Assembly (NCBI GenBank): GCA_029258835.1 | Contig: JAPDJY010000019.1 | Coordinates: 1-62,029 of the forward strand | Length of the DNA stretch: 62,029 nt | DNA from: Thermoproteota archaeon | GTDB lineage: Archaea; Asgardarchaeota; Jordiarchaeia; Jordiarchaeales; Freyrarchaeaceae | Direction of reading: 5' to 3' | Shown here: positions 1 to 62,029 of the stretch, piece after piece | Layout of the letters: each line of letters starts with the position of its first letter | How positions within the stretch are numbered: the first letter of the stretch is position 1 | Made by a program: the position numbers and the translations under genes | Notes under the pieces: model-generated | Told to the model about the DNA's origin: nothing | What the model saw: only the letters and a program-made list of their open reading frames with translations | Databases searched by the model: none

Positions 1-970
1 CCTCCCCCAACGGCAAGTATACGCCTCCTCCAACCTCCTTCAAGGGGTACATCTTCGCTGGGACCGTGGGCATGCCGACTGTCAGGTGGACTTCCACCCC
101 TCCACGTAGACTATACTTGAAAAGCCTGTTAACCTTGATGTTCGCCATGATCCTGCTGGTGGCCTTCAGCGTTCCGGGATCCCCAAGGTAGCAGCCCCTG
201 TAAATCCTTTCAGGCTCAACCCCCGTAACTGCAACGCCAACCCTGTCCCCAGCCTTAGCTTCCCCCCTATCCTCCCCAACGGACTGAATAGACCTAACCC
301 TAACCCTAACACCCAAAGGCATAACCTCAACTTCACCTCCAACCCTCACCCTCCCCCTGTGGACGGTCCCCGTCAAAACGGTTCCAGCCCCCCTAACGTG
401 GAAGGCGTGGTCAACAGGCATCATAAACGGCCCCTCAACGTCCCTCTCCGGGACCTCTAAGACCTCCAGCAGGCGGCGCTTAAGCTCGCCTAACCCCTCC
501 CCAGTAACAGCCGACACGGGAACTATCGGCGCCCCCTCAAGAACCGTACCCCTAAGAACCCTCCTAACAGCCTCCTCAGCCTCCCTCACCCTCCCCTCCC
601 CCACCAGGTCAGCCTTGGTCAAAGCAACCACAACCCTTGAAATGCCAAAGGTGTGGAGGATCAAGATGTGCTCCCCGGTCTGAACCTTAGGCCCCTCGTC
701 GGCGGCCACGACCAGGATCGCGGCGTCGATGATGTTAGCCCCCGCAACCACGCTCCTAACAAGGTCGGCGTGACCGGGAGCGTCGACGAGCGTCACCAGG
801 AACCCGTCAAGCCTGAAAAAGGTAAACCCCAAGTCGATCGTCATCCCCCTCTCCCTAGCCTGAGGATGCCTGTCAAGACCAGCCGTCGAAACATACTCGC
901 TCAGGGAGCGCGCCAGCTCGGTCTTACCATGATCAATATGCCCAAGCAGCCCAACATGAACAGGGATCAA
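1..970 (-). CDS. selB: Selenocysteine-specific translation elongation factor SelB (3' end runs off the window)
   Basis: Manual translation from TTG at 970 gives MIPVHVGLLGHIDHGKT...RGMTIDLGF...LVDAPGHADL...EGPKVQTGEH...TKAD...PVDHAFHVRGAGTVLTG...RSIQ...GDRVG, the archaeal SelB motif set. Absent from the ORF track because it has no stop in the window. Confidence 0.92.
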   Translation of the reverse strand, partial: MIPVHVGLLGHIDHGKTELARSLSEYVSTAGLDRHPQARERGMTIDLGFTFFRLDGFLVTLVDAPGHADLVRSVVAGANIIDAAILVVAADEGPKVQTGEHILILHTFGISRVVVALTKADLVGEGRVREAEEAVRRVLRGTVLEGAPIVPVSAVTGEGLGELKRRLLEVLEVPERDVEGPFMMPVDHAFHVRGAGTVLTGTVHRGRVRVGGEVEVMPLGVRVRVRSIQSVGEDRGEAKAGDRVGVAVTGVEPERIYRGCYLGDPGTLKATSRIMANIKVNRLFKYSLRGGVEVHLTVGMPTVPAKMYPLKEVGGGVYLPLGE

Positions 971-1101
971 GCAAACCCCCCTAAACCCAGCAAGAAGAAC
1001 AAAATAAAACATTTTCTAACCACTCGCACGCCGCAACAGTAAACGGAGGGGTCCTCCAAACGCCGGTAAAGCCGAGAAGGCCGGGCGAAGCAGCCCCCTT
1101 T

Positions 1102-1560
1102 TCACAGGTTCCTTTGCGCGTCCGCCAAGAACACCACGCCACGCGCCCTGAGCTCGCCAAGTACCTCCACCATTTCCTTTTCAGGCCTCGCGAAGACTGC
1201 CCCTGCGTTAAGTGCCTCCGCCGCCGCCACCACGTAGCAGTCTGTCAATGCAATTCTAAAACACTTACGTAGCTCACCAGCCTCAACATACACGTTTACC
1301 GGATCGTACAGCTTGAAGTTTCCGGAAATCCACAAAACGTAGTCCAAAGCCGCCTCGTTAAAGTTCTCAACGCCGGCAACCCTGTAAATTCTAGATGCCA
1401 CATACAGTGTTTCCGAAAGAACCTGTGGGACCACAAAAACCTCCACCTCCCCGCCTATCCCCCTGCTTAACAGCTCCTCGGCCTCCCCCCTCAAGGGGCC
1501 GTTCTCAACTATGTACTCAATGAAAACGCTCGTATCGACCACAAACCTCTCCTTACTCAC
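1102..1560 (-). CDS. vapC: PIN-domain toxin, VapC family
   Basis: FVVDTSVFI N-terminus, conserved E, LTDCYVVAAA motif; overlaps the upstream AbrB-type gene. Confidence 0.88.
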   Translation of the reverse strand: MSKERFVVDTSVFIEYIVENGPLRGEAEELLSRGIGGEVEVFVVPQVLSETLYVASRIYRVAGVENFNEAALDYVLWISGNFKLYDPVNVYVEAGELRKCFRIALTDCYVVAAAEALNAGAVFARPEKEMVEVLGELRARGVVFLADAQRNL

Positions 1561-1807
1561 ACCTAATCATCCCCTTAAACTTGGACTCCTCGAGGGCAAG
1601 CTCCTCCCCTAGCAGCTCCTCAACACGCCTAAGGTCAACCCTAACAACGAGAGGCTTCACAGGTCTCACGCTGAACTCTTCACCTTTCTTTTCCAAGACG
1701 AGCAGGTCACCTTCCCCTACACCCATCTCCTCCCGCAGCGCCTTCGGCAAAACCACAATACCTTTCCTTCCAACCTTCAACATATACATGGATTCCACCA
1801 AAATCAT
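1553..1807 (-). CDS. vapB: AbrB/MazE/SpoVT-family antitoxin
   Basis: KVGRKGIVVLPKALREEMGVGEGD AbrB signature; the true start may be 1788 or 1782. Confidence 0.88.
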   Translation of the reverse strand: MILVESMYMLKVGRKGIVVLPKALREEMGVGEGDLLVLEKKGEEFSVRPVKPLVVRVDLRRVEELLGEELALEESKFKGMIRCE

Positions 1808-1820
1808 ATAGTTAAACTAA

Positions 1821-1851
1821 TATTATAAGTTTAACTTTCTAAAAAAGTTAA
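1821..1851 (-). promoter_or_regulatory. vapBC promoter (TTATAATA) with adjacent inverted repeat TTAACTTT-N5-AAAGTTAA, a probable autoregulatory operator
   Basis: Inverted repeat at 1831-1851 next to a TATA-like box upstream of vapB. Confidence 0.5.
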
Positions 1852-2267
1852 CCTACATCAATTTTCAATTTTCCAAATACTTCTTTATTCACCACGCTCC
1901 ACCCTCTTCAAATCATACTGGGAATCCAGCCATAGACGGGCTTGAGCACCACACGAAAGAGGAAGAGTTAACAGGAAGGCATCCTCACGCTTCCAGGAAA
2001 TTAAAGATTTCAATCTGATATAGGGGTTGCCTGCAGGTTGTGTTCCTTTCATGTTTTTTGTGTTTTTTGACGGCTTTTCGCTGGTTATTTCGTCCTTAAA
2101 GAAAGGTTTGAAAAATCCGCAAAAGTCTTATTCCGAAATGTGGGAAAGAAGGCGGGTCGCCACGGCGAAGTCATTTCCCTCATCAGCCAGCAAGCCTCGT
2201 AAAAAACCGAGTAAGGAGTTGTATAATCGAAAAAGCGACCCCCTTTCTCTGGAGGGGGACGTTTTTG

Positions 2268-2864
2268 TCATGTTTTGAGCTGCTTCTTCCAGCTGAATAT
2301 CCTTTGCACTATTGTTTTTGCAGTTTGGGCGTCTAGGGGGCTGTCCTGCTCCTGTGCGAGGTGGTTGAGGGTTTCCGCCATCTGGAGGGTTACGGGGCGG
2401 AATTGGAGTGTGAGGATTACTCTTTCTCTTGCGTCTGCTATTAGCTGGTATATTTGGCGTTTGGGGGCTTGGGTGAGGAGGAGCGCTACCGCCCGGTCTA
2501 ATTCCTCCATTATTGTTGTGAGGTGGCTTGGTTGGGGGGCTCCGGTTTGGCTTATTTTTTCGGCTATTTCTTGGGCTTTCCGCTGGGCTTGGCTGGGGTT
2601 TTCAGCCCAGACGTCGACCTTGACCCCTGAGTCCGAGAGGCTGACCCTGTAAAGGGTTTTTCCTCCGTGGTCGAAGGAGAGGACTTCCGCTTCGCTGGAC
2701 ATGGAGAGCGGTTTCTCCGTTAAGAGAGCGCAGGCTGACCCTTGGGAGATAACGTAGTAAACCGACTGGAGAGGGCTGGGGTGGTCTAGTTTTATCGTGG
2801 TTGAGGCATGAGGAGGCTCTGACCTAAGCCTCGACGGCGACCTCAACGGAGACACCTTTACCAC
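2268..2864 (-). CDS. Hypothetical protein (alpha/beta N-terminal domain plus helical C-terminal domain)
   Basis: 198-aa ORF with AT-rich promoter upstream and plausible composition; no recognised motif. Confidence 0.6.
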   Translation of the reverse strand: MVKVSPLRSPSRLRSEPPHASTTIKLDHPSPLQSVYYVISQGSACALLTEKPLSMSSEAEVLSFDHGGKTLYRVSLSDSGVKVDVWAENPSQAQRKAQEIAEKISQTGAPQPSHLTTIMEELDRAVALLLTQAPKRQIYQLIADARERVILTLQFRPVTLQMAETLNHLAQEQDSPLDAQTAKTIVQRIFSWKKQLKT

Positions 2865-2947
2865 CTACTAAATTAAATAAATAAAGAATACCCATTTTCT
2901 TTAATCGTTTTGCCTTGCGAAACAGTTAAATATTTGGTGAGTGTTTG

Positions 2948-3083
2948 TGGGTGTTGGCTTGGCCACAGGGTGGCCTATGAGGCGGAACATTCGGACGTGG
3001 GGCTCCGGGATCCCCCGAAAGCCCCATCAGAGGCGCATGCCTCGATGACGGGGAAACGCCTGACAGACCAGCCCACACTACCC
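2948..3083 (+). ncRNA. Candidate structured non-coding RNA of unknown class
   Basis: TTAAATA box at about 2925. GC-rich hairpins GGCCAC/GTGGCC (2961-2975), TGGGGCT..AGCCCCA (2998-3026) and GAGGC/GCCTC (3030-3043). ATGA, GATGA and CTGA box-like motifs; partly complementary ends. Confidence 0.4.
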
Positions 3084-3537
3084 ATAAAAACCTATCAAGC
3101 GTGAACCCCAAACAAGAGCTCAAGGAGGTATGCCTGCAAACGCGGTAATGGGCTTATTCCAGCTGCTCACGGGAAACCTCCCACCTGTAGGGTTGCTAAC
3201 CTCCTCGATGGACGCTATGGGTAGAATCCTGATGTCTCAGTCCCTCATCCTCAGCACAACCTCAGTAGACGGAACCATGACCGTGACGCAGAACGGAGTT
3301 GTGACATCAGGCTCATCCGAAATATCAGGCTCACTCCTCACGCCCAGCGCGCCATCAATGGAGCAGAACGCGATAATCTCCCCATTACAGTCCTCAGTCA
3401 TGACATCAGCCGCATTAATACCACTACCATCAATAACCCTTCCATTCACACTCCCACCGCCAAGGAAGCCCAGAACTTAAGTTCTGGGAGGAATTGGCGG
3501 AGGATATTTTATATTTTCAACTGTTACTTTAATACGG

Positions 3538-4765
3538 GTGCTGAGAGTGGAAAGGGTGGTTGTCAAAGCCTTGAAGCTCAATTTGCTTTCTTTATCAAGA
3601 AGGAAGGAGCGGTTGTTATCTGAGCTATTCAACTCTGTTATTTCCTGCTGTAATGACGTTCTCTCCATTGCTAAATCCAAACCTCCTAAAAACTTCGCCA
3701 TCCTACATAACACCTCCTATCCAAAATGATGTTTGATGCTTTTAACACTCTTACTTGTCTTATTAAGCTCTCGTAGCTCTTTTATAATACTAATGATTCT
3801 ATTAAAATCGTCCCTACTTATAACTCGATGTTTCTGGCGGATTACAATAAAGTCCCTCATAAGCTCTAATTGTCTCTTTTTAAGACAAACATAGGGTAAT
3901 ATTTGTTCAATAAACTTCATTATGTCTTTTTGCGAGGTAATCATATATCTAACAGTATTATTCTTAGTTTTCTTTAGCCAACCAAAGCCAAAAATAATTT
4001 TTAATTAATTCTAAAATCTTTGTATGTTTATGATTTTGATCAATGACTATACTAGGATTAAATTGGTAACCAAATTTCCTCTCCTTAGATTTAGTTACAC
4101 TAATGCATACACTTCCCTCTCCATCAAAAAACCCTGCTATCCATCGAATGTCTAACCTCATAGTAAGGCTTATTTGCCTTGGAATATAAAAGCCTTGCGG
4201 AAACTCAAAGGCAAGGAGAGAAGCTTCGTGAACACGAGGATATGGCAAGTTAGCCATGAAATCGTTGAGGTGGCTTTGAGATACAATGCTGTAATTGCAA
4301 TCGAGAAACTCAAACACTTGAGGAAGCATAATGGCAAAGGAAAGAAGCCTAAGAGGGCTAACAGAAAAATACATAGAACCCCGTTTGCAAAGTTCAGGGT
4401 TCATTCAATCCGTGGCATGGCAGCATGGCATTGAGGTCATCGAAGTACCAGCAGCAGGAACATCGCAGAAATGTCCTAGGTGCGGCTACACTTCGAAGAA
4501 AAACTGGGTGTTCTTCAACGGCAAGAGAAAGCTGTTCAAATGTAGATGTGGCTATGAAGCCAACGTAGATAGGACAGCCTCCCGTAACATTGCAACTCTG
4601 GCTCTGGAGCGGGGCTTTGTGGCTGCTTCTGCCACTCTCAGCACCCAGCCCCAGACTTCCAGAGCTGGCGGGGACGTCAGCCCCCGCGTCTGGCTTGATG
4701 AGGAGGTTAGATGGCATCGCTATCCCTCCAAGAGCAAGCTCCCGTCTTTAGACGGGAGAAGCTGA
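3538..4765 (+). pseudogene. tnpB: TnpB (RNA-guided nuclease family) pseudogene, central part replaced and frameshifted near 4398
   Basis: N-terminal VKALKLNL segment. C-terminal VIAIEKL (RuvC-II), TSQKCPRCG...FKCRCGYEANVDRTASRNIA (Zn finger plus RuvC-III). RuvC-I is missing. Confidence 0.88.
3717..4161 (-). pseudogene. Single-motif LAGLIDADG homing endonuclease with a 1-nt frameshift
   Basis: MRLDIRWIAGFFDGEGSVCI motif. Removing one T from the T5 run near 3991-3995 gives IKNYFGFG...VRYMITSQKDIMKFIEQILPY...KKRQLEL, about 147 aa. Confidence 0.88.
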
Positions 4766-5892
4766 CACTCTTCGCCCTCTCAACCATGGGATTAATCGGA
4801 CTGGTGGTTGCAAGGCTCATCGCAGCGCCAGTTGCATAGCATAGGAGTTGCATAGCATCAGGGAAAGCGGTGAAGAAAGCCTACCTGAAGGCGCTCGGGC
4901 CGGAGACAAGGGCACACGTAGCATACATAAGAGCTAGGAACCGCCTGGCAAAAGTGAGGAATCGAATAGCACCCGTGCGGAGCGAGTTGCACGACGCGCC
5001 GCCTCATCCACAAGAAGAATCATTTAAAGGTTACAGTGTTGCGTTCCAGAACGGGGTTGCACGCCGCGTCGCTTCGGCGTCCGCCAAGGGCAAGCCTTCC
5101 CGTCGCCTCCACCCCGTTTCGAGGAGAGTGTAAAGCATGGCGACCCGCACAAGAACGTTCGCCTCGAAGGTTGACAGTAGCAGGGTAAGATGGCTGCAAG
5201 GAATGCTGGCATAAGAGCTAAGTCGGGGCTTACAAGGCTGTATGGAACCTCTCAGAGGGCAGGTACTGCTACCTTTAAGGCAGCCGGGATAGAGTTGTTC
5301 TTATCCGATAAAGCGAAGGACATCAACAGAAACGCGTCGCTGAAAATGAGAGCATGGCTTGACAGGGTTAAATCTGGAAGAAGGGTGGGGAGGTATGCGC
5401 AGCCATCAGCAGGATCCGGAGCTAGGAGAAGGCTTAGGCTCCCACGAAAGTCACGTGGAAGATCCGCGTAATCACCTCCCATCCACTTTTTGAAAAATAA
5501 TTTTTATTTCCTCTTCCAAAATGTTATTTCCTCAAAATTACCTAATTAAAACTGTATTTTTTTCAAACCCCCCCTCTTTCTAGAATCGATAAACAAAAAT
5601 GATGTTTCTTCATTAAAATGCTTTTGTCATTAAATCCATTCAAGAGGGAAATTTGACCATTCAATAAAAAATTTCTTCGTTTTCTAGGTCTTTTTTTGGA
5701 GAAAAAACAATGATAAACACCCTTTATCATTAAAAATTGGCATAGAAGGACGAAAATCGCAATCGAAAACTTTAAAACATTTATTTTTATTAAAAATGTC
5801 AAAAGACACTGCAATTAACGAGAAAAATTAAACATGAGGAGGAGAGAAGCGGAGGGGAGAAAATAGAATCAAGCAGGAGATTTCCTAGGAAA

Positions 5893-8800
5893 GTGGCCCT
5901 CATGGTTGCCTTGCTAGTGGCATCCCTACTGTTTACAACGGTTATAGCGGTAGCCCCAGCATCCTTCGTAGCAGCATCGCAGTCACCGCAACCACAGCAA
6001 CAGCCAACGTCAGCCTTGTCTGACCCGTCAGGGGAGACAAGCATAGCCGGAAGCCTCATCGTACACAGTCCTATAAACATAACAGGGCAAAGCACCATCA
6101 AAGGAAATGTGAACATCACGTCGGATGCGGGAACCCACGTGAAGATGGGACCAGGAGTAACCATAAGAGGAGTCAACGGCCAGCCAGCAGTCCAAGACAT
6201 ATACGCTGAGAGTTTCACCCAAGCAGAACCAGTAAGCCCTAACGGGTTTGCAAGCACCATCCTCACCGGCGACGAAGAACACCCGGCAGTCTTCCAAGCA
6301 AATGGAAACATAACCATAGGGGCAGTATACGATGAAAACGGAGAACTCGTGAGAGGATGTCTAAGCCAGCAGGTGGGCAACATGTACATGAAAATAAACT
6401 CTTCAGCCAGCAACGCAGGCGGCTACATAGGTGACCCGTTAAACAGCAGCAGACTTATCAAGTCGGATATTAGAACTGCTATAAAAGTGACAAATGGGAC
6501 GCTGACTATTTACACTCAAGAGTACAGCAAGGCATTCGAACTGATCGGTGCTGAAATAGGAGCTACAGCCGACGTAGTAATCACCATTAATAGCACGCAC
6601 ATAGTATTCAACATTGACGTGCCAGTATGGGGGGCAAGTGTGGAGTATGATCCCTCTCAAGAAGTTTCTCTCGAGGAATACGGCGGCATCGCCAATTTCA
6701 GCATGCTTGCCGAGAACGGCGAGCTCCCATCGGTTACCATTAAGCTCAACATCCTTGGGACTTCAATTACGCTGAGCACCGTAGATTTAAACGAGCTTAT
6801 TCTTTCGAAGAACATGTCGAACTACTATATGGATATAATTTATATAGAGTGGGGGTCTGGTACCGTCTGGGAGACTTGGACTGGTTCAGGAATTAACCCT
6901 ATGGTTCTATCTGATGGAAGCGTGGTGCTCCTTAATAACAGCGACGAGTTTATGCTTAAGTCCAACTCGAGTGTCATGATGACTTTCTCTGGTGGCTCAG
7001 CTGGTGTTCCGGTTGGGCTTAAGATTAATGGTTCTAGTAGCGCTGATAGCCCCTTAGTTCACATTGAGACCTTAAGCCTCTTTGTTAATTCTTGGGGTAG
7101 CGATAGTTACATTTGGATTCGTGGGGCGAAACGTGTATTCATAAGCAACGCTGAGATCTCTGCTGACTGTCAGGAGGTGGGTGAGGGTGCCCTCCTCAGC
7201 GTGGAGGGCTCTCAGCTTATCCCCCTGCCGACCATCGTAGTTATTAATGGTCTAATGCTTACCGGCTCTCTCATGCTTAGCAGGGATTACGGAGCCGTTA
7301 AGTCGACCTTCATAGTGAATGGATCGATCAGCATGCCATCGGGCCAGTCCTACATCTCAGCTGACTTGGTTAACTTAAGCGGTGACTCGGTGATTAGCGG
7401 TGAGGTTTTTATTGATGGTAGGCTGGTGATGGTGGGCTCCCTCACATCGACCGGTGACTCCGACATTAACGGGGTGAGCATACTGAGGAACGCCACTATG
7501 GAGGCTGTTGGGAGGGTTGAGCTGGAGGGGTCGCAGAATATTGACGGCTCTCTGAACATGTCTTCGGGTGGAATGCTCATTAACGCTTCCGGAACCTTCG
7601 TGACGGGTGACACGGTGATCTCGGGTAGCTTAGAAGTCAGCGGCGTTCTCACGATTACCGGCGACCTGTCGATGGAGGGAGACATCGAGATTGGTGTTTC
7701 ACCGTTCACGTCGATGAACGTTAAAGGATCCATAACTCTGTCCTCCGGATACATCTCCATCTCGGATGACGGAGTCAGTATGGCTGGCGAGTCAAACGTG
7801 ATAAGCGGCTTGGTCAATATCAGCGGCAAGAACGTGATTGACGGCTCCCTCACATCGACCGGTGACTCCGACATTAACGGGGTGAGCATACTGAGGAACG
7901 TCACCATGAGCGCTAAGGGAACGGTGGAAGTTGAGGGCTCCCAGCTCATCAAGGGATCCCTTTCCATGAGCTCCAGCGCCACCGACATAAACGCTTCAGG
8001 GATATTCGTATCGGGAGACGTCGGCATTGATGGAAGCCTGACTGTTAACGGCTCCCTCACTATTAAAGGAGACGTGACTATGGAGGGCGGCGTAATCGAA
8101 ATGCGTGGCTCGTCGATCATAACGGGCAACGTTGAAGTGTCTGGGGGCGTGAACACGAACAACCTGATGTCTGGAACCGTCCAGCTCAGGGCAGACCGCA
8201 TGGTGACGGACGGAGTAACAATCATACGTGACGGGAAAGTCGAGGTGGTGGACGGAGTCCTGAAGGTTACAGATGAGGGAACAGAGATATCATGTAGTGT
8301 TAAGATATTGGGGGACATTAGCTCGACTGGGGTCCTCACCCTGAGCAACTCCGAGATAAACGGCGTCACCTTCATAATGGCTCCAACCCTAACCCTCGGC
8401 AGCGCGCTCGTCAGTGGGCTGATGCAGATCCTCCTAAACCCGTCTCTCCTAACGTCCATGCTGACGAACCCATTGCTGACCCTCGGGCAGGTGATGATGG
8501 CTCAGTCACTAATCTACGGGTCAGTAAGGGTGGACGGTGACATGATCATCACTCAGAACGGCGTCATCATATCAGGTTCAACCCAGATAACAGGGATGCT
8601 AAACACCTTCAATGCCCCCTCAATGAACTTAGGCTCAATAGTATCCCTTTCATCGTCCTCGGCTGTGACCTCTACAGGCCTGCTACCCTTGCCATCGCTC
8701 TCGATAGCCATCACCACGCCACTAATAGCCACGCTAGCCTTGGTTGGACTAGTCGTTGCAAGGGTGATAGTTCCACCCGTAGCCATCGCAGCTGGGAGAG

Positions 8801-9135
8801 GAGCCAGAAGAATCCAGAAGAGGTACTTTGCACCGGAAACCCGCGCCTACATGGTTTACTACAGGAGCAGGACGTACCTCTCCAAGGCTAGAAGACGGCT
8901 GTCCTTAACCGTTAGGGCAAAAACGCGTGCTGCGGCATCAAGGGTCGGCGAGGGATTCTACAGGGTCTGGAGCATCCCAGCCAATAAGATGGCCAGCATA
9001 GAGCTCTTCCTAGCACGCCAGAGGATGAAGATCATAAGGGCGCTTCCAATCAGGGTTAAGGCATGGCTCGACAGGGTCGGGTCAACTTCTAGGAGGCGCT
9101 TCCGGGTTCCACGCATCAGAGTCCGGAGAGGCTGA
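5893..9135 (+). CDS. Large membrane-anchored surface protein with beta-solenoid-like (G-x-hydrophobic) repeats and an Arg-rich cytoplasmic tail
   Basis: N-terminal hydrophobic signal, Gly/Ser/Ile/Val-rich repeats (GSLTVNGSLTIKGDVTMEG), many N-x-S/T sequons, C-terminal TM helix followed by a very basic tail. Confidence 0.8.
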   Translation: MALMVALLVASLLFTTVIAVAPASFVAASQSPQPQQQPTSALSDPSGETSIAGSLIVHSPINITGQSTIKGNVNITSDAGTHVKMGPGVTIRGVNGQPAVQDIYAESFTQAEPVSPNGFASTILTGDEEHPAVFQANGNITIGAVYDENGELVRGCLSQQVGNMYMKINSSASNAGGYIGDPLNSSRLIKSDIRTAIKVTNGTLTIYTQEYSKAFELIGAEIGATADVVITINSTHIVFNIDVPVWGASVEYDPSQEVSLEEYGGIANFSMLAENGELPSVTIKLNILGTSITLSTVDLNELILSKNMSNYYMDIIYIEWGSGTVWETWTGSGINPMVLSDGSVVLLNNSDEFMLKSNSSVMMTFSGGSAGVPVGLKINGSSSADSPLVHIETLSLFVNSWGSDSYIWIRGAKRVFISNAEISADCQEVGEGALLSVEGSQLIPLPTIVVINGLMLTGSLMLSRDYGAVKSTFIVNGSISMPSGQSYISADLVNLSGDSVISGEVFIDGRLVMVGSLTSTGDSDINGVSILRNATMEAVGRVELEGSQNIDGSLNMSSGGMLINASGTFVTGDTVISGSLEVSGVLTITGDLSMEGDIEIGVSPFTSMNVKGSITLSSGYISISDDGVSMAGESNVISGLVNISGKNVIDGSLTSTGDSDINGVSILRNVTMSAKGTVEVEGSQLIKGSLSMSSSATDINASGIFVSGDVGIDGSLTVNGSLTIKGDVTMEGGVIEMRGSSIITGNVEVSGGVNTNNLMSGTVQLRADRMVTDGVTIIRDGKVEVVDGVLKVTDEGTEISCSVKILGDISSTGVLTLSNSEINGVTFIMAPTLTLGSALVSGLMQILLNPSLLTSMLTNPLLTLGQVMMAQSLIYGSVRVDGDMIITQNGVIISGSTQITGMLNTFNAPSMNLGSIVSLSSSSAVTSTGLLPLPSLSIAITTPLIATLALVGLVVARVIVPPVAIAAGRGARRIQKRYFAPETRAYMVYYRSRTYLSKARRRLSLTVRAKTRAAASRVGEGFYRVWSIPANKMASIELFLARQRMKIIRALPIRVKAWLDRVGSTSRRRFRVPRIRVRRG
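7435..7900 (+). repeat. Perfect 58-bp direct repeat (7435-7492 and 7843-7900) inside a diverged 408-bp (136-aa) internal duplication
   Basis: ggctccctcacatcgaccggtgactccgacattaacggggtgagcatactgaggaacg occurs twice. Confidence 0.95.
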
Positions 9136-9216
9136 GCAACGCAGGGAGCACCAAGAGGTGAAAAACTAAACAAACACCCACTTTTTTGGGCTTTCTATCT
9201 ATCCTTTGTTTAGCTG

Positions 9217-9540
9217 ATGGAGGTGCGGTTACTGTTGTCTAGGAGACATGCAACCTTACTCCGCTATTACATGGGGTTTAGAGTAATAGGCTGGATCTGG
9301 ATCATCGTAATGATAGCCATCGCAGTATGCCGCTTCTTCATATGGTCCACCATGTGGAGTACCGTGTACGAGCTCCTCACAGGGAGCGGGATGATGGTGG
9401 ACGCAGCCATCATAGCCCTACTTACGTTAGGGATAGCAATCGAGTGGTACGGAAGCTTCAGGCTCTTCAGGTTAAGAAGGAAAATCCGCCCAAGAAGGGA
9501 GGCGAAGCCGGAAGAACAAGTACAGGAGAAAAGCGGGTAA
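9217..9540 (+). CDS. Small membrane protein with 2 TM helices
   Basis: Two hydrophobic helices and a basic C-terminal tail; start uncertain. Confidence 0.65.
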   Translation: MEVRLLLSRRHATLLRYYMGFRVIGWIWIIVMIAIAVCRFFIWSTMWSTVYELLTGSGMMVDAAIIALLTLGIAIEWYGSFRLFRLRRKIRPRREAKPEEQVQEKSG

Positions 9541-9608
9541 AAGGATTTAAAGGAGGAATTGAATGGTTAGGTTGGCGTGTTGGGAGGTGTGTTGGGAGGT
9601 GTTAAGGT

Positions 9609-11462
9609 TTGGATGAGCTTCCAGACTATGTCAAAAACATGCCGTGGGTTGACTACTACGCGGACGAGACGATTCCAATGGACCCACTGTTAGCTATGCG
9701 TGCCAAGGGCGTCTCACTATACGAGATGTTCAGGCGGAGCTGCGAGGACTTCTCCGAGAGAGACGCTCTAATATTCGTAACGCGCAAGATAACGTATGGG
9801 GAGCTTGGGGAGTACGTTGAAAGGTTTGCCTCAGCCCTCCACTTCCTCGGAATAGAGAAGGGCGACCGGGTAGCGCTGCTCATGCCGAACTCACCCCAGT
9901 TCGCCATAAGCTACTACGCAACCCTGGCGGTAGGCGGCGTGGTGGTCCCCCTAAGCCCCCTCCTGACGCCGAGCGAGATCGAGTTCGAACTTAACGACTC
10001 GGGTGCATCAGCTATAATCGCTATGGACGTCCTATTCGCCGAGAGAGTCCTCCCAGTACGAGACAAGGTGAACCTGAAGTTCGAGGTGGTAACCAACATA
10101 GGGGACATGCTCCAAGGCCCCATAAGGTCGCTGGGCAAGATCATAGGACGGATCCCGTCGGTCCGGGTTCCAAGCGCACCCAACAGGTACGGCTTCATGG
10201 ACCTGCTGAACATAGACGTCCTTGCCGGGGGGCCAGTTGAGCTTCCAGAGGTGGAGATAAACCCGAAGGAGGACGTGGCGGTCCTCCAGTACACCGGGGG
10301 GACGACAGGAACCCCGAAGGGTGCGATGCTAACCCACTTCAACATTGTCTCCCAGTGCAGGCAGCTGGAGGAGTGGCTGCGAAGCTCCTTCATGCGCGGA
10401 GCCAAGATGGTTACGGCAGCGATAATACCATGGTTCCACATTTACGGCCAGACCACAGGGATGAACCTGCCACTGCTCGGCGGCGCAACCATAGTAATCC
10501 TCCCCGCACCTGAAACCAAAGAAGTCCTCAACGCGATAGAAAAGTACAAGGTGAACGTTTTCCCGGGCGTACCCTTAATATTCCTTAACATGGTGGAGCA
10601 CTCGGACATCGAGAAGTACGATCTTTCCTCCCTCAGGTTCGTGTCGAGCGGCGCCTTCGCGCTCCCCTTAGAAATTGCAAAGAAGTTCGAGAGCATAACG
10701 GGCGTACCCATACTGGAAGGGTACGGGCTGACCGAGGCGTGCCCTGTAACCCACGTCAACATTCCGCCGCCGAGAGGCCTCAGAAAGCTCGGCTCGATAG
10801 GCGTACCCCTTCCCGGAACCCTCGCCGCAATAGCCGACCCGGACGAGGACAGGCTCCTACCGGCAGGCGAGGTGGGCGAACTCGTCGTGGCAGGACCACA
10901 GGTGATGAAAGGGTACTGGAACAGGCCTGAGGAGAACAGGAACGCCTTCTTCACGTTCAACGGGATAAGGTGGCTTAGGACAGGAGACATTGCCAAGATG
11001 GACGAGGACGGCTACTTCTACATTGTAGACAGAAAGAAGGACATGATAAAGTACAAGGGATACCAGGTATTCCCGAGGGAGGTGGAGGAGGTCCTCTACC
11101 AGCACCCGGGCGTCTTAGAGGCGGTTGTCGTAGGAGTCCCAGACCCTAGGGTAGGAGAGATTGTGAAGGCTTACGTGGTTCTCCGCCCAGAGTACAAGGA
11201 AAAGTACACTGAGAAAGACATAATAGAATGGTGCAAGAAGCGGCTTGCAGCCCATAAATACCCGAGAATCGTTGAGTTCAGAGACACCATACCGAAAACC
11301 TACGTTGGCAAGGCTTGGAGGAGGCTTCTAGCAGAGGAAGAGAAGAGGAAGATGGAAGGGAAGCCGGTCGAAGACATCTACAAGCAAGAGGAGGAAAGGT
11401 ATAAGGGGATCGTGGGCGAGCTCTGGAAGAAGACGCTCGACGAAGCCGCAGGAAAACTCTAA
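9609..11462 (+). CDS. fadD: Long-chain fatty acid--CoA ligase
   Basis: QYTGGTTGTPKG, EGYGLTE, WLRTGDIA, DRKKDMI and GK adenylate-forming motifs. Confidence 0.93.
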   Translation: MDELPDYVKNMPWVDYYADETIPMDPLLAMRAKGVSLYEMFRRSCEDFSERDALIFVTRKITYGELGEYVERFASALHFLGIEKGDRVALLMPNSPQFAISYYATLAVGGVVVPLSPLLTPSEIEFELNDSGASAIIAMDVLFAERVLPVRDKVNLKFEVVTNIGDMLQGPIRSLGKIIGRIPSVRVPSAPNRYGFMDLLNIDVLAGGPVELPEVEINPKEDVAVLQYTGGTTGTPKGAMLTHFNIVSQCRQLEEWLRSSFMRGAKMVTAAIIPWFHIYGQTTGMNLPLLGGATIVILPAPETKEVLNAIEKYKVNVFPGVPLIFLNMVEHSDIEKYDLSSLRFVSSGAFALPLEIAKKFESITGVPILEGYGLTEACPVTHVNIPPPRGLRKLGSIGVPLPGTLAAIADPDEDRLLPAGEVGELVVAGPQVMKGYWNRPEENRNAFFTFNGIRWLRTGDIAKMDEDGYFYIVDRKKDMIKYKGYQVFPREVEEVLYQHPGVLEAVVVGVPDPRVGEIVKAYVVLRPEYKEKYTEKDIIEWCKKRLAAHKYPRIVEFRDTIPKTYVGKAWRRLLAEEEKRKMEGKPVEDIYKQEEERYKGIVGELWKKTLDEAAGKL

Positions 11463-11610
11463 GGAAAACTCTAACGGAAAATAAACCCACCTTTTTTATA
11501 CCACTTTTTAACGTCATCCGCCTTAAAACCCTAACCTGTTATTACTTAAGGTTTTTTTCACACCGTTACCCGTCACAATATAAAAGGATGGTAATGACGT
11601 ATTTAGTAGG

Positions 11611-12322
11611 GTGATCGCTATGTCTATCTATTTTTTGGTCTGCATTGCAGGCATGATAGTGACGATCCCATTCCACTTCCTATCGCTTGAACACGTGAAG
11701 CTCCAAGAGAAATACGGGAGGGAAAGGGGGATCAGGATCGGGGAAACCATAGGGATGGTTCAGGGATGGCTGTTCTACATCTTCTGGATGGGCATCTGGC
11801 TCTCGCCTCAACCCCGCTTCATGCTTCCAAGGCCAAACCTGTCAGTCACGATCCCCATCATCAATTTCACCATCCCGATTCTCCACGTGGCGGCATCATC
11901 CCCTTCGTAGCCTTCGGCGCATGGCTTGGAATCAAGGGGTGCAGGTCGTAACTTTAAAAGTAGCTGAAAGGCACAGGACGGAGAGAATAGTTACAGACGG
12001 CGTCTACTCGATAGTAAGGCACCCCCAATATCTCGGAGGCCTCCTATCCCACATAGGAATATCCATCCTCCTGTCCGCATGGTACTCCATCCTCTCCACC
12101 CCCCTAATAATCGCAATAACCTACCTATACTCGTGGAAGGAGGAAAAGGAGCTGATCAGGGAATTCGGAGAAGAGTACGAGGAGTACAGGAGGAAGGTTC
12201 CGATGTTCATACCGAGACCAAGAAGAAAACCCGGCAGGGTTGAAGGAGGGCGTCAAGGCAGCCTAGGGGAGGAAGAGAAGCGGATCAAACAGGAAGCGAA
12301 GGCGCTAGGAAGCAGCAGATGA
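11611..12322 (+). pseudogene. Isoprenylcysteine carboxyl methyltransferase (ICMT/PEMT) family membrane protein with two frameshifts (about 11895 and 11940)
   Basis: IVTDGVYSIVRHPQYLG and EEKELIREFGEEYEEYRRKVPMFIP motifs; coding sequence split over three frames. Confidence 0.85.
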
Positions 12323-12362
12323 ATGCTTAAAGCCACAGACAACAACCAGCTAGGCTTGAGGT

Positions 12363-12379
12363 TAAAAGTAATTTTATAA
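12363..12379 (+). promoter_or_regulatory. BRE/TATA promoter of tRNA-Sec
   Basis: Purine-rich TAAAAG followed by TTTTATAA (12372-12379), about 28 nt before the tRNA 5' end. Confidence 0.7.
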
Positions 12380-12406
12380 GCTCCCTCTAAAATGTTAAAG
12401 TCGAGT

Positions 12407-12558
12407 GGCGGGCTGCAGCGGGGGTGGAAGCCGTAGCTGCCCAGTCCCCTGCCTCGGACTTCAAACACTCCCTGACTGAAGGGGGGAAATCCGAGGAACC
12501 CGGTAAGGGTTCGGGGTTCGATACCCCTCATGGGCGGAAATCCCCCAGCCCGCCGCCA
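12407..12558 (+). tRNA. selC: tRNA-Sec (UCA) with three introns: 12428-12444, 12465-12488 and 12523-12540
   Basis: Spliced 93-nt product GGCGGGCUG CA GCGGGGG UGGU CCCCUGC CUCGGA CU UCA AA UCCGAG GAACCC GGUAA GGGUUC GGGG UUCGAUU CCCC CAGCCCGCC G CCA. It has a 9-bp acceptor, 4-bp T stem, 7-bp D stem, 6-bp anticodon stem, long variable arm, G73 and encoded CCA. Confidence 0.93.
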
Positions 12559-12721
12559 AACCATAAAACGGGAATCCGGAAGAGTCCAGCCGCTTCTTCG
12601 GATGCACGCCTCCTCCCAGCTCTTAACCTCAGCCTTCATCGACGCCGGCTTAAAGCCCTAAGCCGCCTCTGACCCTTGCACCGACATCCTTATCTTCTTT
12701 CTCTCAGACTTTTGATGGGGG

Positions 12722-13702
12722 TTGCATTTGGACGTCGAGTCCCTAGCTTCAGCTGTCAGGAGTTTTAAGGGCGTTAACCGTAAAAGGGAGATTCACAGGG
12801 TTACCTCTCTTCTAAAGGAAACCCTCGACCTGTCCGGCGTTGCCGTGCGCTCCTTCGGGGAGGACGCAGCAGTCCTGGACGTCGGATGGGAAAACTACCT
12901 CTTAGTGGCTGTTGACAGCATGTGGCACCTTCTCCTAGACTCTGACCCATTCTTCGCAGGCTACTGCTCGGTCCTCGTCAACGTCAACGACGTGGTTGCT
13001 AAAGGCGGAACTCCTATAGCTCTCTTAGACTCTTTAAGCGTTGCAAACTGGGATGACGCTTCCAAGGTCATTGAAGGAATGGTTTTCGGGTGCAAAAAGT
13101 TTTCTGTTCCTGTCGTCGGCGGACACCTTCACCCAGACGCTCCCGTAGCGTCGCTTTCCGTGATGGTCATAGGGACGGTTAAGAAGGAGAACATCGTGTT
13201 TAGTGACACAGCCTCCCCGGGAGATAGGATCCTGCTAGCCGTAGACTTAGATGGCCGCTTCCATGAATGGTTTCCCTATGCGTGGGATTCAACCTCGTGG
13301 AAGTCCCCTGAAGAAGTTAAGCTCAAGCTTAGCTCTATGTGGAGTGTTGCTGAAGCCGGGCTTGCAACCGCGGCGAAGGACGTGAGCAACCCAGGCATCC
13401 TCGGCACGCTTGGCATGCTCTTGGAGGCTAGCGGGGTTGGAGGAGTGGTGAACGTTGACCACATACCTAAACCATCTGACGTAAGCATGGAGAGGTGGCT
13501 TTGCTCGTACCCTGGATTTGGGGTGGTCTTAACGGCTGAGGAGGATAAGGCGGAGAGGTGCGTTGAGCTATTTGAGAGTAGGGGGGTGGCAGCATCGGTG
13601 ATAGGTGAAGTGACTTCTTCCGGGAAGCTTGTCATAGTTGATGGGGAAAGTGAGGTTGAGGTCTTCAACTTTAAATATGATAAGATTTCAGGTAAACCGT
13701 GA
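12722..13702 (+). CDS. AIR synthase/PurM-fold protein, methanogenesis marker 2-like
   Basis: SFGEDAAV, AGYCSVLVNVND, VGGHLHPD and AAKDVSNPGILGTLGMLLEAS motifs. Confidence 0.85.
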   Translation: MHLDVESLASAVRSFKGVNRKREIHRVTSLLKETLDLSGVAVRSFGEDAAVLDVGWENYLLVAVDSMWHLLLDSDPFFAGYCSVLVNVNDVVAKGGTPIALLDSLSVANWDDASKVIEGMVFGCKKFSVPVVGGHLHPDAPVASLSVMVIGTVKKENIVFSDTASPGDRILLAVDLDGRFHEWFPYAWDSTSWKSPEEVKLKLSSMWSVAEAGLATAAKDVSNPGILGTLGMLLEASGVGGVVNVDHIPKPSDVSMERWLCSYPGFGVVLTAEEDKAERCVELFESRGVAASVIGEVTSSGKLVIVDGESEVEVFNFKYDKISGKP

Positions 13703-13774
13703 AGTGGCCAGGCCGGTTTTCCAGCGGAAACCTTTAAGCCCCTTTACTCTCTCTATGTCCTCTAACACTTAATC

Positions 13775-15235
13775 TTGGGGGAAGCGAACATTAGGAGGGA
13801 TGATTTAGCTAGGATAGTTGGGGATGAAAACGTCGTCGACGACCCAGCGACGCTTGAAGAGTACTCGAAGGATAACAGCTTCACGCCTCCAAGGAAACCC
13901 TTCTTTGTCGTGTATCCATCCTCACCTGAGGAGGTCAGGGAAATAGTAGTGTTAGCCTCGAGGCGGGGAATCCCCCTTATCCCCGTGAGCTCCGGCCCCC
14001 CGAGGTTTAAAGGCGACACCGTCCCATCGATGGGGGGAGTAGTGGTTGATTTAACCAGGATGAACAATGTTTTACGCGTTGACAGGCGTAACAGGATTGC
14101 AATGATCCAGCCAGGCGTAACATTTAAGCAGCTTAGAGACGAGCTTGAGAAGCATGGCTTACTCCCATTAATGCCTCTCCGCCCAAAGCTTAGAAAGTCG
14201 GCTCTGGCAAGCTACCTCGAAAGAGAGCCTATAACCACTCCAAAGTATCACTGGGAGCCCCTTGACCCCCTCCTATGCACAGAGGTAATTTTAGGCACCG
14301 GGGACGTGCTGAGAACAGGGTCAGCCGCTGGACCGGGAGAAATAGATGAGCTGATTAGCTTGGGGCATGGACTGGCGAGCCCTCTAGGCCCGGCTCAAGC
14401 AGACTTCGTCAGGTTTTTCCATGGAGCACAGGGGACAATGGGAATCGTCACATGGGCTACCGTGAGGTGCAGGGTTAAACCCTCCCTTCAGCAGCTCGTC
14501 GTCGCCAAGTCGGACTCCCTTAAGAAGCTTATCCCGCTAGCATACAGGCTTCTACGACGCAGGCTAGGAGAGGAACTCCTAATCCTTAACAACTCATACC
14601 TTTCATACCTCCTAGGCCGCCATCCGGACGAGGGAGAGGCAGCCTCGCTTCCAGCATGGGTTCTCATCACGGTTCTTGCAGGATACACCTTCTTCCCGGA
14701 AGAGCGAGTAGAGTACCAGCTCGGCGAGGTGGAAGAAGCGGCGAAATCGCTTAAACTCGAGTTGACCGACGAGCTAGACGGGGTTGACTCCTCCACGATA
14801 CTAGGTGTTCTCCAGTCCCCGTCTAAGGAACCCTACTGGAAGCTTAGGTATAAGGGCGGCTGCCAGGACGTATTCTTCCTGACAACCCTTAACATGACCC
14901 CCATGTTCTGGAGGGAATTCATGGAGTTGTCCCGGATGAAAGGGTACCCGGAAGGAGACGTCGGCGTTTACATTCAACCAATAATACAGGGATGCGCCGC
15001 ACACTTGGAGTTTACCCTCCCGTACGACCCTGAAGCTGAGGAGGAGCTAGTGAGGGTGTTCTTCCAGGATGCCAGCCGAGCCATGTTCAGGCTAGGAGCA
15101 TTCTACAGCAGGCCCTACGGGCTGTGGGCTGAGATCGCCTACGGCGGGGACGCGGAGACAACGTCCGTTCTCAGGAAACTTAAAGGGATATTCGACCCGA
15201 ACGGGATCTTCAACCCTGGAAAACTCTGCTTCTGA
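13775..15235 (+). CDS. FAD-binding oxidoreductase (VAO/PCMH, GlcD-like)
   Basis: VVYPSSPEEV, VVVDLTRMN, GAQGTMGIVT and FDPNGIFNPGKL motifs. Confidence 0.88.
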   Translation: MGEANIRRDDLARIVGDENVVDDPATLEEYSKDNSFTPPRKPFFVVYPSSPEEVREIVVLASRRGIPLIPVSSGPPRFKGDTVPSMGGVVVDLTRMNNVLRVDRRNRIAMIQPGVTFKQLRDELEKHGLLPLMPLRPKLRKSALASYLEREPITTPKYHWEPLDPLLCTEVILGTGDVLRTGSAAGPGEIDELISLGHGLASPLGPAQADFVRFFHGAQGTMGIVTWATVRCRVKPSLQQLVVAKSDSLKKLIPLAYRLLRRRLGEELLILNNSYLSYLLGRHPDEGEAASLPAWVLITVLAGYTFFPEERVEYQLGEVEEAAKSLKLELTDELDGVDSSTILGVLQSPSKEPYWKLRYKGGCQDVFFLTTLNMTPMFWREFMELSRMKGYPEGDVGVYIQPIIQGCAAHLEFTLPYDPEAEEELVRVFFQDASRAMFRLGAFYSRPYGLWAEIAYGGDAETTSVLRKLKGIFDPNGIFNPGKLCF

Positions 15236-15236
15236 G

Positions 15237-16517
15237 GTGTCCGCCATGCTGGAGGACTATGAAAGGTACATGGAAATGTGCTTCAGGTGTAGCCTTTGCA
15301 AGTGGCCTCCTCTCGCTCAGGTTAAAAGCTGGAGGTTTTCCAACATCTGCCCCAGCATTCAAAGATATAACTTTCACGCGTACTCCGGCGGGGGACGGCT
15401 GATAGTGGCGTACGCGTACCTGCAAGGGAGGATAGGCCTCACGAAGTCCCTCGTCGACCTGGTTTACAGGTGTAGCATGTGTGGGGCGTGCGACGTGTCA
15501 TGTAAGCACAACTCCGACATAGAGGTCTACGAGACGCTGCACGCCTTCAGGGTTCAACTATACGAGGAGGGGGCTGTGCTCCCTAAGCACAGGGAGATAA
15601 TAGAGAACACGTTGAGGCACGGTAACCCCTACGGGGAAGTCAAGGAGAAGAAGGCTGCCTGGGCTAAGAACCTGAAGGTTAAGGATTTGAATAAGGAAAA
15701 GGCCGACGTACTATACTTCGTAGGGTGCACGGCGGCTTTAAGACGTCCAGAGGTCGCGGTGAACACCGTTAAGATATTGAAGGCTGCCGGCGTGGACTTC
15801 GGAATACTTGGAAGCGAGGAGCCGTGCTGCGCAAGTACAGCCTACAAGATCGGCGCCAGAGACGTCTTCGAGAAGCATGCTAGGAGAAACGTTGAGCTCG
15901 TAAACAAGCTGAACGTTGAGACACTAGTCACATCGTGCGCTGGATGCTACAGGATGTTTAGGGTTGAGTATCCGACGGTCGCTGAGCTAGGGTTTGAGGT
16001 CCTCCACACATCCCAGCTACTGGAGAAGCTGATAAGAGATTCCTCTTTAAAGCTCACCGGTAAAGTGCCGTTGAAGGTGACGTACCACGATCCCTGCCAT
16101 CTCGGCCGCCTCGGTGAGCCCAGAACACCTTGGAGCGGCGTCGAAAAGAAGGTGCTAGGCCACCTTATACTAACGGATCCACCTAAGCCCGTCAGGCGCG
16201 GGGGAGGAGGCGTCTACGACCCGCCCAGAAACGTCCTCAAAAGTATTCCAGGAGTCGAACTCGTCGAGATGGAGCGGATAAGGGAGTACGCTTACTGCTG
16301 CAACGCTGGAGGAGGGGTTAAGGCGGCCTTCCCGGACTTCGCCCTCTGGGGTGCAAGGGAGCGGGTGGAGGAGGCTAAGTCGACCGGTGCACAGGCGATA
16401 GTCACGTGCTGCCCGTTCTGCGAGATAAACTTCTCAGACGCTCTCAGCGGCGACGAAACGCTCAAAGTTTACGACTTAACCAGCTTGGTTGCTAAATCGT
16501 TGGAGGTGGGTGAATGA
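15237..16517 (+). CDS. Fe-S oxidoreductase with 4Fe-4S and CCG domains (GlcF/HdrD-like)
   Basis: CFRCSLC, CSMCGACDVSC, YFVGC, EPCC, YHDPCHLGR, YCC and CCPFC motifs. Confidence 0.9.
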   Translation: MSAMLEDYERYMEMCFRCSLCKWPPLAQVKSWRFSNICPSIQRYNFHAYSGGGRLIVAYAYLQGRIGLTKSLVDLVYRCSMCGACDVSCKHNSDIEVYETLHAFRVQLYEEGAVLPKHREIIENTLRHGNPYGEVKEKKAAWAKNLKVKDLNKEKADVLYFVGCTAALRRPEVAVNTVKILKAAGVDFGILGSEEPCCASTAYKIGARDVFEKHARRNVELVNKLNVETLVTSCAGCYRMFRVEYPTVAELGFEVLHTSQLLEKLIRDSSLKLTGKVPLKVTYHDPCHLGRLGEPRTPWSGVEKKVLGHLILTDPPKPVRRGGGGVYDPPRNVLKSIPGVELVEMERIREYAYCCNAGGGVKAAFPDFALWGARERVEEAKSTGAQAIVTCCPFCEINFSDALSGDETLKVYDLTSLVAKSLEVGE

Positions 16518-18082
16518 TACCTAAGCTCGCCTACAGGATGATCGAGGAAGTTGTTGGGGAGGAAAACGTGTCCGACGACCCGGTCATACTCGACTCTTAC
16601 TCGTTCCAGTACCTTGCTGAGCTTCAGGAGGGGGGAGCCAAGTGGCTTCCAAGGCCGGCTGCCGTCGTCCTCCCGGGGAGCACCGAGGAGGTTCAGGCTG
16701 TCGTGAAGATCTGCAATCGCTTCAACATAAAGTTTAAGGCTCATAGCACAGGGTGGGGGGTGTGGAGCGGGGTTGGGAGAGAAGGCGTCATTCTGCTAGA
16801 CCTTAGAAGAATGAACAGGATAATAATGATTGACGAGGACAACATGTACGCGGTTGTTGAGCCATACGTAACGTTCGCGCAGCTTCAAGTAGAAGCCATG
16901 AAGAAGGGGCTTACATGCCACATCATAGGGGCTGGGGCCAACGCGTCCGTTCTGGCGAGCTGCACGTCCATGTGCGGCTACGGGTGGACCGGGATAAAAA
17001 TGAGTCATAGCGGTAGAAACGTGCTGGCAGTTGAATGGGTTCTCCCAACAGGGGAAATATTAAGGCTAGGGTCTCTTGGATGCGGATCCGGGTGGTTCTG
17101 CGGGGATGGACCCGGGCCAAGCCTTAGAGGGGCGATGAGAGGGTGGGCGGGCACCCTGGGCGGGCTAGGCGTTTTCACCAAGTGCGCGGTTAAGCTTTAC
17201 GAGTGGCCGGGTCCCCCTTCCCTTGAGGTTAAGGGGGCAACACCGTTCTACGAGGTTGAAGTGCCGGAAAACTTCAGAGTATACGTTCCCGTGTTCCCCG
17301 ACTGGAAGAGCTTCGCGGACGCCGCCTACATGGTTGGCGAAGCTGAAATAGGCATGGTTATGTGTAGAAACGCACCATTCCTGATCGGCATGGCTCTTTC
17401 CCCCTCGGTGAAGGACTTTTACTCACTGTGGGAGAGCGGACCCCTTAGGGATGCAAGGTTCAACTTTGTGATAGTGTTGGGTGGGTCGAAGAGGCAGGTT
17501 GAATACGAGGAAAAAGTTTTAAGGGCCATTCTCGAGAAGACCGGCGGACGCAACCACCCACTTGCAGAGGACGAGTTCACCCAAAGGCAGCTTTTCCTGG
17601 CGATGATCAAGTGCTGCTACAATGCCAGAGGCGTGTTCAAGGCGTCCGGCAGCTTCCACACGTCCCTTGGCTCGCTTGAGTCATGGGACTCCGCGGTTAG
17701 AGGAGCTAAGATCGGGGAGGAGCTGAAAAAGCGCTTCATCGAAGCTGGCGCCCTAACAGATGATGGAGGCGACAACGCGTGGGGAGGCATCTACGAGCAC
17801 GGATACTTTGGACACCTAGAAGAGCTATTCCTCTACGATCCCAGGGATCCCGCATCTAAGGATGGCGCCAGAGAGTACCTTCAGGCATGCGTAAACACGG
17901 CGATAGAGGAGCGTCTCGGCTTCGGCTTAGAAGCCCTCACAGAGGGTGCGGAGACCCATGATACGTACGGCCCCCTCATGTGCAACTACCATAAATGGAT
18001 GCGAAAGATAAAGGCAGCCTTAGACCCTAAAAACCTGTCAGACCACTCCTTCTACATATCTCCCAGTGAAGAAGACCAGTAG
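16514..18082 (+). CDS. FAD-binding oxidoreductase (VAO/PCMH family)
   Basis: PAAVVLPGSTEEVQ, LDLRRMNRI, EWVLPTGE, GGLGVFTK and KAALDPKN motifs. Confidence 0.88.
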   Translation: MIPKLAYRMIEEVVGEENVSDDPVILDSYSFQYLAELQEGGAKWLPRPAAVVLPGSTEEVQAVVKICNRFNIKFKAHSTGWGVWSGVGREGVILLDLRRMNRIIMIDEDNMYAVVEPYVTFAQLQVEAMKKGLTCHIIGAGANASVLASCTSMCGYGWTGIKMSHSGRNVLAVEWVLPTGEILRLGSLGCGSGWFCGDGPGPSLRGAMRGWAGTLGGLGVFTKCAVKLYEWPGPPSLEVKGATPFYEVEVPENFRVYVPVFPDWKSFADAAYMVGEAEIGMVMCRNAPFLIGMALSPSVKDFYSLWESGPLRDARFNFVIVLGGSKRQVEYEEKVLRAILEKTGGRNHPLAEDEFTQRQLFLAMIKCCYNARGVFKASGSFHTSLGSLESWDSAVRGAKIGEELKKRFIEAGALTDDGGDNAWGGIYEHGYFGHLEELFLYDPRDPASKDGAREYLQACVNTAIEERLGFGLEALTEGAETHDTYGPLMCNYHKWMRKIKAALDPKNLSDHSFYISPSEEDQ

Positions 18083-18206
18083 CGCCTTTAACCGCACCTT
18101 AAGATTCCTCAGCCGCCTACCTGCGAGCATCTGAACCCTTGCCTCGCTTCTGGGAAATGTTAAATTCGCCACGCTGCAGGATACAAGTTACTAACGCGGA
18201 GGCCGG

Positions 18207-19232
18207 TTGCTGAAGATGGCTGTTACCCTTAAAAGCTTAAATTATATATTCCCCTTTCATCCTTCCTTTCCCCTTATGAAGGTTGAGAATGCAGTCTTGG
18301 AAGCCGAGGAGACTCTTAGGGAGCTTAGATCAGGTCAGATAGCGGTTCACCACGCCCTCCCCCGGTTAAAGCGCCTCAGTCTATCTTATCCTGGTAACGC
18401 ACGCATAGCCAGGATAAGAGCCAAAGCGCTTGTTGCAGCGTTAACTATTCTTGCGTCTAAAGGCAGGCTTGAAGAAGCCGAGAAAGTTTTTGAGGAACTT
18501 TTAGAGGCAACCATCCCCTACAGCAACGTCGGCGTCACCCTGGAGCGCCTTAACGGCGTGGTCACGGCTATAGCTTTACTGGCAAAGGGGGAGAAGACCG
18601 CTACCATCCCAGGTTACCTGTCTATTCTGAGGGAGGCTTACAAGTCAAACCCGGAAATGTTTGACTTCGCATTTTCCCTTGGAGCAGGGCTCTCCAATGC
18701 CATATACCAGTACGCTAAGGCTGGAGCCTGGCATGAGGTTAAGAGGCTTACACTTGAACCGTTAGAGCTGGGACGCATGTGGGAGGGGTCACGTGTGCAG
18801 CTTACGGTCTCCCACGGTCTTTTCAACGCGATCGTTGCAGCTAACCCCGCCAGGCGCCTAGACATTTCAGAACCCCTCCTGTCGGCTTTAATAGAGCAGG
18901 CTTCACGCTACCCTAAGGCAAGGGAAACCCAGCTCCTACTAGCCCAAGCCCTAGCAGACTCGATATACAGCTTCGGCGTGGAGGGGCAGGTAGGTAAGGT
19001 CTCAGAGTTCCTCAAGCTTCTAAAAGGTATTTTCCACGCGTGGAGTGAGGACCCGAAGTTCGCGAAGTCCATGTTGGCAGCTTTCAAACACGCGCTGCTA
19101 GTGCATCATAAACTTAAAATGATGAAGGAGTTTAAGAGGGTTCTAGGCGAGTTTGAATCATTCGCCAGCATAACGGATAACCCTACGGTTAAGAAGGACT
19201 TAGAGCTGTTTAAACGCCTCCTTAAAACATAA
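18207..19232 (+). CDS. Alpha-helical repeat (TPR-like) protein
   Basis: Amphipathic helical repeats with LSNAI/LFNAI/LADSI periodicity; probable start ATG at 18276. Confidence 0.65.
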   Translation: MLKMAVTLKSLNYIFPFHPSFPLMKVENAVLEAEETLRELRSGQIAVHHALPRLKRLSLSYPGNARIARIRAKALVAALTILASKGRLEEAEKVFEELLEATIPYSNVGVTLERLNGVVTAIALLAKGEKTATIPGYLSILREAYKSNPEMFDFAFSLGAGLSNAIYQYAKAGAWHEVKRLTLEPLELGRMWEGSRVQLTVSHGLFNAIVAANPARRLDISEPLLSALIEQASRYPKARETQLLLAQALADSIYSFGVEGQVGKVSEFLKLLKGIFHAWSEDPKFAKSMLAAFKHALLVHHKLKMMKEFKRVLGEFESFASITDNPTVKKDLELFKRLLKT

Positions 19233-19265
19233 ACTACCTAAACTTTAATCTGCGGGGGTGGTTTC

Positions 19266-19484
19266 TTGAAGCAGGGCCGCTCGTGTAGCGTTGAAGGATG
19301 TAATAATCCTGCTGCCAGGTCTTTTCCTCAAAGTGAAATCGCCAAGCTGTCTTCAAAGGTTGGTTTCACCCTGTCGACGACTGGCAGAAGAGTTTACCTC
19401 TGTGAGAAGCACTACAAGCAGGTTAAAAAGGAGTTAAAGAAAAGCAGAAAGCTGGAGAAGCTCAGGCAAGGCCTCCCCTTTTAA
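19266..19484 (+). CDS. Small zinc-binding protein
   Basis: CSVEGC...YLCEKH motif and Lys-rich C-terminus; GGGGTG Shine-Dalgarno upstream. Confidence 0.75.
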   Translation: MKQGRSCSVEGCNNPAARSFPQSEIAKLSSKVGFTLSTTGRRVYLCEKHYKQVKKELKKSRKLEKLRQGLPF

Positions 19485-19726
19485 CCCAAACCAGAGGCGT
19501 CAGGACATGAACACGGGGTTAAAGGGAACTCTTAAAAGTGAAGGTTGAATTGTAAGGTGGCTGATACGCTGAAAGTGCAGCATAACACTGGTCGCTGCTT
19601 CAAGCGGTAGTAACGGGGAGCGACGTGAAAGAAGAAAGGAAGGTAATGCAAAGGTCAAGGTAGGTTTAACTGGCTGTTCACGTGTTGCAGTCGTCTTCAT
19701 ACTACGTATTTTTAGCAGAGTCTTCA

Positions 19727-21289
19727 TTACTCCCATTCGACGGTCGCGGGCGGCTTATTCGTTACATCGTACACTACGCGGTTAACCCCCTTAACCTCAT
19801 TTACGATCCTTGATGCTATTCTTTCCAGTAAGTCCCAATCCAGCTTTGCGAAGTTTGCCGTCATCGCGTCACGGCTCTCAACGGCTCGTATTGCAATCAC
19901 ATACTCGTATGTCCTTGCATCACCCATGACGCCGACGGTTCTGACTGGGAGGAGGACGGCGAAGGCCTGCCATAGCTTATCGTAGATCCCCGCTTTTCTA
20001 ACCTCCTCCTCCACTATGGCGTCAGCCTCCCTAACTATTTCAAGCTTCTCCCCTGTAACCTCGCCTAAAACCCTGACTGCCAGGCTTGGGCCTGGGAAGG
20101 GATGCCTCCAGAGTATCTCACGTGGGATCCCAAGCTTCTCCCCAAGCCTTCTAACCTCGTCCTTGTAGAGGGACGCCAATGGCTCAATAACCTCCAGCTT
20201 CATCTCCTCCGGCAGGGTCACGTTATGATGAGACTTTATTCTGGCAGCTGCACTGCTCGTAGCAGCCGACTCAACCCTGTCCGGGTAAATCGTCCCCTGA
20301 CCTAGAAACCTGAATTTTCCATACTTTGCCTCGAGCTCCCTCGCCTTCTCCTCGAACACCTCTATGAAGGTATGCGCTATAATTCTCCTTTTCTCCTCTG
20401 GATCCACCACGCCCCGCAGCCTTTGAAGGAAGAGTCCTCCTGCGTTCACCACGTGGAAGTTTTTAAACCCAAGCCTTTCACGGAACGTTCTAGTAACCTC
20501 GTCTGCTTCACCCTTCCTGAGTAAACCATTATCCACGAAGACGCAGTGGAGCCTCTCCCCAACGGCTCTGTGGATTATCGTTGCAGCAACCGTTGAGTCC
20601 ACTCCGCCACTAACAGCCATTATAATGTTTCCTCCGCCTTCAACCTTTCTTCTAACCTCGTTAACTGCTTCTTCAATCCAGTTTTCGACCACCCAGCTCG
20701 CCCTGCAGCCGCAAACGCGCAGTGCGAAGTTTTCAAGGATCTTCACTCCCTTAACGGTGTGAGCCACCTCCGGGTGGAACTGCACACCGTATATTTGCTC
20801 CTCCACGTTGGCGTACGCCGCTATGGGCGTGTTCTCCGTTCTACCAATAACTTTAAACCCCTCAGGCAGGCTTAGAACCTGATCTCCATGACTCATCCAA
20901 ACCGTCTCAACAATATCTAACCCGCGAAATATTTCGTCCTCGTCTTCAACGTAAAGAAGCGTCCTTCCATACTCCTTCTTCTCTCCTTTCTCTATTTCCC
21001 CCCCTAAAACGTGGGCTATGAGCTGGTGTCCATAGCATATTCCGAGGACCGGGACTCCCTCCTCCCGGCACCACCGGAAGAAGTCCCTCCCCACCTTCGG
21101 GCTCCCCTCCTCATACACGCTTCTCGGACCACCCGACAGGATCACGCCCTTAACGTTTCTCCTCTTGAACTCATCCACCGGCGCGTTGAAGGGGGCTATC
21201 TCGGAGTAAACGTTCAGCTCCCTTATCCTCCTAGCTATCAGGTGCGTGTACTGTCCTCCGAAGTCGAGAATCAGAATGGTGTCGTGCAA
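19727..21289 (-). CDS. guaA: GMP synthase (glutamine-hydrolysing), fused form
   Basis: ILDFGGQY, LGICYGHQ, QFHPEV, SGGVDS, IKSHHNV, RHPFPGP and KPPATVEWE motifs. Confidence 0.97.
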   Translation of the reverse strand: MHDTILILDFGGQYTHLIARRIRELNVYSEIAPFNAPVDEFKRRNVKGVILSGGPRSVYEEGSPKVGRDFFRWCREEGVPVLGICYGHQLIAHVLGGEIEKGEKKEYGRTLLYVEDEDEIFRGLDIVETVWMSHGDQVLSLPEGFKVIGRTENTPIAAYANVEEQIYGVQFHPEVAHTVKGVKILENFALRVCGCRASWVVENWIEEAVNEVRRKVEGGGNIIMAVSGGVDSTVAATIIHRAVGERLHCVFVDNGLLRKGEADEVTRTFRERLGFKNFHVVNAGGLFLQRLRGVVDPEEKRRIIAHTFIEVFEEKARELEAKYGKFRFLGQGTIYPDRVESAATSSAAARIKSHHNVTLPEEMKLEVIEPLASLYKDEVRRLGEKLGIPREILWRHPFPGPSLAVRVLGEVTGEKLEIVREADAIVEEEVRKAGIYDKLWQAFAVLLPVRTVGVMGDARTYEYVIAIRAVESRDAMTANFAKLDWDLLERIASRIVNEVKGVNRVVYDVTNKPPATVEWE

Positions 21290-21298
21290 GCCCTCCTC

Positions 21299-21955
21299 TC
21301 ACCTCAGCTTCGTAATTATCATTCTGAGTATCTCGGCTGCGTCCTCGGACCTGTCGGCCACCCCCTCAACCCCCTCTATTATCCTTGAAACACCTATGGC
21401 AACGGGCATGGGGACAGCCTTGCAATCCTTGCTTTCAAGCTGCCTCCTGAGCCTGAGGTGGTCCTCGTCGACCAAGTACTCCACCCTGTCAACCTCGTCG
21501 ACCATGCCGAGCACGTCCCTACCCTTAACGAACCCGTCAACGGCTTCCCTGAGCACGCTGGCACACCTAACAGCGTTACCCAGCATGGTGAGGAAAGCGC
21601 TTCCCTGCAACACCGCCCTAATATCCTCAACCTTCAAGGCCACAATGTTGCTCACCACGAAGTTTGCGCTTCCAGCCACGTCGTCTATCTTGCTCGTAAG
21701 GTGGACAAGGTTCTCCCTGTCGATTAGCCGTGACTCCCACTCGGATAGCTTGAGGAGCACACTTCTCTGCGCGTCCTTCACTCTCCCCCGAGCCCGGGCG
21801 AACCTAGCTAAGGCTTCGTCAATACTCCCCTCACCAGACACGATGCTTTCGGCAACCTCCTCTAAGATAGAAAGGCATGAAAGCACCTCGTCCACCTGGT
21901 CTCTGATCTTCTCGAGCACAGCCCTCTCACTCTCAGACCACAGGATCCTGCTCAA
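21299..21955 (-). CDS. DUF47/PhoU-like phosphate transport regulator
   Basis: Helical bundle with DRENL...KIDDVA, EYLVDE and EGVADRSEDAA motifs. Confidence 0.8.
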   Translation of the reverse strand: MSRILWSESERAVLEKIRDQVDEVLSCLSILEEVAESIVSGEGSIDEALARFARARGRVKDAQRSVLLKLSEWESRLIDRENLVHLTSKIDDVAGSANFVVSNIVALKVEDIRAVLQGSAFLTMLGNAVRCASVLREAVDGFVKGRDVLGMVDEVDRVEYLVDEDHLRLRRQLESKDCKAVPMPVAIGVSRIIEGVEGVADRSEDAAEILRMIITKLR

Positions 21956-22058
21956 CTAGGCTCCCTCAACAGCTTCTTTTAGGAGTGAAATGTAACTACT
22001 GTTTTAAAAACCTTTAGAATTGCGAAAGTATGAAAGCTGGAAGCCCGGGTAAAAGCGG

Positions 22059-22580
22059 TTAGGGCTGGCAGAGGTAAAAGTCTATTTTTTCAAGTACCTC
22101 CCCTACGTCCCTAACATCCAACCCTACCTGAATGGTCTTGACGCCTGGGCATCGGCTCCGCACGTCCTCTATGTTGAAGGGCGAGTCGTCTAAAAACAGC
22201 ACCTCGTCAAAGCTCACCTCAAAGCCCAGCCTGCTCCTAACCAGCTCCACAACCTTCCTCACGTTCTCAGACTTCCTCCGCCAGTTAACCTGCGGAAAAG
22301 CGAAGTATCTGTCTATCCCGAAAGCTTCAAGGAGTAACCTAACCTTGTTAGGCTCCTCATCGTTGGCGCTTACGAGGGAAACGATGACCCCCCTACGCCT
22401 AAGCTCCTCTAGCAGCTCCCTAACCCCGCTAAAAAGCCTAACCCTTACACCGTAAGCGTCCACGACAAGGTCGTCGCCAACCCTTCTGAGAGGCAAAACC
22501 AAGGTGCTAGCATATCCCTCACTAACACTCCACAGGGTTTCGTCAGCGTCAAAAATAACAAGCTTAATCACAAAGCCCAC
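22059..22580 (-). CDS. HAD phosphatase, magnesium-dependent phosphatase-1 like
   Basis: LVIFDADETLW, VSAN, K and FLDD HAD motifs. Confidence 0.88.
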   Translation of the reverse strand: MGFVIKLVIFDADETLWSVSEGYASTLVLPLRRVGDDLVVDAYGVRVRLFSGVRELLEELRRRGVIVSLVSANDEEPNKVRLLLEAFGIDRYFAFPQVNWRRKSENVRKVVELVRSRLGFEVSFDEVLFLDDSPFNIEDVRSRCPGVKTIQVGLDVRDVGEVLEKIDFYLCQP

Positions 22581-22721
22581 CCAGAAAAGCTAGAGGCAGC
22601 CATCTTAAAAAACTTAATCTGTAAGGTGATGCCGGCCGCACCCGGCACCCCTTCAATTGACATTAACATTAGAGGCATGACCGCGGTCAGCCCTCAACCT
22701 TCCAAGCCCACTTTAACTTGG

Positions 22722-23015
22722 TTAATTATTTTTACTTGGCTTCCTGCGCTTTCCACCATTTCCCCTTTCAGCTTTCCTGGCAACTTCGATCTCGGTTAAA
22801 CAGTAAACGTTGAGGAACTTAACATTCAACCTTACGGATAAGCCGCCATTAAACCCTTGCACGTGCCTCAGGGCGTCCTTCCAAGCTCTTTTAACCTCCT
22901 CCTCGCTGGTTAACCCGTACTTGGCTAGCTCCTTCCTTAATGCTAAAGCTTTAACCCTAACTACCCCCTTATCGATGTCCTTCACCACGCTCCAGATGCC
23001 GTCCCTCGGCTGCAT
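22722..23015 (-). CDS. Hypothetical protein
   Basis: 97-aa ORF with GGGGTG Shine-Dalgarno; no recognised motif. Confidence 0.5.
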   Translation of the reverse strand: MQPRDGIWSVVKDIDKGVVRVKALALRKELAKYGLTSEEEVKRAWKDALRHVQGFNGGLSVRLNVKFLNVYCLTEIEVARKAERGNGGKRRKPSKNN

Positions 23016-23265
23016 CCCTACACCCCCAATCCTTCAAGTTACAGATATTGTTTATCTATTATTAATCTTATGGTGAAATTGTTGTTTCCGCAAGAAAATA
23101 GAACTTAAAAATCGTTTCCTCAGCTACTTTCTTGAGAAGTTCTCAATAGAAAGGCGTAAGTAGGCATGTTCACGTCAACAACTACGGGTAAACCACCATG
23201 CACTAACGTTAAAAATGTAAAATCTTATTTTACTTGGAGATGTAGGTTTAGAGCGGTGAACGCCC

Positions 23266-24435
23266 TTGAAGCTGGCCGGAAGGATGGAGAAAATTCCTCC
23301 CTCAGGGACAATCCACATGCTTGAGGTAGCCCGAAGCTTGGAGAGAGAGGGACGCCGCGTCATACACTTGGAGGTTGGGGAGCCCGACTTCGACACTCCA
23401 ATCCACATTAAAGCAGCCGCCCTCAAGGCGCTCGAGGAAGGGTTCGTCAAGTACACCGAGAGTAAGGGGATACGTGAGCTGAGGGAGGCGATAGCCGCCA
23501 GGACAGGGGAGAAGGCAGGGTGTAACGTTGACCCCGACGAGGTCATAGTCACCCCGGGAGCTAAACACGCCATCTTCTGCGCCGCTCTAGCCCTGATCGA
23601 ACCTGGAGACGAGGTCATAGTTCCCTCACCCACATGGCCAACTTACAGGGTCATCGTGAGGGCAGCCGAGGGGAAACCGGTAGACGTCCTCTTCGGCCAG
23701 GAGTACTCGCTGGACGAGGAAGCCCTGAAGGAGGCGATAACCCCAAAAACAAAAATGGTCGTTTTAAACTCCCCAAACAACCCGACGGGCGGCGTCCTAG
23801 AGAAAAACGAGTTAAAGGCAATCGTCGACTTAGCCCTCGACCACGGCTTCTACATTTTGTCAGATGAAATCTACGACTCCTTAACGTACGACGGGTTCAA
23901 CCAAGAGAGCATTCTCAGCTTCGAGGAGGCAAGGGACTTCTCAGTCCTCATCCACGGATTCTCCAAAACGTACGCTATGACCGGGTGGCGTGTCGGCTAC
24001 GCCATAGCCCCCAGAGAACTAGTCAACGCCATGGCTAGGATCCAGCAGAACTCCACGACGTGCGCTGCAAGCTTCGCCCAGAGGGCTGCGCTGGAAGCCC
24101 TCAGGGGTCCACAGGACTGCGTCGAAGAAATGAGGAGAGAGTATGACCGCCGCCGGAGAACCCTAGTTAAGGCGTTGAACGAGGTAGAGGGAGTGCGCTG
24201 CCCTACGCCTAAGGGTGCATTCTACGTTTTCCCGGACCTATCAGAGTACGTTAAGGACAGCGTATCCTTCACCGAGAGGCTTCTGAGGGAGAAGGGTGTA
24301 TGCGTCACCCCCGGCAGGGTGTTCGGCATGGGGGGCGAGGGACACGTCAGGATAAGCTACGCGTCGTCCCTAGAAGACATAGTTGAGGGAGCCCGAAGGA
24401 TAGGGGAGCTTCTCTCGGAAATTAGGGGAGGGTAG
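23266..24435 (+). CDS. aspC: Class I PLP-dependent (aspartate/aromatic) aminotransferase
   Basis: VGEPDFDTP, NSPNNPTG, SDEIY, GFSKTYAMTGWRVG and RISYA motifs. Confidence 0.93.
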   Translation: MKLAGRMEKIPPSGTIHMLEVARSLEREGRRVIHLEVGEPDFDTPIHIKAAALKALEEGFVKYTESKGIRELREAIAARTGEKAGCNVDPDEVIVTPGAKHAIFCAALALIEPGDEVIVPSPTWPTYRVIVRAAEGKPVDVLFGQEYSLDEEALKEAITPKTKMVVLNSPNNPTGGVLEKNELKAIVDLALDHGFYILSDEIYDSLTYDGFNQESILSFEEARDFSVLIHGFSKTYAMTGWRVGYAIAPRELVNAMARIQQNSTTCAASFAQRAALEALRGPQDCVEEMRREYDRRRRTLVKALNEVEGVRCPTPKGAFYVFPDLSEYVKDSVSFTERLLREKGVCVTPGRVFGMGGEGHVRISYASSLEDIVEGARRIGELLSEIRGG

Positions 24436-24439
24436 CCTT

Positions 24440-25273
24440 ATGGATAGGTTACGGTTTGGCCCCGCTGGAATCCCCCTAGCGCTCAAGAAGAACAGAACCA
24501 CCTATGAGGGGGTAAGGATGGTGGCTGAGCTCGGACTAGACGCCATGGAGATAGAGTTCGTGTATGGTGTCAGGATGTCCGTTGACGCCGCCGCAGGCGT
24601 TAGGCGGGTTGCCGAGGAGAAGGATGTCGCCTTAACCGCCCATGGGCCATACTACATAAACTTGAACTCTAGGGAGAAGGAGAAGGTGGAGGCTAGCGTG
24701 AAGAGGATACTTGACACGGCGAGGGTGGCCTACGCCGCCGGGGCATCCTCCATAACGTTCCATGCAGCCACCTACATGAGGGATCCCCCAGAGAAGGTTT
24801 ACGACCGGGTGAAGGCATGCCTTGAAAGGATAGTTAAAACCCTTAAGGATGAGGATGTGAGCGTGTGGGTGAGGCCTGAGACCACCGGTAAGGGGTCACA
24901 GTTTGGAAGCCTCCAAGAGCTGGTTCAGCTCAGCAAGGAAGTGGAGATGGTTCTGCCATGCGTCGACTTCGCCCACATCCACGCTAGGACCGGTGGCAAG
25001 TACAATTCCCGGGAGGAGTTCTCCGAGATCCTATCCTACCTTGAGAGCGAGCTGGGACGGGAGTGCCTCGACAACATGCACATCCACGTCTCAGGGATAG
25101 AGTACACGGGGAAGGGAGAGAAAAACCACGTTAACCTGGAAGAGTCGGACATGAGGTACGTTGAGCTAGTTGAAGTATGGAAAGAGTTTAACGTTAAAGG
25201 CGTGGTGATATCGGAGAGCCCAAACCTAGAGGGCGACGCCCTCCTCCTCAAAAAAATCTACCGTGAACGCTAG
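24440..25273 (+). CDS. nfo: Endonuclease IV family (AP endonuclease 2), archaeal type
   Basis: HGPYYINL, PETTGK, CVDFAHIHAR, HIHVSG and ISESPNLE motifs. Confidence 0.9.
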   Translation: MDRLRFGPAGIPLALKKNRTTYEGVRMVAELGLDAMEIEFVYGVRMSVDAAAGVRRVAEEKDVALTAHGPYYINLNSREKEKVEASVKRILDTARVAYAAGASSITFHAATYMRDPPEKVYDRVKACLERIVKTLKDEDVSVWVRPETTGKGSQFGSLQELVQLSKEVEMVLPCVDFAHIHARTGGKYNSREEFSEILSYLESELGRECLDNMHIHVSGIEYTGKGEKNHVNLEESDMRYVELVEVWKEFNVKGVVISESPNLEGDALLLKKIYRER

Positions 25274-25424
25274 CAAAATAAGGCTCAACATCCTCCGGGA
25301 TGAAGGAGTAAACGCTGAAGAATGGCTTCCTCCCGCTTGGGAGGCCACTTTAAAGCCCTTCCGGGTCAAGCGCTTACGCAGCATCCTGCTGTGAGCCGCC
25401 CCCCATCCGTGCCGCAAGGCTTCG

Positions 25425-26636
25425 TCAGATCCCCCCAACCAACATCAGGGAAAACACGAACGACTGTATCAGAATTATCGAGAAGCCCTCGTAGATGTCT
25501 ATTTTCCCGTCGTCGGTTATCGCCCGCGCTAGGAGCCATATTGCTCCGGCCGCGACGGCGAACTGAAACAGGGTGTAAAGGTTTATGGGTATGGGAACGA
25601 ACACCCCTATCCCCCCTATTATCATGAGGATGCTTTGGAGGGATCCCCCAAGGAGGTTTCCAAGAGAGATCTCTATTTCACCCCTCCTCGCTGAGACCAG
25701 TGCTATGCCGTGCTCTGGCACAGCCCCCGCTGCGCCCAGGAAGAAGGATACGAGTAGGATCGGCTCGCCAATCGACGAGAGTGGAAGAGCCTTCATGGCG
25801 ACCTCGACCCCTGAAGTTAGGATTTCCCCTCCAAGAAATATCCCCGTGAACCCCGCAACGGCCATGACCACCGACTCCCTTCTAGACAGTTCCGCCTCCC
25901 CCTCGGCCGCACCTTTCCTCCCTTCCCTCTTAAACATGAAAATTATGTATGCTATGTATGACGCCAGCATTACTCCGCATGCAACCCGTGGAAGCTCCAA
26001 GCTCTCCATACTGTGAAAATGGTAGAAGAGGAAGAATGCTTCGTAGGCGCTGACACCAGCCTCCCCCGTCACGTACATCCTTATCATAACCTCCGTCTGC
26101 AGCCTCAGCAGCTCTATCGACTCTAGCAGTATCTTACCTACACCCAGAGCGAATATTGACAGTAGCGCTACCACACTCCACCTCATGAGCTCTACGTCGT
26201 CGCGCAAAACCTCGTATGGGACCTCAACGCTTCCCCCCTTCTGCCTGACGGCTACCACTGCCACCACCCCTAGGAGGAGTATGCAGAACCCGCATGCTGC
26301 GAGCACGCTTATGACCGCCACGTCCAAGAGCTCCACGTCCCCCGTAACCACCCCCCTGTAAGCCGTCAACCCTCCTATAACCAGTTCAGGGGTGTTACTG
26401 GCTAGGCTTGAAAGAACCCCTGCAGCGTAGGCGCCGATGCCAAGGTACTTCGACCCCGAGCTGAGCCCCTCAATAGCCCACTCGCTTGGCCTAAAGGCAA
26501 GCCACGTACCAACCACGAAGGATAAGGCGACAAAAACCAGCGTGTTAACGGCGAAGAAGCGGAAGTAAACGTACATCACAAGCAGCACCACAACGGCTAA
26601 AGCCTCCTTTTCACCAACTCTCCATTTTCCACCCAT
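25425..26636 (-). CDS. Sodium/calcium exchanger (CaCA) family membrane protein
   Basis: Two alpha-repeats (SLASNTPE and AAGAVPEH...GNLLGGS) and about 10 TM helices; start taken at ATG 26636. Confidence 0.85.
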   Translation of the reverse strand: MGGKWRVGEKEALAVVVLLVMYVYFRFFAVNTLVFVALSFVVGTWLAFRPSEWAIEGLSSGSKYLGIGAYAAGVLSSLASNTPELVIGGLTAYRGVVTGDVELLDVAVISVLAACGFCILLLGVVAVVAVRQKGGSVEVPYEVLRDDVELMRWSVVALLSIFALGVGKILLESIELLRLQTEVMIRMYVTGEAGVSAYEAFFLFYHFHSMESLELPRVACGVMLASYIAYIIFMFKREGRKGAAEGEAELSRRESVVMAVAGFTGIFLGGEILTSGVEVAMKALPLSSIGEPILLVSFFLGAAGAVPEHGIALVSARRGEIEISLGNLLGGSLQSILMIIGGIGVFVPIPINLYTLFQFAVAAGAIWLLARAITDDGKIDIYEGFSIILIQSFVFSLMLVGGI

Positions 26637-26791
26637 GGAAACCCCCTCGAAGCACGCCGGAAACACATAACCCTACAATTAACCATAAATGTCTTTTCCT
26701 AATGGCACCTTCTAAGAAACCCCCAAACAACGTCTGTTAACCTTTCACCCCCTTGTTTCGTCTTCGGCAGCCTTCCAGCCGTCATTTACAC

Positions 26792-27487
26792 TTACTTTTG
26801 GAGCAATCTGCTTATTACAAATTCTTTAACATGGGTGAAAGGGGGGAGCTTCCTGGTGACAAACAGGGCTAACGTGTCCCAGTCCTCTTTTTTCTCATCA
26901 ATTTTCTTTTCAAGTTCACTTGGGTTGCCGCATTTTAGGGTGACGCCGTAGTTTTTCAAGAGAATGTAAAGGTCGAATAAGTCTCTCGCTTTGTTCCTGC
27001 TCATAACCGCCTCCAGCTTTTCTCGTGCCATCTCGTCTGGAGGCAGCGTTTTAACGTCAAAGACTGGTATATCAGGGTATGGGGAATTGAATGGTAGAGT
27101 AATTCCATCCCTTCCCCTAAACACTGATTCAATGGAGATCTCTGAAGTCTTAAACGTTTCAGCAGAAGCTTTAACTTTCACATAGTAGGCGTTTGAAGTT
27201 ATCTTTTCCTTTACAATATCCACGTTAAACCCCCATAGCATGAGGTACTCGGCGAGCTCCCCTCCAAAAATAGTTTTTTTATCGAACTCTAAGTCTAAGT
27301 CCTCGCTAAACCTTTCACCCTTCATAAGCTTCCAGATAGCGGTTCCACCCTTAAACAAGATCCCTGGAGATATCTGCGTGTACAGAATGAAAAGGATTAC
27401 GTCCTGCAGATAATCCAGCCTGACCAACTCCATGTTTTTCAGCCTTCGCTTGAAAGCATGCCTCCTTATATCATCCATCGTTAGCAT
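26792..27487 (-). CDS. abiEii: AbiEii-family nucleotidyltransferase toxin (type IV TA)
   Basis: FKGGTAI, RFSEDLD and EKLEA...RNKARDLFDL motifs. Confidence 0.92.
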   Translation of the reverse strand: MLTMDDIRRHAFKRRLKNMELVRLDYLQDVILFILYTQISPGILFKGGTAIWKLMKGERFSEDLDLEFDKKTIFGGELAEYLMLWGFNVDIVKEKITSNAYYVKVKASAETFKTSEISIESVFRGRDGITLPFNSPYPDIPVFDVKTLPPDEMAREKLEAVMSRNKARDLFDLYILLKNYGVTLKCGNPSELEKKIDEKKEDWDTLALFVTRKLPPFTHVKEFVISRLLQK

Positions 27488-28059
27488 TCCATCACCTCCA
27501 GAACCCTTCTCGAGACGCTCTTCTTCCCAACCACCTCCAAGTATTCCTTGAGGGTTCGACTGTTAAACTTCGAGCAGTCTATTTCAAGCCCCCTGACAGA
27601 GTACCCGAAGTAGTAGATGTCGATCAGCGCCTTCTCAGGCTTAGCAACGGGCACCTGGAAGCCTTCATACCAAACGTACTCGAACCCGAAGAACAGCCTC
27701 CTCTTAATCCTAAAGAATTCTATCTTTGTATCGTTATATGTAGCAACCTTGTTCTTCCGCTTTCTAGTTGTTACGACTTGGACGCCCATTGGCATCTGGG
27801 ATATTGCCCCCCTAATTAGAAGCGCGGAAAACATCGAAACATACGATGGGAAGGTGAGGAATGGGGCTACGAGTAAGGGGTCCTCGGTCACAGCATACTT
27901 ACCCCTCTCCACAATCTTTATTCTTCCCTTTTCCTTCAGTAGGTTTGCGAGGCGCCTCACATAGCTCCTCGGAACGCCTCTGATCACGAGATCCTTAGCT
28001 GTGAAAACAGGCATCCTCATGACTTCATCTAGGACTGACGCGTACTTCACAATTGGCAT
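27481..28059 (-). CDS. abiEi: AbiEi-family antitoxin/transcriptional regulator
   Basis: N-terminal wHTH (VERGKY), PSYVSMFSAL and AKPEKALID motifs; overlaps abiEii. Confidence 0.9.
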   Translation of the reverse strand: MPIVKYASVLDEVMRMPVFTAKDLVIRGVPRSYVRRLANLLKEKGRIKIVERGKYAVTEDPLLVAPFLTFPSYVSMFSALLIRGAISQMPMGVQVVTTRKRKNKVATYNDTKIEFFRIKRRLFFGFEYVWYEGFQVPVAKPEKALIDIYYFGYSVRGLEIDCSKFNSRTLKEYLEVVGKKSVSRRVLEVMEC

Positions 28060-28073
28060 TTTATTCCACCAAC

Positions 28074-28091
28074 GTTACAATCTTTTGTAAC
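28074..28091. promoter_or_regulatory. Inverted repeat GTTACAA-N4-TTGTAAC, probable AbiEi operator
   Basis: Perfect 7-bp inverted repeat 15 nt upstream of abiEi, between the TATA-like box and the start codon. Confidence 0.6.
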
Positions 28092-28215
28092 CTTAATTAC
28101 TTAAAATTTTTCGGCGGCGCATCAAAAACACGGAGAGTTAAACGGTCAAAACTCGCCGTCAGCACCCAGCAATCAAACACCACCTAATTAAGTACTAAAC
28201 CGTGAGAAACCTTCA

Positions 28216-28905
28216 TTAGAACCCTTCTTCGCACCCCCAACTATGCCGGGTAGACATCGTCCCCCTTTCCTTCTTAACCCCGTAGATTAGGTGGATGGTG
28301 GAGTGCTGCCTGCTCCCTTCAGCTGAAACACTCCCACTTCTAACCTCTAAAACCAGTTTTTCCTCCAATATATCATAGAACCTTGCTAGTATTTCTCTTA
28401 TCTCGCCCGGTTTATGCTTCATCCTCTCAAAGTACGTTTTGCCTCTGGCAACCTTAGACTTGAAGTATTCCGAATCAGGGTTAAGAGCTAACACGATGAT
28501 TTTCCCATTGCTTTTGCTTATTCTAGCCGCCTCCCGGATTGCTCTGAACGGTTCGTCGACGAACTCTACGGCTGTAACGGAGAAGACGGCGTCGAAGACC
28601 CCGCTCCTAAAACACATCGCCTCCCCATCTGCCAGCACGAAGTCCCTCTTCCCCTCCTCCACCCTATTTTTCTCAGCCGCCTTTCCTAAGGCATGCTTAG
28701 ACAGGTCTAGCCCGACGACTCTCCCCTTAACCTTCCACTCGAAAACGCCTATGCCGCATCCCAGATCGAGAACCAAATCCCCCTCATCAATGTACATGTT
28801 CACGAGCCCGGCCTCAGCCTCCAGCACCCTCCTCCCAAGGTCTCCCTCATAGTACCTCACAAACCTTTCAACATCCTCCGCCAGCATCACGCTAATCAAC
28901 CCCAC
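28216..28905 (-). CDS. Class I SAM-dependent methyltransferase
   Basis: VLDLGCGIG, GLDLS and FDAVFS motifs. Confidence 0.88.
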   Translation of the reverse strand: MGLISVMLAEDVERFVRYYEGDLGRRVLEAEAGLVNMYIDEGDLVLDLGCGIGVFEWKVKGRVVGLDLSKHALGKAAEKNRVEEGKRDFVLADGEAMCFRSGVFDAVFSVTAVEFVDEPFRAIREAARISKSNGKIIVLALNPDSEYFKSKVARGKTYFERMKHKPGEIREILARFYDILEEKLVLEVRSGSVSAEGSRQHSTIHLIYGVKKERGTMSTRHSWGCEEGF

Positions 28906-29012
28906 GAGTTTAAGCTTTCAACGTCTCTGCTAACATGCAACCTTTCTCCACAACGCCCAGAACTCGGCAATCGCCTTCACATTCACATGGTAATAGTTCG
29001 ATGACGGAGTAT

Positions 29013-29546
29013 TTACTCTTTCTCCCTCACCTTAACCTGAAATGTCCAGACGGGTTCCCCTCTTCCTTCCCCCCCACCACATACATGTTCGATTTCGTGA
29101 TGGAGCCTGCACGCTAACCCTCCACTGAAGGTTAGCGTCTCATCTCCCTCCTCCACCTCTATAGTTTTCTTGAGCGGGTTCACGTGGACTAGCACCGTCT
29201 TCTCCGATTTAACGGTAACCCTGTATGGCCTCCTAACAGCCTCCATGTAGCCTTTCAAGCTGCACTTCTCAAGCCTTGCGACGACGCCCTCCTCCTCAAC
29301 GATGACGGGGTTGACGAGCAGATAAATCGTTTCAACGGTTACTCCCTCCCCGCCAGAATAGTACGTCACCTTATCCTTAACAGCTACAGCACTCACACCC
29401 GACCTAATACTCCAGTCTCCACCATACTCAAGAGATAGTAAAAGGGGGAGGGCTGCTTCCGAAGGCAGACCAAAACGTGAAACCACAACCTCCTCGAGAA
29501 CTCTAAATGAAATCATCCGCTTCAACTCGTCTATCAACAAGACCAC
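29013..29546 (-). CDS. Peptide deformylase-fold metalloprotein (divergent)
   Basis: GVSAVAV, LVNPVI, EKCSL, VRRPYRVTV and LHHEIEH occur in the order of PDF motifs 1-3. Confidence 0.7.
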   Translation of the reverse strand: MVLLIDELKRMISFRVLEEVVVSRFGLPSEAALPLLLSLEYGGDWSIRSGVSAVAVKDKVTYYSGGEGVTVETIYLLVNPVIVEEEGVVARLEKCSLKGYMEAVRRPYRVTVKSEKTVLVHVNPLKKTIEVEEGDETLTFSGGLACRLHHEIEHVCGGGEGRGEPVWTFQVKVREKE

Positions 29547-29816
29547 CCTCCAAACACGCTACGCGGAACCATCAGTCCTCTCACACCACAAACTCAAACA
29601 TCCCCCTTTACAAGTCAGCCCAAAGCAGCCTCAAGGTTCCTCCCGGGAGAGGTAAATCACCTTTACGCCGTAACAAACCCAAACCGTTACCTCCCTTCCA
29701 CCTTATATTTATGTTGCTGGGAAACCTGTCTCACAGAGAGTTACAAACCGCAACCTCGAAATTTTTTTATCATCTTTAATCCATGTTCACTGGAAAACTT
29801 ACGTAGAGGGACTATC

Positions 29817-30977
29817 ATGAGGAAGGTGGCTATTATAGGGGTTGGACACTCAAAGTTTGGTAGGAGAGACGATGTTAACCTTGCAGAGTTAGCCTTCGAA
29901 TCCATCAAGCCCGCCATCGAGGACGCGGGGGTGGCACCAGAGGACATCCCCCTCTTCATTGTTGGAAACGCAGGGTTCTGCGAGGAAACCCTGCCAGCCG
30001 TCGTAATAGCAGACTACGCCGAGCTGTACAACGCTGAACTGCTGAGGACGGAGGCAGCGTGTGCGACATCATCGGCTGCCCTGTCAATGGCCTACACCGT
30101 GGTTGCGTCCGGGAAGTTCGACCTGGCGATGGTTACAGGATGCGAGAAGATGACGGAGCTTGACACACCATACGTGGTCGAGCTGATAGGGAGAGCAGGG
30201 TACTTCTTCTGGGAGTTCCAAAACTTCGGCTTAACGTTTCCAGGATACTACGCACTACACGCGACAGCTTACATGAATAAGTACGGCGCCACGGAGGAGC
30301 ACCTCGCAATGGTAGCGGTGAAAAACCACAAGTATGCGTCCATGAACCCATACGCCCAGTTCAGGCAAGAGATAACGGTGGAGCAAGCCCTCCAGTCACC
30401 CTACATAGCATGGCCCCTCAAACTCTTCGACTGTTGCCCGATAAGCGACGGCTCCGCCACGGTGATAATAGCAGCGGAGGAGAAGGCGAAGGAGCTAACC
30501 GACACCCCAATCTGGATAGAAGCCATTGAAGGATGCGGCGGCTCAGCCAACCTGACGAAAAGAGAGAACTTCGTGGGGTTAAGGGCTGCAAGGGTAGCAG
30601 CCGAAAGAGCCCTCAAAAGGGCGAAGCTGACCCCAGACCAGATAGACGTGGCGAACGTCCACGACTGCTTCACCATAGCCGAGCTAATGGCGATGGAGGA
30701 CGTAGGCTTCTGCGGAAGAGGGGAAGCATACAAGCTGGTCGAAGAAGGGCAAACCTACATAGGAGGCAAGATCCCAATAAACGTGGACGGCGGCCTAAAA
30801 GCTAAGGGACACCCCATAGGCGCAACGGGGACAAGCATGATATACAACCTCACCAAGCAGCTAAGGGAGGAATACGGCAGCAGCAATCAGGCCCCAATCA
30901 AGAACGGGTACGCGCTCGCACACAACGTAGGAGGCACAGGACACTACGCATACGTAACCATCCTGAGCAGAAAGTAG
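29817..30977 (+). CDS. Thiolase (acetyl-CoA acetyltransferase, archaeal/SCP2-like type)
   Basis: EAACAT, CCPISDG, VHDCFT, KGHPIGATG and HNVGG motifs. Confidence 0.93.
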   Translation: MRKVAIIGVGHSKFGRRDDVNLAELAFESIKPAIEDAGVAPEDIPLFIVGNAGFCEETLPAVVIADYAELYNAELLRTEAACATSSAALSMAYTVVASGKFDLAMVTGCEKMTELDTPYVVELIGRAGYFFWEFQNFGLTFPGYYALHATAYMNKYGATEEHLAMVAVKNHKYASMNPYAQFRQEITVEQALQSPYIAWPLKLFDCCPISDGSATVIIAAEEKAKELTDTPIWIEAIEGCGGSANLTKRENFVGLRAARVAAERALKRAKLTPDQIDVANVHDCFTIAELMAMEDVGFCGRGEAYKLVEEGQTYIGGKIPINVDGGLKAKGHPIGATGTSMIYNLTKQLREEYGSSNQAPIKNGYALAHNVGGTGHYAYVTILSRK

Positions 30978-30989
30978 GAGGTTGATAAC

Positions 30990-31445
30990 GTGTCGAAGAA
31001 GGAGCCTAAACCACACATCCTCTCAAGACCACTAACCTTAATCTACAGGTTGCCCATAAGCAAAACCCTGCCCTTCTGGGAGGGTCTCAAAGAAGGAAAG
31101 CTCCTAGCTACGAAGTGCAAGAAGTGCGGCAGGATGACCTTCCCACCACAGGCAGACTGCCCAAGCTGCTACTCCTCAGAGGTCGAATGGGTCGAACTCA
31201 GCAAGGAGGCAGAACTGATAACAGCCACAGCAATAATGGTTAAACCAACCTCATTCGCCAAAGAAGAAACCTACATAGTAGCAGTCGCCATGCTGAAAGA
31301 AGGATTAAAAGCCGTCGCATGGCTCAAAGGCATAAAGCCGGACCCAGCAGAACTAAAAGAAAAGATCAAGCCCGGAATGAAGCTAAAAGTTGAAACAGTA
31401 GTCCCTGAAGAAGGCAACCCGTACTACGTTTTCGTCCCAGCTTAA
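30990..31445 (+). CDS. DUF35 Zn-ribbon/OB-fold thiolase partner
   Basis: FWEGLKEGKL, CKKCG...FPP...CPSC; directly downstream of the thiolase. Confidence 0.9.
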   Translation: MSKKEPKPHILSRPLTLIYRLPISKTLPFWEGLKEGKLLATKCKKCGRMTFPPQADCPSCYSSEVEWVELSKEAELITATAIMVKPTSFAKEETYIVAVAMLKEGLKAVAWLKGIKPDPAELKEKIKPGMKLKVETVVPEEGNPYYVFVPA

Positions 31446-32465
31446 TCCCCCCTTTTTAAAACCCTTGGAGGAGCCCCGATGGAAAAAACATGCAAAAGTC
31501 AAAACGAGAAAGGTAAAATGATCGAAGGGTTTTCATCTGAAGAGTTCTCCTCAGACCTTGAACTTAACCCATGCTGCTTCTCAGGAGCGTCAACCGAACT
31601 CTTCTTCTACTGCTACTGGAAAATGAATAAAAACTCCACCAGTAAAAACGACAATAAGAAACATGAAGGAAAATAAAAGAAACCTTATGAAATAGCAGCT
31701 TCAAGATATAATTTTCAACCAGCATGTACACATACATTCGAGCAAACATCAATAAACTTGGCCCTCCTCCAACCTTCCATATTTTAACTCTAACGCCACG
31801 CCAAGAATCCTCGTTGCTTAGGTCCCTTCAACTTCCCACCCCTTCCTCGGAACACTTTTCATTTGATGAAAATGCCGCACCCCTCCCTAAAAGGTCTTCA
31901 TCATGAAGGACATGAACAACGAGAACAATTCCCAATTTATACTAATAACGTCTTGAATGCTGGCGTTCACCTTTACTCGTAACCCCTCTTCGCCTAGGAA
32001 ACCCTAAGGAGAAAATTTCCGCCAGTGAAAGACTCTACCTATAATCGCAAATGCAAATCCATGGGCAAGTTCAGAGGACTCTCTCACCCAAAGGTAAGAT
32101 GCTTCTCCACCTCAGTTAACGCCCACCGGAATAATGCTAAGGTCAGCGTAACCTGTTCCCACCTCATTTAACTGCCTTCAAATAACATTCAATCATCCTC
32201 CTCCACCCCATCCCAAACACCCCACTCTACATTTTTGCATTTCCCCTTCACGTCTACAGTTCAGCTGTAACTGAAAAATTAAACAGTTTTAAATCGAAAA
32301 TGTGGCGTTTCTTTCACTAGCATCTTTAAAAAGCAACATAAACTAAGAAATATAAAACATAATTTTTGACGAATAAGAAATAAAACAGGTTTAAATTCAA
32401 AATTAGCCATTTTACATCAAAAATCAGCAAAATAAACGATTTATCTTTTCTATTTCACGCGTAAC

Positions 32466-32482
32466 CGAAACCCCATATAAAA
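32466..32482 (+). promoter_or_regulatory. BRE/TATA promoter of the 15-gene operon
   Basis: CGAAAC followed by CATATAAAA at the end of a long AT-rich intergenic stretch, about 35-45 nt before the first start. Confidence 0.55.
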
Positions 32483-32517
32483 CTATTTCTCCTTATAAAC
32501 TCCACAAAAAAGGCTCG

Positions 32518-33492
32518 GTGGCCCGGATGGAAGCAAGCCTGACGGTTAACGGAGTCCCTGTCCACGTACGTCTAATAGACACATCAGACTTTAAAGTTCT
32601 CTATGTAAATGGCTCGGCATGCTATGAGGAAGCGGCTAAAGCCATTCCAGGAGTGGAAACCGTCAAAGTAGCCGGAGTAACAGTCCTCAAATCGTCATCA
32701 GGTAAACCAGTCATACCAGTAGTTCACCAGTCAGGCAGCCCCCTACCAGAAAACCAGATTGTAAACTTGGCAAAAACCGTTCACAAAAAGGAAGAGTGGG
32801 AGATCGCACGGCTAAAGATCATAGCTGCGAAAGCGGTAAGCATGGCAGCTCTAGCAACAGGCGTGGTGGCTGCTGCAACGCTATCAGCTATCCTAGGCGC
32901 TGTAGCCGTAGCCCTGGGAGTATCCTCAGTACTCCTGCTAAAACTAGCGGATAACGGCATCAAACACATCGTAAGCCAGAAGGTGGTGATCGAAGAAGGA
33001 GTCGTTGGGGGGGAGGGTGAAGAAGACGAGTTAAGCGAAGAAGACTACTATAGGGATGCTGCCAGCCTATGCTATGAAAAGGCCCAACGCTTACTTCAGG
33101 ATGGGAAAAGCGAGGAGGCTCTAACTTACGCGTTGAGAAGCCTAGAGTATGCGAGCAAGTTTACACAGGTAGAAGCAGATGTAGACGACTTACAGCAGGT
33201 GCTACAGGCAATCGACCGAGCGTTAAAAAGCAAGCCACCCCTCCAGCAGCCTAAAACACAAGCCTCACAGCCCCCCTCTCAGCGGAAAGATGGTGTCGCC
33301 TCTCAAGGAAGTCCACAACAGTCGAAGCAGGAATGTGGCGGAGAAGGCGGCGTATGCGACGTAGGAGGAATTCTACGCCAACTTGAAGAATACTCTGGCA
33401 AAACGCTTAGCAGGAAAGGTGAAGGTGGGAAGGTGAAAGGTGAGGTATGCGCTGAGAAAGGTAAGCTGGACGCCTTCATGGAGGTAGCGTAA
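32518..33492 (+). CDS. Membrane-associated hypothetical protein (Ala/Gly-rich hydrophobic hairpin, acidic linker, TPR-like helices, Q/P-rich linker)
   Basis: Hydrophobic stretch AVSMAALATGVVAAATLSAILGAVAVALGVSSVLLL; first gene of the operon; start may be ATG 32527. Confidence 0.7.
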   Translation: MARMEASLTVNGVPVHVRLIDTSDFKVLYVNGSACYEEAAKAIPGVETVKVAGVTVLKSSSGKPVIPVVHQSGSPLPENQIVNLAKTVHKKEEWEIARLKIIAAKAVSMAALATGVVAAATLSAILGAVAVALGVSSVLLLKLADNGIKHIVSQKVVIEEGVVGGEGEEDELSEEDYYRDAASLCYEKAQRLLQDGKSEEALTYALRSLEYASKFTQVEADVDDLQQVLQAIDRALKSKPPLQQPKTQASQPPSQRKDGVASQGSPQQSKQECGGEGGVCDVGGILRQLEEYSGKTLSRKGEGGKVKGEVCAEKGKLDAFMEVA

Positions 33493-35028
33493 ATGAAGAA
33501 GCTTACAACCATTTCTCTTATAGCATTAACGTTAACACTAGCACTAACCCTGCTTTCCACCCACATTCATCCTCAAAACTCTATCCTTCTCATCCCTCCC
33601 TCCTCCCTCCCCTCTCACCCCCATCAAGGTAAGTTTTCACACACCCTTATCTACCTGTACAATTCATCGGCTCTTAACTACTATGAGGACTGGGCTGACA
33701 CTTTGTCGCAGGAGGGATACGTGACCATAGGAGTTAACTACTCCGACTTTAACCCTCACATGGAGTGTGATGCAATAATTATAGATGCAAACCTTAAGGT
33801 TGACGCCGAATTAGCCTCCAACATAGAATCCGCCGGCAAACCCGTTCTAGCCATAGGGCTAGGAGGCTCCCTCTACCTCAACAACACCGGGGTAACCGTG
33901 AAAACATACAGCTACCACGCAGCCAACGAGGTACACTTCATATATAGATCCCAAGAAGCCCAGTCGCATGAGGTCCTCAACGTTCCAAGTAGGGTTAACT
34001 TCAGCGGCAACGGCTACATCCCTCTCCCTTTGGAAGAGGAGGAACTCACCTATGTTAAAGCAGGTCTGAAGAGGATTCTTTACGACTTATACGTTGGCGG
34101 GTACTCCTTCATGAGCTTAAACGGTTCAACCATCCACCTGGCACTCCCCAACGTAACCAAGCTTAAGGTGAGTGGGCTGGGAAAGCAAGCATACCACAGT
34201 ATTGTAAACGCCGTCGACTGGCTTTCACGGGGCGCCCCCAAGCTTAGACTGATCGTATCCTCATCAAAAACGGTTTACGAGGCGGCAGAACCGATAAACG
34301 TGACAGTAAAACCCTACGATAATTACATGGTGGAATGGCTCCAGACCCCAGGTGAAACCACCCTAACCCTAACCCACGTGGAAAAAGGGGGGACAGTGTA
34401 CTCTGAAATCAGGTCAGGGTGCAACTTAACCTTCACCATTCATAAACCGCTGGAGAGAGGAAACTACACGGTGAAGGTTACCCGCGAATCCTACACCTCC
34501 ACGGTCAGCATACAGGTAAACTACACCATGATAAAAATAGTAAATCTGACTTGCAGCGAAGATGTTCTTCAGGCAAAAGTAGAGGTAGAGGGAGAACCCG
34601 AAGCAGGCATCGAAGTGGTCTTCAGCTACAAAGCCGGTGTCTGGCCGCCAGCTGACTTCTGGGACAACCATTACGAATACGCTGAGGTCGGGAGGGCTGA
34701 AACCAACAGTAGCGGGTGGGCGACGCTGAGCTGGAACCCGGAGCCTGGAACCTACACGGTCGTAGCATGGATACAAGCTCAGCACGGACCAGAGAATTGG
34801 ACGACTACGTTAATACGAGTAAGCGGGGTGGCCCCCGGCACACCCTCCGAGCCTCCAGGCTTCAACCCTCCAACCCCATCCTCAGGAAACACTCACTCAC
34901 TGTTTCTCCTCTCCGCTTTAACGGTTACGTCGAACGTGGGCGAGGCTGGCTACGTTAGGATTGAAGGCTGCATTGCAGCAGCCCTGGGAGCAGTCACCCT
35001 CGTAGCCGCCAGAAAAAGAAGCCTCTAA
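33493..35028 (+). CDS. Secreted, C-terminally anchored surface protein with Ig-like beta domains
   Basis: Signal peptide MKKLTTISLIALTLTLAL, GNYTVKV/PGTYTVVA strands, N-glycosylation sequons, Pro-rich linker, terminal TM helix plus RKRS. Confidence 0.8.
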   Translation: MKKLTTISLIALTLTLALTLLSTHIHPQNSILLIPPSSLPSHPHQGKFSHTLIYLYNSSALNYYEDWADTLSQEGYVTIGVNYSDFNPHMECDAIIIDANLKVDAELASNIESAGKPVLAIGLGGSLYLNNTGVTVKTYSYHAANEVHFIYRSQEAQSHEVLNVPSRVNFSGNGYIPLPLEEEELTYVKAGLKRILYDLYVGGYSFMSLNGSTIHLALPNVTKLKVSGLGKQAYHSIVNAVDWLSRGAPKLRLIVSSSKTVYEAAEPINVTVKPYDNYMVEWLQTPGETTLTLTHVEKGGTVYSEIRSGCNLTFTIHKPLERGNYTVKVTRESYTSTVSIQVNYTMIKIVNLTCSEDVLQAKVEVEGEPEAGIEVVFSYKAGVWPPADFWDNHYEYAEVGRAETNSSGWATLSWNPEPGTYTVVAWIQAQHGPENWTTTLIRVSGVAPGTPSEPPGFNPPTPSSGNTHSLFLLSALTVTSNVGEAGYVRIEGCIAAALGAVTLVAARKRSL

Positions 35029-35038
35029 AGGAGGGATC

Positions 35039-35911
35039 GTGGTGGAAGCTAAAACGGTTAAAATTGATCCGAGTCAAAGTGTAGCCTCCCTCGACGGCCT
35101 CCTCGAATCCCTTCTTCACACAGTCGAGGTTAACCTCGGACGTAGAAAGCCTAAAAGCATATGCATAGTTGATGGTGACATGAACGTTTGGGCTTCGCGA
35201 GGCGAGGTTGACGCCTCCGTCATAAGCAAGTACAAGGGGATACCGTTCGATCGGCTTGAGGCTGGAAGCCTCCTCCACGACTCGTCAAGCTTCCTTCTCA
35301 AGGTTAGCGACAGGTTCGGCGTCCTCGTATCCATGTCAGAGTCGGACCTGTCAATGATCGCGGCGGCAAACCTTAAGGGGCGTCTAGGCGCGTTAAGCGA
35401 GTTCTACAAGCTGGACAAGGTGGTAAGCGAGGTAGAAAAAAGGAAAGGGAAGCTGGAGGCGCTTCTGTCCGAAGCAGCTAGAAGTTATCAGCTTCTAACC
35501 CAAAGAGGCGACCTCCACCTCCTAGTCCTGTGTGATAGTGACGGACGGGTTCTAGCATGGTGGGGGTCAACTCATCCAAGGCTCCTCTGGGAGCTGGCAG
35601 CCTTAGGCGCTGCCCTGATCCAGATGGGTAAAGCAGGAGAGGAAAGGCTTGGAGCCCCGTTCGAGAACGCAACGGTTATGTATCGCGGCTACCAGCTCCA
35701 CGCCTTTAAAGTGTGCGAAGCCGAAGGCAGACTTATAGTTCTCCTGGCAGTTGCATCGAGCACGGCAAACCTTGGACTTCTAAGAGTTAAGCTAGCACGC
35801 CACGCCCGCCATCTCGAGGCGGCGGTGAGGGTTGAAGCCAAAAGGACACTAAAAGTGACCGAGGAAGACGTAGAGAAAATTCTAGAAAAGTTCTCAGCGG
35901 GTGGATACTAG
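35039..35911 (+). CDS. Roadblock/LC7 (MglB-like) protein with a second, probably related N-terminal domain
   Basis: LLVLCDSDGRVLA...LAALGAAL...VLLAVASSTANLGLLRVKL is a roadblock signature; abuts the GTPase gene. Confidence 0.8.
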   Translation: MVEAKTVKIDPSQSVASLDGLLESLLHTVEVNLGRRKPKSICIVDGDMNVWASRGEVDASVISKYKGIPFDRLEAGSLLHDSSSFLLKVSDRFGVLVSMSESDLSMIAAANLKGRLGALSEFYKLDKVVSEVEKRKGKLEALLSEAARSYQLLTQRGDLHLLVLCDSDGRVLAWWGSTHPRLLWELAALGAALIQMGKAGEERLGAPFENATVMYRGYQLHAFKVCEAEGRLIVLLAVASSTANLGLLRVKLARHARHLEAAVRVEAKRTLKVTEEDVEKILEKFSAGGY

Positions 35912-36520
35912 ATGAAAACAAGGGGAAAGTTTGTAGGCTGCTACGACACGCCGTCAAACTTCAGAGTCGACATGCAGGTTAAGCTTGTCCTTTGGGGTCC
36001 AGGGCTCAGCGGTAAGACAACGTTCCTCAGAGCAATAGCCAAGCTTTACCCCCACATGATCGTAGCCGGCCCGATAGAGCTCGCCACGAGCGAGGGTAGA
36101 ACCATCTGGGAAGACTACCTGGCGCTCCAAGCATGCTACCGCCACCTCAGCGTAACCTTCCACATTTACACTACTACCGGTCAACGCCGCTTCCTGCATA
36201 CGAGAGAGTACGTTGTCGGGGGAGCGGACGCCATCCTCTTCGTCGCCGACTCACGTGGAGAACAGATAAAGGAGAACAAGAGAAGCTGGGAAGAACTAAC
36301 CTCCATTCTACCCCCAGTTCCTCCACCGGTGCTGGTTGCAGCCAACAAGCAGGACCTGCCTGGCGTGCTAAGCTGCGAGGACGTGGCGAGCATACTGCAC
36401 GTTGACGAAGACATAGTCTACCCCACGATAGCGCGTGAAGCATGGGGGGTGGACGAAGTGTTCAAGGAGCTGGTTCGGTCATCCCTAATAGGGGAAATGA
36501 AGCCGAAAACCCAATACTAG
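35912..36520 (+). CDS. MglA-like small GTPase
   Basis: GPGLSGKTT (G1), ATSEGRTIWEDY (G2 with Arg), IYTTTGQ (Asp-less G3), GADAILFVADS, NKQD (G4) and TIA (G5). Confidence 0.88.
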   Translation: MKTRGKFVGCYDTPSNFRVDMQVKLVLWGPGLSGKTTFLRAIAKLYPHMIVAGPIELATSEGRTIWEDYLALQACYRHLSVTFHIYTTTGQRRFLHTREYVVGGADAILFVADSRGEQIKENKRSWEELTSILPPVPPPVLVAANKQDLPGVLSCEDVASILHVDEDIVYPTIAREAWGVDEVFKELVRSSLIGEMKPKTQY

Positions 36521-36531
36521 GAGGCGCGAAC

Positions 36532-37173
36532 GTGGCATCCCTACTAGTGTACATGTCGGCTGAGGACCTAGCTAGGCTTGGAAGCCTCATATTTGCAGGT
36601 AGAAACGTGCTTATCGAAGGCTTCATAGAGTCCAGCCTCCTCCTCCACCTCTCCTCCTTCACCGTCAGGGATCCCATCATCGCCGACGACGCATGCACCC
36701 TGCTAAACTTGCAGTGCACCACGGGAATCCTCCCAATATACCCTAATGTTCCAGCCGAGCTCCTGCCTGAACTCTTCAACGTTGACGGAGGATGGGTTGC
36801 CACCACCAGAAAAGTTAACCTTACCCCGCCATCAACGATCCCAGTCTACCACATGTCATCTCAAAAATGGAGTAACGCTCCCGAACCCCTCGCCTTTTTC
36901 CTTGAAGCCGTACGTTTCGCCTCGAAGACACGGGATTTAAGCAGGGTCATTAAAGCAATTACAAGCGTGGTTGAAGCCAAAGCATCCGCGGTCTGGGAGA
37001 TGCTGGAGGCCGGGTTAGCGTTCAGCGAAGCTCTGCAAACGGCGGCCTCCTCGCCAGAGGAGGCACAGGTAATACTGCTACGCTTAGAGCTGGAACACGG
37101 CCTTCCAGCCTCGAGAAGCGAAGTGTTAGACGCCTTAAGGAGGGTTACAAATGCTAGCAAACACCCAAAGTAA
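36532..37173 (+). CDS. Hypothetical protein
   Basis: GTG at 36532 after GGAGG; fills the gap between the GTPase and helicase genes; no recognised motif. Confidence 0.65.
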   Translation: MASLLVYMSAEDLARLGSLIFAGRNVLIEGFIESSLLLHLSSFTVRDPIIADDACTLLNLQCTTGILPIYPNVPAELLPELFNVDGGWVATTRKVNLTPPSTIPVYHMSSQKWSNAPEPLAFFLEAVRFASKTRDLSRVIKAITSVVEAKASAVWEMLEAGLAFSEALQTAASSPEEAQVILLRLELEHGLPASRSEVLDALRRVTNASKHPK

Positions 37174-38977
37174 GATGGATACTCCATTGGCGGGCAGCCT
37201 CGACCTGAAGGACGGTAAAGCCCGTTTTTCACAGCGGCGGCTCCTCCTTTCCATGGCGGAGAAAGCAGGGGTGTTCAAAGGTGAGAGCATCCTGATAGTA
37301 GCTCCTCCCGGCTCCGGTAAAACATGGCTCGGCTTAGAGGTTGCAGCTGGCAGGGCGTTAATGGGTGAGAAAGCGGCGTACCTAGCACCCTTAAGAGCCC
37401 TCGCGGCCGAGTGCTATTATAAGATCAAGAGGAAGGGATTAAGTGTTTCCCTAACGACCGGAGACTACCACCTTCCTCTGGGCGAGGAGTGGAGCATCCT
37501 GGTTTCAACGTTTGAGCGCTTCGACTCTCTCACTAGGAGAAGCGAGGTGTCTGTCGGCACGGTGGTTGTCGACGAGGTTCACACGCTCGGCGACGGCAGG
37601 AGAGGTGCCCGCCTAGAAGGACTACTGGTTAGAATGCGTGAATCAAACGTTCAGCTGGTCGCTTTGACCGCTACCCTAGGCAACGCCGAGGAAATAGCTG
37701 AATGGCTCGGGTTAAAGCTTCTGAAGCTTAAGCCAGCGCGTAGGCAACCAAAGGTTATCGTTTGCCAAGACAAGAACCGCGCAGTTTTAGAGCTGGCTGA
37801 GCGTGCTGTGAACGAGCGTGAGCAGCTTCTCGTCTTCGTTTCAACTAGGAGAAGCGCTGAGTCGCTGGCTAAGGTCATCGCGAAAAAGCTAGGCTTAGAC
37901 TTTACGGGTTCAAGCCTGAAATGTCTTCCAGACGAGTTGGGCGAGCTAGCCGCGTCTGGGGTAGGATACCACCACGCTGGGCTAACGAGAAAGACTAGGG
38001 CAGCCATCGAAGAACTGTTTGACCAAGGAGTCATTAGAGTTTTGGTGGCAACCACTACGCTTTCCGCCGGGGTAAACATCCCAGCCAGCATCGTCGCAGT
38101 TAGAGACTTAAGGGTTTTCGACGGTGAAAGGTCAACTTACCTGGACGCCAACGTACTCCACCAAATTCTTGGGAGGGCTGGCAGGCGTGGGGGGAAAGGA
38201 GAGTCCTTCATACTATGCCAGTCGCATGCAGAGAAGGGAGCAGTCCTGAGGAGGTACTTTAACGGGTCAGCTCCAGTCACGTCCTCGGCAGTAAGCCAGA
38301 TATGGCGCTTCTTAGACGAGCAAGTGCTGGTTGAGGTTTATAGGAGAGGGGAAGCATCACTAAGAGACCTTCAAGGATTCCTCGAGCGAACACTGTGGTG
38401 GAAGCAAAGGATAAGGGAGAAGTTAAGGCTTAAGCCTGAAAAGGTCGTCGTTGAGGGGCAAGTGGCCAAAGGCTTCTTCAAGGCAAGTAAGGCAATCATA
38501 TCCTTTGACCCCTTAAGGTTCAGCTGCAGTTGCAGTCTACCTCAGCCATGCCCCCACGTTAAAGCCCTAGCGTCAGAGGTTGGAGTAGACCTTTCCAACC
38601 CGTTAAAACCAGTCTTGGAGCGTCTCGCCAGGCAAGGATTCCTTGAACAGACAACGGGTAAAACGTATTTCCTTTCAGCCTTCGGAGCATTAACGGTCAA
38701 ACTTTACCTCACATGCGACGTCGCCCTCCTTTTAAGGAGAAGAGTGAGAACGTGCCGAAGCGAACGGGACGTTAAACTCCTAGCAATGGAGGCACTGGAG
38801 GAGTGCGCTTGCAGGAAACTTGGGAAACCACACGAGGAGAACGCTGACCTCCCGTGGATGATCTACTGCATAGGAGAAGTAGCCCGCCTTGAAGGCGCAG
38901 TTAACGCCATGCTCGCATCCCAAACTCTAAGGGGGGAGGTTGAACGCTGGAGCCAGCTGCGGGAGGATGCTAAATGA
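37151..38977 (+). CDS. Ski2/Hel308-like SF2 helicase with a SWIM-type zinc finger
   Basis: APPGSGKT, APLRALA, DEVH, LTAT, YHHAGL, ATTTLSAGVNIP and QILGRAGR motifs; CSCSLPQPCPH finger; start may be 37175. Confidence 0.9.
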   Translation: MLANTQSKMDTPLAGSLDLKDGKARFSQRRLLLSMAEKAGVFKGESILIVAPPGSGKTWLGLEVAAGRALMGEKAAYLAPLRALAAECYYKIKRKGLSVSLTTGDYHLPLGEEWSILVSTFERFDSLTRRSEVSVGTVVVDEVHTLGDGRRGARLEGLLVRMRESNVQLVALTATLGNAEEIAEWLGLKLLKLKPARRQPKVIVCQDKNRAVLELAERAVNEREQLLVFVSTRRSAESLAKVIAKKLGLDFTGSSLKCLPDELGELAASGVGYHHAGLTRKTRAAIEELFDQGVIRVLVATTTLSAGVNIPASIVAVRDLRVFDGERSTYLDANVLHQILGRAGRRGGKGESFILCQSHAEKGAVLRRYFNGSAPVTSSAVSQIWRFLDEQVLVEVYRRGEASLRDLQGFLERTLWWKQRIREKLRLKPEKVVVEGQVAKGFFKASKAIISFDPLRFSCSCSLPQPCPHVKALASEVGVDLSNPLKPVLERLARQGFLEQTTGKTYFLSAFGALTVKLYLTCDVALLLRRRVRTCRSERDVKLLAMEALEECACRKLGKPHEENADLPWMIYCIGEVARLEGAVNAMLASQTLRGEVERWSQLREDAK

Positions 38978-39462
38978 AGGTTTGCGTGTGCACAGTCTGC
39001 AACTCCTACTTCTCCTCCAAGGCTAAGAGGCCAAAGTGCCCTCGCTGTGGAGGGTGGGGTAAGAAGGTGTGTGAAGTGGAGAACGCCAGGGAGGCGGCGG
39101 AGAAGGTTAAGTTGCTTCAAGCACAACGGGTAGCGAATGGAGAAAAGGGTTTGCAACCCTGGCGTCTACCGGGCGGGACCCGTTCGGGTAGTGATTTTAG
39201 TTGTTCCGTACGAGCCACGTCCAAGCAGCAAGAGACCATAAGCATCCTGGGGATGCATAGAGAACTCGAGGAGAAGCGTAGACGGCGTCCTAATGGGTTG
39301 ACGAGCTTTATGCGCTTTGTCAGCATGATGGGCGGCGTGGTCTCCGAGGAGGACTTGTTTGCCCTCTTCGACCGTAACGTGATTGAACCCTTAATTGAGA
39401 GGTTAGAGGCTCAGGGAAGGGTGGTAAAGGTTGGCGGGAAGCTCGTCTTCAAAGACGTTTAG
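38974..39462 (+). CDS. Zn-ribbon plus C-terminal winged-helix protein
   Basis: CTVC...CPRC; C-terminal VSEEDL...LIERLEAQGRVVKVG. Confidence 0.7.
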   Translation: MKVCVCTVCNSYFSSKAKRPKCPRCGGWGKKVCEVENAREAAEKVKLLQAQRVANGEKGLQPWRLPGGTRSGSDFSCSVRATSKQQETISILGMHRELEEKRRRRPNGLTSFMRFVSMMGGVVSEEDLFALFDRNVIEPLIERLEAQGRVVKVGGKLVFKDV

Positions 39463-40023
39463 GTGGTCGCCGTGAGGGGATTAGTAGTCCACGTGTATGG
39501 TGAAGCGGGCAGCGGCAAGACCACCCTCGCGCTACGTATAGCGTCATCCCTGTCAGGTAGGGGCTTCCAGACCATTTACGTTTCAAGAAGCATTCCTAGA
39601 GGCTTCCTAAAGTTTGAAGGCGACAGAGTGGTCTTCCTGAGGGTTTCATCCGATGAATGCCTCGTCAGCCTACCTGAAACTGTTGAAAGTCTTCTTTCTC
39701 CGAGAGTAAAGCTCATAGTTGTAGACTCCGTTGCAGGACTTTTCAGGAATCTGAGGGAAACCGGGAGGCTGAGGCTTCTCCCCTTTGTCGCCCTAAGGCT
39801 GAGAAGGACTGCCTTGAAGAAAGGGCTATGCGTCCTGTTGCTGAACGAGGTAACTTCAATGAATGGGGAGGTTAAAGCTTGGGAGGGGGAGGAAGTGGAC
39901 AAGTACTCTGACGAGTCGATCCGCCTAGAAAAGTGGATGGCTGCTAGGGTAGCACTGGAACCCCTAGAACACCTCACCCCTACCTTTAAAGGCTTGCACA
40001 GCTGGCTAAGGAGGTTGAAGTAG
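39463..40023 (+). CDS. RadB-like RecA-family ATPase (core domain only)
   Basis: VYGEAGSGKTT Walker A, LIVVDSVAGLFR Walker B, LLNEV; start may be GTG 39472. Confidence 0.82.
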   Translation: MVAVRGLVVHVYGEAGSGKTTLALRIASSLSGRGFQTIYVSRSIPRGFLKFEGDRVVFLRVSSDECLVSLPETVESLLSPRVKLIVVDSVAGLFRNLRETGRLRLLPFVALRLRRTALKKGLCVLLLNEVTSMNGEVKAWEGEEVDKYSDESIRLEKWMAARVALEPLEHLTPTFKGLHSWLRRLK

Positions 40024-40968
40024 GTGAGGTCTTGGCTGCTCGTAGCGCTGTCCCCCCTCATACTTGTCATAGCGTTCTTCATGTTCAAGGCAACCCAGGC
40101 ATGCCTCCAAGGAAGCTTCAAAGCCCCTTTCTACATTGGAGCAATATACATCACAGCGTACTTGGTCATCCGCCGCATTCAAGGCTCGTGGAAAACAAGG
40201 CTAATTGAGGTTGGAGGGTTAGGGCACACCTGCCTAGCGTTTTCCCTCACGTTAAGGGCTAACTACCCTTCAAACATTCTCCCTTTAATTCCTGTTCTAG
40301 CTCTGGCCACGTCATCAGTAATCTATGCGATACTACGAGCTTTCCCGCCTCTAACCGCCTCAGCCGTGCTAAACTGGTTTGCCGCTTTTACGGGAAGCCG
40401 CTTCAGGCTCATAGCCTTCCTAAAGATTACGTCGCACGGCGACGCAGAAGCCCTGCTGGCTGAAGCATGGAAACACAACCTGGCTTTCACCATTGAAGCA
40501 TACAACGGCGAGGTGATTCTTTCCGTCACCGCTGAAGCTAGGCGCTATAGTAGAGCAGTGGAAGCAGTCAGGAGGAGAATGAGCTGGCTTGAAGAAGCTC
40601 TGAAGACGGCTGGGTTCACGTTCACCCGCGTTGAAGGGTGGATAGAGGTTGAAAGACTCCTGTACGCTCCCATATACCCCTCAGACCCGAACAAGCCATC
40701 GTGGAGGGGGGAGGCGCTGGCGCCAGCAGTCGGAGACGGGGAGGAAACAGGCTTGTTCCTTAAGCCGTCTGGTGAAGGATGGACGGCTGCCTTTCTTTCA
40801 CGTATCAAGGCAAGCAGAAGAGGCGGGTGGCGTGCTGTTAGAAGAAGCTTCGAACATCAATGCGTGTCCATCCCGTATCCTTCATCCACCCTCAAATCCT
40901 TCCTAACCCGAGCCTTACACTCGCCGAAGAGGGTGTCATGTGAGAAGCTGCATGTTGGAGGTGGTTGA
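40024..40968 (+). CDS. Membrane protein (about 4 N-terminal TM helices) with a soluble C-terminal alpha/beta domain
   Basis: Hydrophobic N-terminal third; ILSVTAEA..YSRAVEAVRRRMSWLEEALKTAGFTFTRV resembles VirB4/TraC N-terminal domains. Confidence 0.65.
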   Translation: MRSWLLVALSPLILVIAFFMFKATQACLQGSFKAPFYIGAIYITAYLVIRRIQGSWKTRLIEVGGLGHTCLAFSLTLRANYPSNILPLIPVLALATSSVIYAILRAFPPLTASAVLNWFAAFTGSRFRLIAFLKITSHGDAEALLAEAWKHNLAFTIEAYNGEVILSVTAEARRYSRAVEAVRRRMSWLEEALKTAGFTFTRVEGWIEVERLLYAPIYPSDPNKPSWRGEALAPAVGDGEETGLFLKPSGEGWTAAFLSRIKASRRGGWRAVRRSFEHQCVSIPYPSSTLKSFLTRALHSPKRVSCEKLHVGGG

Positions 40969-41973
40969 ATGGAGCTACGCGAAATAAAGGGTGTCGGACC
41001 CGACAAGCTAAGGAGGCTGATGAATGCAGGCTACAGCACGGTTGAAGCAGTAGCTTTCGCTAATCCTTCAGACCTTGCATCGGACGCGGGCATAGGGGAG
41101 CTGACGGCTAGAAGGCTAATTCAGGAGGCTAGGGGGATTGTGACGCGTGGCCAGGGACGTGGAGGAAAACTCATCGAAATACTCCCCGGCAGGGAGGCTA
41201 GAAGAATCCTTCAAAGCATTGAACGCGTCACCACGGGCCTTAAAGGGGTTGACCTGATTCTGGGCGGAGGCGTTGAAACCTGCGCCATAACGGAGTTCTA
41301 CGGTCCGGCTAGGGCTGGAAAAACCCAGATGTGCCATCAGCTCTGCGTCACGGTGCAGCTCCCCAAGGAAAAGGGTGGGCTTGAAGGGAGAGCCCTCTAC
41401 ATAGACACCGAGAGAACGGTAAGATATGACGCCCTGGCCAGGATTGCTGAGCGGTTCGGCTTGGACCCGGATGATGCATGCGACAACGTGTTTTACACAT
41501 ACGCTGTCAACAGCGAAGCCCTTCACCAAACGGTCAGGTCCCTTGACGAAGTGGTTAAGCAGAGTAGGGTCAAACTCGTCGTAGTAGACTGCCTCACAGG
41601 ACACTTCAGGGCTGAGTACACTGGTAGGGAGACGCTTGCCCTAAGGCAGCAGAAGATCAACAGGCTGATACACGACCTGCTCCGCTTAGCGCTAAGCTAC
41701 GACCTGGCGGTGGTCGTGACGAACCAGGTTCAAGCCCAGCCAGATGTATGGGGGAAAAGCGAAGCACCTACAGGCGGACACGTCGTAGCCCACGGGGTCA
41801 CCTACAGGGTGGCATTAACATCCAAAAAGTACAACGTGAGGGTTGCAAGCCTCGTAGACGCTCCAGCCCTGCCACCCTCATCAACCTTCTTCGCCATAAC
41901 TTCGAAGGGGTTGGTGGATGTAAGCGAGGAGGAAGTGGCGAAGGGAAAGCCGGTAGGCGAGGAGGAGTGGTAG
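40969..41973 (+). CDS. radA: RadA/Rad51-family recombinase (full length with HhH domain; probable paralogue)
   Basis: IKGVGP HhH, TEFYGPARAGKTQ, YIDTE, VVVDCLTGHFRAEYTGR, RQQKIN, TNQVQA and GGHVVAH motifs. Confidence 0.9.
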   Translation: MELREIKGVGPDKLRRLMNAGYSTVEAVAFANPSDLASDAGIGELTARRLIQEARGIVTRGQGRGGKLIEILPGREARRILQSIERVTTGLKGVDLILGGGVETCAITEFYGPARAGKTQMCHQLCVTVQLPKEKGGLEGRALYIDTERTVRYDALARIAERFGLDPDDACDNVFYTYAVNSEALHQTVRSLDEVVKQSRVKLVVVDCLTGHFRAEYTGRETLALRQQKINRLIHDLLRLALSYDLAVVVTNQVQAQPDVWGKSEAPTGGHVVAHGVTYRVALTSKKYNVRVASLVDAPALPPSSTFFAITSKGLVDVSEEEVAKGKPVGEEEW

Positions 41974-41974
41974 G

Positions 41975-42295
41975 GTGCTCCCCTTCATTTTACCCTTAGA
42001 CGTTAAAAGGCTTGAAGCTAGGCGGAGAAGAATGAAGCATAGGAGGACGATCCGATTGAAAGCTGAGAAATGGATGATTGCAGCAGCCTTGCCTGAAATG
42101 GAGGAGAAATGCGGGCATCTTTACGGTGAAGAATGCTGTGTAAGAGTTATAGATCTAAAGGAAGAAGTGGTGGAAGCGACGGTTATCGCTTCAAGCCCTG
42201 AAGTTGCCGAGGAAACCGCCGCCAGAATAAGGAGAGCATGCAGCATTCTCTGGAAAGCCGAGAAAGAAATGAGTAAAGAGGGGCAGGAGGCTTGA
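41975..42295 (+). CDS. Small hypothetical protein
   Basis: Coupled to both neighbours (1-nt and 3-nt gaps). Confidence 0.6.
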   Translation: MLPFILPLDVKRLEARRRRMKHRRTIRLKAEKWMIAAALPEMEEKCGHLYGEECCVRVIDLKEEVVEATVIASSPEVAEETAARIRRACSILWKAEKEMSKEGQEA

Positions 42296-42298
42296 GCG

Positions 42299-43003
42299 AT
42301 GAGTGGCGTAGCAGGTGAAGGGGGGAAAACTGGGGGGTTCAGCGAGGGGTTAAGTCAAGCTGGGTTTAAGAGTAGGAGGCCCTCTACGCGCTTGGCATGG
42401 ATCCTAGCGGTTGCTGCTACGCTTTCGCTCACCCTAGCCTTGGCTCCTTCACCCATCATCCTCTTAGCTCTAATCGCATTCTCAGCAATCGCTCTAGCTA
42501 TCTTAGCTCTTAAGTTCGCATTAAAACTTCACCAGCCAAGCCTTGAAAAGGTAACCCCCATTAGGCTCCCAGAACTTTTCCTGTCAGCTGGAAGGGATGT
42601 ACTGGTAGCCCGGAGGAGCGATGGGACATACGCCTATGGTGTGCTTCAAGTCTCGCTTGTCCCGGAAGTCGTGAAAGGAGACGTGAAAAGGTTCCTCAGA
42701 ATGCTTTACCTTAGCAAAACCTCCTTCTTCTATCACGCAAGGCAGGAAGCAGTCCACGCTGGAGTAGCTGGCGTCGAGGAGGAAAACGCTGCAGCCGTGG
42801 CAGGCGTGTGGAAAACAACAATCCTAATAGGGACGATGGTTAGGGCTAAGCATAGGCTGGAGGAGGCCGTGGAGGAGGCCCGAAGAAGGGTTCAACACGT
42901 TAAGTCATGCTTCGAAGCAGCGTTCCCACACCACAGAGTGGACGTGCTGAGGGGTAAAAGGCTAATCGACGCTGTGACTGGAGGAGGGATCCCTTTTTTA
43001 TGA
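42299..43003 (+). CDS. Two-TM membrane protein with a soluble C-terminal domain (VirB3/PrgI-like topology)
   Basis: TM hairpin LAWILAVAATLSLTLALAPSPIILLALIAFSAIALAILAL; ILIGTMV...LEEAVEEARRRVQHVKSCFEAAFP; ATGA overlap with the next gene. Confidence 0.65.
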   Translation: MSGVAGEGGKTGGFSEGLSQAGFKSRRPSTRLAWILAVAATLSLTLALAPSPIILLALIAFSAIALAILALKFALKLHQPSLEKVTPIRLPELFLSAGRDVLVARRSDGTYAYGVLQVSLVPEVVKGDVKRFLRMLYLSKTSFFYHARQEAVHAGVAGVEEENAAAVAGVWKTTILIGTMVRAKHRLEEAVEEARRRVQHVKSCFEAAFPHHRVDVLRGKRLIDAVTGGGIPFL

Positions 43004-44427
43004 CGGGAGCCGAGCTCAACCGCTACCTGACGCTTGAAGGCGTGCTACGAGTTGGGTTGCCGAGCAGGCCGCCCGCAGAGTTCACTCCACCACCCCTAAC
43101 CGTGGACTTCACCGTTGGGAAGATAATTGAAGCAGAGAACCTAGAGCCGCACGCGTCTTTCGGCTTCACCGTGGAGAACCTGTCAAGAGGGGTTCTCGTC
43201 GCTGGGGGAAGCTTGAATGAAAGGCTTAACACGGCCATAAAGATCATTGAAGGAGCAGCCAAGCTCGGCTGGAGCCACCTAGTGGCGACGAACGAAAACG
43301 TGAACGTGATAAAGTCACTCGTCCCCCCCGCAAGGGTTTACGACGGCTTCCCCCTAAACCCTCTAGACCCGGAAGACGCCTCCCCACCGGACTATGGCTC
43401 CACGCTCGCGCTCCTCCTACAGTCAGCCTTGGGGCTCTCAGACGTTCAAGCTGAAATACTGCAGGACGCCCTGAACATGTGCTATGATGAGGGAGCCCTC
43501 TCCCTCATAGATTTGAAGGAGAAGGTTAGGGAAGCGTCTATGAGCGACTTGAGGAGTCCGGCTGAGAGAAGGGAGGCTGAGCGGCTACACAGAACTCTAG
43601 GTCTCCTACTCTCGCTTAAGGGGGTGGAGAAGCTCACCCCAGCTCAGCCCCTAAAGCTTGCATGGCTCACCGGGGAACCGGTGGCTGCACGTCTCCCCTC
43701 ACCCATCTTAGCGGCTGTGGCACAAGCATCTCTTATGGCTAAAGCCTTAACGTCAAGCCTTAGGGGGTTCTCGGTGGTCGTGGAGCTGGACTCCTTCAAG
43801 GACACTGAGCCTTTAGCATGGGTCTTCGATAAGTTAAAGGAGAAAGGGGTTGGAGTTCTGGCGTTAACGTCGAACCTTTCAAGCCACATAAACACTGTTA
43901 AAAAGTTGGAGAATAGAGTCGTCCATAAGCTTAGCGATGGAGCAGAAACCTCCCTTGCGGGATCCCTGATTGGTCTTAAGGAGGAGGCGGCAAGCGTTCA
44001 AAGCGACAGGAGACAGCGCCTATACCAGAGGGAAGCCCTAAGGTACCTAGGGTGGGGTGAAGCGGTAGTTCAAAGAAGTGATGCTCCCTCACCCATGCTC
44101 GTCGTTTTCAGCAATGCTTTGAAAGCCCCCAGCGTTGAAGCCGAGCCACTACCCACGGTCGAAGGTCGTACACCCCTCCAAGTGGACTTCGGCTCGGTGG
44201 CCGAAGACGCTTTGAGGGTTCTCCAGCTGGTTTACGAGTTCCCCCAGATTACGCTCAGCCAGATAGTAGGCGGCCTCCCTGAAGTGGGTGAGATGGCCCG
44301 GGAGCTGGCATTAAGGCTCAAAGACAGAGGATACCTGGCGTCTTACAGGGACAGGAGGGGAAGACATGTTTTCACCGTTACCCGTAAAGGGGAGGAAGCA
44401 CTAAGAGGTGGAGGCAGATGGGTGTAA
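43000..44427 (+). CDS. HerA/VirB4/FtsK-like protein with degenerate Walker motifs and a C-terminal winged helix
   Basis: LSRGVLVAGGSLNER at the Walker A position, PLNPLDP, helical insert, VVVELD, LALTSNLS, ENRVVHKL, LRYLGWGEAVV; wHTH ending FTVTRKG. Confidence 0.7.
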   Translation: MTGAELNRYLTLEGVLRVGLPSRPPAEFTPPPLTVDFTVGKIIEAENLEPHASFGFTVENLSRGVLVAGGSLNERLNTAIKIIEGAAKLGWSHLVATNENVNVIKSLVPPARVYDGFPLNPLDPEDASPPDYGSTLALLLQSALGLSDVQAEILQDALNMCYDEGALSLIDLKEKVREASMSDLRSPAERREAERLHRTLGLLLSLKGVEKLTPAQPLKLAWLTGEPVAARLPSPILAAVAQASLMAKALTSSLRGFSVVVELDSFKDTEPLAWVFDKLKEKGVGVLALTSNLSSHINTVKKLENRVVHKLSDGAETSLAGSLIGLKEEAASVQSDRRQRLYQREALRYLGWGEAVVQRSDAPSPMLVVFSNALKAPSVEAEPLPTVEGRTPLQVDFGSVAEDALRVLQLVYEFPQITLSQIVGGLPEVGEMARELALRLKDRGYLASYRDRRGRHVFTVTRKGEEALRGGGRWV

Positions 44428-45224
44428 ACCTCTCGCCCTTCGTCGAGTGGCGCGCCCTTCCCCATCCAGGGAGGCTAGCGGTGGACGGGCATAACATGCT
44501 TGTTGGACTACTAAACTCTGGAGGGACACGCTCCGCAGTAGTCAACATGCTCTACAAGGTGCTAAGGCTTCTTGAACTAGGGGTTAAGCCGGTTATCGTC
44601 TTCGACGGAGCCCCCCACAAGCTTAAAGGGAAAACTGCTGGAAGCAGCAGACTGGTGGAAGCCGTTGAAAGGGTGAAGGAAGGGCTGCAGCTCATGGGGG
44701 TGCCGTGCGTTCATGCTCCGGGAGAAGCGGAAGCGCAGGCAGCCCATATGGCTATGAAAAAGGTGGTTGACGCAGCTTACACCATGGACTATGATGCCTT
44801 CCTTTTCGGGGCTCCCTTAGTCGTAAGAGGTGTGGGCGTCGAGGCTGCAGCTGGTGCGACTTTGAGAAGCGTGCTTCGTAAGGCTGGGTTAACGCTCCCC
44901 CAGCTGGTAGATGCGGCGGTTCTAGCAGGGACAGACTTTAACAAGGGCGTTAAAGGGGTGGGGGTGAAAACGGCTGTTGCCCTGGTGAAAAGGCATGGAT
45001 GCCTGGAAAACGTGCTTGAAGCGTTAAACATGCCGAAGAGCGTTTTCCTTGAAGCCAGGAAAGTATTTCTTCATCCAGCCGTCGCAGACGTAAAATTCTT
45101 CTTTACATCCCCGAACAAGCATGCCCTTAAAAGGTTCCTAAGGGAGAACGGCGTCAGAGGAGCAGAGCGCTTCGTAAGGCGGCTTGCAGGGGTAAAACTT
45201 AAACAAGCGAGGTTAGGATGGTAA
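44418..45224 (+). CDS. FEN1/XPG-family 5' nuclease paralogue (short, lacking the helical arch)
   Basis: MGVNL, LAVDGHN, VIVFDG, APGEAEAQAA, TMDYDAFLFG and GTDFNKGVKGVGVKTA motifs; PIP-like KQARLGW. Confidence 0.9.
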   Translation: MGVNLSPFVEWRALPHPGRLAVDGHNMLVGLLNSGGTRSAVVNMLYKVLRLLELGVKPVIVFDGAPHKLKGKTAGSSRLVEAVERVKEGLQLMGVPCVHAPGEAEAQAAHMAMKKVVDAAYTMDYDAFLFGAPLVVRGVGVEAAAGATLRSVLRKAGLTLPQLVDAAVLAGTDFNKGVKGVGVKTAVALVKRHGCLENVLEALNMPKSVFLEARKVFLHPAVADVKFFFTSPNKHALKRFLRENGVRGAERFVRRLAGVKLKQARLGW

Positions 45225-45225
45225 C

Positions 45226-46164
45226 ATGCTTCTCCTATTAGCCCTCCTCATGCTGGCTGCATTCTCCTGCATTATGGCAACGTTGAGGGCGGGGTTCTAC
45301 GTTAACCCTTTCAGCCTAATGTTGATGTTATGGCAAGCGCTTACTGCTCCATTAAGGCTCGCCAGGCGAAGGTGGAAGGCGTCGGCATCCGCTCTATCAG
45401 CTGCACTTACGCTAATAGGGCTGCTGTATGCTTACAGTTTCGGATTAGAGGTGGTAGACTTATGGAACCCCTCAACGCCGCTGCTTATAGCAGCAGCATG
45501 GATGCTGCACGTTTTCACATGCGTGCTCAACCTTCCACCCGTAGTATGGTTGATCCATGGGGGTGTTCACGTCGCCCTACCTATTGCAGTGTCAACCCTA
45601 GCCGGTGTCGGGGTTTACCTTCTCCTCAAAGGGTTAACGTGGAAGGCTGGCTTCACGCTTACAGCCTCACTCATAACCGCAACTACACCAATGGTCACCG
45701 AACGCTTACAGGTAGCAGTGCGCACGGTGCAGGCGACGCTGCCAGCAGAAACCATTACCGTAATCACCGTAATCGCGGCCTCTACGTTAGCCTTCTTAGC
45801 CGTAGCAGCGTCTTCTGTTTATAGAGGTAAAAGTATGGTTTACGTTGAAACGTTCCAAGCTTCTTACGTGTTCCCTTACAGGTTCGCTAGGAACGTGGTG
45901 GCTGGGGCTGCCAGCTGGGATAGCTCAGTTAGAACGGTTATGGTCGCGTTAGCTGAGGGGCAGAGAGTGCACGTCTTAGTTTCAGGGGTAAGCGAGGAAG
46001 AATTCAGGGAGAAAGTTAAAGAAGCACTGGGCTACGTGCCGACTCCACCCCCAACTAAGCAGGCTGAGAGATCGTGGAGGAAGTACGTGGAGGAAGGCGA
46101 CGTGAAACCAGCGGTGAACTATCTACTTCAGCAACTCGGAGTAACCGGCGGCCACGTCCCTTAA
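45226..46164 (+). CDS. Polytopic membrane protein (about 6-7 TM helices) with a soluble C-terminal domain
   Basis: The first roughly 200 aa are strongly hydrophobic; last gene of the operon. Confidence 0.7.
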   Translation: MLLLLALLMLAAFSCIMATLRAGFYVNPFSLMLMLWQALTAPLRLARRRWKASASALSAALTLIGLLYAYSFGLEVVDLWNPSTPLLIAAAWMLHVFTCVLNLPPVVWLIHGGVHVALPIAVSTLAGVGVYLLLKGLTWKAGFTLTASLITATTPMVTERLQVAVRTVQATLPAETITVITVIAASTLAFLAVAASSVYRGKSMVYVETFQASYVFPYRFARNVVAGAASWDSSVRTVMVALAEGQRVHVLVSGVSEEEFREKVKEALGYVPTPPPTKQAERSWRKYVEEGDVKPAVNYLLQQLGVTGGHVP

Positions 46165-46440
46165 TTGGCCATACATGTTGGGGTGGGAAGCGATGATGTT
46201 TAAAAGAACCATGCATCAATGCGGTTGAACTTCCGCCGTCAAGTTTAAGCTTCCCTTTAAGGATTTCCGGATCATGCTGGCTTAAGCTACGGGAGCCTTT
46301 GTATGCTTCTACTGTAAGCGCGCTGTTGAATTAGTCGTTAATCGAATAAATGGTGTTTCCAACTTAAGGGTGGATTCCTTTCTAAAAAACATAAACCGCT
46401 AAACGGCACTCAATTCAAATTTCTTTTTCCAGAGAGTTAA

Positions 46441-46459
46441 ATTTAACGTCACGTTAAAT
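46441..46459. repeat. Perfect palindrome ATTTAACGT-C-ACGTTAAAT
   Basis: 9-bp arms with a 1-nt spacer, in the intergenic region between convergent genes. Confidence 0.8.
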
Positions 46460-46574
46460 CAGACCGTCCGAGACGATGGAAAAACCATCGGCTTTGAAGG
46501 AGAATTAACTCGTTGAGCACCCTCGAATTTCCTCAATTTTAGGCTTCCTATGTTTTTACCTTTATTGAACACAA

Positions 46575-47672
46575 TTATGAGTATCGTATAGAAAAGTTGA
46601 CTGTTATTCTTGTAGCCGCTGTTAGATCGGACTGAAGGAGGGCTAGAACTTGGTCGTTTACCTCCCTGTCCGGTATATTGTGTCCTCCTTCATGCTCTAT
46701 TACCTGTTTATTCTTGCAGTTGGTTGCTGCCTCGCTAAGCATGAGGCATGCTTGAGGCGGGATCACCTCGTCATTTTTCGCGTAGTGGAGCTGTAAGCTT
46801 CCATTAAAGTTTCCAATGTAGTTGAGGGGTTCGGTGTAGCATACCCTGCTGTCGCCCAGTATCTCGTCCACGTCCACGTTCGGATCTTCGGATATCTCGC
46901 TGTTGTGGAGGATGTACGTCAGGTTTCCTCCTGTAGCTATGAGTGCTCCGACGCTTATCCTCCCGTCAACCCCTAGGGTGACGGCGCCTATGAGGCTTCC
47001 GAGGCTTCTGCCGACAAGCGCCACTTTTTCCACTCCATACTTTTCCTCGAGGAAGTCTATGCTTCTCCTGACGTCGAAGACTGCTTGTATCATGACGTCC
47101 ACGATGTCTGAGTCGAAGTCTAGTGGTCGCGTTGCTCTCTCCCCGTGAAGCGGTAGGTCTATGGCTAAGCATGTGAAGTTGTTGGCGGCAAAGTACTTTG
47201 CGGTGGGGAGTGTCTTGTTCTTATCGCTGTTTAAGCCGTGGAGCAGGACTACTCCGACGCCTTCTCTCGGGTGGAGTGGGGTGACAAGCCATGCTGTAAC
47301 CCTCGATGAAACATCCGTCCGGTCAACGCTGTCAAACGTGACCTTGTAGACATCGTACCCCTCAGTTTCATTATGCTCTACAAGAGTTACTTCCGCGTTT
47401 AATGGTTGGCTTGGATCGTAGCTGTAGAATTCAACGTATCCGGGCTTACGTGTAAGCTGCATGTAGAGCAGGTATAGGCGTAGCGTCTCTTGAGTGTTTC
47501 TCTGGTTGAGGATGAACCATCCGGCAGCTCCTCCAACGATCACTATCGCAATGAGGACGAGGGCAAGAACCCACCTTTTAACCACTACTCCGCACCCGCC
47601 ATAACCCACAATTACCTTTTTCCTCTTTTCAAACTTTAAGTGTTTTGATTTCTGCAGAGTTTTAACGCTCAA
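46575..47672 (-). CDS. Membrane-anchored alpha/beta hydrolase (esterase-like)
   Basis: N-terminal TM helix, LLHGL, DLPLHGER, GRSLG nucleophile elbow, NDEVI Asp, GGH His; probable start GTG 47585. Confidence 0.88.
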   Translation of the reverse strand: MSVKTLQKSKHLKFEKRKKVIVGYGGCGVVVKRWVLALVLIAIVIVGGAAGWFILNQRNTQETLRLYLLYMQLTRKPGYVEFYSYDPSQPLNAEVTLVEHNETEGYDVYKVTFDSVDRTDVSSRVTAWLVTPLHPREGVGVVLLHGLNSDKNKTLPTAKYFAANNFTCLAIDLPLHGERATRPLDFDSDIVDVMIQAVFDVRRSIDFLEEKYGVEKVALVGRSLGSLIGAVTLGVDGRISVGALIATGGNLTYILHNSEISEDPNVDVDEILGDSRVCYTEPLNYIGNFNGSLQLHYAKNDEVIPPQACLMLSEAATNCKNKQVIEHEGGHNIPDREVNDQVLALLQSDLTAATRITVNFSIRYS

Positions 47673-48343
47673 CGATAACTCTTCCCTGACTCATAACTCC
47701 GAAAAGAATGCTCATTTTCCGGGCTTCGTCGGGAAGCACGGTTAAGAGGAAAGGGTGCCGAAGAAGTGTTAGGAGGTTTTAAGAGAGAATCTGAAGATGG
47801 AAGGTGGCCATCAGAAGGAAGGGAAAGGGAGAATGTTTTAGTATTTAAGGTTTTACGTGAAATAAGCTCAGATTCTTTAGTTGCACTTTTGAACCGGGCT
47901 ACCTCCTTCCAGTCGCCCTTCCGCCAGTGCATTTTCCTAAGTCACCCTTTAGTTCCAAGACGATTGCCAGCTCCTTCAACCCGGAAATCATCCACGTGAA
48001 CAATCAACCTGATACTTGCTCTCTAAAGCCTACTGTGCATGAAAGGTATTTCTCGAAGGAAGCCTCCTTTCAAAGTAAAGATGCTTAGCTGAGGGGTGAA
48101 GCGGCTTAAAGGCGTGGGTTAAGAGACGGCTTAGGCAAGCATCACCTGTTGAGTGCACCCACTACTGGTGAATGATTTAGACAGATATCTTGAAGCCTTC
48201 ACGTAGCGGAGAAGCGGTATTTAACCTAGGATATGATGGAAAACGGTGCACTCCTTTGTTACTATTGTTACTATTATGAAGTTGCAAAAAAGGTTAAATC
48301 GCTTAAATGGGTAAATGGGTTAATGGTGGCTTGAGGTGGAAGC

Positions 48344-49480
48344 GTGAAGGTTTTAGTTCTTGGAGGGTGTGGGGCTCAAGGAACCTTTGCTACAAAGGAG
48401 CTCGCCGTTTCTGACGAGGTCTCCGAGCTGATAATTGGAGATTATAATGTTGAGAGGGCGCGAAGGGTTGCATCTGAAATTGGCAGTGAGAAACTGGGCG
48501 TTGAGAAGGTTGACGTGAGGGATAGAGGCGCCTTAGTGGATTTAATGAGGAAGGTTGATGTCGTGGTTAACTGTGTTGGCCCATTCTACATGTATGGCCC
48601 GATGGTTTTGAGCGCTGCGATAGAGGCGGGGAGGAGCTACGTGGACATCTGCGATGACGCTGATGCAACCGTTAAAATGCTAGAGATGAATGATAAGGCG
48701 AGGGATGCCGGCATCTCTGCTGTAATCGGCCTCGGGGCGAGCCCGGGCATCACCAACATTCTATCGGTTTACTTGGCGAGGGAGTTTGACAGGGTTGATG
48801 AAATCCGGCAGTACTGGGTTGTTGATAGTAGCAGCGACCCCGAAGGGATGGCTGTAATGTACCACGCCGCCCACGGTATGAGTGGGAGGACGCCTCAGTT
48901 CATAAACGGTAAGCTTGAATGGTTAAAGGCTGGAAGCGGCGCCGAGAAAGTCGAGTTCCTAGGTGGGAAGGCGACGGTAGTCTACTTCGGCCATCCAGAA
49001 CCGATAACAATACCCAAATATGTTGAAGGCGTGAAAACCGTTATCAACAAGGGCGGCTTCCTCCCATCATCTGACTTCACTATATTCAGAATCCTTTCAA
49101 GGCTCGGCTTCTTTAGCGAGAAGAAGATAGCAGGAGTATCGCCGAGAAGGCTCACGGTCACCTTCCTAACGAAAACCGTGGCGAAACACGAGATGAAGGA
49201 AGCCACGCGCACGGCAATAAGGCTCGAGATGACAGGGGAATCCGGCGGTGAAACCCTTAAACTGGTAGCGCATCTGAAAGGCCACATGGGTCCGGCGACG
49301 GGAATGCCCGCTGCAATAGGCGCCCTAATGCTAATAAACGAGGAGGTCGAGGCGAAAGGTGTTCTCCCACCTGAAGCATGCATAGACCCCGACACGTTCA
49401 TAAAGAGGGCGAGGGAGCGGATCGAGCCAGGAGCCGAACTCGTGCTGGAAAAAACATATCGTGGGCCGCTCTTCGACTAG
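48344..49480 (+). CDS. Saccharopine dehydrogenase/lysine 6-dehydrogenase-like NAD(P) oxidoreductase
   Basis: VLGGCGAQG, NCVGPF, YVDICDD, GLGASPGITN, GHPEPITIP and GVLPPE motifs. Confidence 0.9.
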   Translation: MKVLVLGGCGAQGTFATKELAVSDEVSELIIGDYNVERARRVASEIGSEKLGVEKVDVRDRGALVDLMRKVDVVVNCVGPFYMYGPMVLSAAIEAGRSYVDICDDADATVKMLEMNDKARDAGISAVIGLGASPGITNILSVYLAREFDRVDEIRQYWVVDSSSDPEGMAVMYHAAHGMSGRTPQFINGKLEWLKAGSGAEKVEFLGGKATVVYFGHPEPITIPKYVEGVKTVINKGGFLPSSDFTIFRILSRLGFFSEKKIAGVSPRRLTVTFLTKTVAKHEMKEATRTAIRLEMTGESGGETLKLVAHLKGHMGPATGMPAAIGALMLINEEVEAKGVLPPEACIDPDTFIKRARERIEPGAELVLEKTYRGPLFD

Positions 49481-49569
49481 CCGTCCCCGGAGAGATCGTA
49501 AACTAAAAACGTCTAGTAATACTGGTAAACCGTGAAGAAGCAGACTCCTCCTAGGGCAGCATGGACGAC

Positions 49570-50218
49570 GATGGTTGATCTCTGCGAACCTTGAGAACCA
49601 GGGTGCTTGGTGCTATTATGCCGATGAAACGTCAAGCCCTTTTTACCCGAGACGTTGCCGCCTGCTGGAACCTCCTCCTTAAAGCCCTACGGGGTGATGG
49701 GAGCCGCGCTCCAAGCCCCATAGGGCCTAGATCTATACTAGATGGGAGCCGCATTCCGTTCGGCTCGACAGCCACCCATGACCCCATAGGGATACCCAAG
49801 TCCCTATGGGCGAGGTGGAAGTCCACACCGCAGATACAATATGCTACAAATCCAAACAGAATAAAGCGGTAGGGACAAACGGTACCTGTGGTTCCCAGAG
49901 AGTTCACGGCAGCCTTTCTAAAAGCGATAATTCGAAAGATTGGTGGAAACATTACGGGTGGAGGGCAGCTCGTTAAGGCTTCACGGGTGATCGTGGAGGG
50001 AAAGAAAGGCGGGGAACCTGCAACGTATATTTACGACAGAATAGGTAATGAGTGGGAGGCGGGGATAGCCTTATCCATTGGGGCTCAAATGGTCGTTGCC
50101 GGCTCCATCACCGAGAAAGGCGTCCACCCACCGGGGATGCATTGAACCACAAAAATTCTTCTAGGAATTAAAGAAGAGAGGTTTGAGAATCATAGAGAAA
50201 ACAATCACAGAAACGTGA
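49570..50218 (+). pseudogene. Degraded second saccharopine dehydrogenase-like gene
   Basis: Fragments VDLC, VPREFTAAFL, RVIVEGKKGGE and AGIALSIGAQMV...EKGVHPP, with frameshifts and stops. Confidence 0.65.
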
Positions 50219-50606
50219 ACTCTAAAAGCAAACTCAAAGGTTAAAGGAGGACGCGGTCTCCTAGCAAAACCATTAGAACCCCCTTCAGCCGTTATGCGTC
50301 GTAAAACCATGAGCCACTAGAGGACACCTACATCTAAACCGCAGAGAGAATGAAGGCGGTTGAAGGCAGAAAACTTCAACCACTTTAGCCCTAAACGTAC
50401 ATTAAGTTACGTATCTTTCCCTTTTAATGCGTCTGAGACGCAGTCATCGCTAATGAAAATTTTTCTCTTGCTTCACACCCATCTACCCACTTCTTAAAGA
50501 ACAGGTGCATCCCAAGAGGGAATTCAACACATATTTACTAGCGCTTCTCTCCTCGTCTCCAAACACGTGGATTCGCCTTTAAGCATTCCTCCCGGGAGGA
50601 GGGAAT

Positions 50607-51032
50607 CTATGGAATCTGGGAGACGTGGAGTACGACGTCCTCATACTTTCGCCTAAGCCTCTTTACGAGTTTTCGATCTGCAGTGTAGAGCCTCGTGTTT
50701 AGGGTTACCGCTAGGGCCACGTAGGATGCATCATAAATAGTTACTTCCTCCTCCACCGCTATCTCCACGGCTCTCTCAGCCACCTCCCCTCTCAGGGAGT
50801 ACAGTTCTATCCCGTAACTTGAAAGCGCGACGGCTACATCTTTAAGCTCATCCATACTAAACAGGTTACTGTACTTTAACGCATTTAAGACTTCAAACGG
50901 GAGCAGCTCAGGCGCCACTATCATGACTTCCCCGTTCACATGCATATCCCTCAACTTCAACGCTTTATCAGAGTCCTCCTCCTCAATAAACCACTTAACT
51001 ATCAGGCTGGCATCGCCAACCACCCGCTCCAT
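50607..51032 (-). CDS. vapC: PIN-domain toxin, VapC family
   Basis: VVGDASLIVKW, FEVLNAL, IYDASYVALA and YTADRKL motifs. Confidence 0.92.
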   Translation of the reverse strand: MERVVGDASLIVKWFIEEEDSDKALKLRDMHVNGEVMIVAPELLPFEVLNALKYSNLFSMDELKDVAVALSSYGIELYSLRGEVAERAVEIAVEEEVTIYDASYVALAVTLNTRLYTADRKLVKRLRRKYEDVVLHVSQIP

Positions 51033-51261
51033 AACGCCTCTCTCTCCAGTACCTTATAATTTCAGCACTGTCCCACCTCTCACCCCCCTTCTTCCTCACC
51101 CTCTCATTCAGCAGGACAGCCCTAGCAAGCTTTCTGCCCTCCTCAGCCTCCAACACCTCCATTATTGCCCTCCTAATAACCTCACTCCAGTTAACATGCT
51201 TCAGCCTTTCCATCCGCCTCTTAACCTCATCACTCACCCTAACACTTATAACAGCCAACAC
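50995..51261 (-). CDS. vapB: Ribbon-helix-helix VapB-type antitoxin
   Basis: VISVRVSDEVKRRM...VNWSEVIRRAI; overlaps vapC. Confidence 0.85.
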   Translation of the reverse strand: MLAVISVRVSDEVKRRMERLKHVNWSEVIRRAIMEVLEAEEGRKLARAVLLNERVRKKGGERWDSAEIIRYWRERRYGAGGWRCQPDS

Positions 51262-51277
51262 GCAACCCCCTGTAACA

Positions 51278-51293
51278 GTAATACATGTATTAC
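51278..51293. promoter_or_regulatory. Perfect 16-bp palindrome GTAATACATGTATTAC, probable VapB operator
   Basis: Lies 17 nt upstream of the antitoxin start. Confidence 0.65.
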
Positions 51294-51587
51294 CTTACTA
51301 CACGTAAACACAATAAGCATTAATAAACTTATTTAGCAATCTTCAAATTTCAAATAGAGGGGATTCGATGGGTGCTGCAAGGGGAGACGTCAAAAACGTG
51401 AACACGAAAGGTAACTAAGAAACACAGGGTTCCCCTCCTCCCTAAGAATCAGCCTCCCGTTACTTACAGAAATCTAGCCGGTTTCAAGCGCCGCACCTCT
51501 CATGGAGCCCGGTCAGGAAAGAGAAGCGCAGTGTTTAACGCAAACTCTTATATTATTCTAACCCCCATTTTCTGATGGTGTCCTCCC

Positions 51588-52442
51588 TTGGTTGAAGTTA
51601 AACTTTTCCAGAGAGAGCTAAAGGAGCTGGTGAGGGTCACGCTTCCATCCCACCCCGTAGACCTGGGGAAGTTCACAACCCTAATTCTAGGAGACATCCT
51701 GAAGGATGACAAGGTCAAGAAGGAACTGGGACTAAACTTCGACGACCTAAAAGTTTACCCCGGCCCTCAACCCAGGGAGTCAGCGGACATAGAACTTCTA
51801 AGAAACGGTGAAATTATCGGCATGATCAACGTTAAAACCTGCGTTTCGGGAATCCTTAAGGCCGCGTTGAGGAAGCTGAAGTCCTCGATCAGGACGGGAG
51901 AGGATGGAGCCGTAATAATGTTCGCCCTCTGCCAAAAAGGCGAATCCACAGAGGCAAGAATGATAATAGCCCTAATCCCCGAGAAAGCCCTAAAAAGCTA
52001 CGAAACCCTAGACATACAAGACGTAATCCAAAGCAAAATCAGAGAAAAAGCCGAAAAAGAAGGATACAACACCATAAACCTACTGGCAGCAAATGAAGCA
52101 ATAGAAATAGAAAGGCTAAAAATAGCCGTGAAATCAGAGGAGAAGGCTGAGAGAGCGTACGAGGCGGCGGCGAGGGCGGAGGAGAAGGCTGAGAGAGCGT
52201 ACGAGGCGGCGGCGAGGGCGGAGGAGAAGGCTGAGAGAGCGTACGAGGCGGCGGCAAAAACCAGAGAGGAAGTTATGGGCGAGGTTAAGCGGGTCATGGG
52301 AGAACTGCAGCAAGTTAGAGAAGAAGTCAAGCAAGTTATGGGCGAGGTTAAGCACATCATGGGAGAACTGCAGCACGTCAAAGACACAGTAGATAAGGGG
52401 TTCGACACCATCCTAAAAACACTAAAGGAGAAAAAGAGTTAA
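51588..52442 (+). CDS. Protein with a PD-(D/E)XK-like N-terminal domain and a C-terminal tandem-repeat coiled coil
   Basis: ADIELL...GMINVKT; repeats EEKAERAYEAAARA and VMGEVKxxMGELQxV. Confidence 0.65.
   Translation: MVEVKLFQRELKELVRVTLPSHPVDLGKFTTLILGDILKDDKVKKELGLNFDDLKVYPGPQPRESADIELLRNGEIIGMINVKTCVSGILKAALRKLKSSIRTGEDGAVIMFALCQKGESTEARMIIALIPEKALKSYETLDIQDVIQSKIREKAEKEGYNTINLLAANEAIEIERLKIAVKSEEKAERAYEAAARAEEKAERAYEAAARAEEKAERAYEAAAKTREEVMGEVKRVMGELQQVREEVKQVMGEVKHIMGELQHVKDTVDKGFDTILKTLKEKKS
52137..52255 (+). repeat. Tandem repeat, 42-bp unit x 2.8 (14 aa, two heptads)
   Basis: gaggagaaggctgagagagcgtacgaggcggcggcgagggcg at 52137 and 52179, partial copy at 52221. Confidence 0.95.
52270..52375 (+). 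repeat. Imperfect repeat with 63-bp period (21 aa, three heptads)
   Basis: aagttatgggcgaggttaagc...atgggagaactgcagca occurs twice. Confidence 0.85.
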
Positions 52443-53020
52443 CCTGCCACATCTTCTCTTTATAGTTTTCCACCCTCTCTTCTAATCATTCTAACCTCTC
52501 TGCCACCTCTTCTAAAGAGAAAATACCTGTACTGATCCAAGAAACGCTAAAAGAAAAACTAAATTAATAAGAGGATCAAACAAACATTTTATCTCCCTTT
52601 TAATCGGCTGAAAAACCCAACTCAAACAAAAAGTTTCTTTAAATTGATGGTAGATTTGGTTCGTGCTACCGTAATGGAAGGATAGGTGAATACTAGAATA
52701 ATTGATGAGTTAAGAGAAAAAATACAGAGACAAAGTGTCGTTCATTAATGAAGATTTAAGAAAGTGGACGGGATTGAAAAAAGCCAGCAATGCTTGAAGA
52801 AACACCTGAAAAAGAAGCCCCGATACTTCCATTAAAAAGGGAAACACCAACCTATTTCAAGGTTATGGGAAACAATCTTCTTAAGTTTATAACACTATTC
52901 TCCAAAACCATGCCCCCCTTCCCTTAATAAGCTTTTTAAAACCACTATTAATAGCAAGCAAAGCCATCATTGCATTACTGCAGCAAGTGCCCGGTTACGT
53001 AGTGTTTTAATTTGTTGAAA

Positions 53021-55738
53021 TCAGAAAATGACATAAAAGTAGTGTTTTATTCGTGTCCTTATGCGTCTTGGGAGTACAGCGGCTGCTAGTAGGATTAAAA
53101 GTATTAAAGATGTTGTTTTCATTCCAGTGCTATAGATTTTTTGAGGTGCGTATTCTATGACCATAATATGCTCTCCTTTCCTGTCTATGTACCATGCGTT
53201 GGCGTAGTCAAATGCGTGAATGTGCTTCTCTTCGGGTATTTCTTCGAGAAGCCCGCCATGCACGTAGTATGCTTTCCAGTTTGGGTCATAAGTGTTTAAC
53301 AGGACTAAGAATGCTCCGTTTCCGGTCGGATTGCTTACCCTAGCCACGTACTTTGTCGGGGATAGTTTTAGCCACTCGACTCTCTCGGGGGTTAAGTGCA
53401 GCTTGTAGATCGTTTTGGTTTTCGCGTACTCGGGGTGTTCTTGGAGAAGTTTTCCTGTTTCGATTGCCTTTTCGCCGTTTACTGATAGGTCTAAGCGGTA
53501 TATTTCTCCAACATACTTCTCGGTTCCCCCCATGTTGCTTCCGACTATGACTTTAACTGGTAGGCTTGGAGGGTTTACGTGGCCTTCGCCTATTTCGGCA
53601 TAGTCAAATGTTACTCGTATTTCCCCACCTCTGAACTCGAGGTTAAGGGTGTGGTTTGTCCCCGTCTCAAACTTAAAGCTTCTCGTTAGAGCCCAAAGTT
53701 CTCCCTCCTTGGAGTAGGCGAAAACGTACATTACCCCTTTAGGGGAGAAACTAACCTTAAAGAGGTTTGTTTGAATGGGTGCATAGTTGATTTCCTGCCA
53801 GTCGCTGCTTGTAACGTTTTTAGGCTTGAAAGCAAATGAAATGTTTAAGGAGAAGCCTTCGACGTCTCCACATCCGTCAACCGTCAAGTTTATCGGTGCG
53901 GAGTCCTCGGAGAAGTCCAAGTAGGCTACGTTCTCAGGCTGGTGTGTAGCGTAGAAAAACATTTCTGAAAGATTCCTCCCCAAACCAGCTGAAACCGCAA
54001 ATATTCTGGGCGTGTACTCTTTAAGCTCATAAAATACGAGGCTTCCAAACACATACTTATTTTTGATCACATCCAACTTCTCTAAGGCGCTCTCATAGTA
54101 CTCCGGAGGATTATTCAGCTTTATGTAGGGGTGGCTAAGGTCTACGTCTTTCCTTAAGAGAATGTACTTCACGTTCAGTACTTTACAAAGCTGAATGAGC
54201 TCCTCAGGTGTAGCCCCCTCCAGCCTCTCAGTTAATGTTAAATACTCCATCGGTGCTATCGGATTTGCCATTTTGTCCAGTAAAGGTTTGTCTGTCAGAG
54301 TGTAAAGAATGTCCGGTCCTACGTACCCCCACTCGTATGGTACATATCCTGCAAAGTGCTTGGTGACCGGTGACGGCAACACTCTAAATTCTTCTTCTTG
54401 AATGTTTAGAAATTCTGCGGCAACATAGTATTCTACAGGTACCTTCACTACCCATGACTGATTTATGGTTCTTCCATAAAATACTATAGCTGGCAGAATG
54501 TAAACCGAATGAATCAAAAAGAGAACCAGTAATAAATATAAAAATTTTTTGTTTTGGAAATGAAACGTTAACCTTTTTAGCAATACGGATAAGATTAAGG
54601 ATAAAGATAGCATATATAGAACGCTGAAGTACTTCCACGCAGACCTAAAAATATAAATTTTGCTTTCGTAAAGCATTGTTCCGAGTGGCGTTAAATTTGG
54701 CGTGGCGGCAAGTAGACTTAGGAATGCTAAAAGCAATAGCCCTTTAATTTTACGTTTTTCAGATCTTTGAAGCCTAGGATAACAGTATAAGAGTAAGAAA
54801 GAAACCATCACAAATGGATAATATGAAATGATAAATAGAAATGGGTTTTCAATATACTGCTCAATAAAACTATATGATAAGATTCCACCAACGGCTTCAT
54901 CATGTGGACATGTTAAAGCATATGTTCCGACAAAACGTATCGAGTCTCCTATTCTTTGCTGTAATGCAACTGCAGCAGCCGACCTAGAAAACTCTAAATT
55001 AACAGGGGTCATTAACGTGGAACTATGAAACACCTGTGGAATAAGAAAAGGAAACGCAATAATTAAGATCATGAGTGAAGATAAAATAAAGTACTTGATG
55101 AGCCTCTTAACCGGAATTCTAATTCCAAACTTTAAAATAAACGTAGTTAATGGAATCATCGCAAGGTAAGTCACGAATATGTTAAGTGTCCTGACGAGGG
55201 GTAGAAAAAAGAGCATGTAGCATGCTAAGTAAAGCATTTTTCTCCTGTTATCCTCTACGCCTTCCATTTTCATGAAGATTAGAACTAAGAGAGGGGTTAT
55301 ACTAAAAAAGTAGATTATATGAGCTACTGGCGTGTGAAATACGATAGCCGTGTAAAGATTCAAAGAATAAAAAATGCTTACGAAAAATGCCGATCCAGTG
55401 TTACCTGTAACTTTATATCCTAGCAAGAACATTGAAATTGACGATAGAGAGAATAATGATGCAAACAGGGTGAACGTGGCTACGTTAATGCTACCGGAGA
55501 GCATGTTAAAGAAGTAAAGTGGCACTGCGTAGAAAATCCAGTATCCAGGTGTTGGCAGCGAAATACCTGTACCGTACTCCAGCCAGAGGAAAAGAGACCT
55601 TTGAATAAATAGCTGAGGGCTTAATAACTGCAGCGTGTCCCCTCCGTTTATGATATTGGTAAAATCAAAATGGATGGAATACTCCAGCAATAATGTTTGA
55701 ACCGCTGCAAGACTTACCATACATGTAAGCTTCCACAA
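53021..55738 (-). CDS. Polytopic GT-C-like glycosyltransferase (AftD/YfhO-like) with an extracellular LamG/ConA-like domain and C-terminal TM helix
   Basis: About 11-12 N-terminal TM helices, FRSAWKY, FRVLP, LNVKYILLRKD, LVLLNTYDPNW and YANAW motifs. Confidence 0.72.
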   Translation of the reverse strand: MWKLTCMVSLAAVQTLLLEYSIHFDFTNIINGGDTLQLLSPQLFIQRSLFLWLEYGTGISLPTPGYWIFYAVPLYFFNMLSGSINVATFTLFASLFSLSSISMFLLGYKVTGNTGSAFFVSIFYSLNLYTAIVFHTPVAHIIYFFSITPLLVLIFMKMEGVEDNRRKMLYLACYMLFFLPLVRTLNIFVTYLAMIPLTTFILKFGIRIPVKRLIKYFILSSLMILIIAFPFLIPQVFHSSTLMTPVNLEFSRSAAAVALQQRIGDSIRFVGTYALTCPHDEAVGGILSYSFIEQYIENPFLFIISYYPFVMVSFLLLYCYPRLQRSEKRKIKGLLLLAFLSLLAATPNLTPLGTMLYESKIYIFRSAWKYFSVLYMLSLSLILSVLLKRLTFHFQNKKFLYLLLVLFLIHSVYILPAIVFYGRTINQSWVVKVPVEYYVAAEFLNIQEEEFRVLPSPVTKHFAGYVPYEWGYVGPDILYTLTDKPLLDKMANPIAPMEYLTLTERLEGATPEELIQLCKVLNVKYILLRKDVDLSHPYIKLNNPPEYYESALEKLDVIKNKYVFGSLVFYELKEYTPRIFAVSAGLGRNLSEMFFYATHQPENVAYLDFSEDSAPINLTVDGCGDVEGFSLNISFAFKPKNVTSSDWQEINYAPIQTNLFKVSFSPKGVMYVFAYSKEGELWALTRSFKFETGTNHTLNLEFRGGEIRVTFDYAEIGEGHVNPPSLPVKVIVGSNMGGTEKYVGEIYRLDLSVNGEKAIETGKLLQEHPEYAKTKTIYKLHLTPERVEWLKLSPTKYVARVSNPTGNGAFLVLLNTYDPNWKAYYVHGGLLEEIPEEKHIHAFDYANAWYIDRKGEHIMVIEYAPQKIYSTGMKTTSLILLILLAAAVLPRRIRTRIKHYFYVIF

Positions 55739-55801
55739 ATACTGCTTCGAAGACCTAATGGTGGCTGGAATATAGCAAAACTTAAACAGTTTTATTTCCC
55801 C

Positions 55802-56572
55802 CTATTTTTTAATCTTAAATAAAATGGCGTTTGATAGGAGTTTTATGAGAAGGGAGTCTTGGTTTTTTATCATATAATCAGTCACTTTGTGCGCTACCCA
55901 AGGAATTGTTTGGCCTAGAAAGTAGGGGAATGTAATGCCTAATCCGTAAGTTTCTAGGATTGTAAATCCTGCCTCCTCGACTAGTTTTTTCATCTCATGG
56001 TAGCTGAAGCTGTTTTGCGGGGATGGTGTCATTAGACTATCGCGGAAGTATAAGCCGCGCTTAATTTTAAGGATTGTAAAGGGTAAATTGGCTAAACCAT
56101 GCTTGTTTAAGAAGTTTATCATGGCTAAGCCATTTGGCTTAAGTATTCTAAAGCACTCTTTTAATGCTCCTTTCAAGTCCACTAGGTGTGGTGTTAGGTT
56201 TATGCAGAATAACTTATCAAATGACCCCTCTCTAAAAGGCAGATTATGTGCATCAGTTTGAACCCCTGAAAAACTTCTAAAACTCCCTGCCACACTCAAT
56301 GCAAGGAGAGACAGGTCAATTCCGCAAACCCTAACGTAGTCAGGGAGAAAATGCATAAGATACCCAAAACCACATCCTATATCTGCAATCTTCTCCCCTT
56401 TTCGATATGGCGCTAGAATGTTAACAATCTTCTTAAAATTATGTGTTATTAGTTTTCCAGTGAAACCCTTCGTTGCCAGCTCGATTCTCCGTCGAATTTG
56501 CCTTTCTTCTGTATAATGCTTTCTAATTTTTTCTTTGTTCATATTATTTAACACCCAGCTAGAACTTAGCAT
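55802..56572 (-). CDS. Class I SAM-dependent methyltransferase
   Basis: IADIGCGFG, GIDLS, DAHNLPF and RILKPNG motifs. Confidence 0.88.
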   Translation of the reverse strand: MLSSSWVLNNMNKEKIRKHYTEERQIRRRIELATKGFTGKLITHNFKKIVNILAPYRKGEKIADIGCGFGYLMHFLPDYVRVCGIDLSLLALSVAGSFRSFSGVQTDAHNLPFREGSFDKLFCINLTPHLVDLKGALKECFRILKPNGLAMINFLNKHGLANLPFTILKIKRGLYFRDSLMTPSPQNSFSYHEMKKLVEEAGFTILETYGLGITFPYFLGQTIPWVAHKVTDYMIKNQDSLLIKLLSNAILFKIKK

Positions 56573-56578
56573 GCTACT

Positions 56579-57316
56579 TCACCTCCTAATTGCCAGTACA
56601 CCAATTCCAGTACACAACCCCTTTGCAAATTTCTCGAAGAGCTTAGCCACCCGCCAATTTTCCAGCCCAAAAGTATGTACAACCTGAAAGTTGCTGTCCT
56701 CCAATAGCTCTGTTAATGAGTTAAGTGTGAATGGGCGTATATGACCGGAAGGCTTCCACTTACCTACATACTTCTTTAAAAAACCAAGTTTATACCCGTA
56801 AGTCAGCTTTTTTGTTGAAACTTCAGTGTTAATTGGTTGGATTCCCAATGGAACCAGAATCCTGTTCTTCCAACAAACGATGTTTAACGTTGTGACAATA
56901 AGAAGGCCACGATTGACTAGCGAGTTACTTATTGACTCTAGCATGAAGTCTGTGTTGAAAACATGTTCAATGGTTTCGAAGACTGTTGCTATGTGAAAGT
57001 GTTTGCTGAAGGGAATTCTTTGACTATTTAGATCTAGGCGTAGAGTTGAGACTTCAGTGTTTTTACAGGAAGGAGCTATATCAACTCCGGTCGCCTTCAC
57101 TTCCCTTTTTGTGATTTTTCTAAGTAAGTTGGCAAAATACTCTGTGCCTAGGCAGTTTCCACAGCCTACATCAAGGTAGTTGACTTGGCCCGCTAATGGA
57201 GGAATCAGCTTTTTGATCAGTTTAACAATTTTTGTACGGGATGCAAGCTCCAGATACCTGTTCGGACCCATAGAGAACCTGCTTCTTTGATTGTAAAAAT
57301 CCTTCACTTTTACCAC
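56579..57316 (-). CDS. Class I SAM-dependent methyltransferase
   Basis: YLDVGCG, GVDIA, ETIEH and GHIRPFT motifs. Confidence 0.88.
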   Translation of the reverse strand: MVKVKDFYNQRSRFSMGPNRYLELASRTKIVKLIKKLIPPLAGQVNYLDVGCGNCLGTEYFANLLRKITKREVKATGVDIAPSCKNTEVSTLRLDLNSQRIPFSKHFHIATVFETIEHVFNTDFMLESISNSLVNRGLLIVTTLNIVCWKNRILVPLGIQPINTEVSTKKLTYGYKLGFLKKYVGKWKPSGHIRPFTLNSLTELLEDSNFQVVHTFGLENWRVAKLFEKFAKGLCTGIGVLAIRR

Positions 57317-57317
57317 C

Positions 57318-58511
57318 CTATGCTTGACTGTTGCGGTATACGTGGAGGTATTTTCTGGCAGCGTCCTCCCATTGAAAACTGCTAACAGAATACGTGTTTG
57401 ACGCCAGTCTCCGTCTCAGGTTGCTGTTAGAAAGGATTTGGAGTATTGCGTCTGCCAGCTTCTCTACGTTTCCTGAGGGGACTAGTAAGCCGTTAACCCC
57501 GTTATTGATCATCTCTGAGATGGGTGATATGTTGAAGGCTATGATGGGTTTATGCATTGTTAAGGCTTCTAACACGATGATCCCGAATGGCTCATATGTT
57601 GACGGGATGACAACAACCTGTGCAAGCTGGTAGAACGCCGCCTTCTCCTCCTCGCTAATCCATCCAACCAGTTTAACGTGGTGCTGCAGGCTTCCCTCGT
57701 TCACCAGCTTCTCTAACTCAGACCTATACGGTCCGGTTCCAGCTATGACCGCAATGGCATCCGGAATTTTAGATATAACATATGGCATGGCTCTAATGAG
57801 ATACTGGAACCCCTTCGTTTGAGCCAGCCTTCCCACAGAGAAAATTAACTTTTTACCAGTTAACGAATACCTTCCTTCGACTTTCTCGATTAATTCAGCT
57901 TCCACACTGTTCAGGTCTGGATTCGGCCCGTTAGGGACAACCACCATCCTCCTACTTATTAACCCTTTCCTCACGCATTCTTCCAGCAGCGAATGCGACA
58001 CAGCCGTTAACGCTTTAGCCTTTCCCACCACGAATCTTTCAAGCAACGCTAGGTATGCTTTAAACACCAAGTGGAATACGAGGCCAGCGCTCTCAGGGCT
58101 CTTAGGAATTCCATGGCAAGTGAACACGTAGCGTTTTCGAAACACTATGCAGAGAATGGCTGCAATGTCGACAAGAGGATGCCCCACACCGTGGAGGTGG
58201 ATGATGTCGTATCCGCCTTTCACAATCTTATAGGCGAGGAATGCAAACGCCAAGGCAGTGGGCGGCGTGCAAGTTACTAGATTCATATTCCCCATTCTCG
58301 GAGCCGGCACCAGAGGTAAAAAGAATATGTCTACGCCATCATCATTAACGTGACTTATGCCTCCCATAAGGCTCCGATTATGAAAATCTCCTGCTAGTAC
58401 TGTGACGTCATGCCCCACTCTTTTAAACTCCTTCGCGAGGCTTCTGTATACGATGCCTCCTCCACCTACGTGTTTAGGAGGGTACTCCGGAGTAACAATC
58501 AGGATCCTCAC
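57318..58511 (-). CDS. Glycosyltransferase family 4
   Basis: EYPPKHVGGG, VGRLAQTKG and PSTYEPFGIIVLEA motifs. Confidence 0.92.
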   Translation of the reverse strand: MRILIVTPEYPPKHVGGGGIVYRSLAKEFKRVGHDVTVLAGDFHNRSLMGGISHVNDDGVDIFFLPLVPAPRMGNMNLVTCTPPTALAFAFLAYKIVKGGYDIIHLHGVGHPLVDIAAILCIVFRKRYVFTCHGIPKSPESAGLVFHLVFKAYLALLERFVVGKAKALTAVSHSLLEECVRKGLISRRMVVVPNGPNPDLNSVEAELIEKVEGRYSLTGKKLIFSVGRLAQTKGFQYLIRAMPYVISKIPDAIAVIAGTGPYRSELEKLVNEGSLQHHVKLVGWISEEEKAAFYQLAQVVVIPSTYEPFGIIVLEALTMHKPIIAFNISPISEMINNGVNGLLVPSGNVEKLADAILQILSNSNLRRRLASNTYSVSSFQWEDAARKYLHVYRNSQA

Positions 58512-58512
58512 C

Positions 58513-59709
58513 TTAACCCCTCCTTAAAGCTTCGCAGTATAGTTCTACGGTCTTTAAGCCAACCAGTCTCCATGAACGCTCCTCCTTTACCTTCCTCATG
58601 TAAAGTGAAAACTCTCTGCTGAAGCTTTCATCACCGAGGATACCACCTATTTTTTCGCTCAAGCCTCTGTAGTCGCCCTTTTTGAAGAGTGCCGATAAAG
58701 GTAGAACTTCCCTGAACGGGGGGAGATCTGACGCGATGACCGGCTTCTCGTAGCTTATGGCGTGTGCGAAGGGACCACTACTTGACATAGCTAAATTGTA
58801 CGGGAGAACGACGACGTCCGCTGCAGTAATGTAAACTGCTAAATCCTCGTCTGGAATAAAGCCGGTGAACCTCACCTGTCTACGTATAGGAAGTACGCTA
58901 TCACGCAGCTCTGAGAGATACTCTCTGTATGAAGCGTCATCCCTCAGTCGAGGATGCTCTCCTCCCCCTATGATAAGAATCCAATCGGGGTGCTTGTCAG
59001 CTAGCAGTTTAAAGCACTCAATTAGAGTCTCTATTCCCTTATACTTCGCTAGGTATCCGAAAAATAAGATCACTTTCCTGCCTTCCAAACCAAGCATCCG
59101 TTTAGCCTCGTCCGCGCTCAGCTTCTCTTTAACGTCGTCGACACCATGTGGAATAACATGGATTTTCCCGCTCCGACAGTTATAGTCGTTTCTCAGAGCC
59201 TCAGCGAAGAAACCCTCATGGACGATCACCACATCTGCTAGGTGAACGATTACCTTGGTGAGGAATAGGAGGCCGATCTTAAGGAGCCATAATGGGCCTC
59301 GTATATCATTCAAAGCGAGAAACTCCTTGTTAATTTCTAACATTGGGATCACCCCGTGAAGAGTCACGACAACCTTCCCCCCACTAAGCTTGGCTAGAAC
59401 AAGCAAGATGGGAAACAGCAACGCTGAAAGCAGCCCACCATACAGGAAAAACTCGTGTTGAACATGCACAATGTCAGGCTTACACGCGCACAACGCCTTA
59501 AATATCTGAAAGGGGTAGCATGCTTCAGAGTTCCAACAATAGTATATCTTCCAACGATCACTAAACAGCTTACTCCCTTTATCTAAAAGAAGGTGTATCC
59601 TTAATCCATACGTCTGAAGCGAGCTAACAAGCCTCTGAGTATAAGAGAACACTCCTCCTCTAGACGAGGAAACCACTGCAACGCTAAGTCTTTTACCCAA
59701 CTCTTTCAC
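58513..59709 (-). CDS. Glycosyltransferase family 4
   Basis: HVQHE, IPHG, FFGYLAKYKGIE and VLPY...SSG motifs. Confidence 0.9.
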   Translation of the reverse strand: MKELGKRLSVAVVSSSRGGVFSYTQRLVSSLQTYGLRIHLLLDKGSKLFSDRWKIYYCWNSEACYPFQIFKALCACKPDIVHVQHEFFLYGGLLSALLFPILLVLAKLSGGKVVVTLHGVIPMLEINKEFLALNDIRGPLWLLKIGLLFLTKVIVHLADVVIVHEGFFAEALRNDYNCRSGKIHVIPHGVDDVKEKLSADEAKRMLGLEGRKVILFFGYLAKYKGIETLIECFKLLADKHPDWILIIGGGEHPRLRDDASYREYLSELRDSVLPIRRQVRFTGFIPDEDLAVYITAADVVVLPYNLAMSSSGPFAHAISYEKPVIASDLPPFREVLPLSALFKKGDYRGLSEKIGGILGDESFSREFSLYMRKVKEERSWRLVGLKTVELYCEALRRG

Positions 59710-60416
59710 CCCTCATACACCTTAGTGACGTACACCCGAAGAAACACGCCCAGCAAGTCTAATAGCATTCTAAGAATGCTTCTAACAGACATCCTCCTCT
59801 CCCTATGCCTTAACACGACAGGAGCCTCAACTATCCTATAACCCTTCATATACGTGAGAATCAAGAGTTCCACGTCAAAGGCATAACCTTTAACCCGCAG
59901 CTTGGACACGACGTCCTCCAGTACTCTTCGCTTGAAAACCTTAAAGCCACACTGAGTATCCGACAGAGGCAGCCTGAATAGGACTCTAACTAGTATATTG
60001 AAGCACTTGCTGAGAATCCTCCTGTGCAAAGGGTAAACGATGTCCGACTTCGGATGCCTCTTAGACCCTATAACGACGTCGGCGCTTGAGAGGGCTCTAA
60101 GGTAGGAGGACAGCCGACGAGGAGATATGGACAGGTCTGCATCTATGTACGCCACGGCGTCACCTGAGCTATGCTGAAAACCCTTCTTCACGGCACACCC
60201 CTTTCCCTCGTTCATATAGTTCCTGACAACTTTAACCCTAGAGTTCCTCCTAGCCATCTCGCTGACAACGCTAAAAGTTCCATCCCCGCTCCCATCGTCA
60301 ACGACTATCACCTCATAATCCACCCTCATATCACTTGCAACCCTAGTGACCTCCTCCACACACCTTCTAATCCTACCCCGCTCATTGAAAGCCGGTATGA
60401 TCACGCTTAACTTCAA
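59706..60416 (-). CDS. Glycosyltransferase family 2 (dolichyl-phosphate hexosyltransferase-like)
   Basis: LSVIIPAFNE, VVDDGS, NEGKG, DADL, DTQCGFK and FDVE motifs; start TTG 60416 after GGAGGT (the ORF track start at 60587 is overextended). Confidence 0.92.
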   Translation of the reverse strand: MKLSVIIPAFNERGRIRRCVEEVTRVASDMRVDYEVIVVDDGSGDGTFSVVSEMARRNSRVKVVRNYMNEGKGCAVKKGFQHSSGDAVAYIDADLSISPRRLSSYLRALSSADVVIGSKRHPKSDIVYPLHRRILSKCFNILVRVLFRLPLSDTQCGFKVFKRRVLEDVVSKLRVKGYAFDVELLILTYMKGYRIVEAPVVLRHRERRMSVRSILRMLLDLLGVFLRVYVTKVYEG

Positions 60417-61254
60417 GGGTGTACCTCCCCTAAATGCTTTCATCTTTGGGTCAGCCCACGTCTTTGGCGTGTTACAGGATGGGGGAACTAGGTGCTGGTT
60501 GCAGCCGCCGGGCTGTGGGGGCGGGTGAAAACGGATGCTTAGGCTAGCGGGCTCAGCCGCATGGCACATCGAGAACGCCCCCTTCAAAGTCCGGCTCTAG
60601 CTTTGAATGGACGCGTTGCCCGTCGCTACCCTGCACCCTCCTCTAGGCGAGCTTGCTTTCATGGCGTGTCTACGAGAGCTTTCATTTGGGTGGATGAACG
60701 CCAACAACTTACCACCTCCAATAACATTTCTCAAATAACTAATTGTTATCTGATTTTTTTTAAGACAAAAAATAATATAAAAATTTTTCCTTCAGAAAAA
60801 ATTCGTGGAAAAATAATGCGACAATCACTTTTAGGAAAAGGGGGTTTCGACGCTTAGGAAGTGACACCTCTCCGACGCGTGGCTAATGCCGGTAGAAGGC
60901 GAGGGGAACCGCTACTGAACCGTAGGCTGCCGCCGTAAACTACCGCTACATGGCGAGAAGGCTGCTTTACCCTCATGAAGCATCCAAGCGGTGGAAGGGT
61001 GCGTGTTAAAATTCGTGTTAAAAGATGCGGAAGCTACTAGTAACCTACCACTGCCTTCCAGTATCATTTCACCATCAGGGGGCAGCTGCCTCTACAAGAA
61101 AAGAAGCATCCATAAGTAGATGTGCTAAAGGTGAAGAGTGAACTTTTATCTTAGAAGGGTGGAGGTGCCCCGTAATCTGGAGGTAGAGCACGGTGCCTCT
61201 CCTACGGTGGTTAAGGGGTGAAACGCAAGAGTTCACCTGCTTGAATCCCGACGT

Positions 61255-61929
61255 TTATTCATGGTAGATGGTAGCTGTTTCCTTATACTCTGGCTTACAC
61301 CAGAAGACCACGTACGTGCTTTGGTCGAGGAATATTTCGGCTGAGCTGACACCCCAGCCGCTCATCGGCGACCAGCCGGGGTTTCCATCTATGTCGGGTC
61401 CGCAGGGTATGCCGGCTATCGTGGCAGCCGCCTTATAGGACGCCCAGATTATTTCACTGCAGTAGTAGCTACACCCGTAAACTTGCTTCAGGAAGCAGTT
61501 TCCGTCGCAAGGCTTCCCTATTTGGGTGCATGCGAACCAAGCTGCAGCCAGCCTGATGTGAGGATACGTGTTAACCCTTAACACGCAGAACTCCTCACAC
61601 TCGAGTACGTACCAGACTGGGCTACACACCACCCCTCTCACCGTCCCCTCAACCACCATTCCGCCTCCAACATACATCATGGCATGCGTCCAGTAAGGCG
61701 AGTAGCGTAGGCTGACGAGCAAGTCTTCAACGGTGTCATCCCTAACCAGTATTATGTCTCCAATTTGTAGCGTCTCTCTTAGGCTTCTCCGGGCGGAGTC
61801 CTTATCAGCTTCACTACACACCTTGAAGCCACCGTACGTGACTGGCGCCGAGAATGGGTCAAAAAGGTTAATGGCTAGCAGTAATGTAACAGCTGTGATG
61901 AAGGCTAAAAGTGCGACGCTCCGCCTCAT
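61255..61929 (-). CDS. Secreted permuted papain-like (YiiX/YebB NlpC/P60) amidase
   Basis: Signal peptide, LQIGDIIL, WTHAMMYVG (His) preceding YYCSEII (Cys). Confidence 0.85.
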   Translation of the reverse strand: MRRSVALLAFITAVTLLLAINLFDPFSAPVTYGGFKVCSEADKDSARRSLRETLQIGDIILVRDDTVEDLLVSLRYSPYWTHAMMYVGGGMVVEGTVRGVVCSPVWYVLECEEFCVLRVNTYPHIRLAAAWFACTQIGKPCDGNCFLKQVYGCSYYCSEIIWASYKAAATIAGIPCGPDIDGNPGWSPMSGWGVSSAEIFLDQSTYVVFWCKPEYKETATIYHE

Positions 61930-62029
61930 AGGATTCCTCCCATCCCATGTTTCCCATTACGAGTATATGTTTCTACCGGCATTGGCTGCTCAAGTTCACG
62001 GTTGCGCCCTACATTTTCAAGCCTCCTCT

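Follow-up and report, generated by a model that had tools for sequence, protein, structure and literature searches.

The window, that is, the whole 62,029-nt stretch of DNA that was analysed, carries at positions 12407-12558 of the plus strand what is almost certainly a working tRNA-Sec gene of the Asgard class Jordarchaeia, laid out in four pieces. Exon 1 (12407..12427, +) holds the 5′ strand of the acceptor stem (12407-12415), the linker CA, the 5′ strand of the D-stem (12418-12424) and the D-loop bases UGG. The D-loop is then interrupted by intron 1, which is 17 nt long (12428..12444, +). Exon 2 (12445..12464, +) resumes with the last base of the D-loop and runs through the 3′ strand of the D-stem, the 5′ strand of the anticodon stem and the loop bases C-U-UCA-A, the anticodon TCA lying at 12461-12463 (+). 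Intron 2, 24 nt in length (12465..12488, +), occupies the canonical 37/38 position. Exon 3 (12489..12522, +) starts at A38 and contains the 3′ strand of the anticodon stem, the long variable arm (12496-12512, +; a 6-bp stem with a 5-nt loop), the 5′ strand of the T-stem and the T-loop bases UUCGAU. Intron 3, of 18 nt (12523..12540, +), lies in the T-loop between UUCGAU and U, and exon 4 (12541..12558, +) consists of this last T-loop base, the 3′ strands of the T-stem and the acceptor stem, G73 (12555) and an encoded CCA (12556-12558). An earlier, sequence-only reading of the locus had placed introns of 17, 24 and 18 nt at these positions; on reading the sequence again the coordinates and lengths were found to be correct, and excision of the three inserts leaves 93 nt.

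Upstream of the gene, the candidate archaeal TATA box TTTTATAA was read from the sequence at 12372..12379 (+), 28-35 nt before the mature 5′ end. A/T-rich, TATA-like boxes are present at a similar spacing upstream of three orthologues (in genomes G002, G003 and G006, described below), and 12372..12379 is taken as a putative promoter element of the tRNA-Sec gene. Two open reading frames overlapping the gene, 12253-12639 (−) and 12424-12672 (+), have no Pfam match and were rejected as spurious.

The identity of the spliced product was examined with several tools. ARAGORN calls the 93-nt sequence as tRNA-SeC (tca). With only the D- and T-loop inserts removed, the intron mode of the program itself reports the remaining insert as i(40,24), a 24-nt intron in the anticodon loop. 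The minimum free energy (MFE) structure of the 93-mer is a 9/4 cloverleaf of -59.8 kcal/mol (z = -5.7, 500 shuffles). It has a 9-bp acceptor stem, a 2-nt linker and a 4-bp T-stem closed by the loop UUCGAUU, so that acceptor and T-stem form a 13-bp helix in the 9/4 arrangement. The extended D-stem is 7 bp with a 4-nt loop (GCGGGGG-UGGU-CCCCUGC), a stem length found in most archaea (PMC5330540), and the anticodon arm has a 6-bp stem and a 7-nt loop (CUCGGA-CUUCAAA-UCCGAG).

As a reference set, 30 intron-less Asgard tRNA-Sec genes that score above the Rfam cut-off (57-67 bits) were used. An nhmmer profile built from them was searched against the whole genome and the spliced sequence. The spliced form matches the profile with 38.1 bits (E 2e-9), the unspliced locus with 17.5 bits, and the best match elsewhere in the genome reaches 13.6 bits (E 0.11). 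Neither this profile nor Rfam yielded a second tRNA-Sec candidate in the genome, which is 94.7% complete. The mature loops UGGU, CUUCAAA and UUCGAUU are identical, letter for letter, to those of 12 displayed intron-less Asgard tRNA-Sec genes, which also share with the 93-mer the 9-bp acceptor stem, the 7-bp D-stem, G73 and CCA; the 4-bp T-stem fold recurs in those of the displayed genes most similar to this one. The ARAGORN call, the MFE cloverleaf and the profile score thus sustain the proposal that splicing would give a textbook 9/4 tRNA-Sec with UCA, G73 and CCA.

The gene in its genomic form is invisible to standard finders because three short introns interrupt it. ARAGORN called no tRNA in the unspliced gene or in the rest of the 62-kb window. 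The Rfam tRNA-Sec model (RF01852) scores the unspliced genomic sequence at 21.6 bits, its gathering score being 47, and its alignment is limited to the middle of the sequence, which takes in the exon 3 part. The expectation that such programs would miss the gene was therefore borne out.

To place the three inserts in context, the gene was compared across ten Asgard genomes: this one, three of the same family (G001-G003), four Freyarchaeia (G006-G008 and G010) and two Atabeyarchaeia (G021 and G031), the last two genes being read at their published coordinates. The D-loop intron is found at the identical site in 10/10 genomes, with lengths of 16-39 nt: 17 nt here, 16-20 nt in the same-family genomes, 28 nt in Freyarchaeia and 38-39 nt in Atabeyarchaeia. 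The T-loop intron likewise occupies an identical site in all ten (17-33 nt), measuring 18 nt here, 17-18 nt in the same family, 32-33 nt in Freyarchaeia and 25 nt in Atabeyarchaeia. The same T-loop site, between UUCGAU and U, is also used in Asgard genome G134 (family f9), where the insert is 29 nt. The 37/38 intron is confined, among the ten, to the four same-family genomes (12-24 nt). It is 24 nt here as against 12-15 nt in the other three, absent from Freyarchaeia, and absent from Atabeyarchaeia, which have an intron in the variable arm instead. A 24-nt 37/38 intron was found in the tRNA-Sec of one further Asgard genome (G146). Introns in the D-loop, at 37/38 and in the T-loop thus occur together in 4/4 Jordarchaeum-family genomes with a detected gene. 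By sequence comparison, each of the three intron sites has a counterpart elsewhere in Asgard tRNA-Sec. The counterparts of the D- and T-loop sites lie in Freyr- and Atabeyarchaeia, G134 provides one more for the T-loop site, and G146 one for the 37/38 intron.

Exon sequences are strongly conserved in these comparisons, at 91-92/93 identical positions within the family and 85-86/93 in Freyarchaeia. The inserts of the same-family genomes sit at identical sites and differ in length and sequence. Changes in the stems between families mostly keep pairing; they include a compensatory G-C to A-U change in the acceptor stem, and G.U to A-U and G-C to G.U changes in the D-stem. The Freyarchaeia anticodon stem has one C/U mismatch. 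After excision, 8/8 Jordi- and Freyarchaeia genes give a 93-nt tRNA-SeC in ARAGORN. The Freyarchaeia anticodon loop is uninterrupted (CUUCAAAUCCG), and the borders of the 37/38 insert are therefore fixed without reference to any motif. The Rfam tRNA-Sec model was also searched against 4 same-family, 6 Freyarchaeia and 3 Atabeyarchaeia genomes, none of which gave an above-cut-off match. Longer Rfam matches in two other genomes (G143 and G017) were rejected as Sec on account of a GUG anticodon; they are apparently interrupted tRNA-His genes.

The three introns were analysed for motifs of bulge-helix-bulge (BHB) type in the register in which each 3-nt bulge is cut between its second and third bases. 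In all three introns a 4-bp central helix lies between two 3-nt bulges on opposite strands. For the D-loop intron the central helix is GGGU/GCCC, with bulges GGA and AGU, an intron-side helix AGC/GCU of 3 bp and an exon-side helix of only 2 bp. The sequence-only reading had described this motif as strict; its helix, bulges and AGC/GCU pairing stand, and the label is slightly generous in view of the 2-bp exon-side helix. For the T-loop intron, which had been given the same label, the central helix UUCG/CGGA, the bulges AUA and AAU and the intron helix CCC/GGG (3 bp) are all as described, with the 4-bp T-stem as the exon-side helix. The 37/38 intron had been termed relaxed, and rightly: its central helix CUUC/GGGG contains two G.U pairs, its bulges are AAA and AAA, its intron-side helix is only 1 bp, and the 6-bp anticodon stem serves as its exon-side helix. 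Cutting after the second bulge base was also predicted to regenerate the expected loops, and it yields UGGU, CUUCAAA and UUCGAUU as in intron-less relatives.

Across the ten genomes, central pairing in this register is 4/4 in 23/24 intron instances. Pairing is kept while the intron strand varies (GCCC/ACCC/GCCU in the D-loop intron, GGGG/GGAG in the 37/38 intron and CGGA/CGAA/UGAA/CGAG in the T-loop intron), and the changes in the central helix include U.G to U-A and G-C to G.U. When the letters of the introns were shuffled, four of four central pairs at all three fixed borders arose in 9/100,000 trials (9e-5). A loose BHB scan (4 central pairs and flanks of ≥2 bp) gave numerous unrelated matches in the GC-rich stretch and missed the relaxed 37/38 intron; it was dropped for discovery, and scoring was restricted to the fixed borders with shuffles as control. 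Because the loose scan matches so many unrelated places, the motif alone is weak evidence, and it is the comparative data that carry the case for three introns. The unconstrained MFE structure of the precursor (-86.1 kcal/mol) lacks the three BHBs, and the conformer in which they are enforced has -65.8 kcal/mol. The gap of ~20 kcal/mol is roughly the nearest-neighbour penalty for six 3-nt bulges; thermodynamics alone therefore does not predict the BHB motif.

These motifs bear on how exactly the inserts would leave the transcript. The gene could be a real tRNA-Sec in which at least one insert is removed in another register or by another route, namely through a shifted cut in the D-loop or a bulge-helix-loop at position 37/38. 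A BHB shifted by one base can also form at the D-loop here, and in Freyarchaeia its exon-side score is the higher one, the register used above having 1 exon-side pair there against 2 in the present gene. At 37/38, the intron-side helix is 0 bp in the three same-family orthologues, hence 0-1 bp in all four carriers, and the 5′ cut site may therefore sit in a loop. The shifted D-loop register, however, would give a 6-nt D-loop, which is absent from the 12 displayed intron-less Asgard relatives; the UGGU loop common to those 12 genes is the product of the register of the sequence-only reading, in which the D-loop central helix is moreover fully paired (4/4) in 10/10 genomes. Removal in another register or by another route is accordingly considered improbable, and cutting after the second base of each bulge is retained as the preferred reading.

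The interrupted gene was also found on contigs from two other metagenome runs. The presence of the same inserts in independent runs means that they are not an assembly artefact. Within the gene, these contigs differ at only two positions, both intronic: 12435 A>G falls within the intron 1 loop, and 12484 G>A changes a central-helix U.G pair of intron 2 to U-A, an improved pair. DNA nearly identical to the locus was found in sediment and hydrothermal-vent metagenomes. One of the two runs also contains a second, related tRNA-Sec with D- and T-loop inserts and without an anticodon insert. A sequencing-run search with the gene alone gave no RNA run. Two metatranscriptome runs contain small shares of a wider 1.5-kb stretch, with no contig over 12407-12558, and are neutral on expression.

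The host genome is a metagenome-assembled genome of 2.72 Mb in 91 contigs (48.8% GC, 94.7% complete, 6% estimated contamination). It is placed as a separate genus within the Jordarchaeum family (g1, the LHC_1308 lineage being g2), and its SepSecS shares 78% identity with the Candidatus Jordarchaeum sp. LHC_1308 protein and 67% with the one from a Jordarchaeia MAG, which identifies the host as an Asgard archaeon of class Jordarchaeia. In the whole genome ARAGORN reports only 25 tRNA genes, most with odd 'introns'. The few and odd calls fit the near-total interruption of tRNA genes published for Jordiarchaeia and Atabeyarchaeia, in which almost all tRNA genes are interrupted (PMC11291895; bioRxiv 10.64898/2026.10.13.758758).

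The genome was also searched for the genes of selenocysteine synthesis and decoding. SepSecS was found with 484.7 bits. On the same contig as SepSecS lies a PSTK-like gene (152 bits, below the curated cut-off of its model, 290.5). SelD scores 218 bits and has TGA at the conserved HG-U-SCK position. SelB/EFSec lies within the window at 86..958 on the minus strand, truncated by the contig start; it matches TIGR00475 with 296.9 bits, above the curated cut-off, and is 11.4 kb from the tRNA-Sec gene on the opposite strand. SepSecS, SelD and SelB are above the cut-offs of their models, the PSTK-like match alone being below. The genome hence carries the archaeal/eukaryotic Sec pathway together with a UGA-Sec gene, selD.

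Two EndA paralogues were identified as candidate subunits of the splicing endonuclease. The first, of 190 aa, has the two endonuclease domains, and Aeropyrum pernix chain 3P1Z_B is its closest match. Where PDB 3P1Z and 3AJV differ (H/A), this paralogue has His, and it also keeps the Tyr and Lys that, going by the residue roles in the M. jannaschii enzyme, presumably make up the rest of the catalytic triad. The second, of 308 aa, has Ala where the M. jannaschii His, which we take to be the catalytic residue, aligns. A catalytic and a structural subunit of this kind would suit a two-subunit (alpha-beta)2 enzyme, which is the probable type here. Non-canonical introns are cut only by (alpha-beta)2 and epsilon2 endonucleases (PMC5829648). 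An RtcB ligase is encoded as well (606.9 bits).

This set of genes also bears on the possibility that the locus is a decaying tRNA-Sec pseudogene whose inserts are never removed, with Sec decoding either lost or dependent on a gene in unassembled DNA. The genomic sequence does fail the standard models, and the genome is a draft. All the Sec genes searched for are nevertheless present, the PSTK-like one below cut-off, and selD itself requires Sec decoding, its TGA being at an active-site position. The exons stay nearly unchanged within the family and close to it across families, as given above, while the inserts drift, and the BHB pairing of the inserts is kept through substitutions. Furthermore, in complete Freyarchaeia and Atabeyarchaeia genomes the interrupted copy of tRNA-Sec is likewise the only one. 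We regard decay of the gene as very improbable. That the three free deletions merely carve a tRNA-like sequence out of a GC-rich intergenic stretch has next to no likelihood and is effectively refuted: loose BHB criteria are indeed satisfied at many places in the stretch, but an equivalent excision succeeds in seven other genomes whose inserts differ in sequence, the product fits the profile built from genuine Asgard tRNA-Sec genes (E 2e-9), and Freyarchaeia sequences that lack the insert set the 37/38 borders independently.

With these alternatives weighed, the reading of 12407-12558 as a triple-intron tRNA-Sec gene finds tool calls, profile, loops, orthologues and machinery in agreement, while splicing itself is deduced from them. 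In the proposed mechanism, transcription would start from the TATA-like box ~30 nt upstream and give a precursor with a 152-nt body. The D-loop, 37/38 and T-loop inserts would each fold with flanking exon bases into a bulge-helix-bulge, and the splicing endonuclease, probably of the (alpha-beta)2 type, would cleave each bulge 3′ of its second base. RtcB would then join the four exons into the 93-nt 9/4 tRNA-Sec with UCA, G73 and CCA. This tRNA would be charged by SerRS and converted by PSTK and SepSecS with the selenophosphate of SelD, after which SelB would deliver the Sec-tRNA to UGA codons. The genes shown to be present in the genome cover every enzyme named in this pathway except SerRS. 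Transcription, cleavage, ligation and charging of the tRNA-Sec are here predictions from sequence. That 12407-12558 is the single, spliced tRNA-Sec gene of this Jordarchaeia genome, with the whole mechanism as proposed, is considered highly probable.

Interrupted tRNA-Sec genes have been recorded before in Asgard archaea. The Lokiarchaeota tRNA-Sec has one 31-nt intron in the T-loop (Mariotti et al. 2016, PMC4989117), which bears out the statement in the sequence-only reading that intron-containing Asgard tRNA-Sec was known; in 2017 it was termed the only intron-bearing prokaryotic tRNA-Sec (Santesmasses et al., PMC5330540). It resembles the present gene in the archaeal 9/4 fold, the 7-bp D-stem, the non-canonical T-loop intron and the presence of SelB near tRNA-Sec on the opposite strand (PMC4989117; 11.4 kb away in the present case), and differs in having one intron rather than three. 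The one-intron gene of G134 is still detected by Rfam, with 49 bits. Genes of the one-intron type remain detectable by Rfam because they carry one intron rather than three.

The same reading had called for a literature check on triple-intron precedents, and one exists. Valentin-Alvarado et al. 2024 (PMC11291895) list the tRNA-Sec genes of Atabeyarchaeia-1 and -2, detected by Secmarker alone, as 'SeC UCA, 3 introns (R2DT)' in their Supplementary Data 4, and the Freyarchaeia tRNA-SeC with one intron. The three-intron cases appear in that supplementary table only and are not discussed in the text. Like the present gene, the Atabeyarchaeia tRNA-Sec has three introns, with identical D-loop (after GUGG) and T-loop (after UUCGAU) sites, a 9/4 fold and an encoded CCA. 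Unlike it, the third intron is in the variable arm and not at 37/38, the introns are 25-39 nt long, and the host belongs to another class. Within Jordarchaeia, the tRNAsec of MAG LHC_bin_1308, found by Secmarker, has been drawn (Sun et al. 2021, PMC9723677, Fig. 3d), and the word intron has 0 occurrences in the main text of that paper. The MAG is of the same class and probably of the same family as the present genome, with the 78% identical SepSecS, but of another genus (g2 as against g1).

Multi-intron tRNA genes more generally have been reported in Thermoproteales (Sugahara 2008, as cited in PMC11291895), and a 2026 preprint quantified intron load in the tRNA genes of Jordiarchaeaceae, Freyrarchaeaceae and Atabeyarchaeaceae (bioRxiv 10.64898/2026.10.13.758758). 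The preprint does not treat tRNA-Sec, selenocysteine tRNAs being mentioned once, in its Methods. The multi-intron tRNA genes of Thermoproteales, Jordiarchaeia and Atabeyarchaeia share with this one the presence of several BHB-type introns at non-canonical positions, their D-arm introns often being missed by the annotator, and such systems likewise have a pair of EndA paralogues that would suit an (alpha-beta)2 enzyme. The surveys differ from the present analysis in starting from tRNAscan-SE calls and in including no analysis of tRNA-Sec. The finding is thus a correct and useful annotation that holds no surprise for specialists, since a three-intron tRNA-Sec and the heavy interruption of Jordarchaeia tRNA genes were already published.

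The understanding of Sec decoding or of the tRNA splicing mechanism is unchanged by it. Of minor evolutionary interest is the canonical 37/38 intron, which, among the close relatives compared, occurs in a single family; from the distribution of sites, it seems to have been added at family level to two sites that are widely shared. Orthology and great age are conceivable for the D- and T-loop introns, which might be retained for a function such as gating tRNA-Sec maturation through EndA, but this is considered unlikely. Their sites coincide in Jordiarchaeaceae, Freyarchaeia and Atabeyarchaeia, and that of the T-loop intron also in at least one further Asgard family, f9. If true, EndA gating of tRNA-Sec maturation would gate Sec decoding. 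Alternatively, the two introns are neutral passengers that were acquired again and again at sites with a chance BHB. As the D- and T-loop sites are shared far more widely than the 37/38 site, the gene offers a small and well-aligned case in which intron gain can be tested against retention in Asgard tRNA genes.

The practical value of the gene lies in annotation. ARAGORN and Rfam give no above-threshold tRNA-Sec in this genome, and where the tRNA is missed, pipelines that require a tRNA-Sec call can therefore under-call the Sec trait. The Jordarchaeum-family, Freyarchaeia and Atabeyarchaeia lineages use selenocysteine even though Rfam makes no call above cut-off in them.

The SelB/EFSec gene, truncated by the contig start, is located at window positions 86-958 on the minus strand (TIGR00475, 296.9 bits). 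It and the tRNA-Sec gene lie 11.4 kb apart on opposite strands, a layout resembling that described for Lokiarchaeota (PMC4989117). Directly 3′ of the tRNA-Sec gene, an AIR-synthase-related protein is encoded on the plus strand (12722-13702; PF00586 and PF02769). Since its match to the selD model is weak and below the cut-off (48.9 bits), the protein is taken to be a PurM/HypE/ThiL-type relative.

Intron content of tRNA-Sec genes was compared in other genomes. In the complete Freyarchaeia genome G006, the gene lies on the minus strand (positions 1501-1653 of the fetched stretch L026; G006:C1:810384-810536). Alignment revealed two introns, of 28 nt in the D-loop and 32 nt in the T-loop. A single intron is listed for this tRNA-SeC in the published table, with limits of 810415-810536 (Supplementary Data 4 of PMC11291895). 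Because the gene continues 31 nt beyond the published limit, that call appears to end within the T-loop intron. The tRNA-Sec of another Asgard genome, G146 of family f9 (L081; G146:C2:189880-190045, minus strand), scored 47.1 bits with the Rfam model, barely above the cut-off. It carries only one intron, of 24 nt at the canonical 37/38 position, and the central helix (CUUC/GAAG) consists entirely of Watson-Crick pairs.

In metagenome run X2, which also carries the three-intron gene, a second, related tRNA-Sec gene was observed (record 4, at window 12487-12524). Inserts in its D-loop and T-loop are seen in the flanks and its anticodon loop is uninterrupted, so a relative lacking the 37/38 intron inhabits the same environment.

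In the selD gene of the source genome, on the minus strand of contig C82, the Sec codon TGA occupies the conserved HG-U-SCK position. Reading of the sequence (about 1990-2020 of the fetched stretch L014) also revealed a 30-nt in-frame insert that separates ...SDVY from AMGA... and includes a TAA stop; removal of the insert restores SDVYAMGA. Pairing of GCGTAGCC with GGCTACGC gives the insert an 8-bp hairpin, which has a 4-bp helix (GUGU/GCAU) and the bulges ACA and AAG at its flanks; owing to these elements the insert looks like a BHB-type (bulge-helix-bulge) intron within a protein-coding gene.

Across the 2.72-Mb source genome, ARAGORN reported only 25 tRNA genes, and the introns it assigned to most of them are implausible or non-canonical. 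The entire tRNA set of this genome seems to be heavily interrupted and mostly missed by ARAGORN.

Follow-up and report, generated by a model that had tools for sequence, protein, structure and literature searches.

A conserved Asgard operon that may process DNA at the cell membrane

A tight operon of 15 genes (g1 to g15) in a Jordarchaeales (Asgard) archaeon combines paralogues of recombination enzymes with membrane and surface proteins and a VirB4-like protein whose P-loop is dead, and may encode a complex, tethered at the cytoplasmic membrane, that processes and recombines DNA, most likely DNA arriving from outside the cell or from a partner. We hold this reading tentatively, as somewhat short of an even chance. 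A sequence-only reading of the same DNA had proposed a membrane machine for DNA import or exchange; of that reading, the tight resident operon, the extra recombination paralogues and the conserved linkage are supported, while import or exchange itself is an inference, as no channel or pilin homologue was detected and the P-loop of the presumed ring protein is dead. Searches of the published literature found no description of the operon, in line with the earlier claim that the gene set was undescribed.

Operon organization and expression

The 15 open reading frames lie on the same strand at 32518-46164 (+) of the window, by which we mean the whole 62,029-nucleotide stretch of DNA analysed; every operon feature below is on this strand. 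All frames are open and tightly coupled, with successive gaps from g1 to g15 of 0, 10, 0, 11, -23, -4, 0, 0, 0, 1, 3, -4, -10 and 1 nt, such that all 14 junctions overlap or measure 11 nt or less. This count takes GTG 36532 as the start of g5, which is preceded 9 nt upstream by GGAGG and is consistent with the homologues. Upstream of g1 is a single AT-rich spacer of 1.07 kb, with a TATA-like box, TTATAAA (32494..32500), at its end, ~24 nt ahead of the g1 start codon. The block is one tight operon, and its span is exactly that of the 15 co-directional genes behind one AT-rich promoter region that had been described from the sequence. The accompanying gene list is supported by our tools for most parts, but it named only 13 functions for the 15 genes and left g5 and g11 undescribed. 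An AbiE toxin-antitoxin pair is located 4.5 kb upstream of the operon, within the window.

Metatranscriptome cover of the operon was faint, amounting to six small contigs, all from one RNA library, for which DNA carry-over is possible. One spans the g10/g11 junction and five fall within g1, g2 and g10; the two in g1 are 100% identical, and those in the g10 region cover 41424-41667 and 41914-42084. One contig begins at 32513, although such contigs cannot prove a transcript start. These contigs are all that bears on separate transcription of the genes, which the earlier reading had named as a way to refute its proposal.

Recombination enzymes of the operon are extra paralogues

The product of g6 (37151..38977; Pfam DEAD and Helicase_C) is a Hel308/Ski2-like SF2 helicase paralogue. 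Its best NCBIfam matches were Hel308 models (217 bits against cut-offs of 887-1216), and it contains an inserted SWIM-type CxC...CxH zinc finger, which all 12 operon helicases compared retain. The adjacent g7 (38974..39462) encodes a zinc-ribbon protein, with CxxC...CPRC invariant in four orthologues and a small C-terminal domain that is, by pattern, a candidate wHTH. A short RadB/KaiC-like ATPase of the RecA superfamily is encoded by g8 (39463..40023; Pfam KaiC/RecA/AAA_25), with an intact Walker A (GEAGSGKT) and a score of 48 bits, below the cut-off, against TIGR02237 radB. The g10 product (40969..41973; Rad51, 251 bits, and HHH_5) is a full-length RadA/Rad51-family paralogue with an HhH domain and an ATPase core (Walker A GPARAGKT), which scores 341.8 against the RadA model NF003301, above its cut-off of 259, and falls below the cut-off of TIGR02236. 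In trees, the g8-like proteins of the operons formed their own clade apart from genomic RadB (support 99/96), and g10 fell in an operon RadA-like clade separate from canonical RadA (support 90/97); both clades are old and dedicated. The FEN1-family nuclease paralogue g14 (44418..45224; XPG_I, 68 bits, and XPG_N) scored 172 bits against fen_arch, for which the cut-off is 352. Alignment showed that it lacks ~32 aa of the helical arch and keeps the catalytic acidic residues, and that its C-terminal PIP-like motif is degenerate; several operon FEN paralogues retain a PIP-like tail.

Canonical RadA, FEN1 and Hel308 are encoded on other contigs of this genome, C54 and C8, with FEN1 and Hel308 both on C8, and outscore the operon copies (RadA, 343.8 versus 252.2 bits; FEN1, 99.9 versus 70.8; Hel308, 625 versus 172). 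The concern raised in the earlier reading, that the operon enzymes might be the sole housekeeping copies, can therefore be set aside. Canonical HerA is likewise encoded outside the operon, and eight DUF87/HerA loci occur elsewhere in the genome.

Such enzymes would also suit internal genome maintenance that is merely tethered to the membrane, be it break or cross-link repair, fork restart, or chromosome resolution or segregation at the division site, with the MglAB switch described below giving positioning at the cell pole or mid-cell. Every enzymatic part comes from a repair or recombination family, to which Thorarchaeota-type versions of the locus add an XPD-like helicase; the PIP-like tails suggest contact with PCNA; and no DNA channel was identified. 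In eukaryotes, HELQ binds RAD51 paralogues, a precedent for the pairing of helicase and RadA-type protein in the operon, and this partnership acts in fork and cross-link repair (PMC13623763). However, canonical repair enzymes are already fully represented in the genome, and beside the ring protein lie several conserved membrane proteins and a large, conserved surface-exposed protein, which is hard to fit to a purely cytoplasmic task. The VirB4-class architecture, which includes a VirB3-like hairpin, also speaks for an envelope-spanning ancestry. We therefore consider genome maintenance an unlikely explanation.

A VirB4-like protein with a dead P-loop

By hydropathy and alignment, g12 (42299..43003) encodes a membrane hairpin followed by a soluble alpha/beta domain, and it corresponds to the N-terminal portion of a VirB4-like protein. 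Many relatives make this protein as one chain, a g12-g13 fusion of 750-850 aa. With a model of the fused protein, only full-length VirB4 chains aligned from residue ~105, inside the g12-type part. The g13 product (43000..44427; AF2 model pLDDT 92) is a VirB4/HerA-fold pseudo-ATPase with a MarR/PadR-like winged helix at its C-terminus. Foldseek matched it to HerA (4d2i, 2.7e-11), TrwB and VirB4, the profile search against the PDB returned HerA (3e-14) plus wHTH regulators, and VIA-align gave the highest Z for VirB4 4ag5 (29.6, with an rmsd of 2.9 Å over 330 residues), against 25.4 for HerA and 23.9 for TrwB.

The P-loop site of g13 reads VAGGSLNER. Family representatives were clustered at 50% identity (345 at E <= 1e-10), and in the alignment of 151 rows the P-loop column was non-canonical in 133, 14 of which are fragments lacking it. 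At this site the family has GG[ST]xx[EQD]R and distant relatives have GxGK[ST]. The Walker-dead HerA/VirB4-like protein recognized from the sequence was thus borne out, its fold matched and its P-loop replaced family-wide. Judged by these residues, the protein is predicted to be unable to hydrolyse ATP or to drive transport through its own P-loop, and because the P-loop is dead across the family, g12 and g13 more likely form a scaffold than a motor.

Membrane and surface proteins

Hydropathy placed membrane segments in g1, g9, g12 and g15. The lineage-specific membrane protein g1 (32518..33492) comprises an N-terminal domain, a hydrophobic hairpin at about residues 99-146 and an acidic, low-complexity tail; it had no Pfam, NCBIfam or PHROGs match and no homologue in related loci. 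The g2 product (33493..35028) is a surface protein, with a signal peptide and a C-terminal membrane anchor by hydropathy, an Ig-like/flavodoxin-like ectodomain and a weak Pfam match to CarboxypepD_reg. Larger relatives of g2 (677-1016 aa) are encoded directly upstream of the g12/g13 genes in genomes G006, G009, G126 and G014, and Peptidase_M28 was found in those of G006 and G126, the two scanned. The g9 product (40024..40968) has N-terminal hydrophobic segments and a cytoplasmic alpha/beta domain, and its orthologues adjoin g8 in genomes G001, G006, G009, G042 and G145. The polytopic g15 (45226..46164), with ~5-6 hydrophobic segments and a C-terminal soluble domain, and g11 (41975..42295), an ORF for a basic/acidic protein of 106 aa with no assigned function, are also lineage-specific; among related loci, each has an orthologue in G001 only. 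Neither these two nor g9 had a family match in Pfam, NCBIfam or PHROGs. No known transporter family matched the membrane proteins, a possibility that the earlier reading had raised against itself, and the window contains no detectable CedA, VirB6, ComEC or pilin homologue and no small two-TM pilin-like gene.

An MglAB-type switch linked in Jordarchaeales

The g3 product (35039..35911), identified by profile search against the PDB and alignment, is an MglB-type roadblock/LC7 protein extended at its N-terminus by a further domain of ~100 aa; its C-terminal half, the roadblock, best matched MglB (6h5b, E 8.4e-7), followed by Robl_LC7 and LAMTOR proteins. The next gene, g4 (35912..36520; Pfam Arf/Ras/Roc), encodes an MglA-type small GTPase with the motifs GPGLSGKT (P-loop), TTGQ (G3) and NKQD (G4), and its best solved relatives are MglA (3t12, E 4.8e-22; next family, 1.8e-8). 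The MglAB-like pair read from the sequence is confirmed in its components, whereas the evidence for regulation of the system is gene linkage. Because Jordarchaeales and one further lineage (G014) are the only groups in which this linkage was seen, MglAB is an add-on outside the operon core. The 213-aa g5 product (36532..37173), delimited by its start, ribosome-binding site and homologue alignment, has an unassigned fold, no match in the PDB and six homologues, all from Jordarchaeales or unnamed. It conserves the motif G-R-x-V-x-I-E-G-F-x-E-S-S, which is reminiscent of a degenerate secretion-ATPase P-loop, and Atlas feature scores against T2SSE-like clusters were weak (0.80-0.87); we treat the resemblance as a lead only.

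Conservation and residence of the operon

Relatives of g6, g8, g9, g10, g12, g13 and g14 lie side by side in Freyarchaeota, Baldrarchaeum and no fewer than eight further Asgard families, and a core set comprising the dead ring, a RecA-like ATPase, a helicase, paralogues of RadA and FEN, and membrane and surface proteins is adjacent in ten or more other Asgard families. Rearrangements and gene fusions are seen in the loci of relatives, and linkage is kept across Asgard classes at 25-35% identity, which answers the earlier call for a synteny check. The family is present in all six genomes of the sister family, and several large Asgard families yielded no member (0/31, 0/12 and 0/7 genomes); paralogue clades broadly track the genome groups sampled. 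Outside Asgard archaea, a two-gene minimal core, in which a membrane-anchored pseudo-VirB4 gene overlaps one for a Walker-intact RecA/KaiC-like ATPase, occurs in one Bathyarchaeia MAG and one metagenome contig.

One of these two minimal modules sits among DpnI, PIN/MazE and AAA_14/DUF4143 genes in what looks like a defence island, which raises the question of a membrane-tethered defence against viruses or plasmids, in which the anchored ring and the surface and membrane proteins would sense entering DNA and recruit the helicase and the FEN-type nuclease to destroy it, a logic resembling that of Zorya or HerA-based defence complexes. Among the best solved relatives of the g13 profile are HerA subunits of defence complexes, SIR2-HerA and DUF4297-HerA; Hachiman HamB models are matched by g6 (E 3e-31), and the AbiE pair lies nearby. 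However, the HamB similarity is generic to Ski2/Hel308 helicases, HamA/DUF1837 is absent, and PADLOC, run on ten proteins (g1-g9 and g13), returned nothing beyond the g6 matches and two weak, P-loop-only g8 matches. A full RadA with HhH, RadB-like ATPases and PIP-like tails on several FEN paralogues are constructive recombination tools rather than toxins. Defence genes are usually patchy in distribution, whereas the clades here broadly follow the genome groups and the sister family has the genes throughout. On balance, defence seems to us improbable.

Domain scans found no integrase, relaxase or replicase domain in the operon or the window flanks; there was no PHROGs match, no flanking att-like direct repeat of at least 16 nt and no compositional break at the operon, and the flanks are housekeeping genes. 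A complete Freyarchaeia genome with a homologous locus has no detectable integrated element (PMC11529989). The operon looks resident and vertically inherited rather than mobile, as the sequence-only reading had concluded from the same missing marks. An integrated conjugative element or virus in decay, with genes that no longer function as a set, might account for a VirB4-like ATPase that is dead and split in two and for the lineage-specific g1, g11 and g15. We disfavour this strongly and think it very improbable, since no frame is interrupted, the genes are tightly coupled, the family has conserved the dead P-loop, the linkage persists across classes and no mobility marks were found.

Discussion

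We favour, tentatively, a membrane-tethered complex that processes DNA and passes it to recombination. Its anchor would be the split VirB3/VirB4-like g12 and g13, probably a ring-shaped scaffold with a dead nucleotide site, of which the g13 winged helix would be the DNA-binding part; g2 at the surface and g1, g9 and g15 in the membrane would complete the assembly. Energy would come from partners whose Walker motifs are intact: g8, which is RecA/KaiC-like, the Hel308-like helicase g6 and g10, the RadA paralogue. DNA would meet the complex at the membrane, most likely on entry from outside or from a partner cell, where it may be bound by the wHTH and zinc-ribbon proteins (g13 and g7), unwound or reeled in by g6, trimmed by the arch-less FEN1 paralogue g14 and then passed into homologous recombination by g10, aided by g8. 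In Jordarchaeales, the co-transcribed MglA/MglB-type switch (g4/g3, with g5) may set where or when the complex assembles.

Ced and Ted, reported to be chromosomal T4SS-derived DNA importers (PMC9905601), provide a precedent for such import, although no CedA or pilin homologue was detected in the window. The operon may encode a hitherto unknown machine for DNA handling at the cell membrane.

Organization and genomic setting of the operon

The ORF listing of the window contains fifteen ORFs on one strand from 32518 to 46164 (+), hereafter g1 to g15 in order. All junctions are overlaps of 4 to 23 nt or gaps of 0 to 11 nt, with g5 starting at the GTG at 36532, a start codon that has GGAGG 9 nt upstream and agrees with the N-termini of its homologues. 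An AT-rich spacer of 1.07 kb precedes the operon and ends in TTATAAA (32494-32500), approximately 24 nt before the first start codon. The ORF listing and the sequence thus bear out the co-directional genes, tight junctions and AT-rich upstream region described in the sequence-only reading. Both flanks encode ordinary metabolism, with a thiolase and a ChsH2-type OB-fold partner upstream, and an alpha/beta hydrolase and saccharopine dehydrogenase downstream.

The GC content of the operon (0.50-0.57) is in line with its neighbourhood, and no direct repeats of at least 16 nt bracket it. None of the ten operon proteins scanned against PHROGs (g1-g3, g5, g7, g9, g11-g13 and g15) had a match, and relaxase and TraG/VirD4 domains were absent from all 15 proteins and from the flanks. 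With no integrase or replicase domain found either, a mobile element was rejected, and the earlier view of the operon as resident was upheld.

Six small contigs from one marine-sediment metatranscriptome match the operon at 100% identity; g1 and g2 contain two each, g10 contains one, and the sixth spans the g10/g11 junction. One of them starts 5 nt before the first start codon. These contigs, which give neither level nor ends, may include DNA carry-over and are uninformative for the parts that they do not cover, lend weak support to expression. Rfam and ARAGORN found no RNA genes in the window, and a scan for bacterial-type promoters and terminators, a method unsuited to archaea, performed no better than on shuffled sequence.

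Three other features of the window were recorded. A type IV toxin-antitoxin pair lies 4.5 kb upstream of the operon at 26792-28059 (-), in which an AbiEii nucleotidyltransferase toxin (231 aa) overlaps an AbiEi antitoxin-like regulator (192 aa). At 50607-51032 (-), a PIN-domain protein (141 aa) that stands alone is probably the toxin of another such pair. The stretch at 53021-60587 (-) is a surface-glycan island encoding a 905-aa GT-C/AftD-like membrane glycosyltransferase, two methyltransferases, two GT4 and one GT2 glycosyltransferases; its GC content is low (0.38-0.40) at 54-57 kb, and it may have been acquired.

A catalytically dead VirB4/HerA-like protein

Pfam gave only a sub-threshold HerA_C match for g13. 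A profile of g13 and four orthologues matched 2091 proteins among 1.84 billion representatives (345 with E ≤ 1e-10), and the distant matches were canonical DUF87/HerA/TraG-type ATPases. In g13 the Walker A column reads VAGGSLNER, not the GxxGxGK[ST] of a competent VirB4-class ATPase. The canonical motif is missing from 133 of the 151 aligned rows (119 non-canonical, mostly GG[ST]xx[EQD]R or a near variant, and 14 fragments without the column), and the 18 rows that keep it are distant DUF87 relatives. A dead site is thus a trait that an entire clade has conserved, not a sign of local decay. That the operon is an element in decay is accordingly very improbable, since the dead P-loop is conserved throughout the clade.

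The AlphaFold model of g13 (pLDDT 92) matched HerA, TrwB and VirB4 (4ag5 by Foldseek, E 8e-9, TM 0.62) and has the VirB4/CedB-class ATPase fold; in profile searches of the PDB, HerA was the best solved relative (E 3e-14). Identity to VirB4 and HerA chains is 10-15%, a likeness at the level of the fold only. The Walker-dead HerA/VirB4-like protein recognized earlier was thereby confirmed. A MarR/PadR-like winged helix was assigned to the C-terminus by profile.

Hydropathy places a hydrophobic hairpin in g12, and in many relatives g12 and g13 form a single chain of 750-850 aa. A model of one such fused relative (pLDDT 82) contains a membrane hairpin, an alpha/beta domain, an ATPase-like domain and a winged helix, in that order. 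VIA-align placed the VirB4 C-terminal domain (4ag5) first, with Z 29.6 and an rmsd of 2.9 Å over 330 aa, followed by DndH-C (28.0), HerA (25.4) and TrwB (23.9), so that VirB4 leads by 1.6 Z, and by 4.2 over HerA. Only full-length TrwK/VirB4 chains gave alignments reaching the g12-type domain (four entries, from model residue ~105, at an overall rmsd of about 19 Å). The structure search proposed in the sequence-only reading thus linked g13 and the fused model to VirB4, but the g12 profile found nothing in the PDB. On the strength of these models, we read g12 and g13 as a split VirB3/VirB4-like scaffold, which leaves room for a HerA-type ancestry. The idea that g9 and g12 are paralogues sharing the VirB4 N-domain was rejected at the sequence level (hhalign probability 0.1).

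Membrane and surface proteins

Hydrophobic segments were found by hydropathy in g1, g9, g12 and g15, and g2 combines a signal peptide with a C-terminal anchor. None of these five proteins had a meaningful family match in Pfam, NCBIfam or PHROGs, and the unrelated known transporters considered as an alternative identity did not appear there. The polytopic g15 is conserved within the family only. No small two-TM ORF is present in the window operon; in four related genomes (G016, G145, G140 and G006), proteins of 99-160 aa with 2-3 TM segments lie directly upstream of g12. g2-like proteins lie directly upstream of g12/g13 in all four genomes with such a relative (three families), and those scanned carry an M28 peptidase domain (Peptidase_M28). 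A fusogen-like role for g2 found no support, the Atlas leads being Ig-like or DUF4350-type surface domains and the larger relatives carrying Peptidase_M28. No operon protein contained a Competence, ComEC or DprA domain at E ≤ 0.01, and neither the ComEC/Rec2 channel nor the DprA loader of natural competence was recognized in the operon by this search.

A second set of recombination enzymes

The helicase g6 is a Hel308/Ski2-type motor that scored 217 bits against Hel308 cut-offs of 887-1216. Its match to the Hel308 models is limited to the motor (residues 38-423) and its C-terminus is shorter, so it has neither the equivalog score nor the full five-domain architecture of Hel308/Hjm. A SWIM-type CxC...CxH finger is inserted in g6 and is common to all operon-linked helicases (12/12). 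g7 has an invariant zinc ribbon, and in the short RecA-superfamily ATPase g8 the Walker A motif is intact.

With Pfam scores of 48.6 bits for HHH_5 and 251 bits for Rad51, g10 combines the HhH domain with an ATPase core whose Walker A motif is intact, as in RadA/Rad51. It exceeds the family cut-off of NF003301 (341.8 against 259) and falls below that of TIGR02236 (326.8 against 361). By sequence, g10 is a full RadA-type protein with the HhH domain. XPG_N and XPG_I domains with their catalytic carboxylates are kept in g14, which scored 172 against the fen_arch cut-off of 352 and is classed from these domains as a FEN1-family paralogue, not FEN1 proper. Approximately 32 aa of the helical arch are missing from g14 and its orthologue in G001, a genome of the same family, and the PIP-like tail of g14 is degenerate. 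The arch deletion is confined to g14 and this closest relative, and several other operon FEN paralogues keep both the arch and a PIP-like tail. Domain and model scores thus agree with the RadA-like, RadB-like, FEN1-like and Ski2/Hel308-like identities assigned earlier.

We searched the same genome, which is 94.7% complete, for housekeeping copies. RadA on contig C54 scored 343.8 bits against 252.2 for g10, canonical Hel308 on contig C8 scored 625 bits against 172 for g6, and FEN1, also on C8, scored better than g14. A RadB-like gene is present on contig C51, and DUF87/HerA genes occur at eight loci elsewhere. The possibility that the operon RadA, FEN1 and helicase are the sole housekeeping copies was thus refuted. 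In a maximum-likelihood tree, a clade distinct from canonical RadA (90/97) united seven of eight RadA-like operon proteins and also took in one non-operon row on a long branch; the g8-like proteins formed a clade of their own (99/96), distinct from genomic RadB. The RadA/RadB tree was built without eukaryotic sequences, and its deeper order is unsafe because of long branches. g10 belongs to the operon clade and is not the orthologue of housekeeping RadA. With canonical copies elsewhere in the genome, a role of the operon in internal repair or segregation appears unlikely to us.

A two-gene core outside Asgard archaea and the question of defence

One cluster of the pseudo-ATPase family includes a protein from a Bathyarchaeia MAG (GCA_046760555.1, locus L109, 3463-6502), where a membrane-anchored pseudo-VirB4/HerA gene overlaps the gene of a Walker-intact RecA/KaiC-like ATPase. 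The same overlapping pair occurs on a metagenome contig (L110, 10001-13088), and none of the other operon genes is present at either locus. In Baldrarchaeum and one further Asgard genome, the gene directly after g13 likewise encodes a Walker-intact P-loop protein. This pairing suggests that a dead ring and a live RecA-like ATPase made up the ancestral unit, and that helicases, RadA and FEN paralogues were gained later in Asgard lineages.

The pair at L110 has DpnI, PIN/MazE and AAA_14/DUF4143 genes as neighbours, a setting compatible with a role in defence. PADLOC assigned g6 to generic HamB-type helicases only (HamB models, E 3e-31), and the matches of g8 (mad8 and PDC-S73) were weak, confined to the P-loop and near E 1e-4. 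HamA (DUF1837), which adjoins HamB in Hachiman, matched no operon protein in Pfam and none of the ten scanned with PADLOC (g1-g9 and g13). Among the proteins scanned, no listed defence system was recognized, and we consider a defence function improbable.

Conservation in Asgard archaea

Related loci were found in Jordarchaeum, Freyarchaeota and Baldrarchaeum records, and the DNA runs that hold this stretch are labelled as marine, sediment or hydrothermal-vent metagenomes. Within the family, the genome G003 keeps the gene order of the window, and G001 has g9-g15 followed by g7 and g8; no g6 orthologue was found there with the g6 query, the G001 contig beginning just upstream of g9. In the sister family, which includes a complete chromosome, the genes form a divergent pair of sets, of which one strand carries g6-g7-g8-g9-(TPR gene)-g14-g3-g4-g5 and the opposite strand carries g10, a g2-like gene, a small TM gene, g12 and g13. 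A complete Freyarchaeia genome with a homologous locus is described in PMC11529989 as having even read coverage and no integrated element. Thirteen further loci were examined in other Asgard families: in nine, the g13 relative has a g6-type helicase no more than 10 kb away, FEN paralogues are within 10 kb in five, and RadA- or RadB-like ATPases are nearby in most. The synteny sought across Asgard archaea was therefore found, with gene linkage conserved among families despite rearrangements.

In a scan of the phylum with the g13 profile, 205 of 400 Asgard genomes matched at E ≤ 1e-5, the weakest matches possibly including ordinary DUF87 proteins. Approximately 65 full-length matches at E ≤ 1e-30 were distributed over at least 14 families, and some large families had none among the genomes searched (0/31, 0/12 and 0/7).

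Two variants of the locus were also observed. A Thorarchaeota-type operon (L061, 5668-7623, genome G318) encodes an XPD/Rad3-like helicase (DEAD_2 and Helicase_C_2) that is absent from the window operon. In one large Asgard family (L063, 8741-12685, and L064, 7702-11493, genomes G185 and G242), the pseudo-ATPase is 1260-1310 aa long with two hydrophobic regions and stands beside a membrane protein of 605-712 aa with a RecA-like domain, a different fusion pattern of the same parts.

An MglA/MglB-type GTPase module

The solved proteins closest to the small GTPase g4 are MglA chains (3t12, 6hjh and 5ymx, E 4.8e-22 to 4e-18, with 3t12 first), well above Arf/Rab, and the next family reaches only 1.8e-8. 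Its motifs include TTGQ, a TxxGQ-type G3, and NKQD. A four-sequence profile of g3 matched MglB in the PDB (6h5b, 6izw and 6hjm, E about 1e-6), followed by roadblock and LAMTOR proteins; the C-terminal half of g3 is an MglB-type roadblock domain, and the window copy has an extra N-terminal domain of approximately 100 aa. Judged from these profiles, g3 and g4, an MglA-type GTPase beside a roadblock/LC7 MglB, are a pair of the MglA/MglB GTPase-GAP type, in agreement with the roadblock protein and small GTPase noted earlier.

Homologues of g5 (213 aa) occur in Jordarchaeales only, the nearest named match being Candidatus Freyrarchaeum guaymaensis (98% identity). No PDB match or recognizable fold was found for g5, and its Atlas feature scores against T2SSE-like clusters (0.80-0.87) amount to no more than a lead.

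In Myxococcus and Thermus, mglB and mglA are likewise adjacent. Unlike that switch, the pair in the window is embedded in an operon of DNA enzymes, its g3 carries the extra domain, g5 is a third, lineage-specific partner, and no connection with type IV pili or motility genes can be seen.

Comparison with known DNA-handling systems

The Ced (Sulfolobales) and Ted (Thermoproteales) systems are DNA importers derived from domesticated type IV secretion systems (PMC9905601, PMC11868833), with a presumed role in homologous recombination that uses the DNA of other cells. Like them, the operon is chromosomal and not mobile and joins a VirB4/HerA-class protein to membrane proteins, with g13 supplying the VirB4-type C-terminal domain and g12 a candidate VirB3-like hairpin and a putative VirB4 N-terminal domain. 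CedB and TedB are active ATPases, whereas the P-loop of g13 is dead, and no homologue of CedA/TedA (VirB6-like) or CedA1/TedC (pilin) was detected in the window. Unlike the operon, the Ced and Ted loci have no RadA, RadB-like, Hel308-like or FEN1 paralogues of their own and no GTPase switch.

The closest solved fold, VirB4 4ag5, belongs to the inner-membrane complex of bacterial type IV secretion systems (VirB3-VirB4, TrwM-TrwK of R388), in which the hairpin and ATPase are also either fused or split. In contrast to those systems, no relaxase, coupling protein, VirB6, VirB8, VirB10 or pilin was found, the VirB4-like protein has lost Walker A and gained a C-terminal winged helix, and the genes are embedded among recombination enzymes. 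The HerA-NurA end-resection machine and the SIR2-HerA and DUF4297-HerA defence complexes similarly pair a ring ATPase with a nuclease or helicase acting on DNA. Here, by contrast, the ring is membrane-anchored and catalytically dead, and no NurA, SIR2 or DUF4297 partner and no Mre11 or Rad50 domain was found in the operon. The eukaryotic partnership of HELQ with RAD51 paralogues (BCDX2; PMC13623763, PMC3778836) also combines a Hel308-family helicase with several Rad51-family paralogues. A SWIM-type zinc finger in the helicase is a further likeness; the eukaryotic proteins, unlike those of the operon, are nuclear and soluble.

The operon thus lacks defining features of type IV secretion and Ced/Ted (its VirB4-class protein is not an active ATPase, it encodes no relaxase, and any channel or pilin would be hypothetical), as well as of HerA-NurA, Hachiman and ComEC-type competence. 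The defining features that it does possess are, besides the VirB4-class fold, only those of the MglAB pair and, at the family level, RadA. In the literature open without subscription no description of the operon was found, and no described system is known to have its gene set.

Discussion

We propose that the operon encodes a membrane-tethered recombination complex in which the g12/g13 ring would be the scaffold and DNA-binding platform. ATP-driven work would come from g8, g6 and g10; g14 would trim DNA, g7 would bind it, and g2, g1, g9 and g15 would form the membrane and surface side. In the lineage of the window, MglA/MglB, with g5, may set the place or time of action. By analogy with Ced/Ted (PMC9905601), the most economical substrate would be DNA that comes to the membrane from another cell or otherwise from outside. 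That the operon proteins form one membrane-associated DNA-processing system is probable; the full proposal, a membrane-tethered recombination complex handling DNA from outside or another cell, is a real possibility that we put forward tentatively, at somewhat less than an even chance.

A bolder version, which we regard as speculative and rather unlikely, is an Asgard-wide machine for exchanging chromosomal DNA between cells. A scaffold in the envelope, derived from type IV secretion, would have had its motor replaced by RecA-family ATPases and a HELQ-like helicase, and it would pass incoming DNA directly to Rad51-family and FEN1/GEN1-like enzymes dedicated to it, joined in Thorarchaeota by XPD-like ones. 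In Jordarchaeales, the MglAB polarity GTPase would place the machine at the cell pole or a contact site. If this were true, the operon would represent a prokaryotic precursor of dedicated, meiosis-style recombination machinery, within the lineage from which eukaryotes arose.

The operon, conserved across many Asgard families, is a second, private set of Rad51-family, HELQ/Hel308-like and FEN1-family enzymes, coupled to membrane proteins, to a dead VirB4-type ring and, in the window, to an MglA/MglB switch. Even with a role in defence or repair, it would add several new protein families, namely the GG[ST]xxER pseudo-VirB4, the SWIM-finger Hel308 and operon-specific RadA clades. If it moves DNA between cells and recombines it, it would represent a new class of DNA-transfer apparatus, in which a secretion ATPase has been turned into a scaffold powered by RecA-like partners, and sex-like recombination would have a concrete candidate for its prokaryotic roots.
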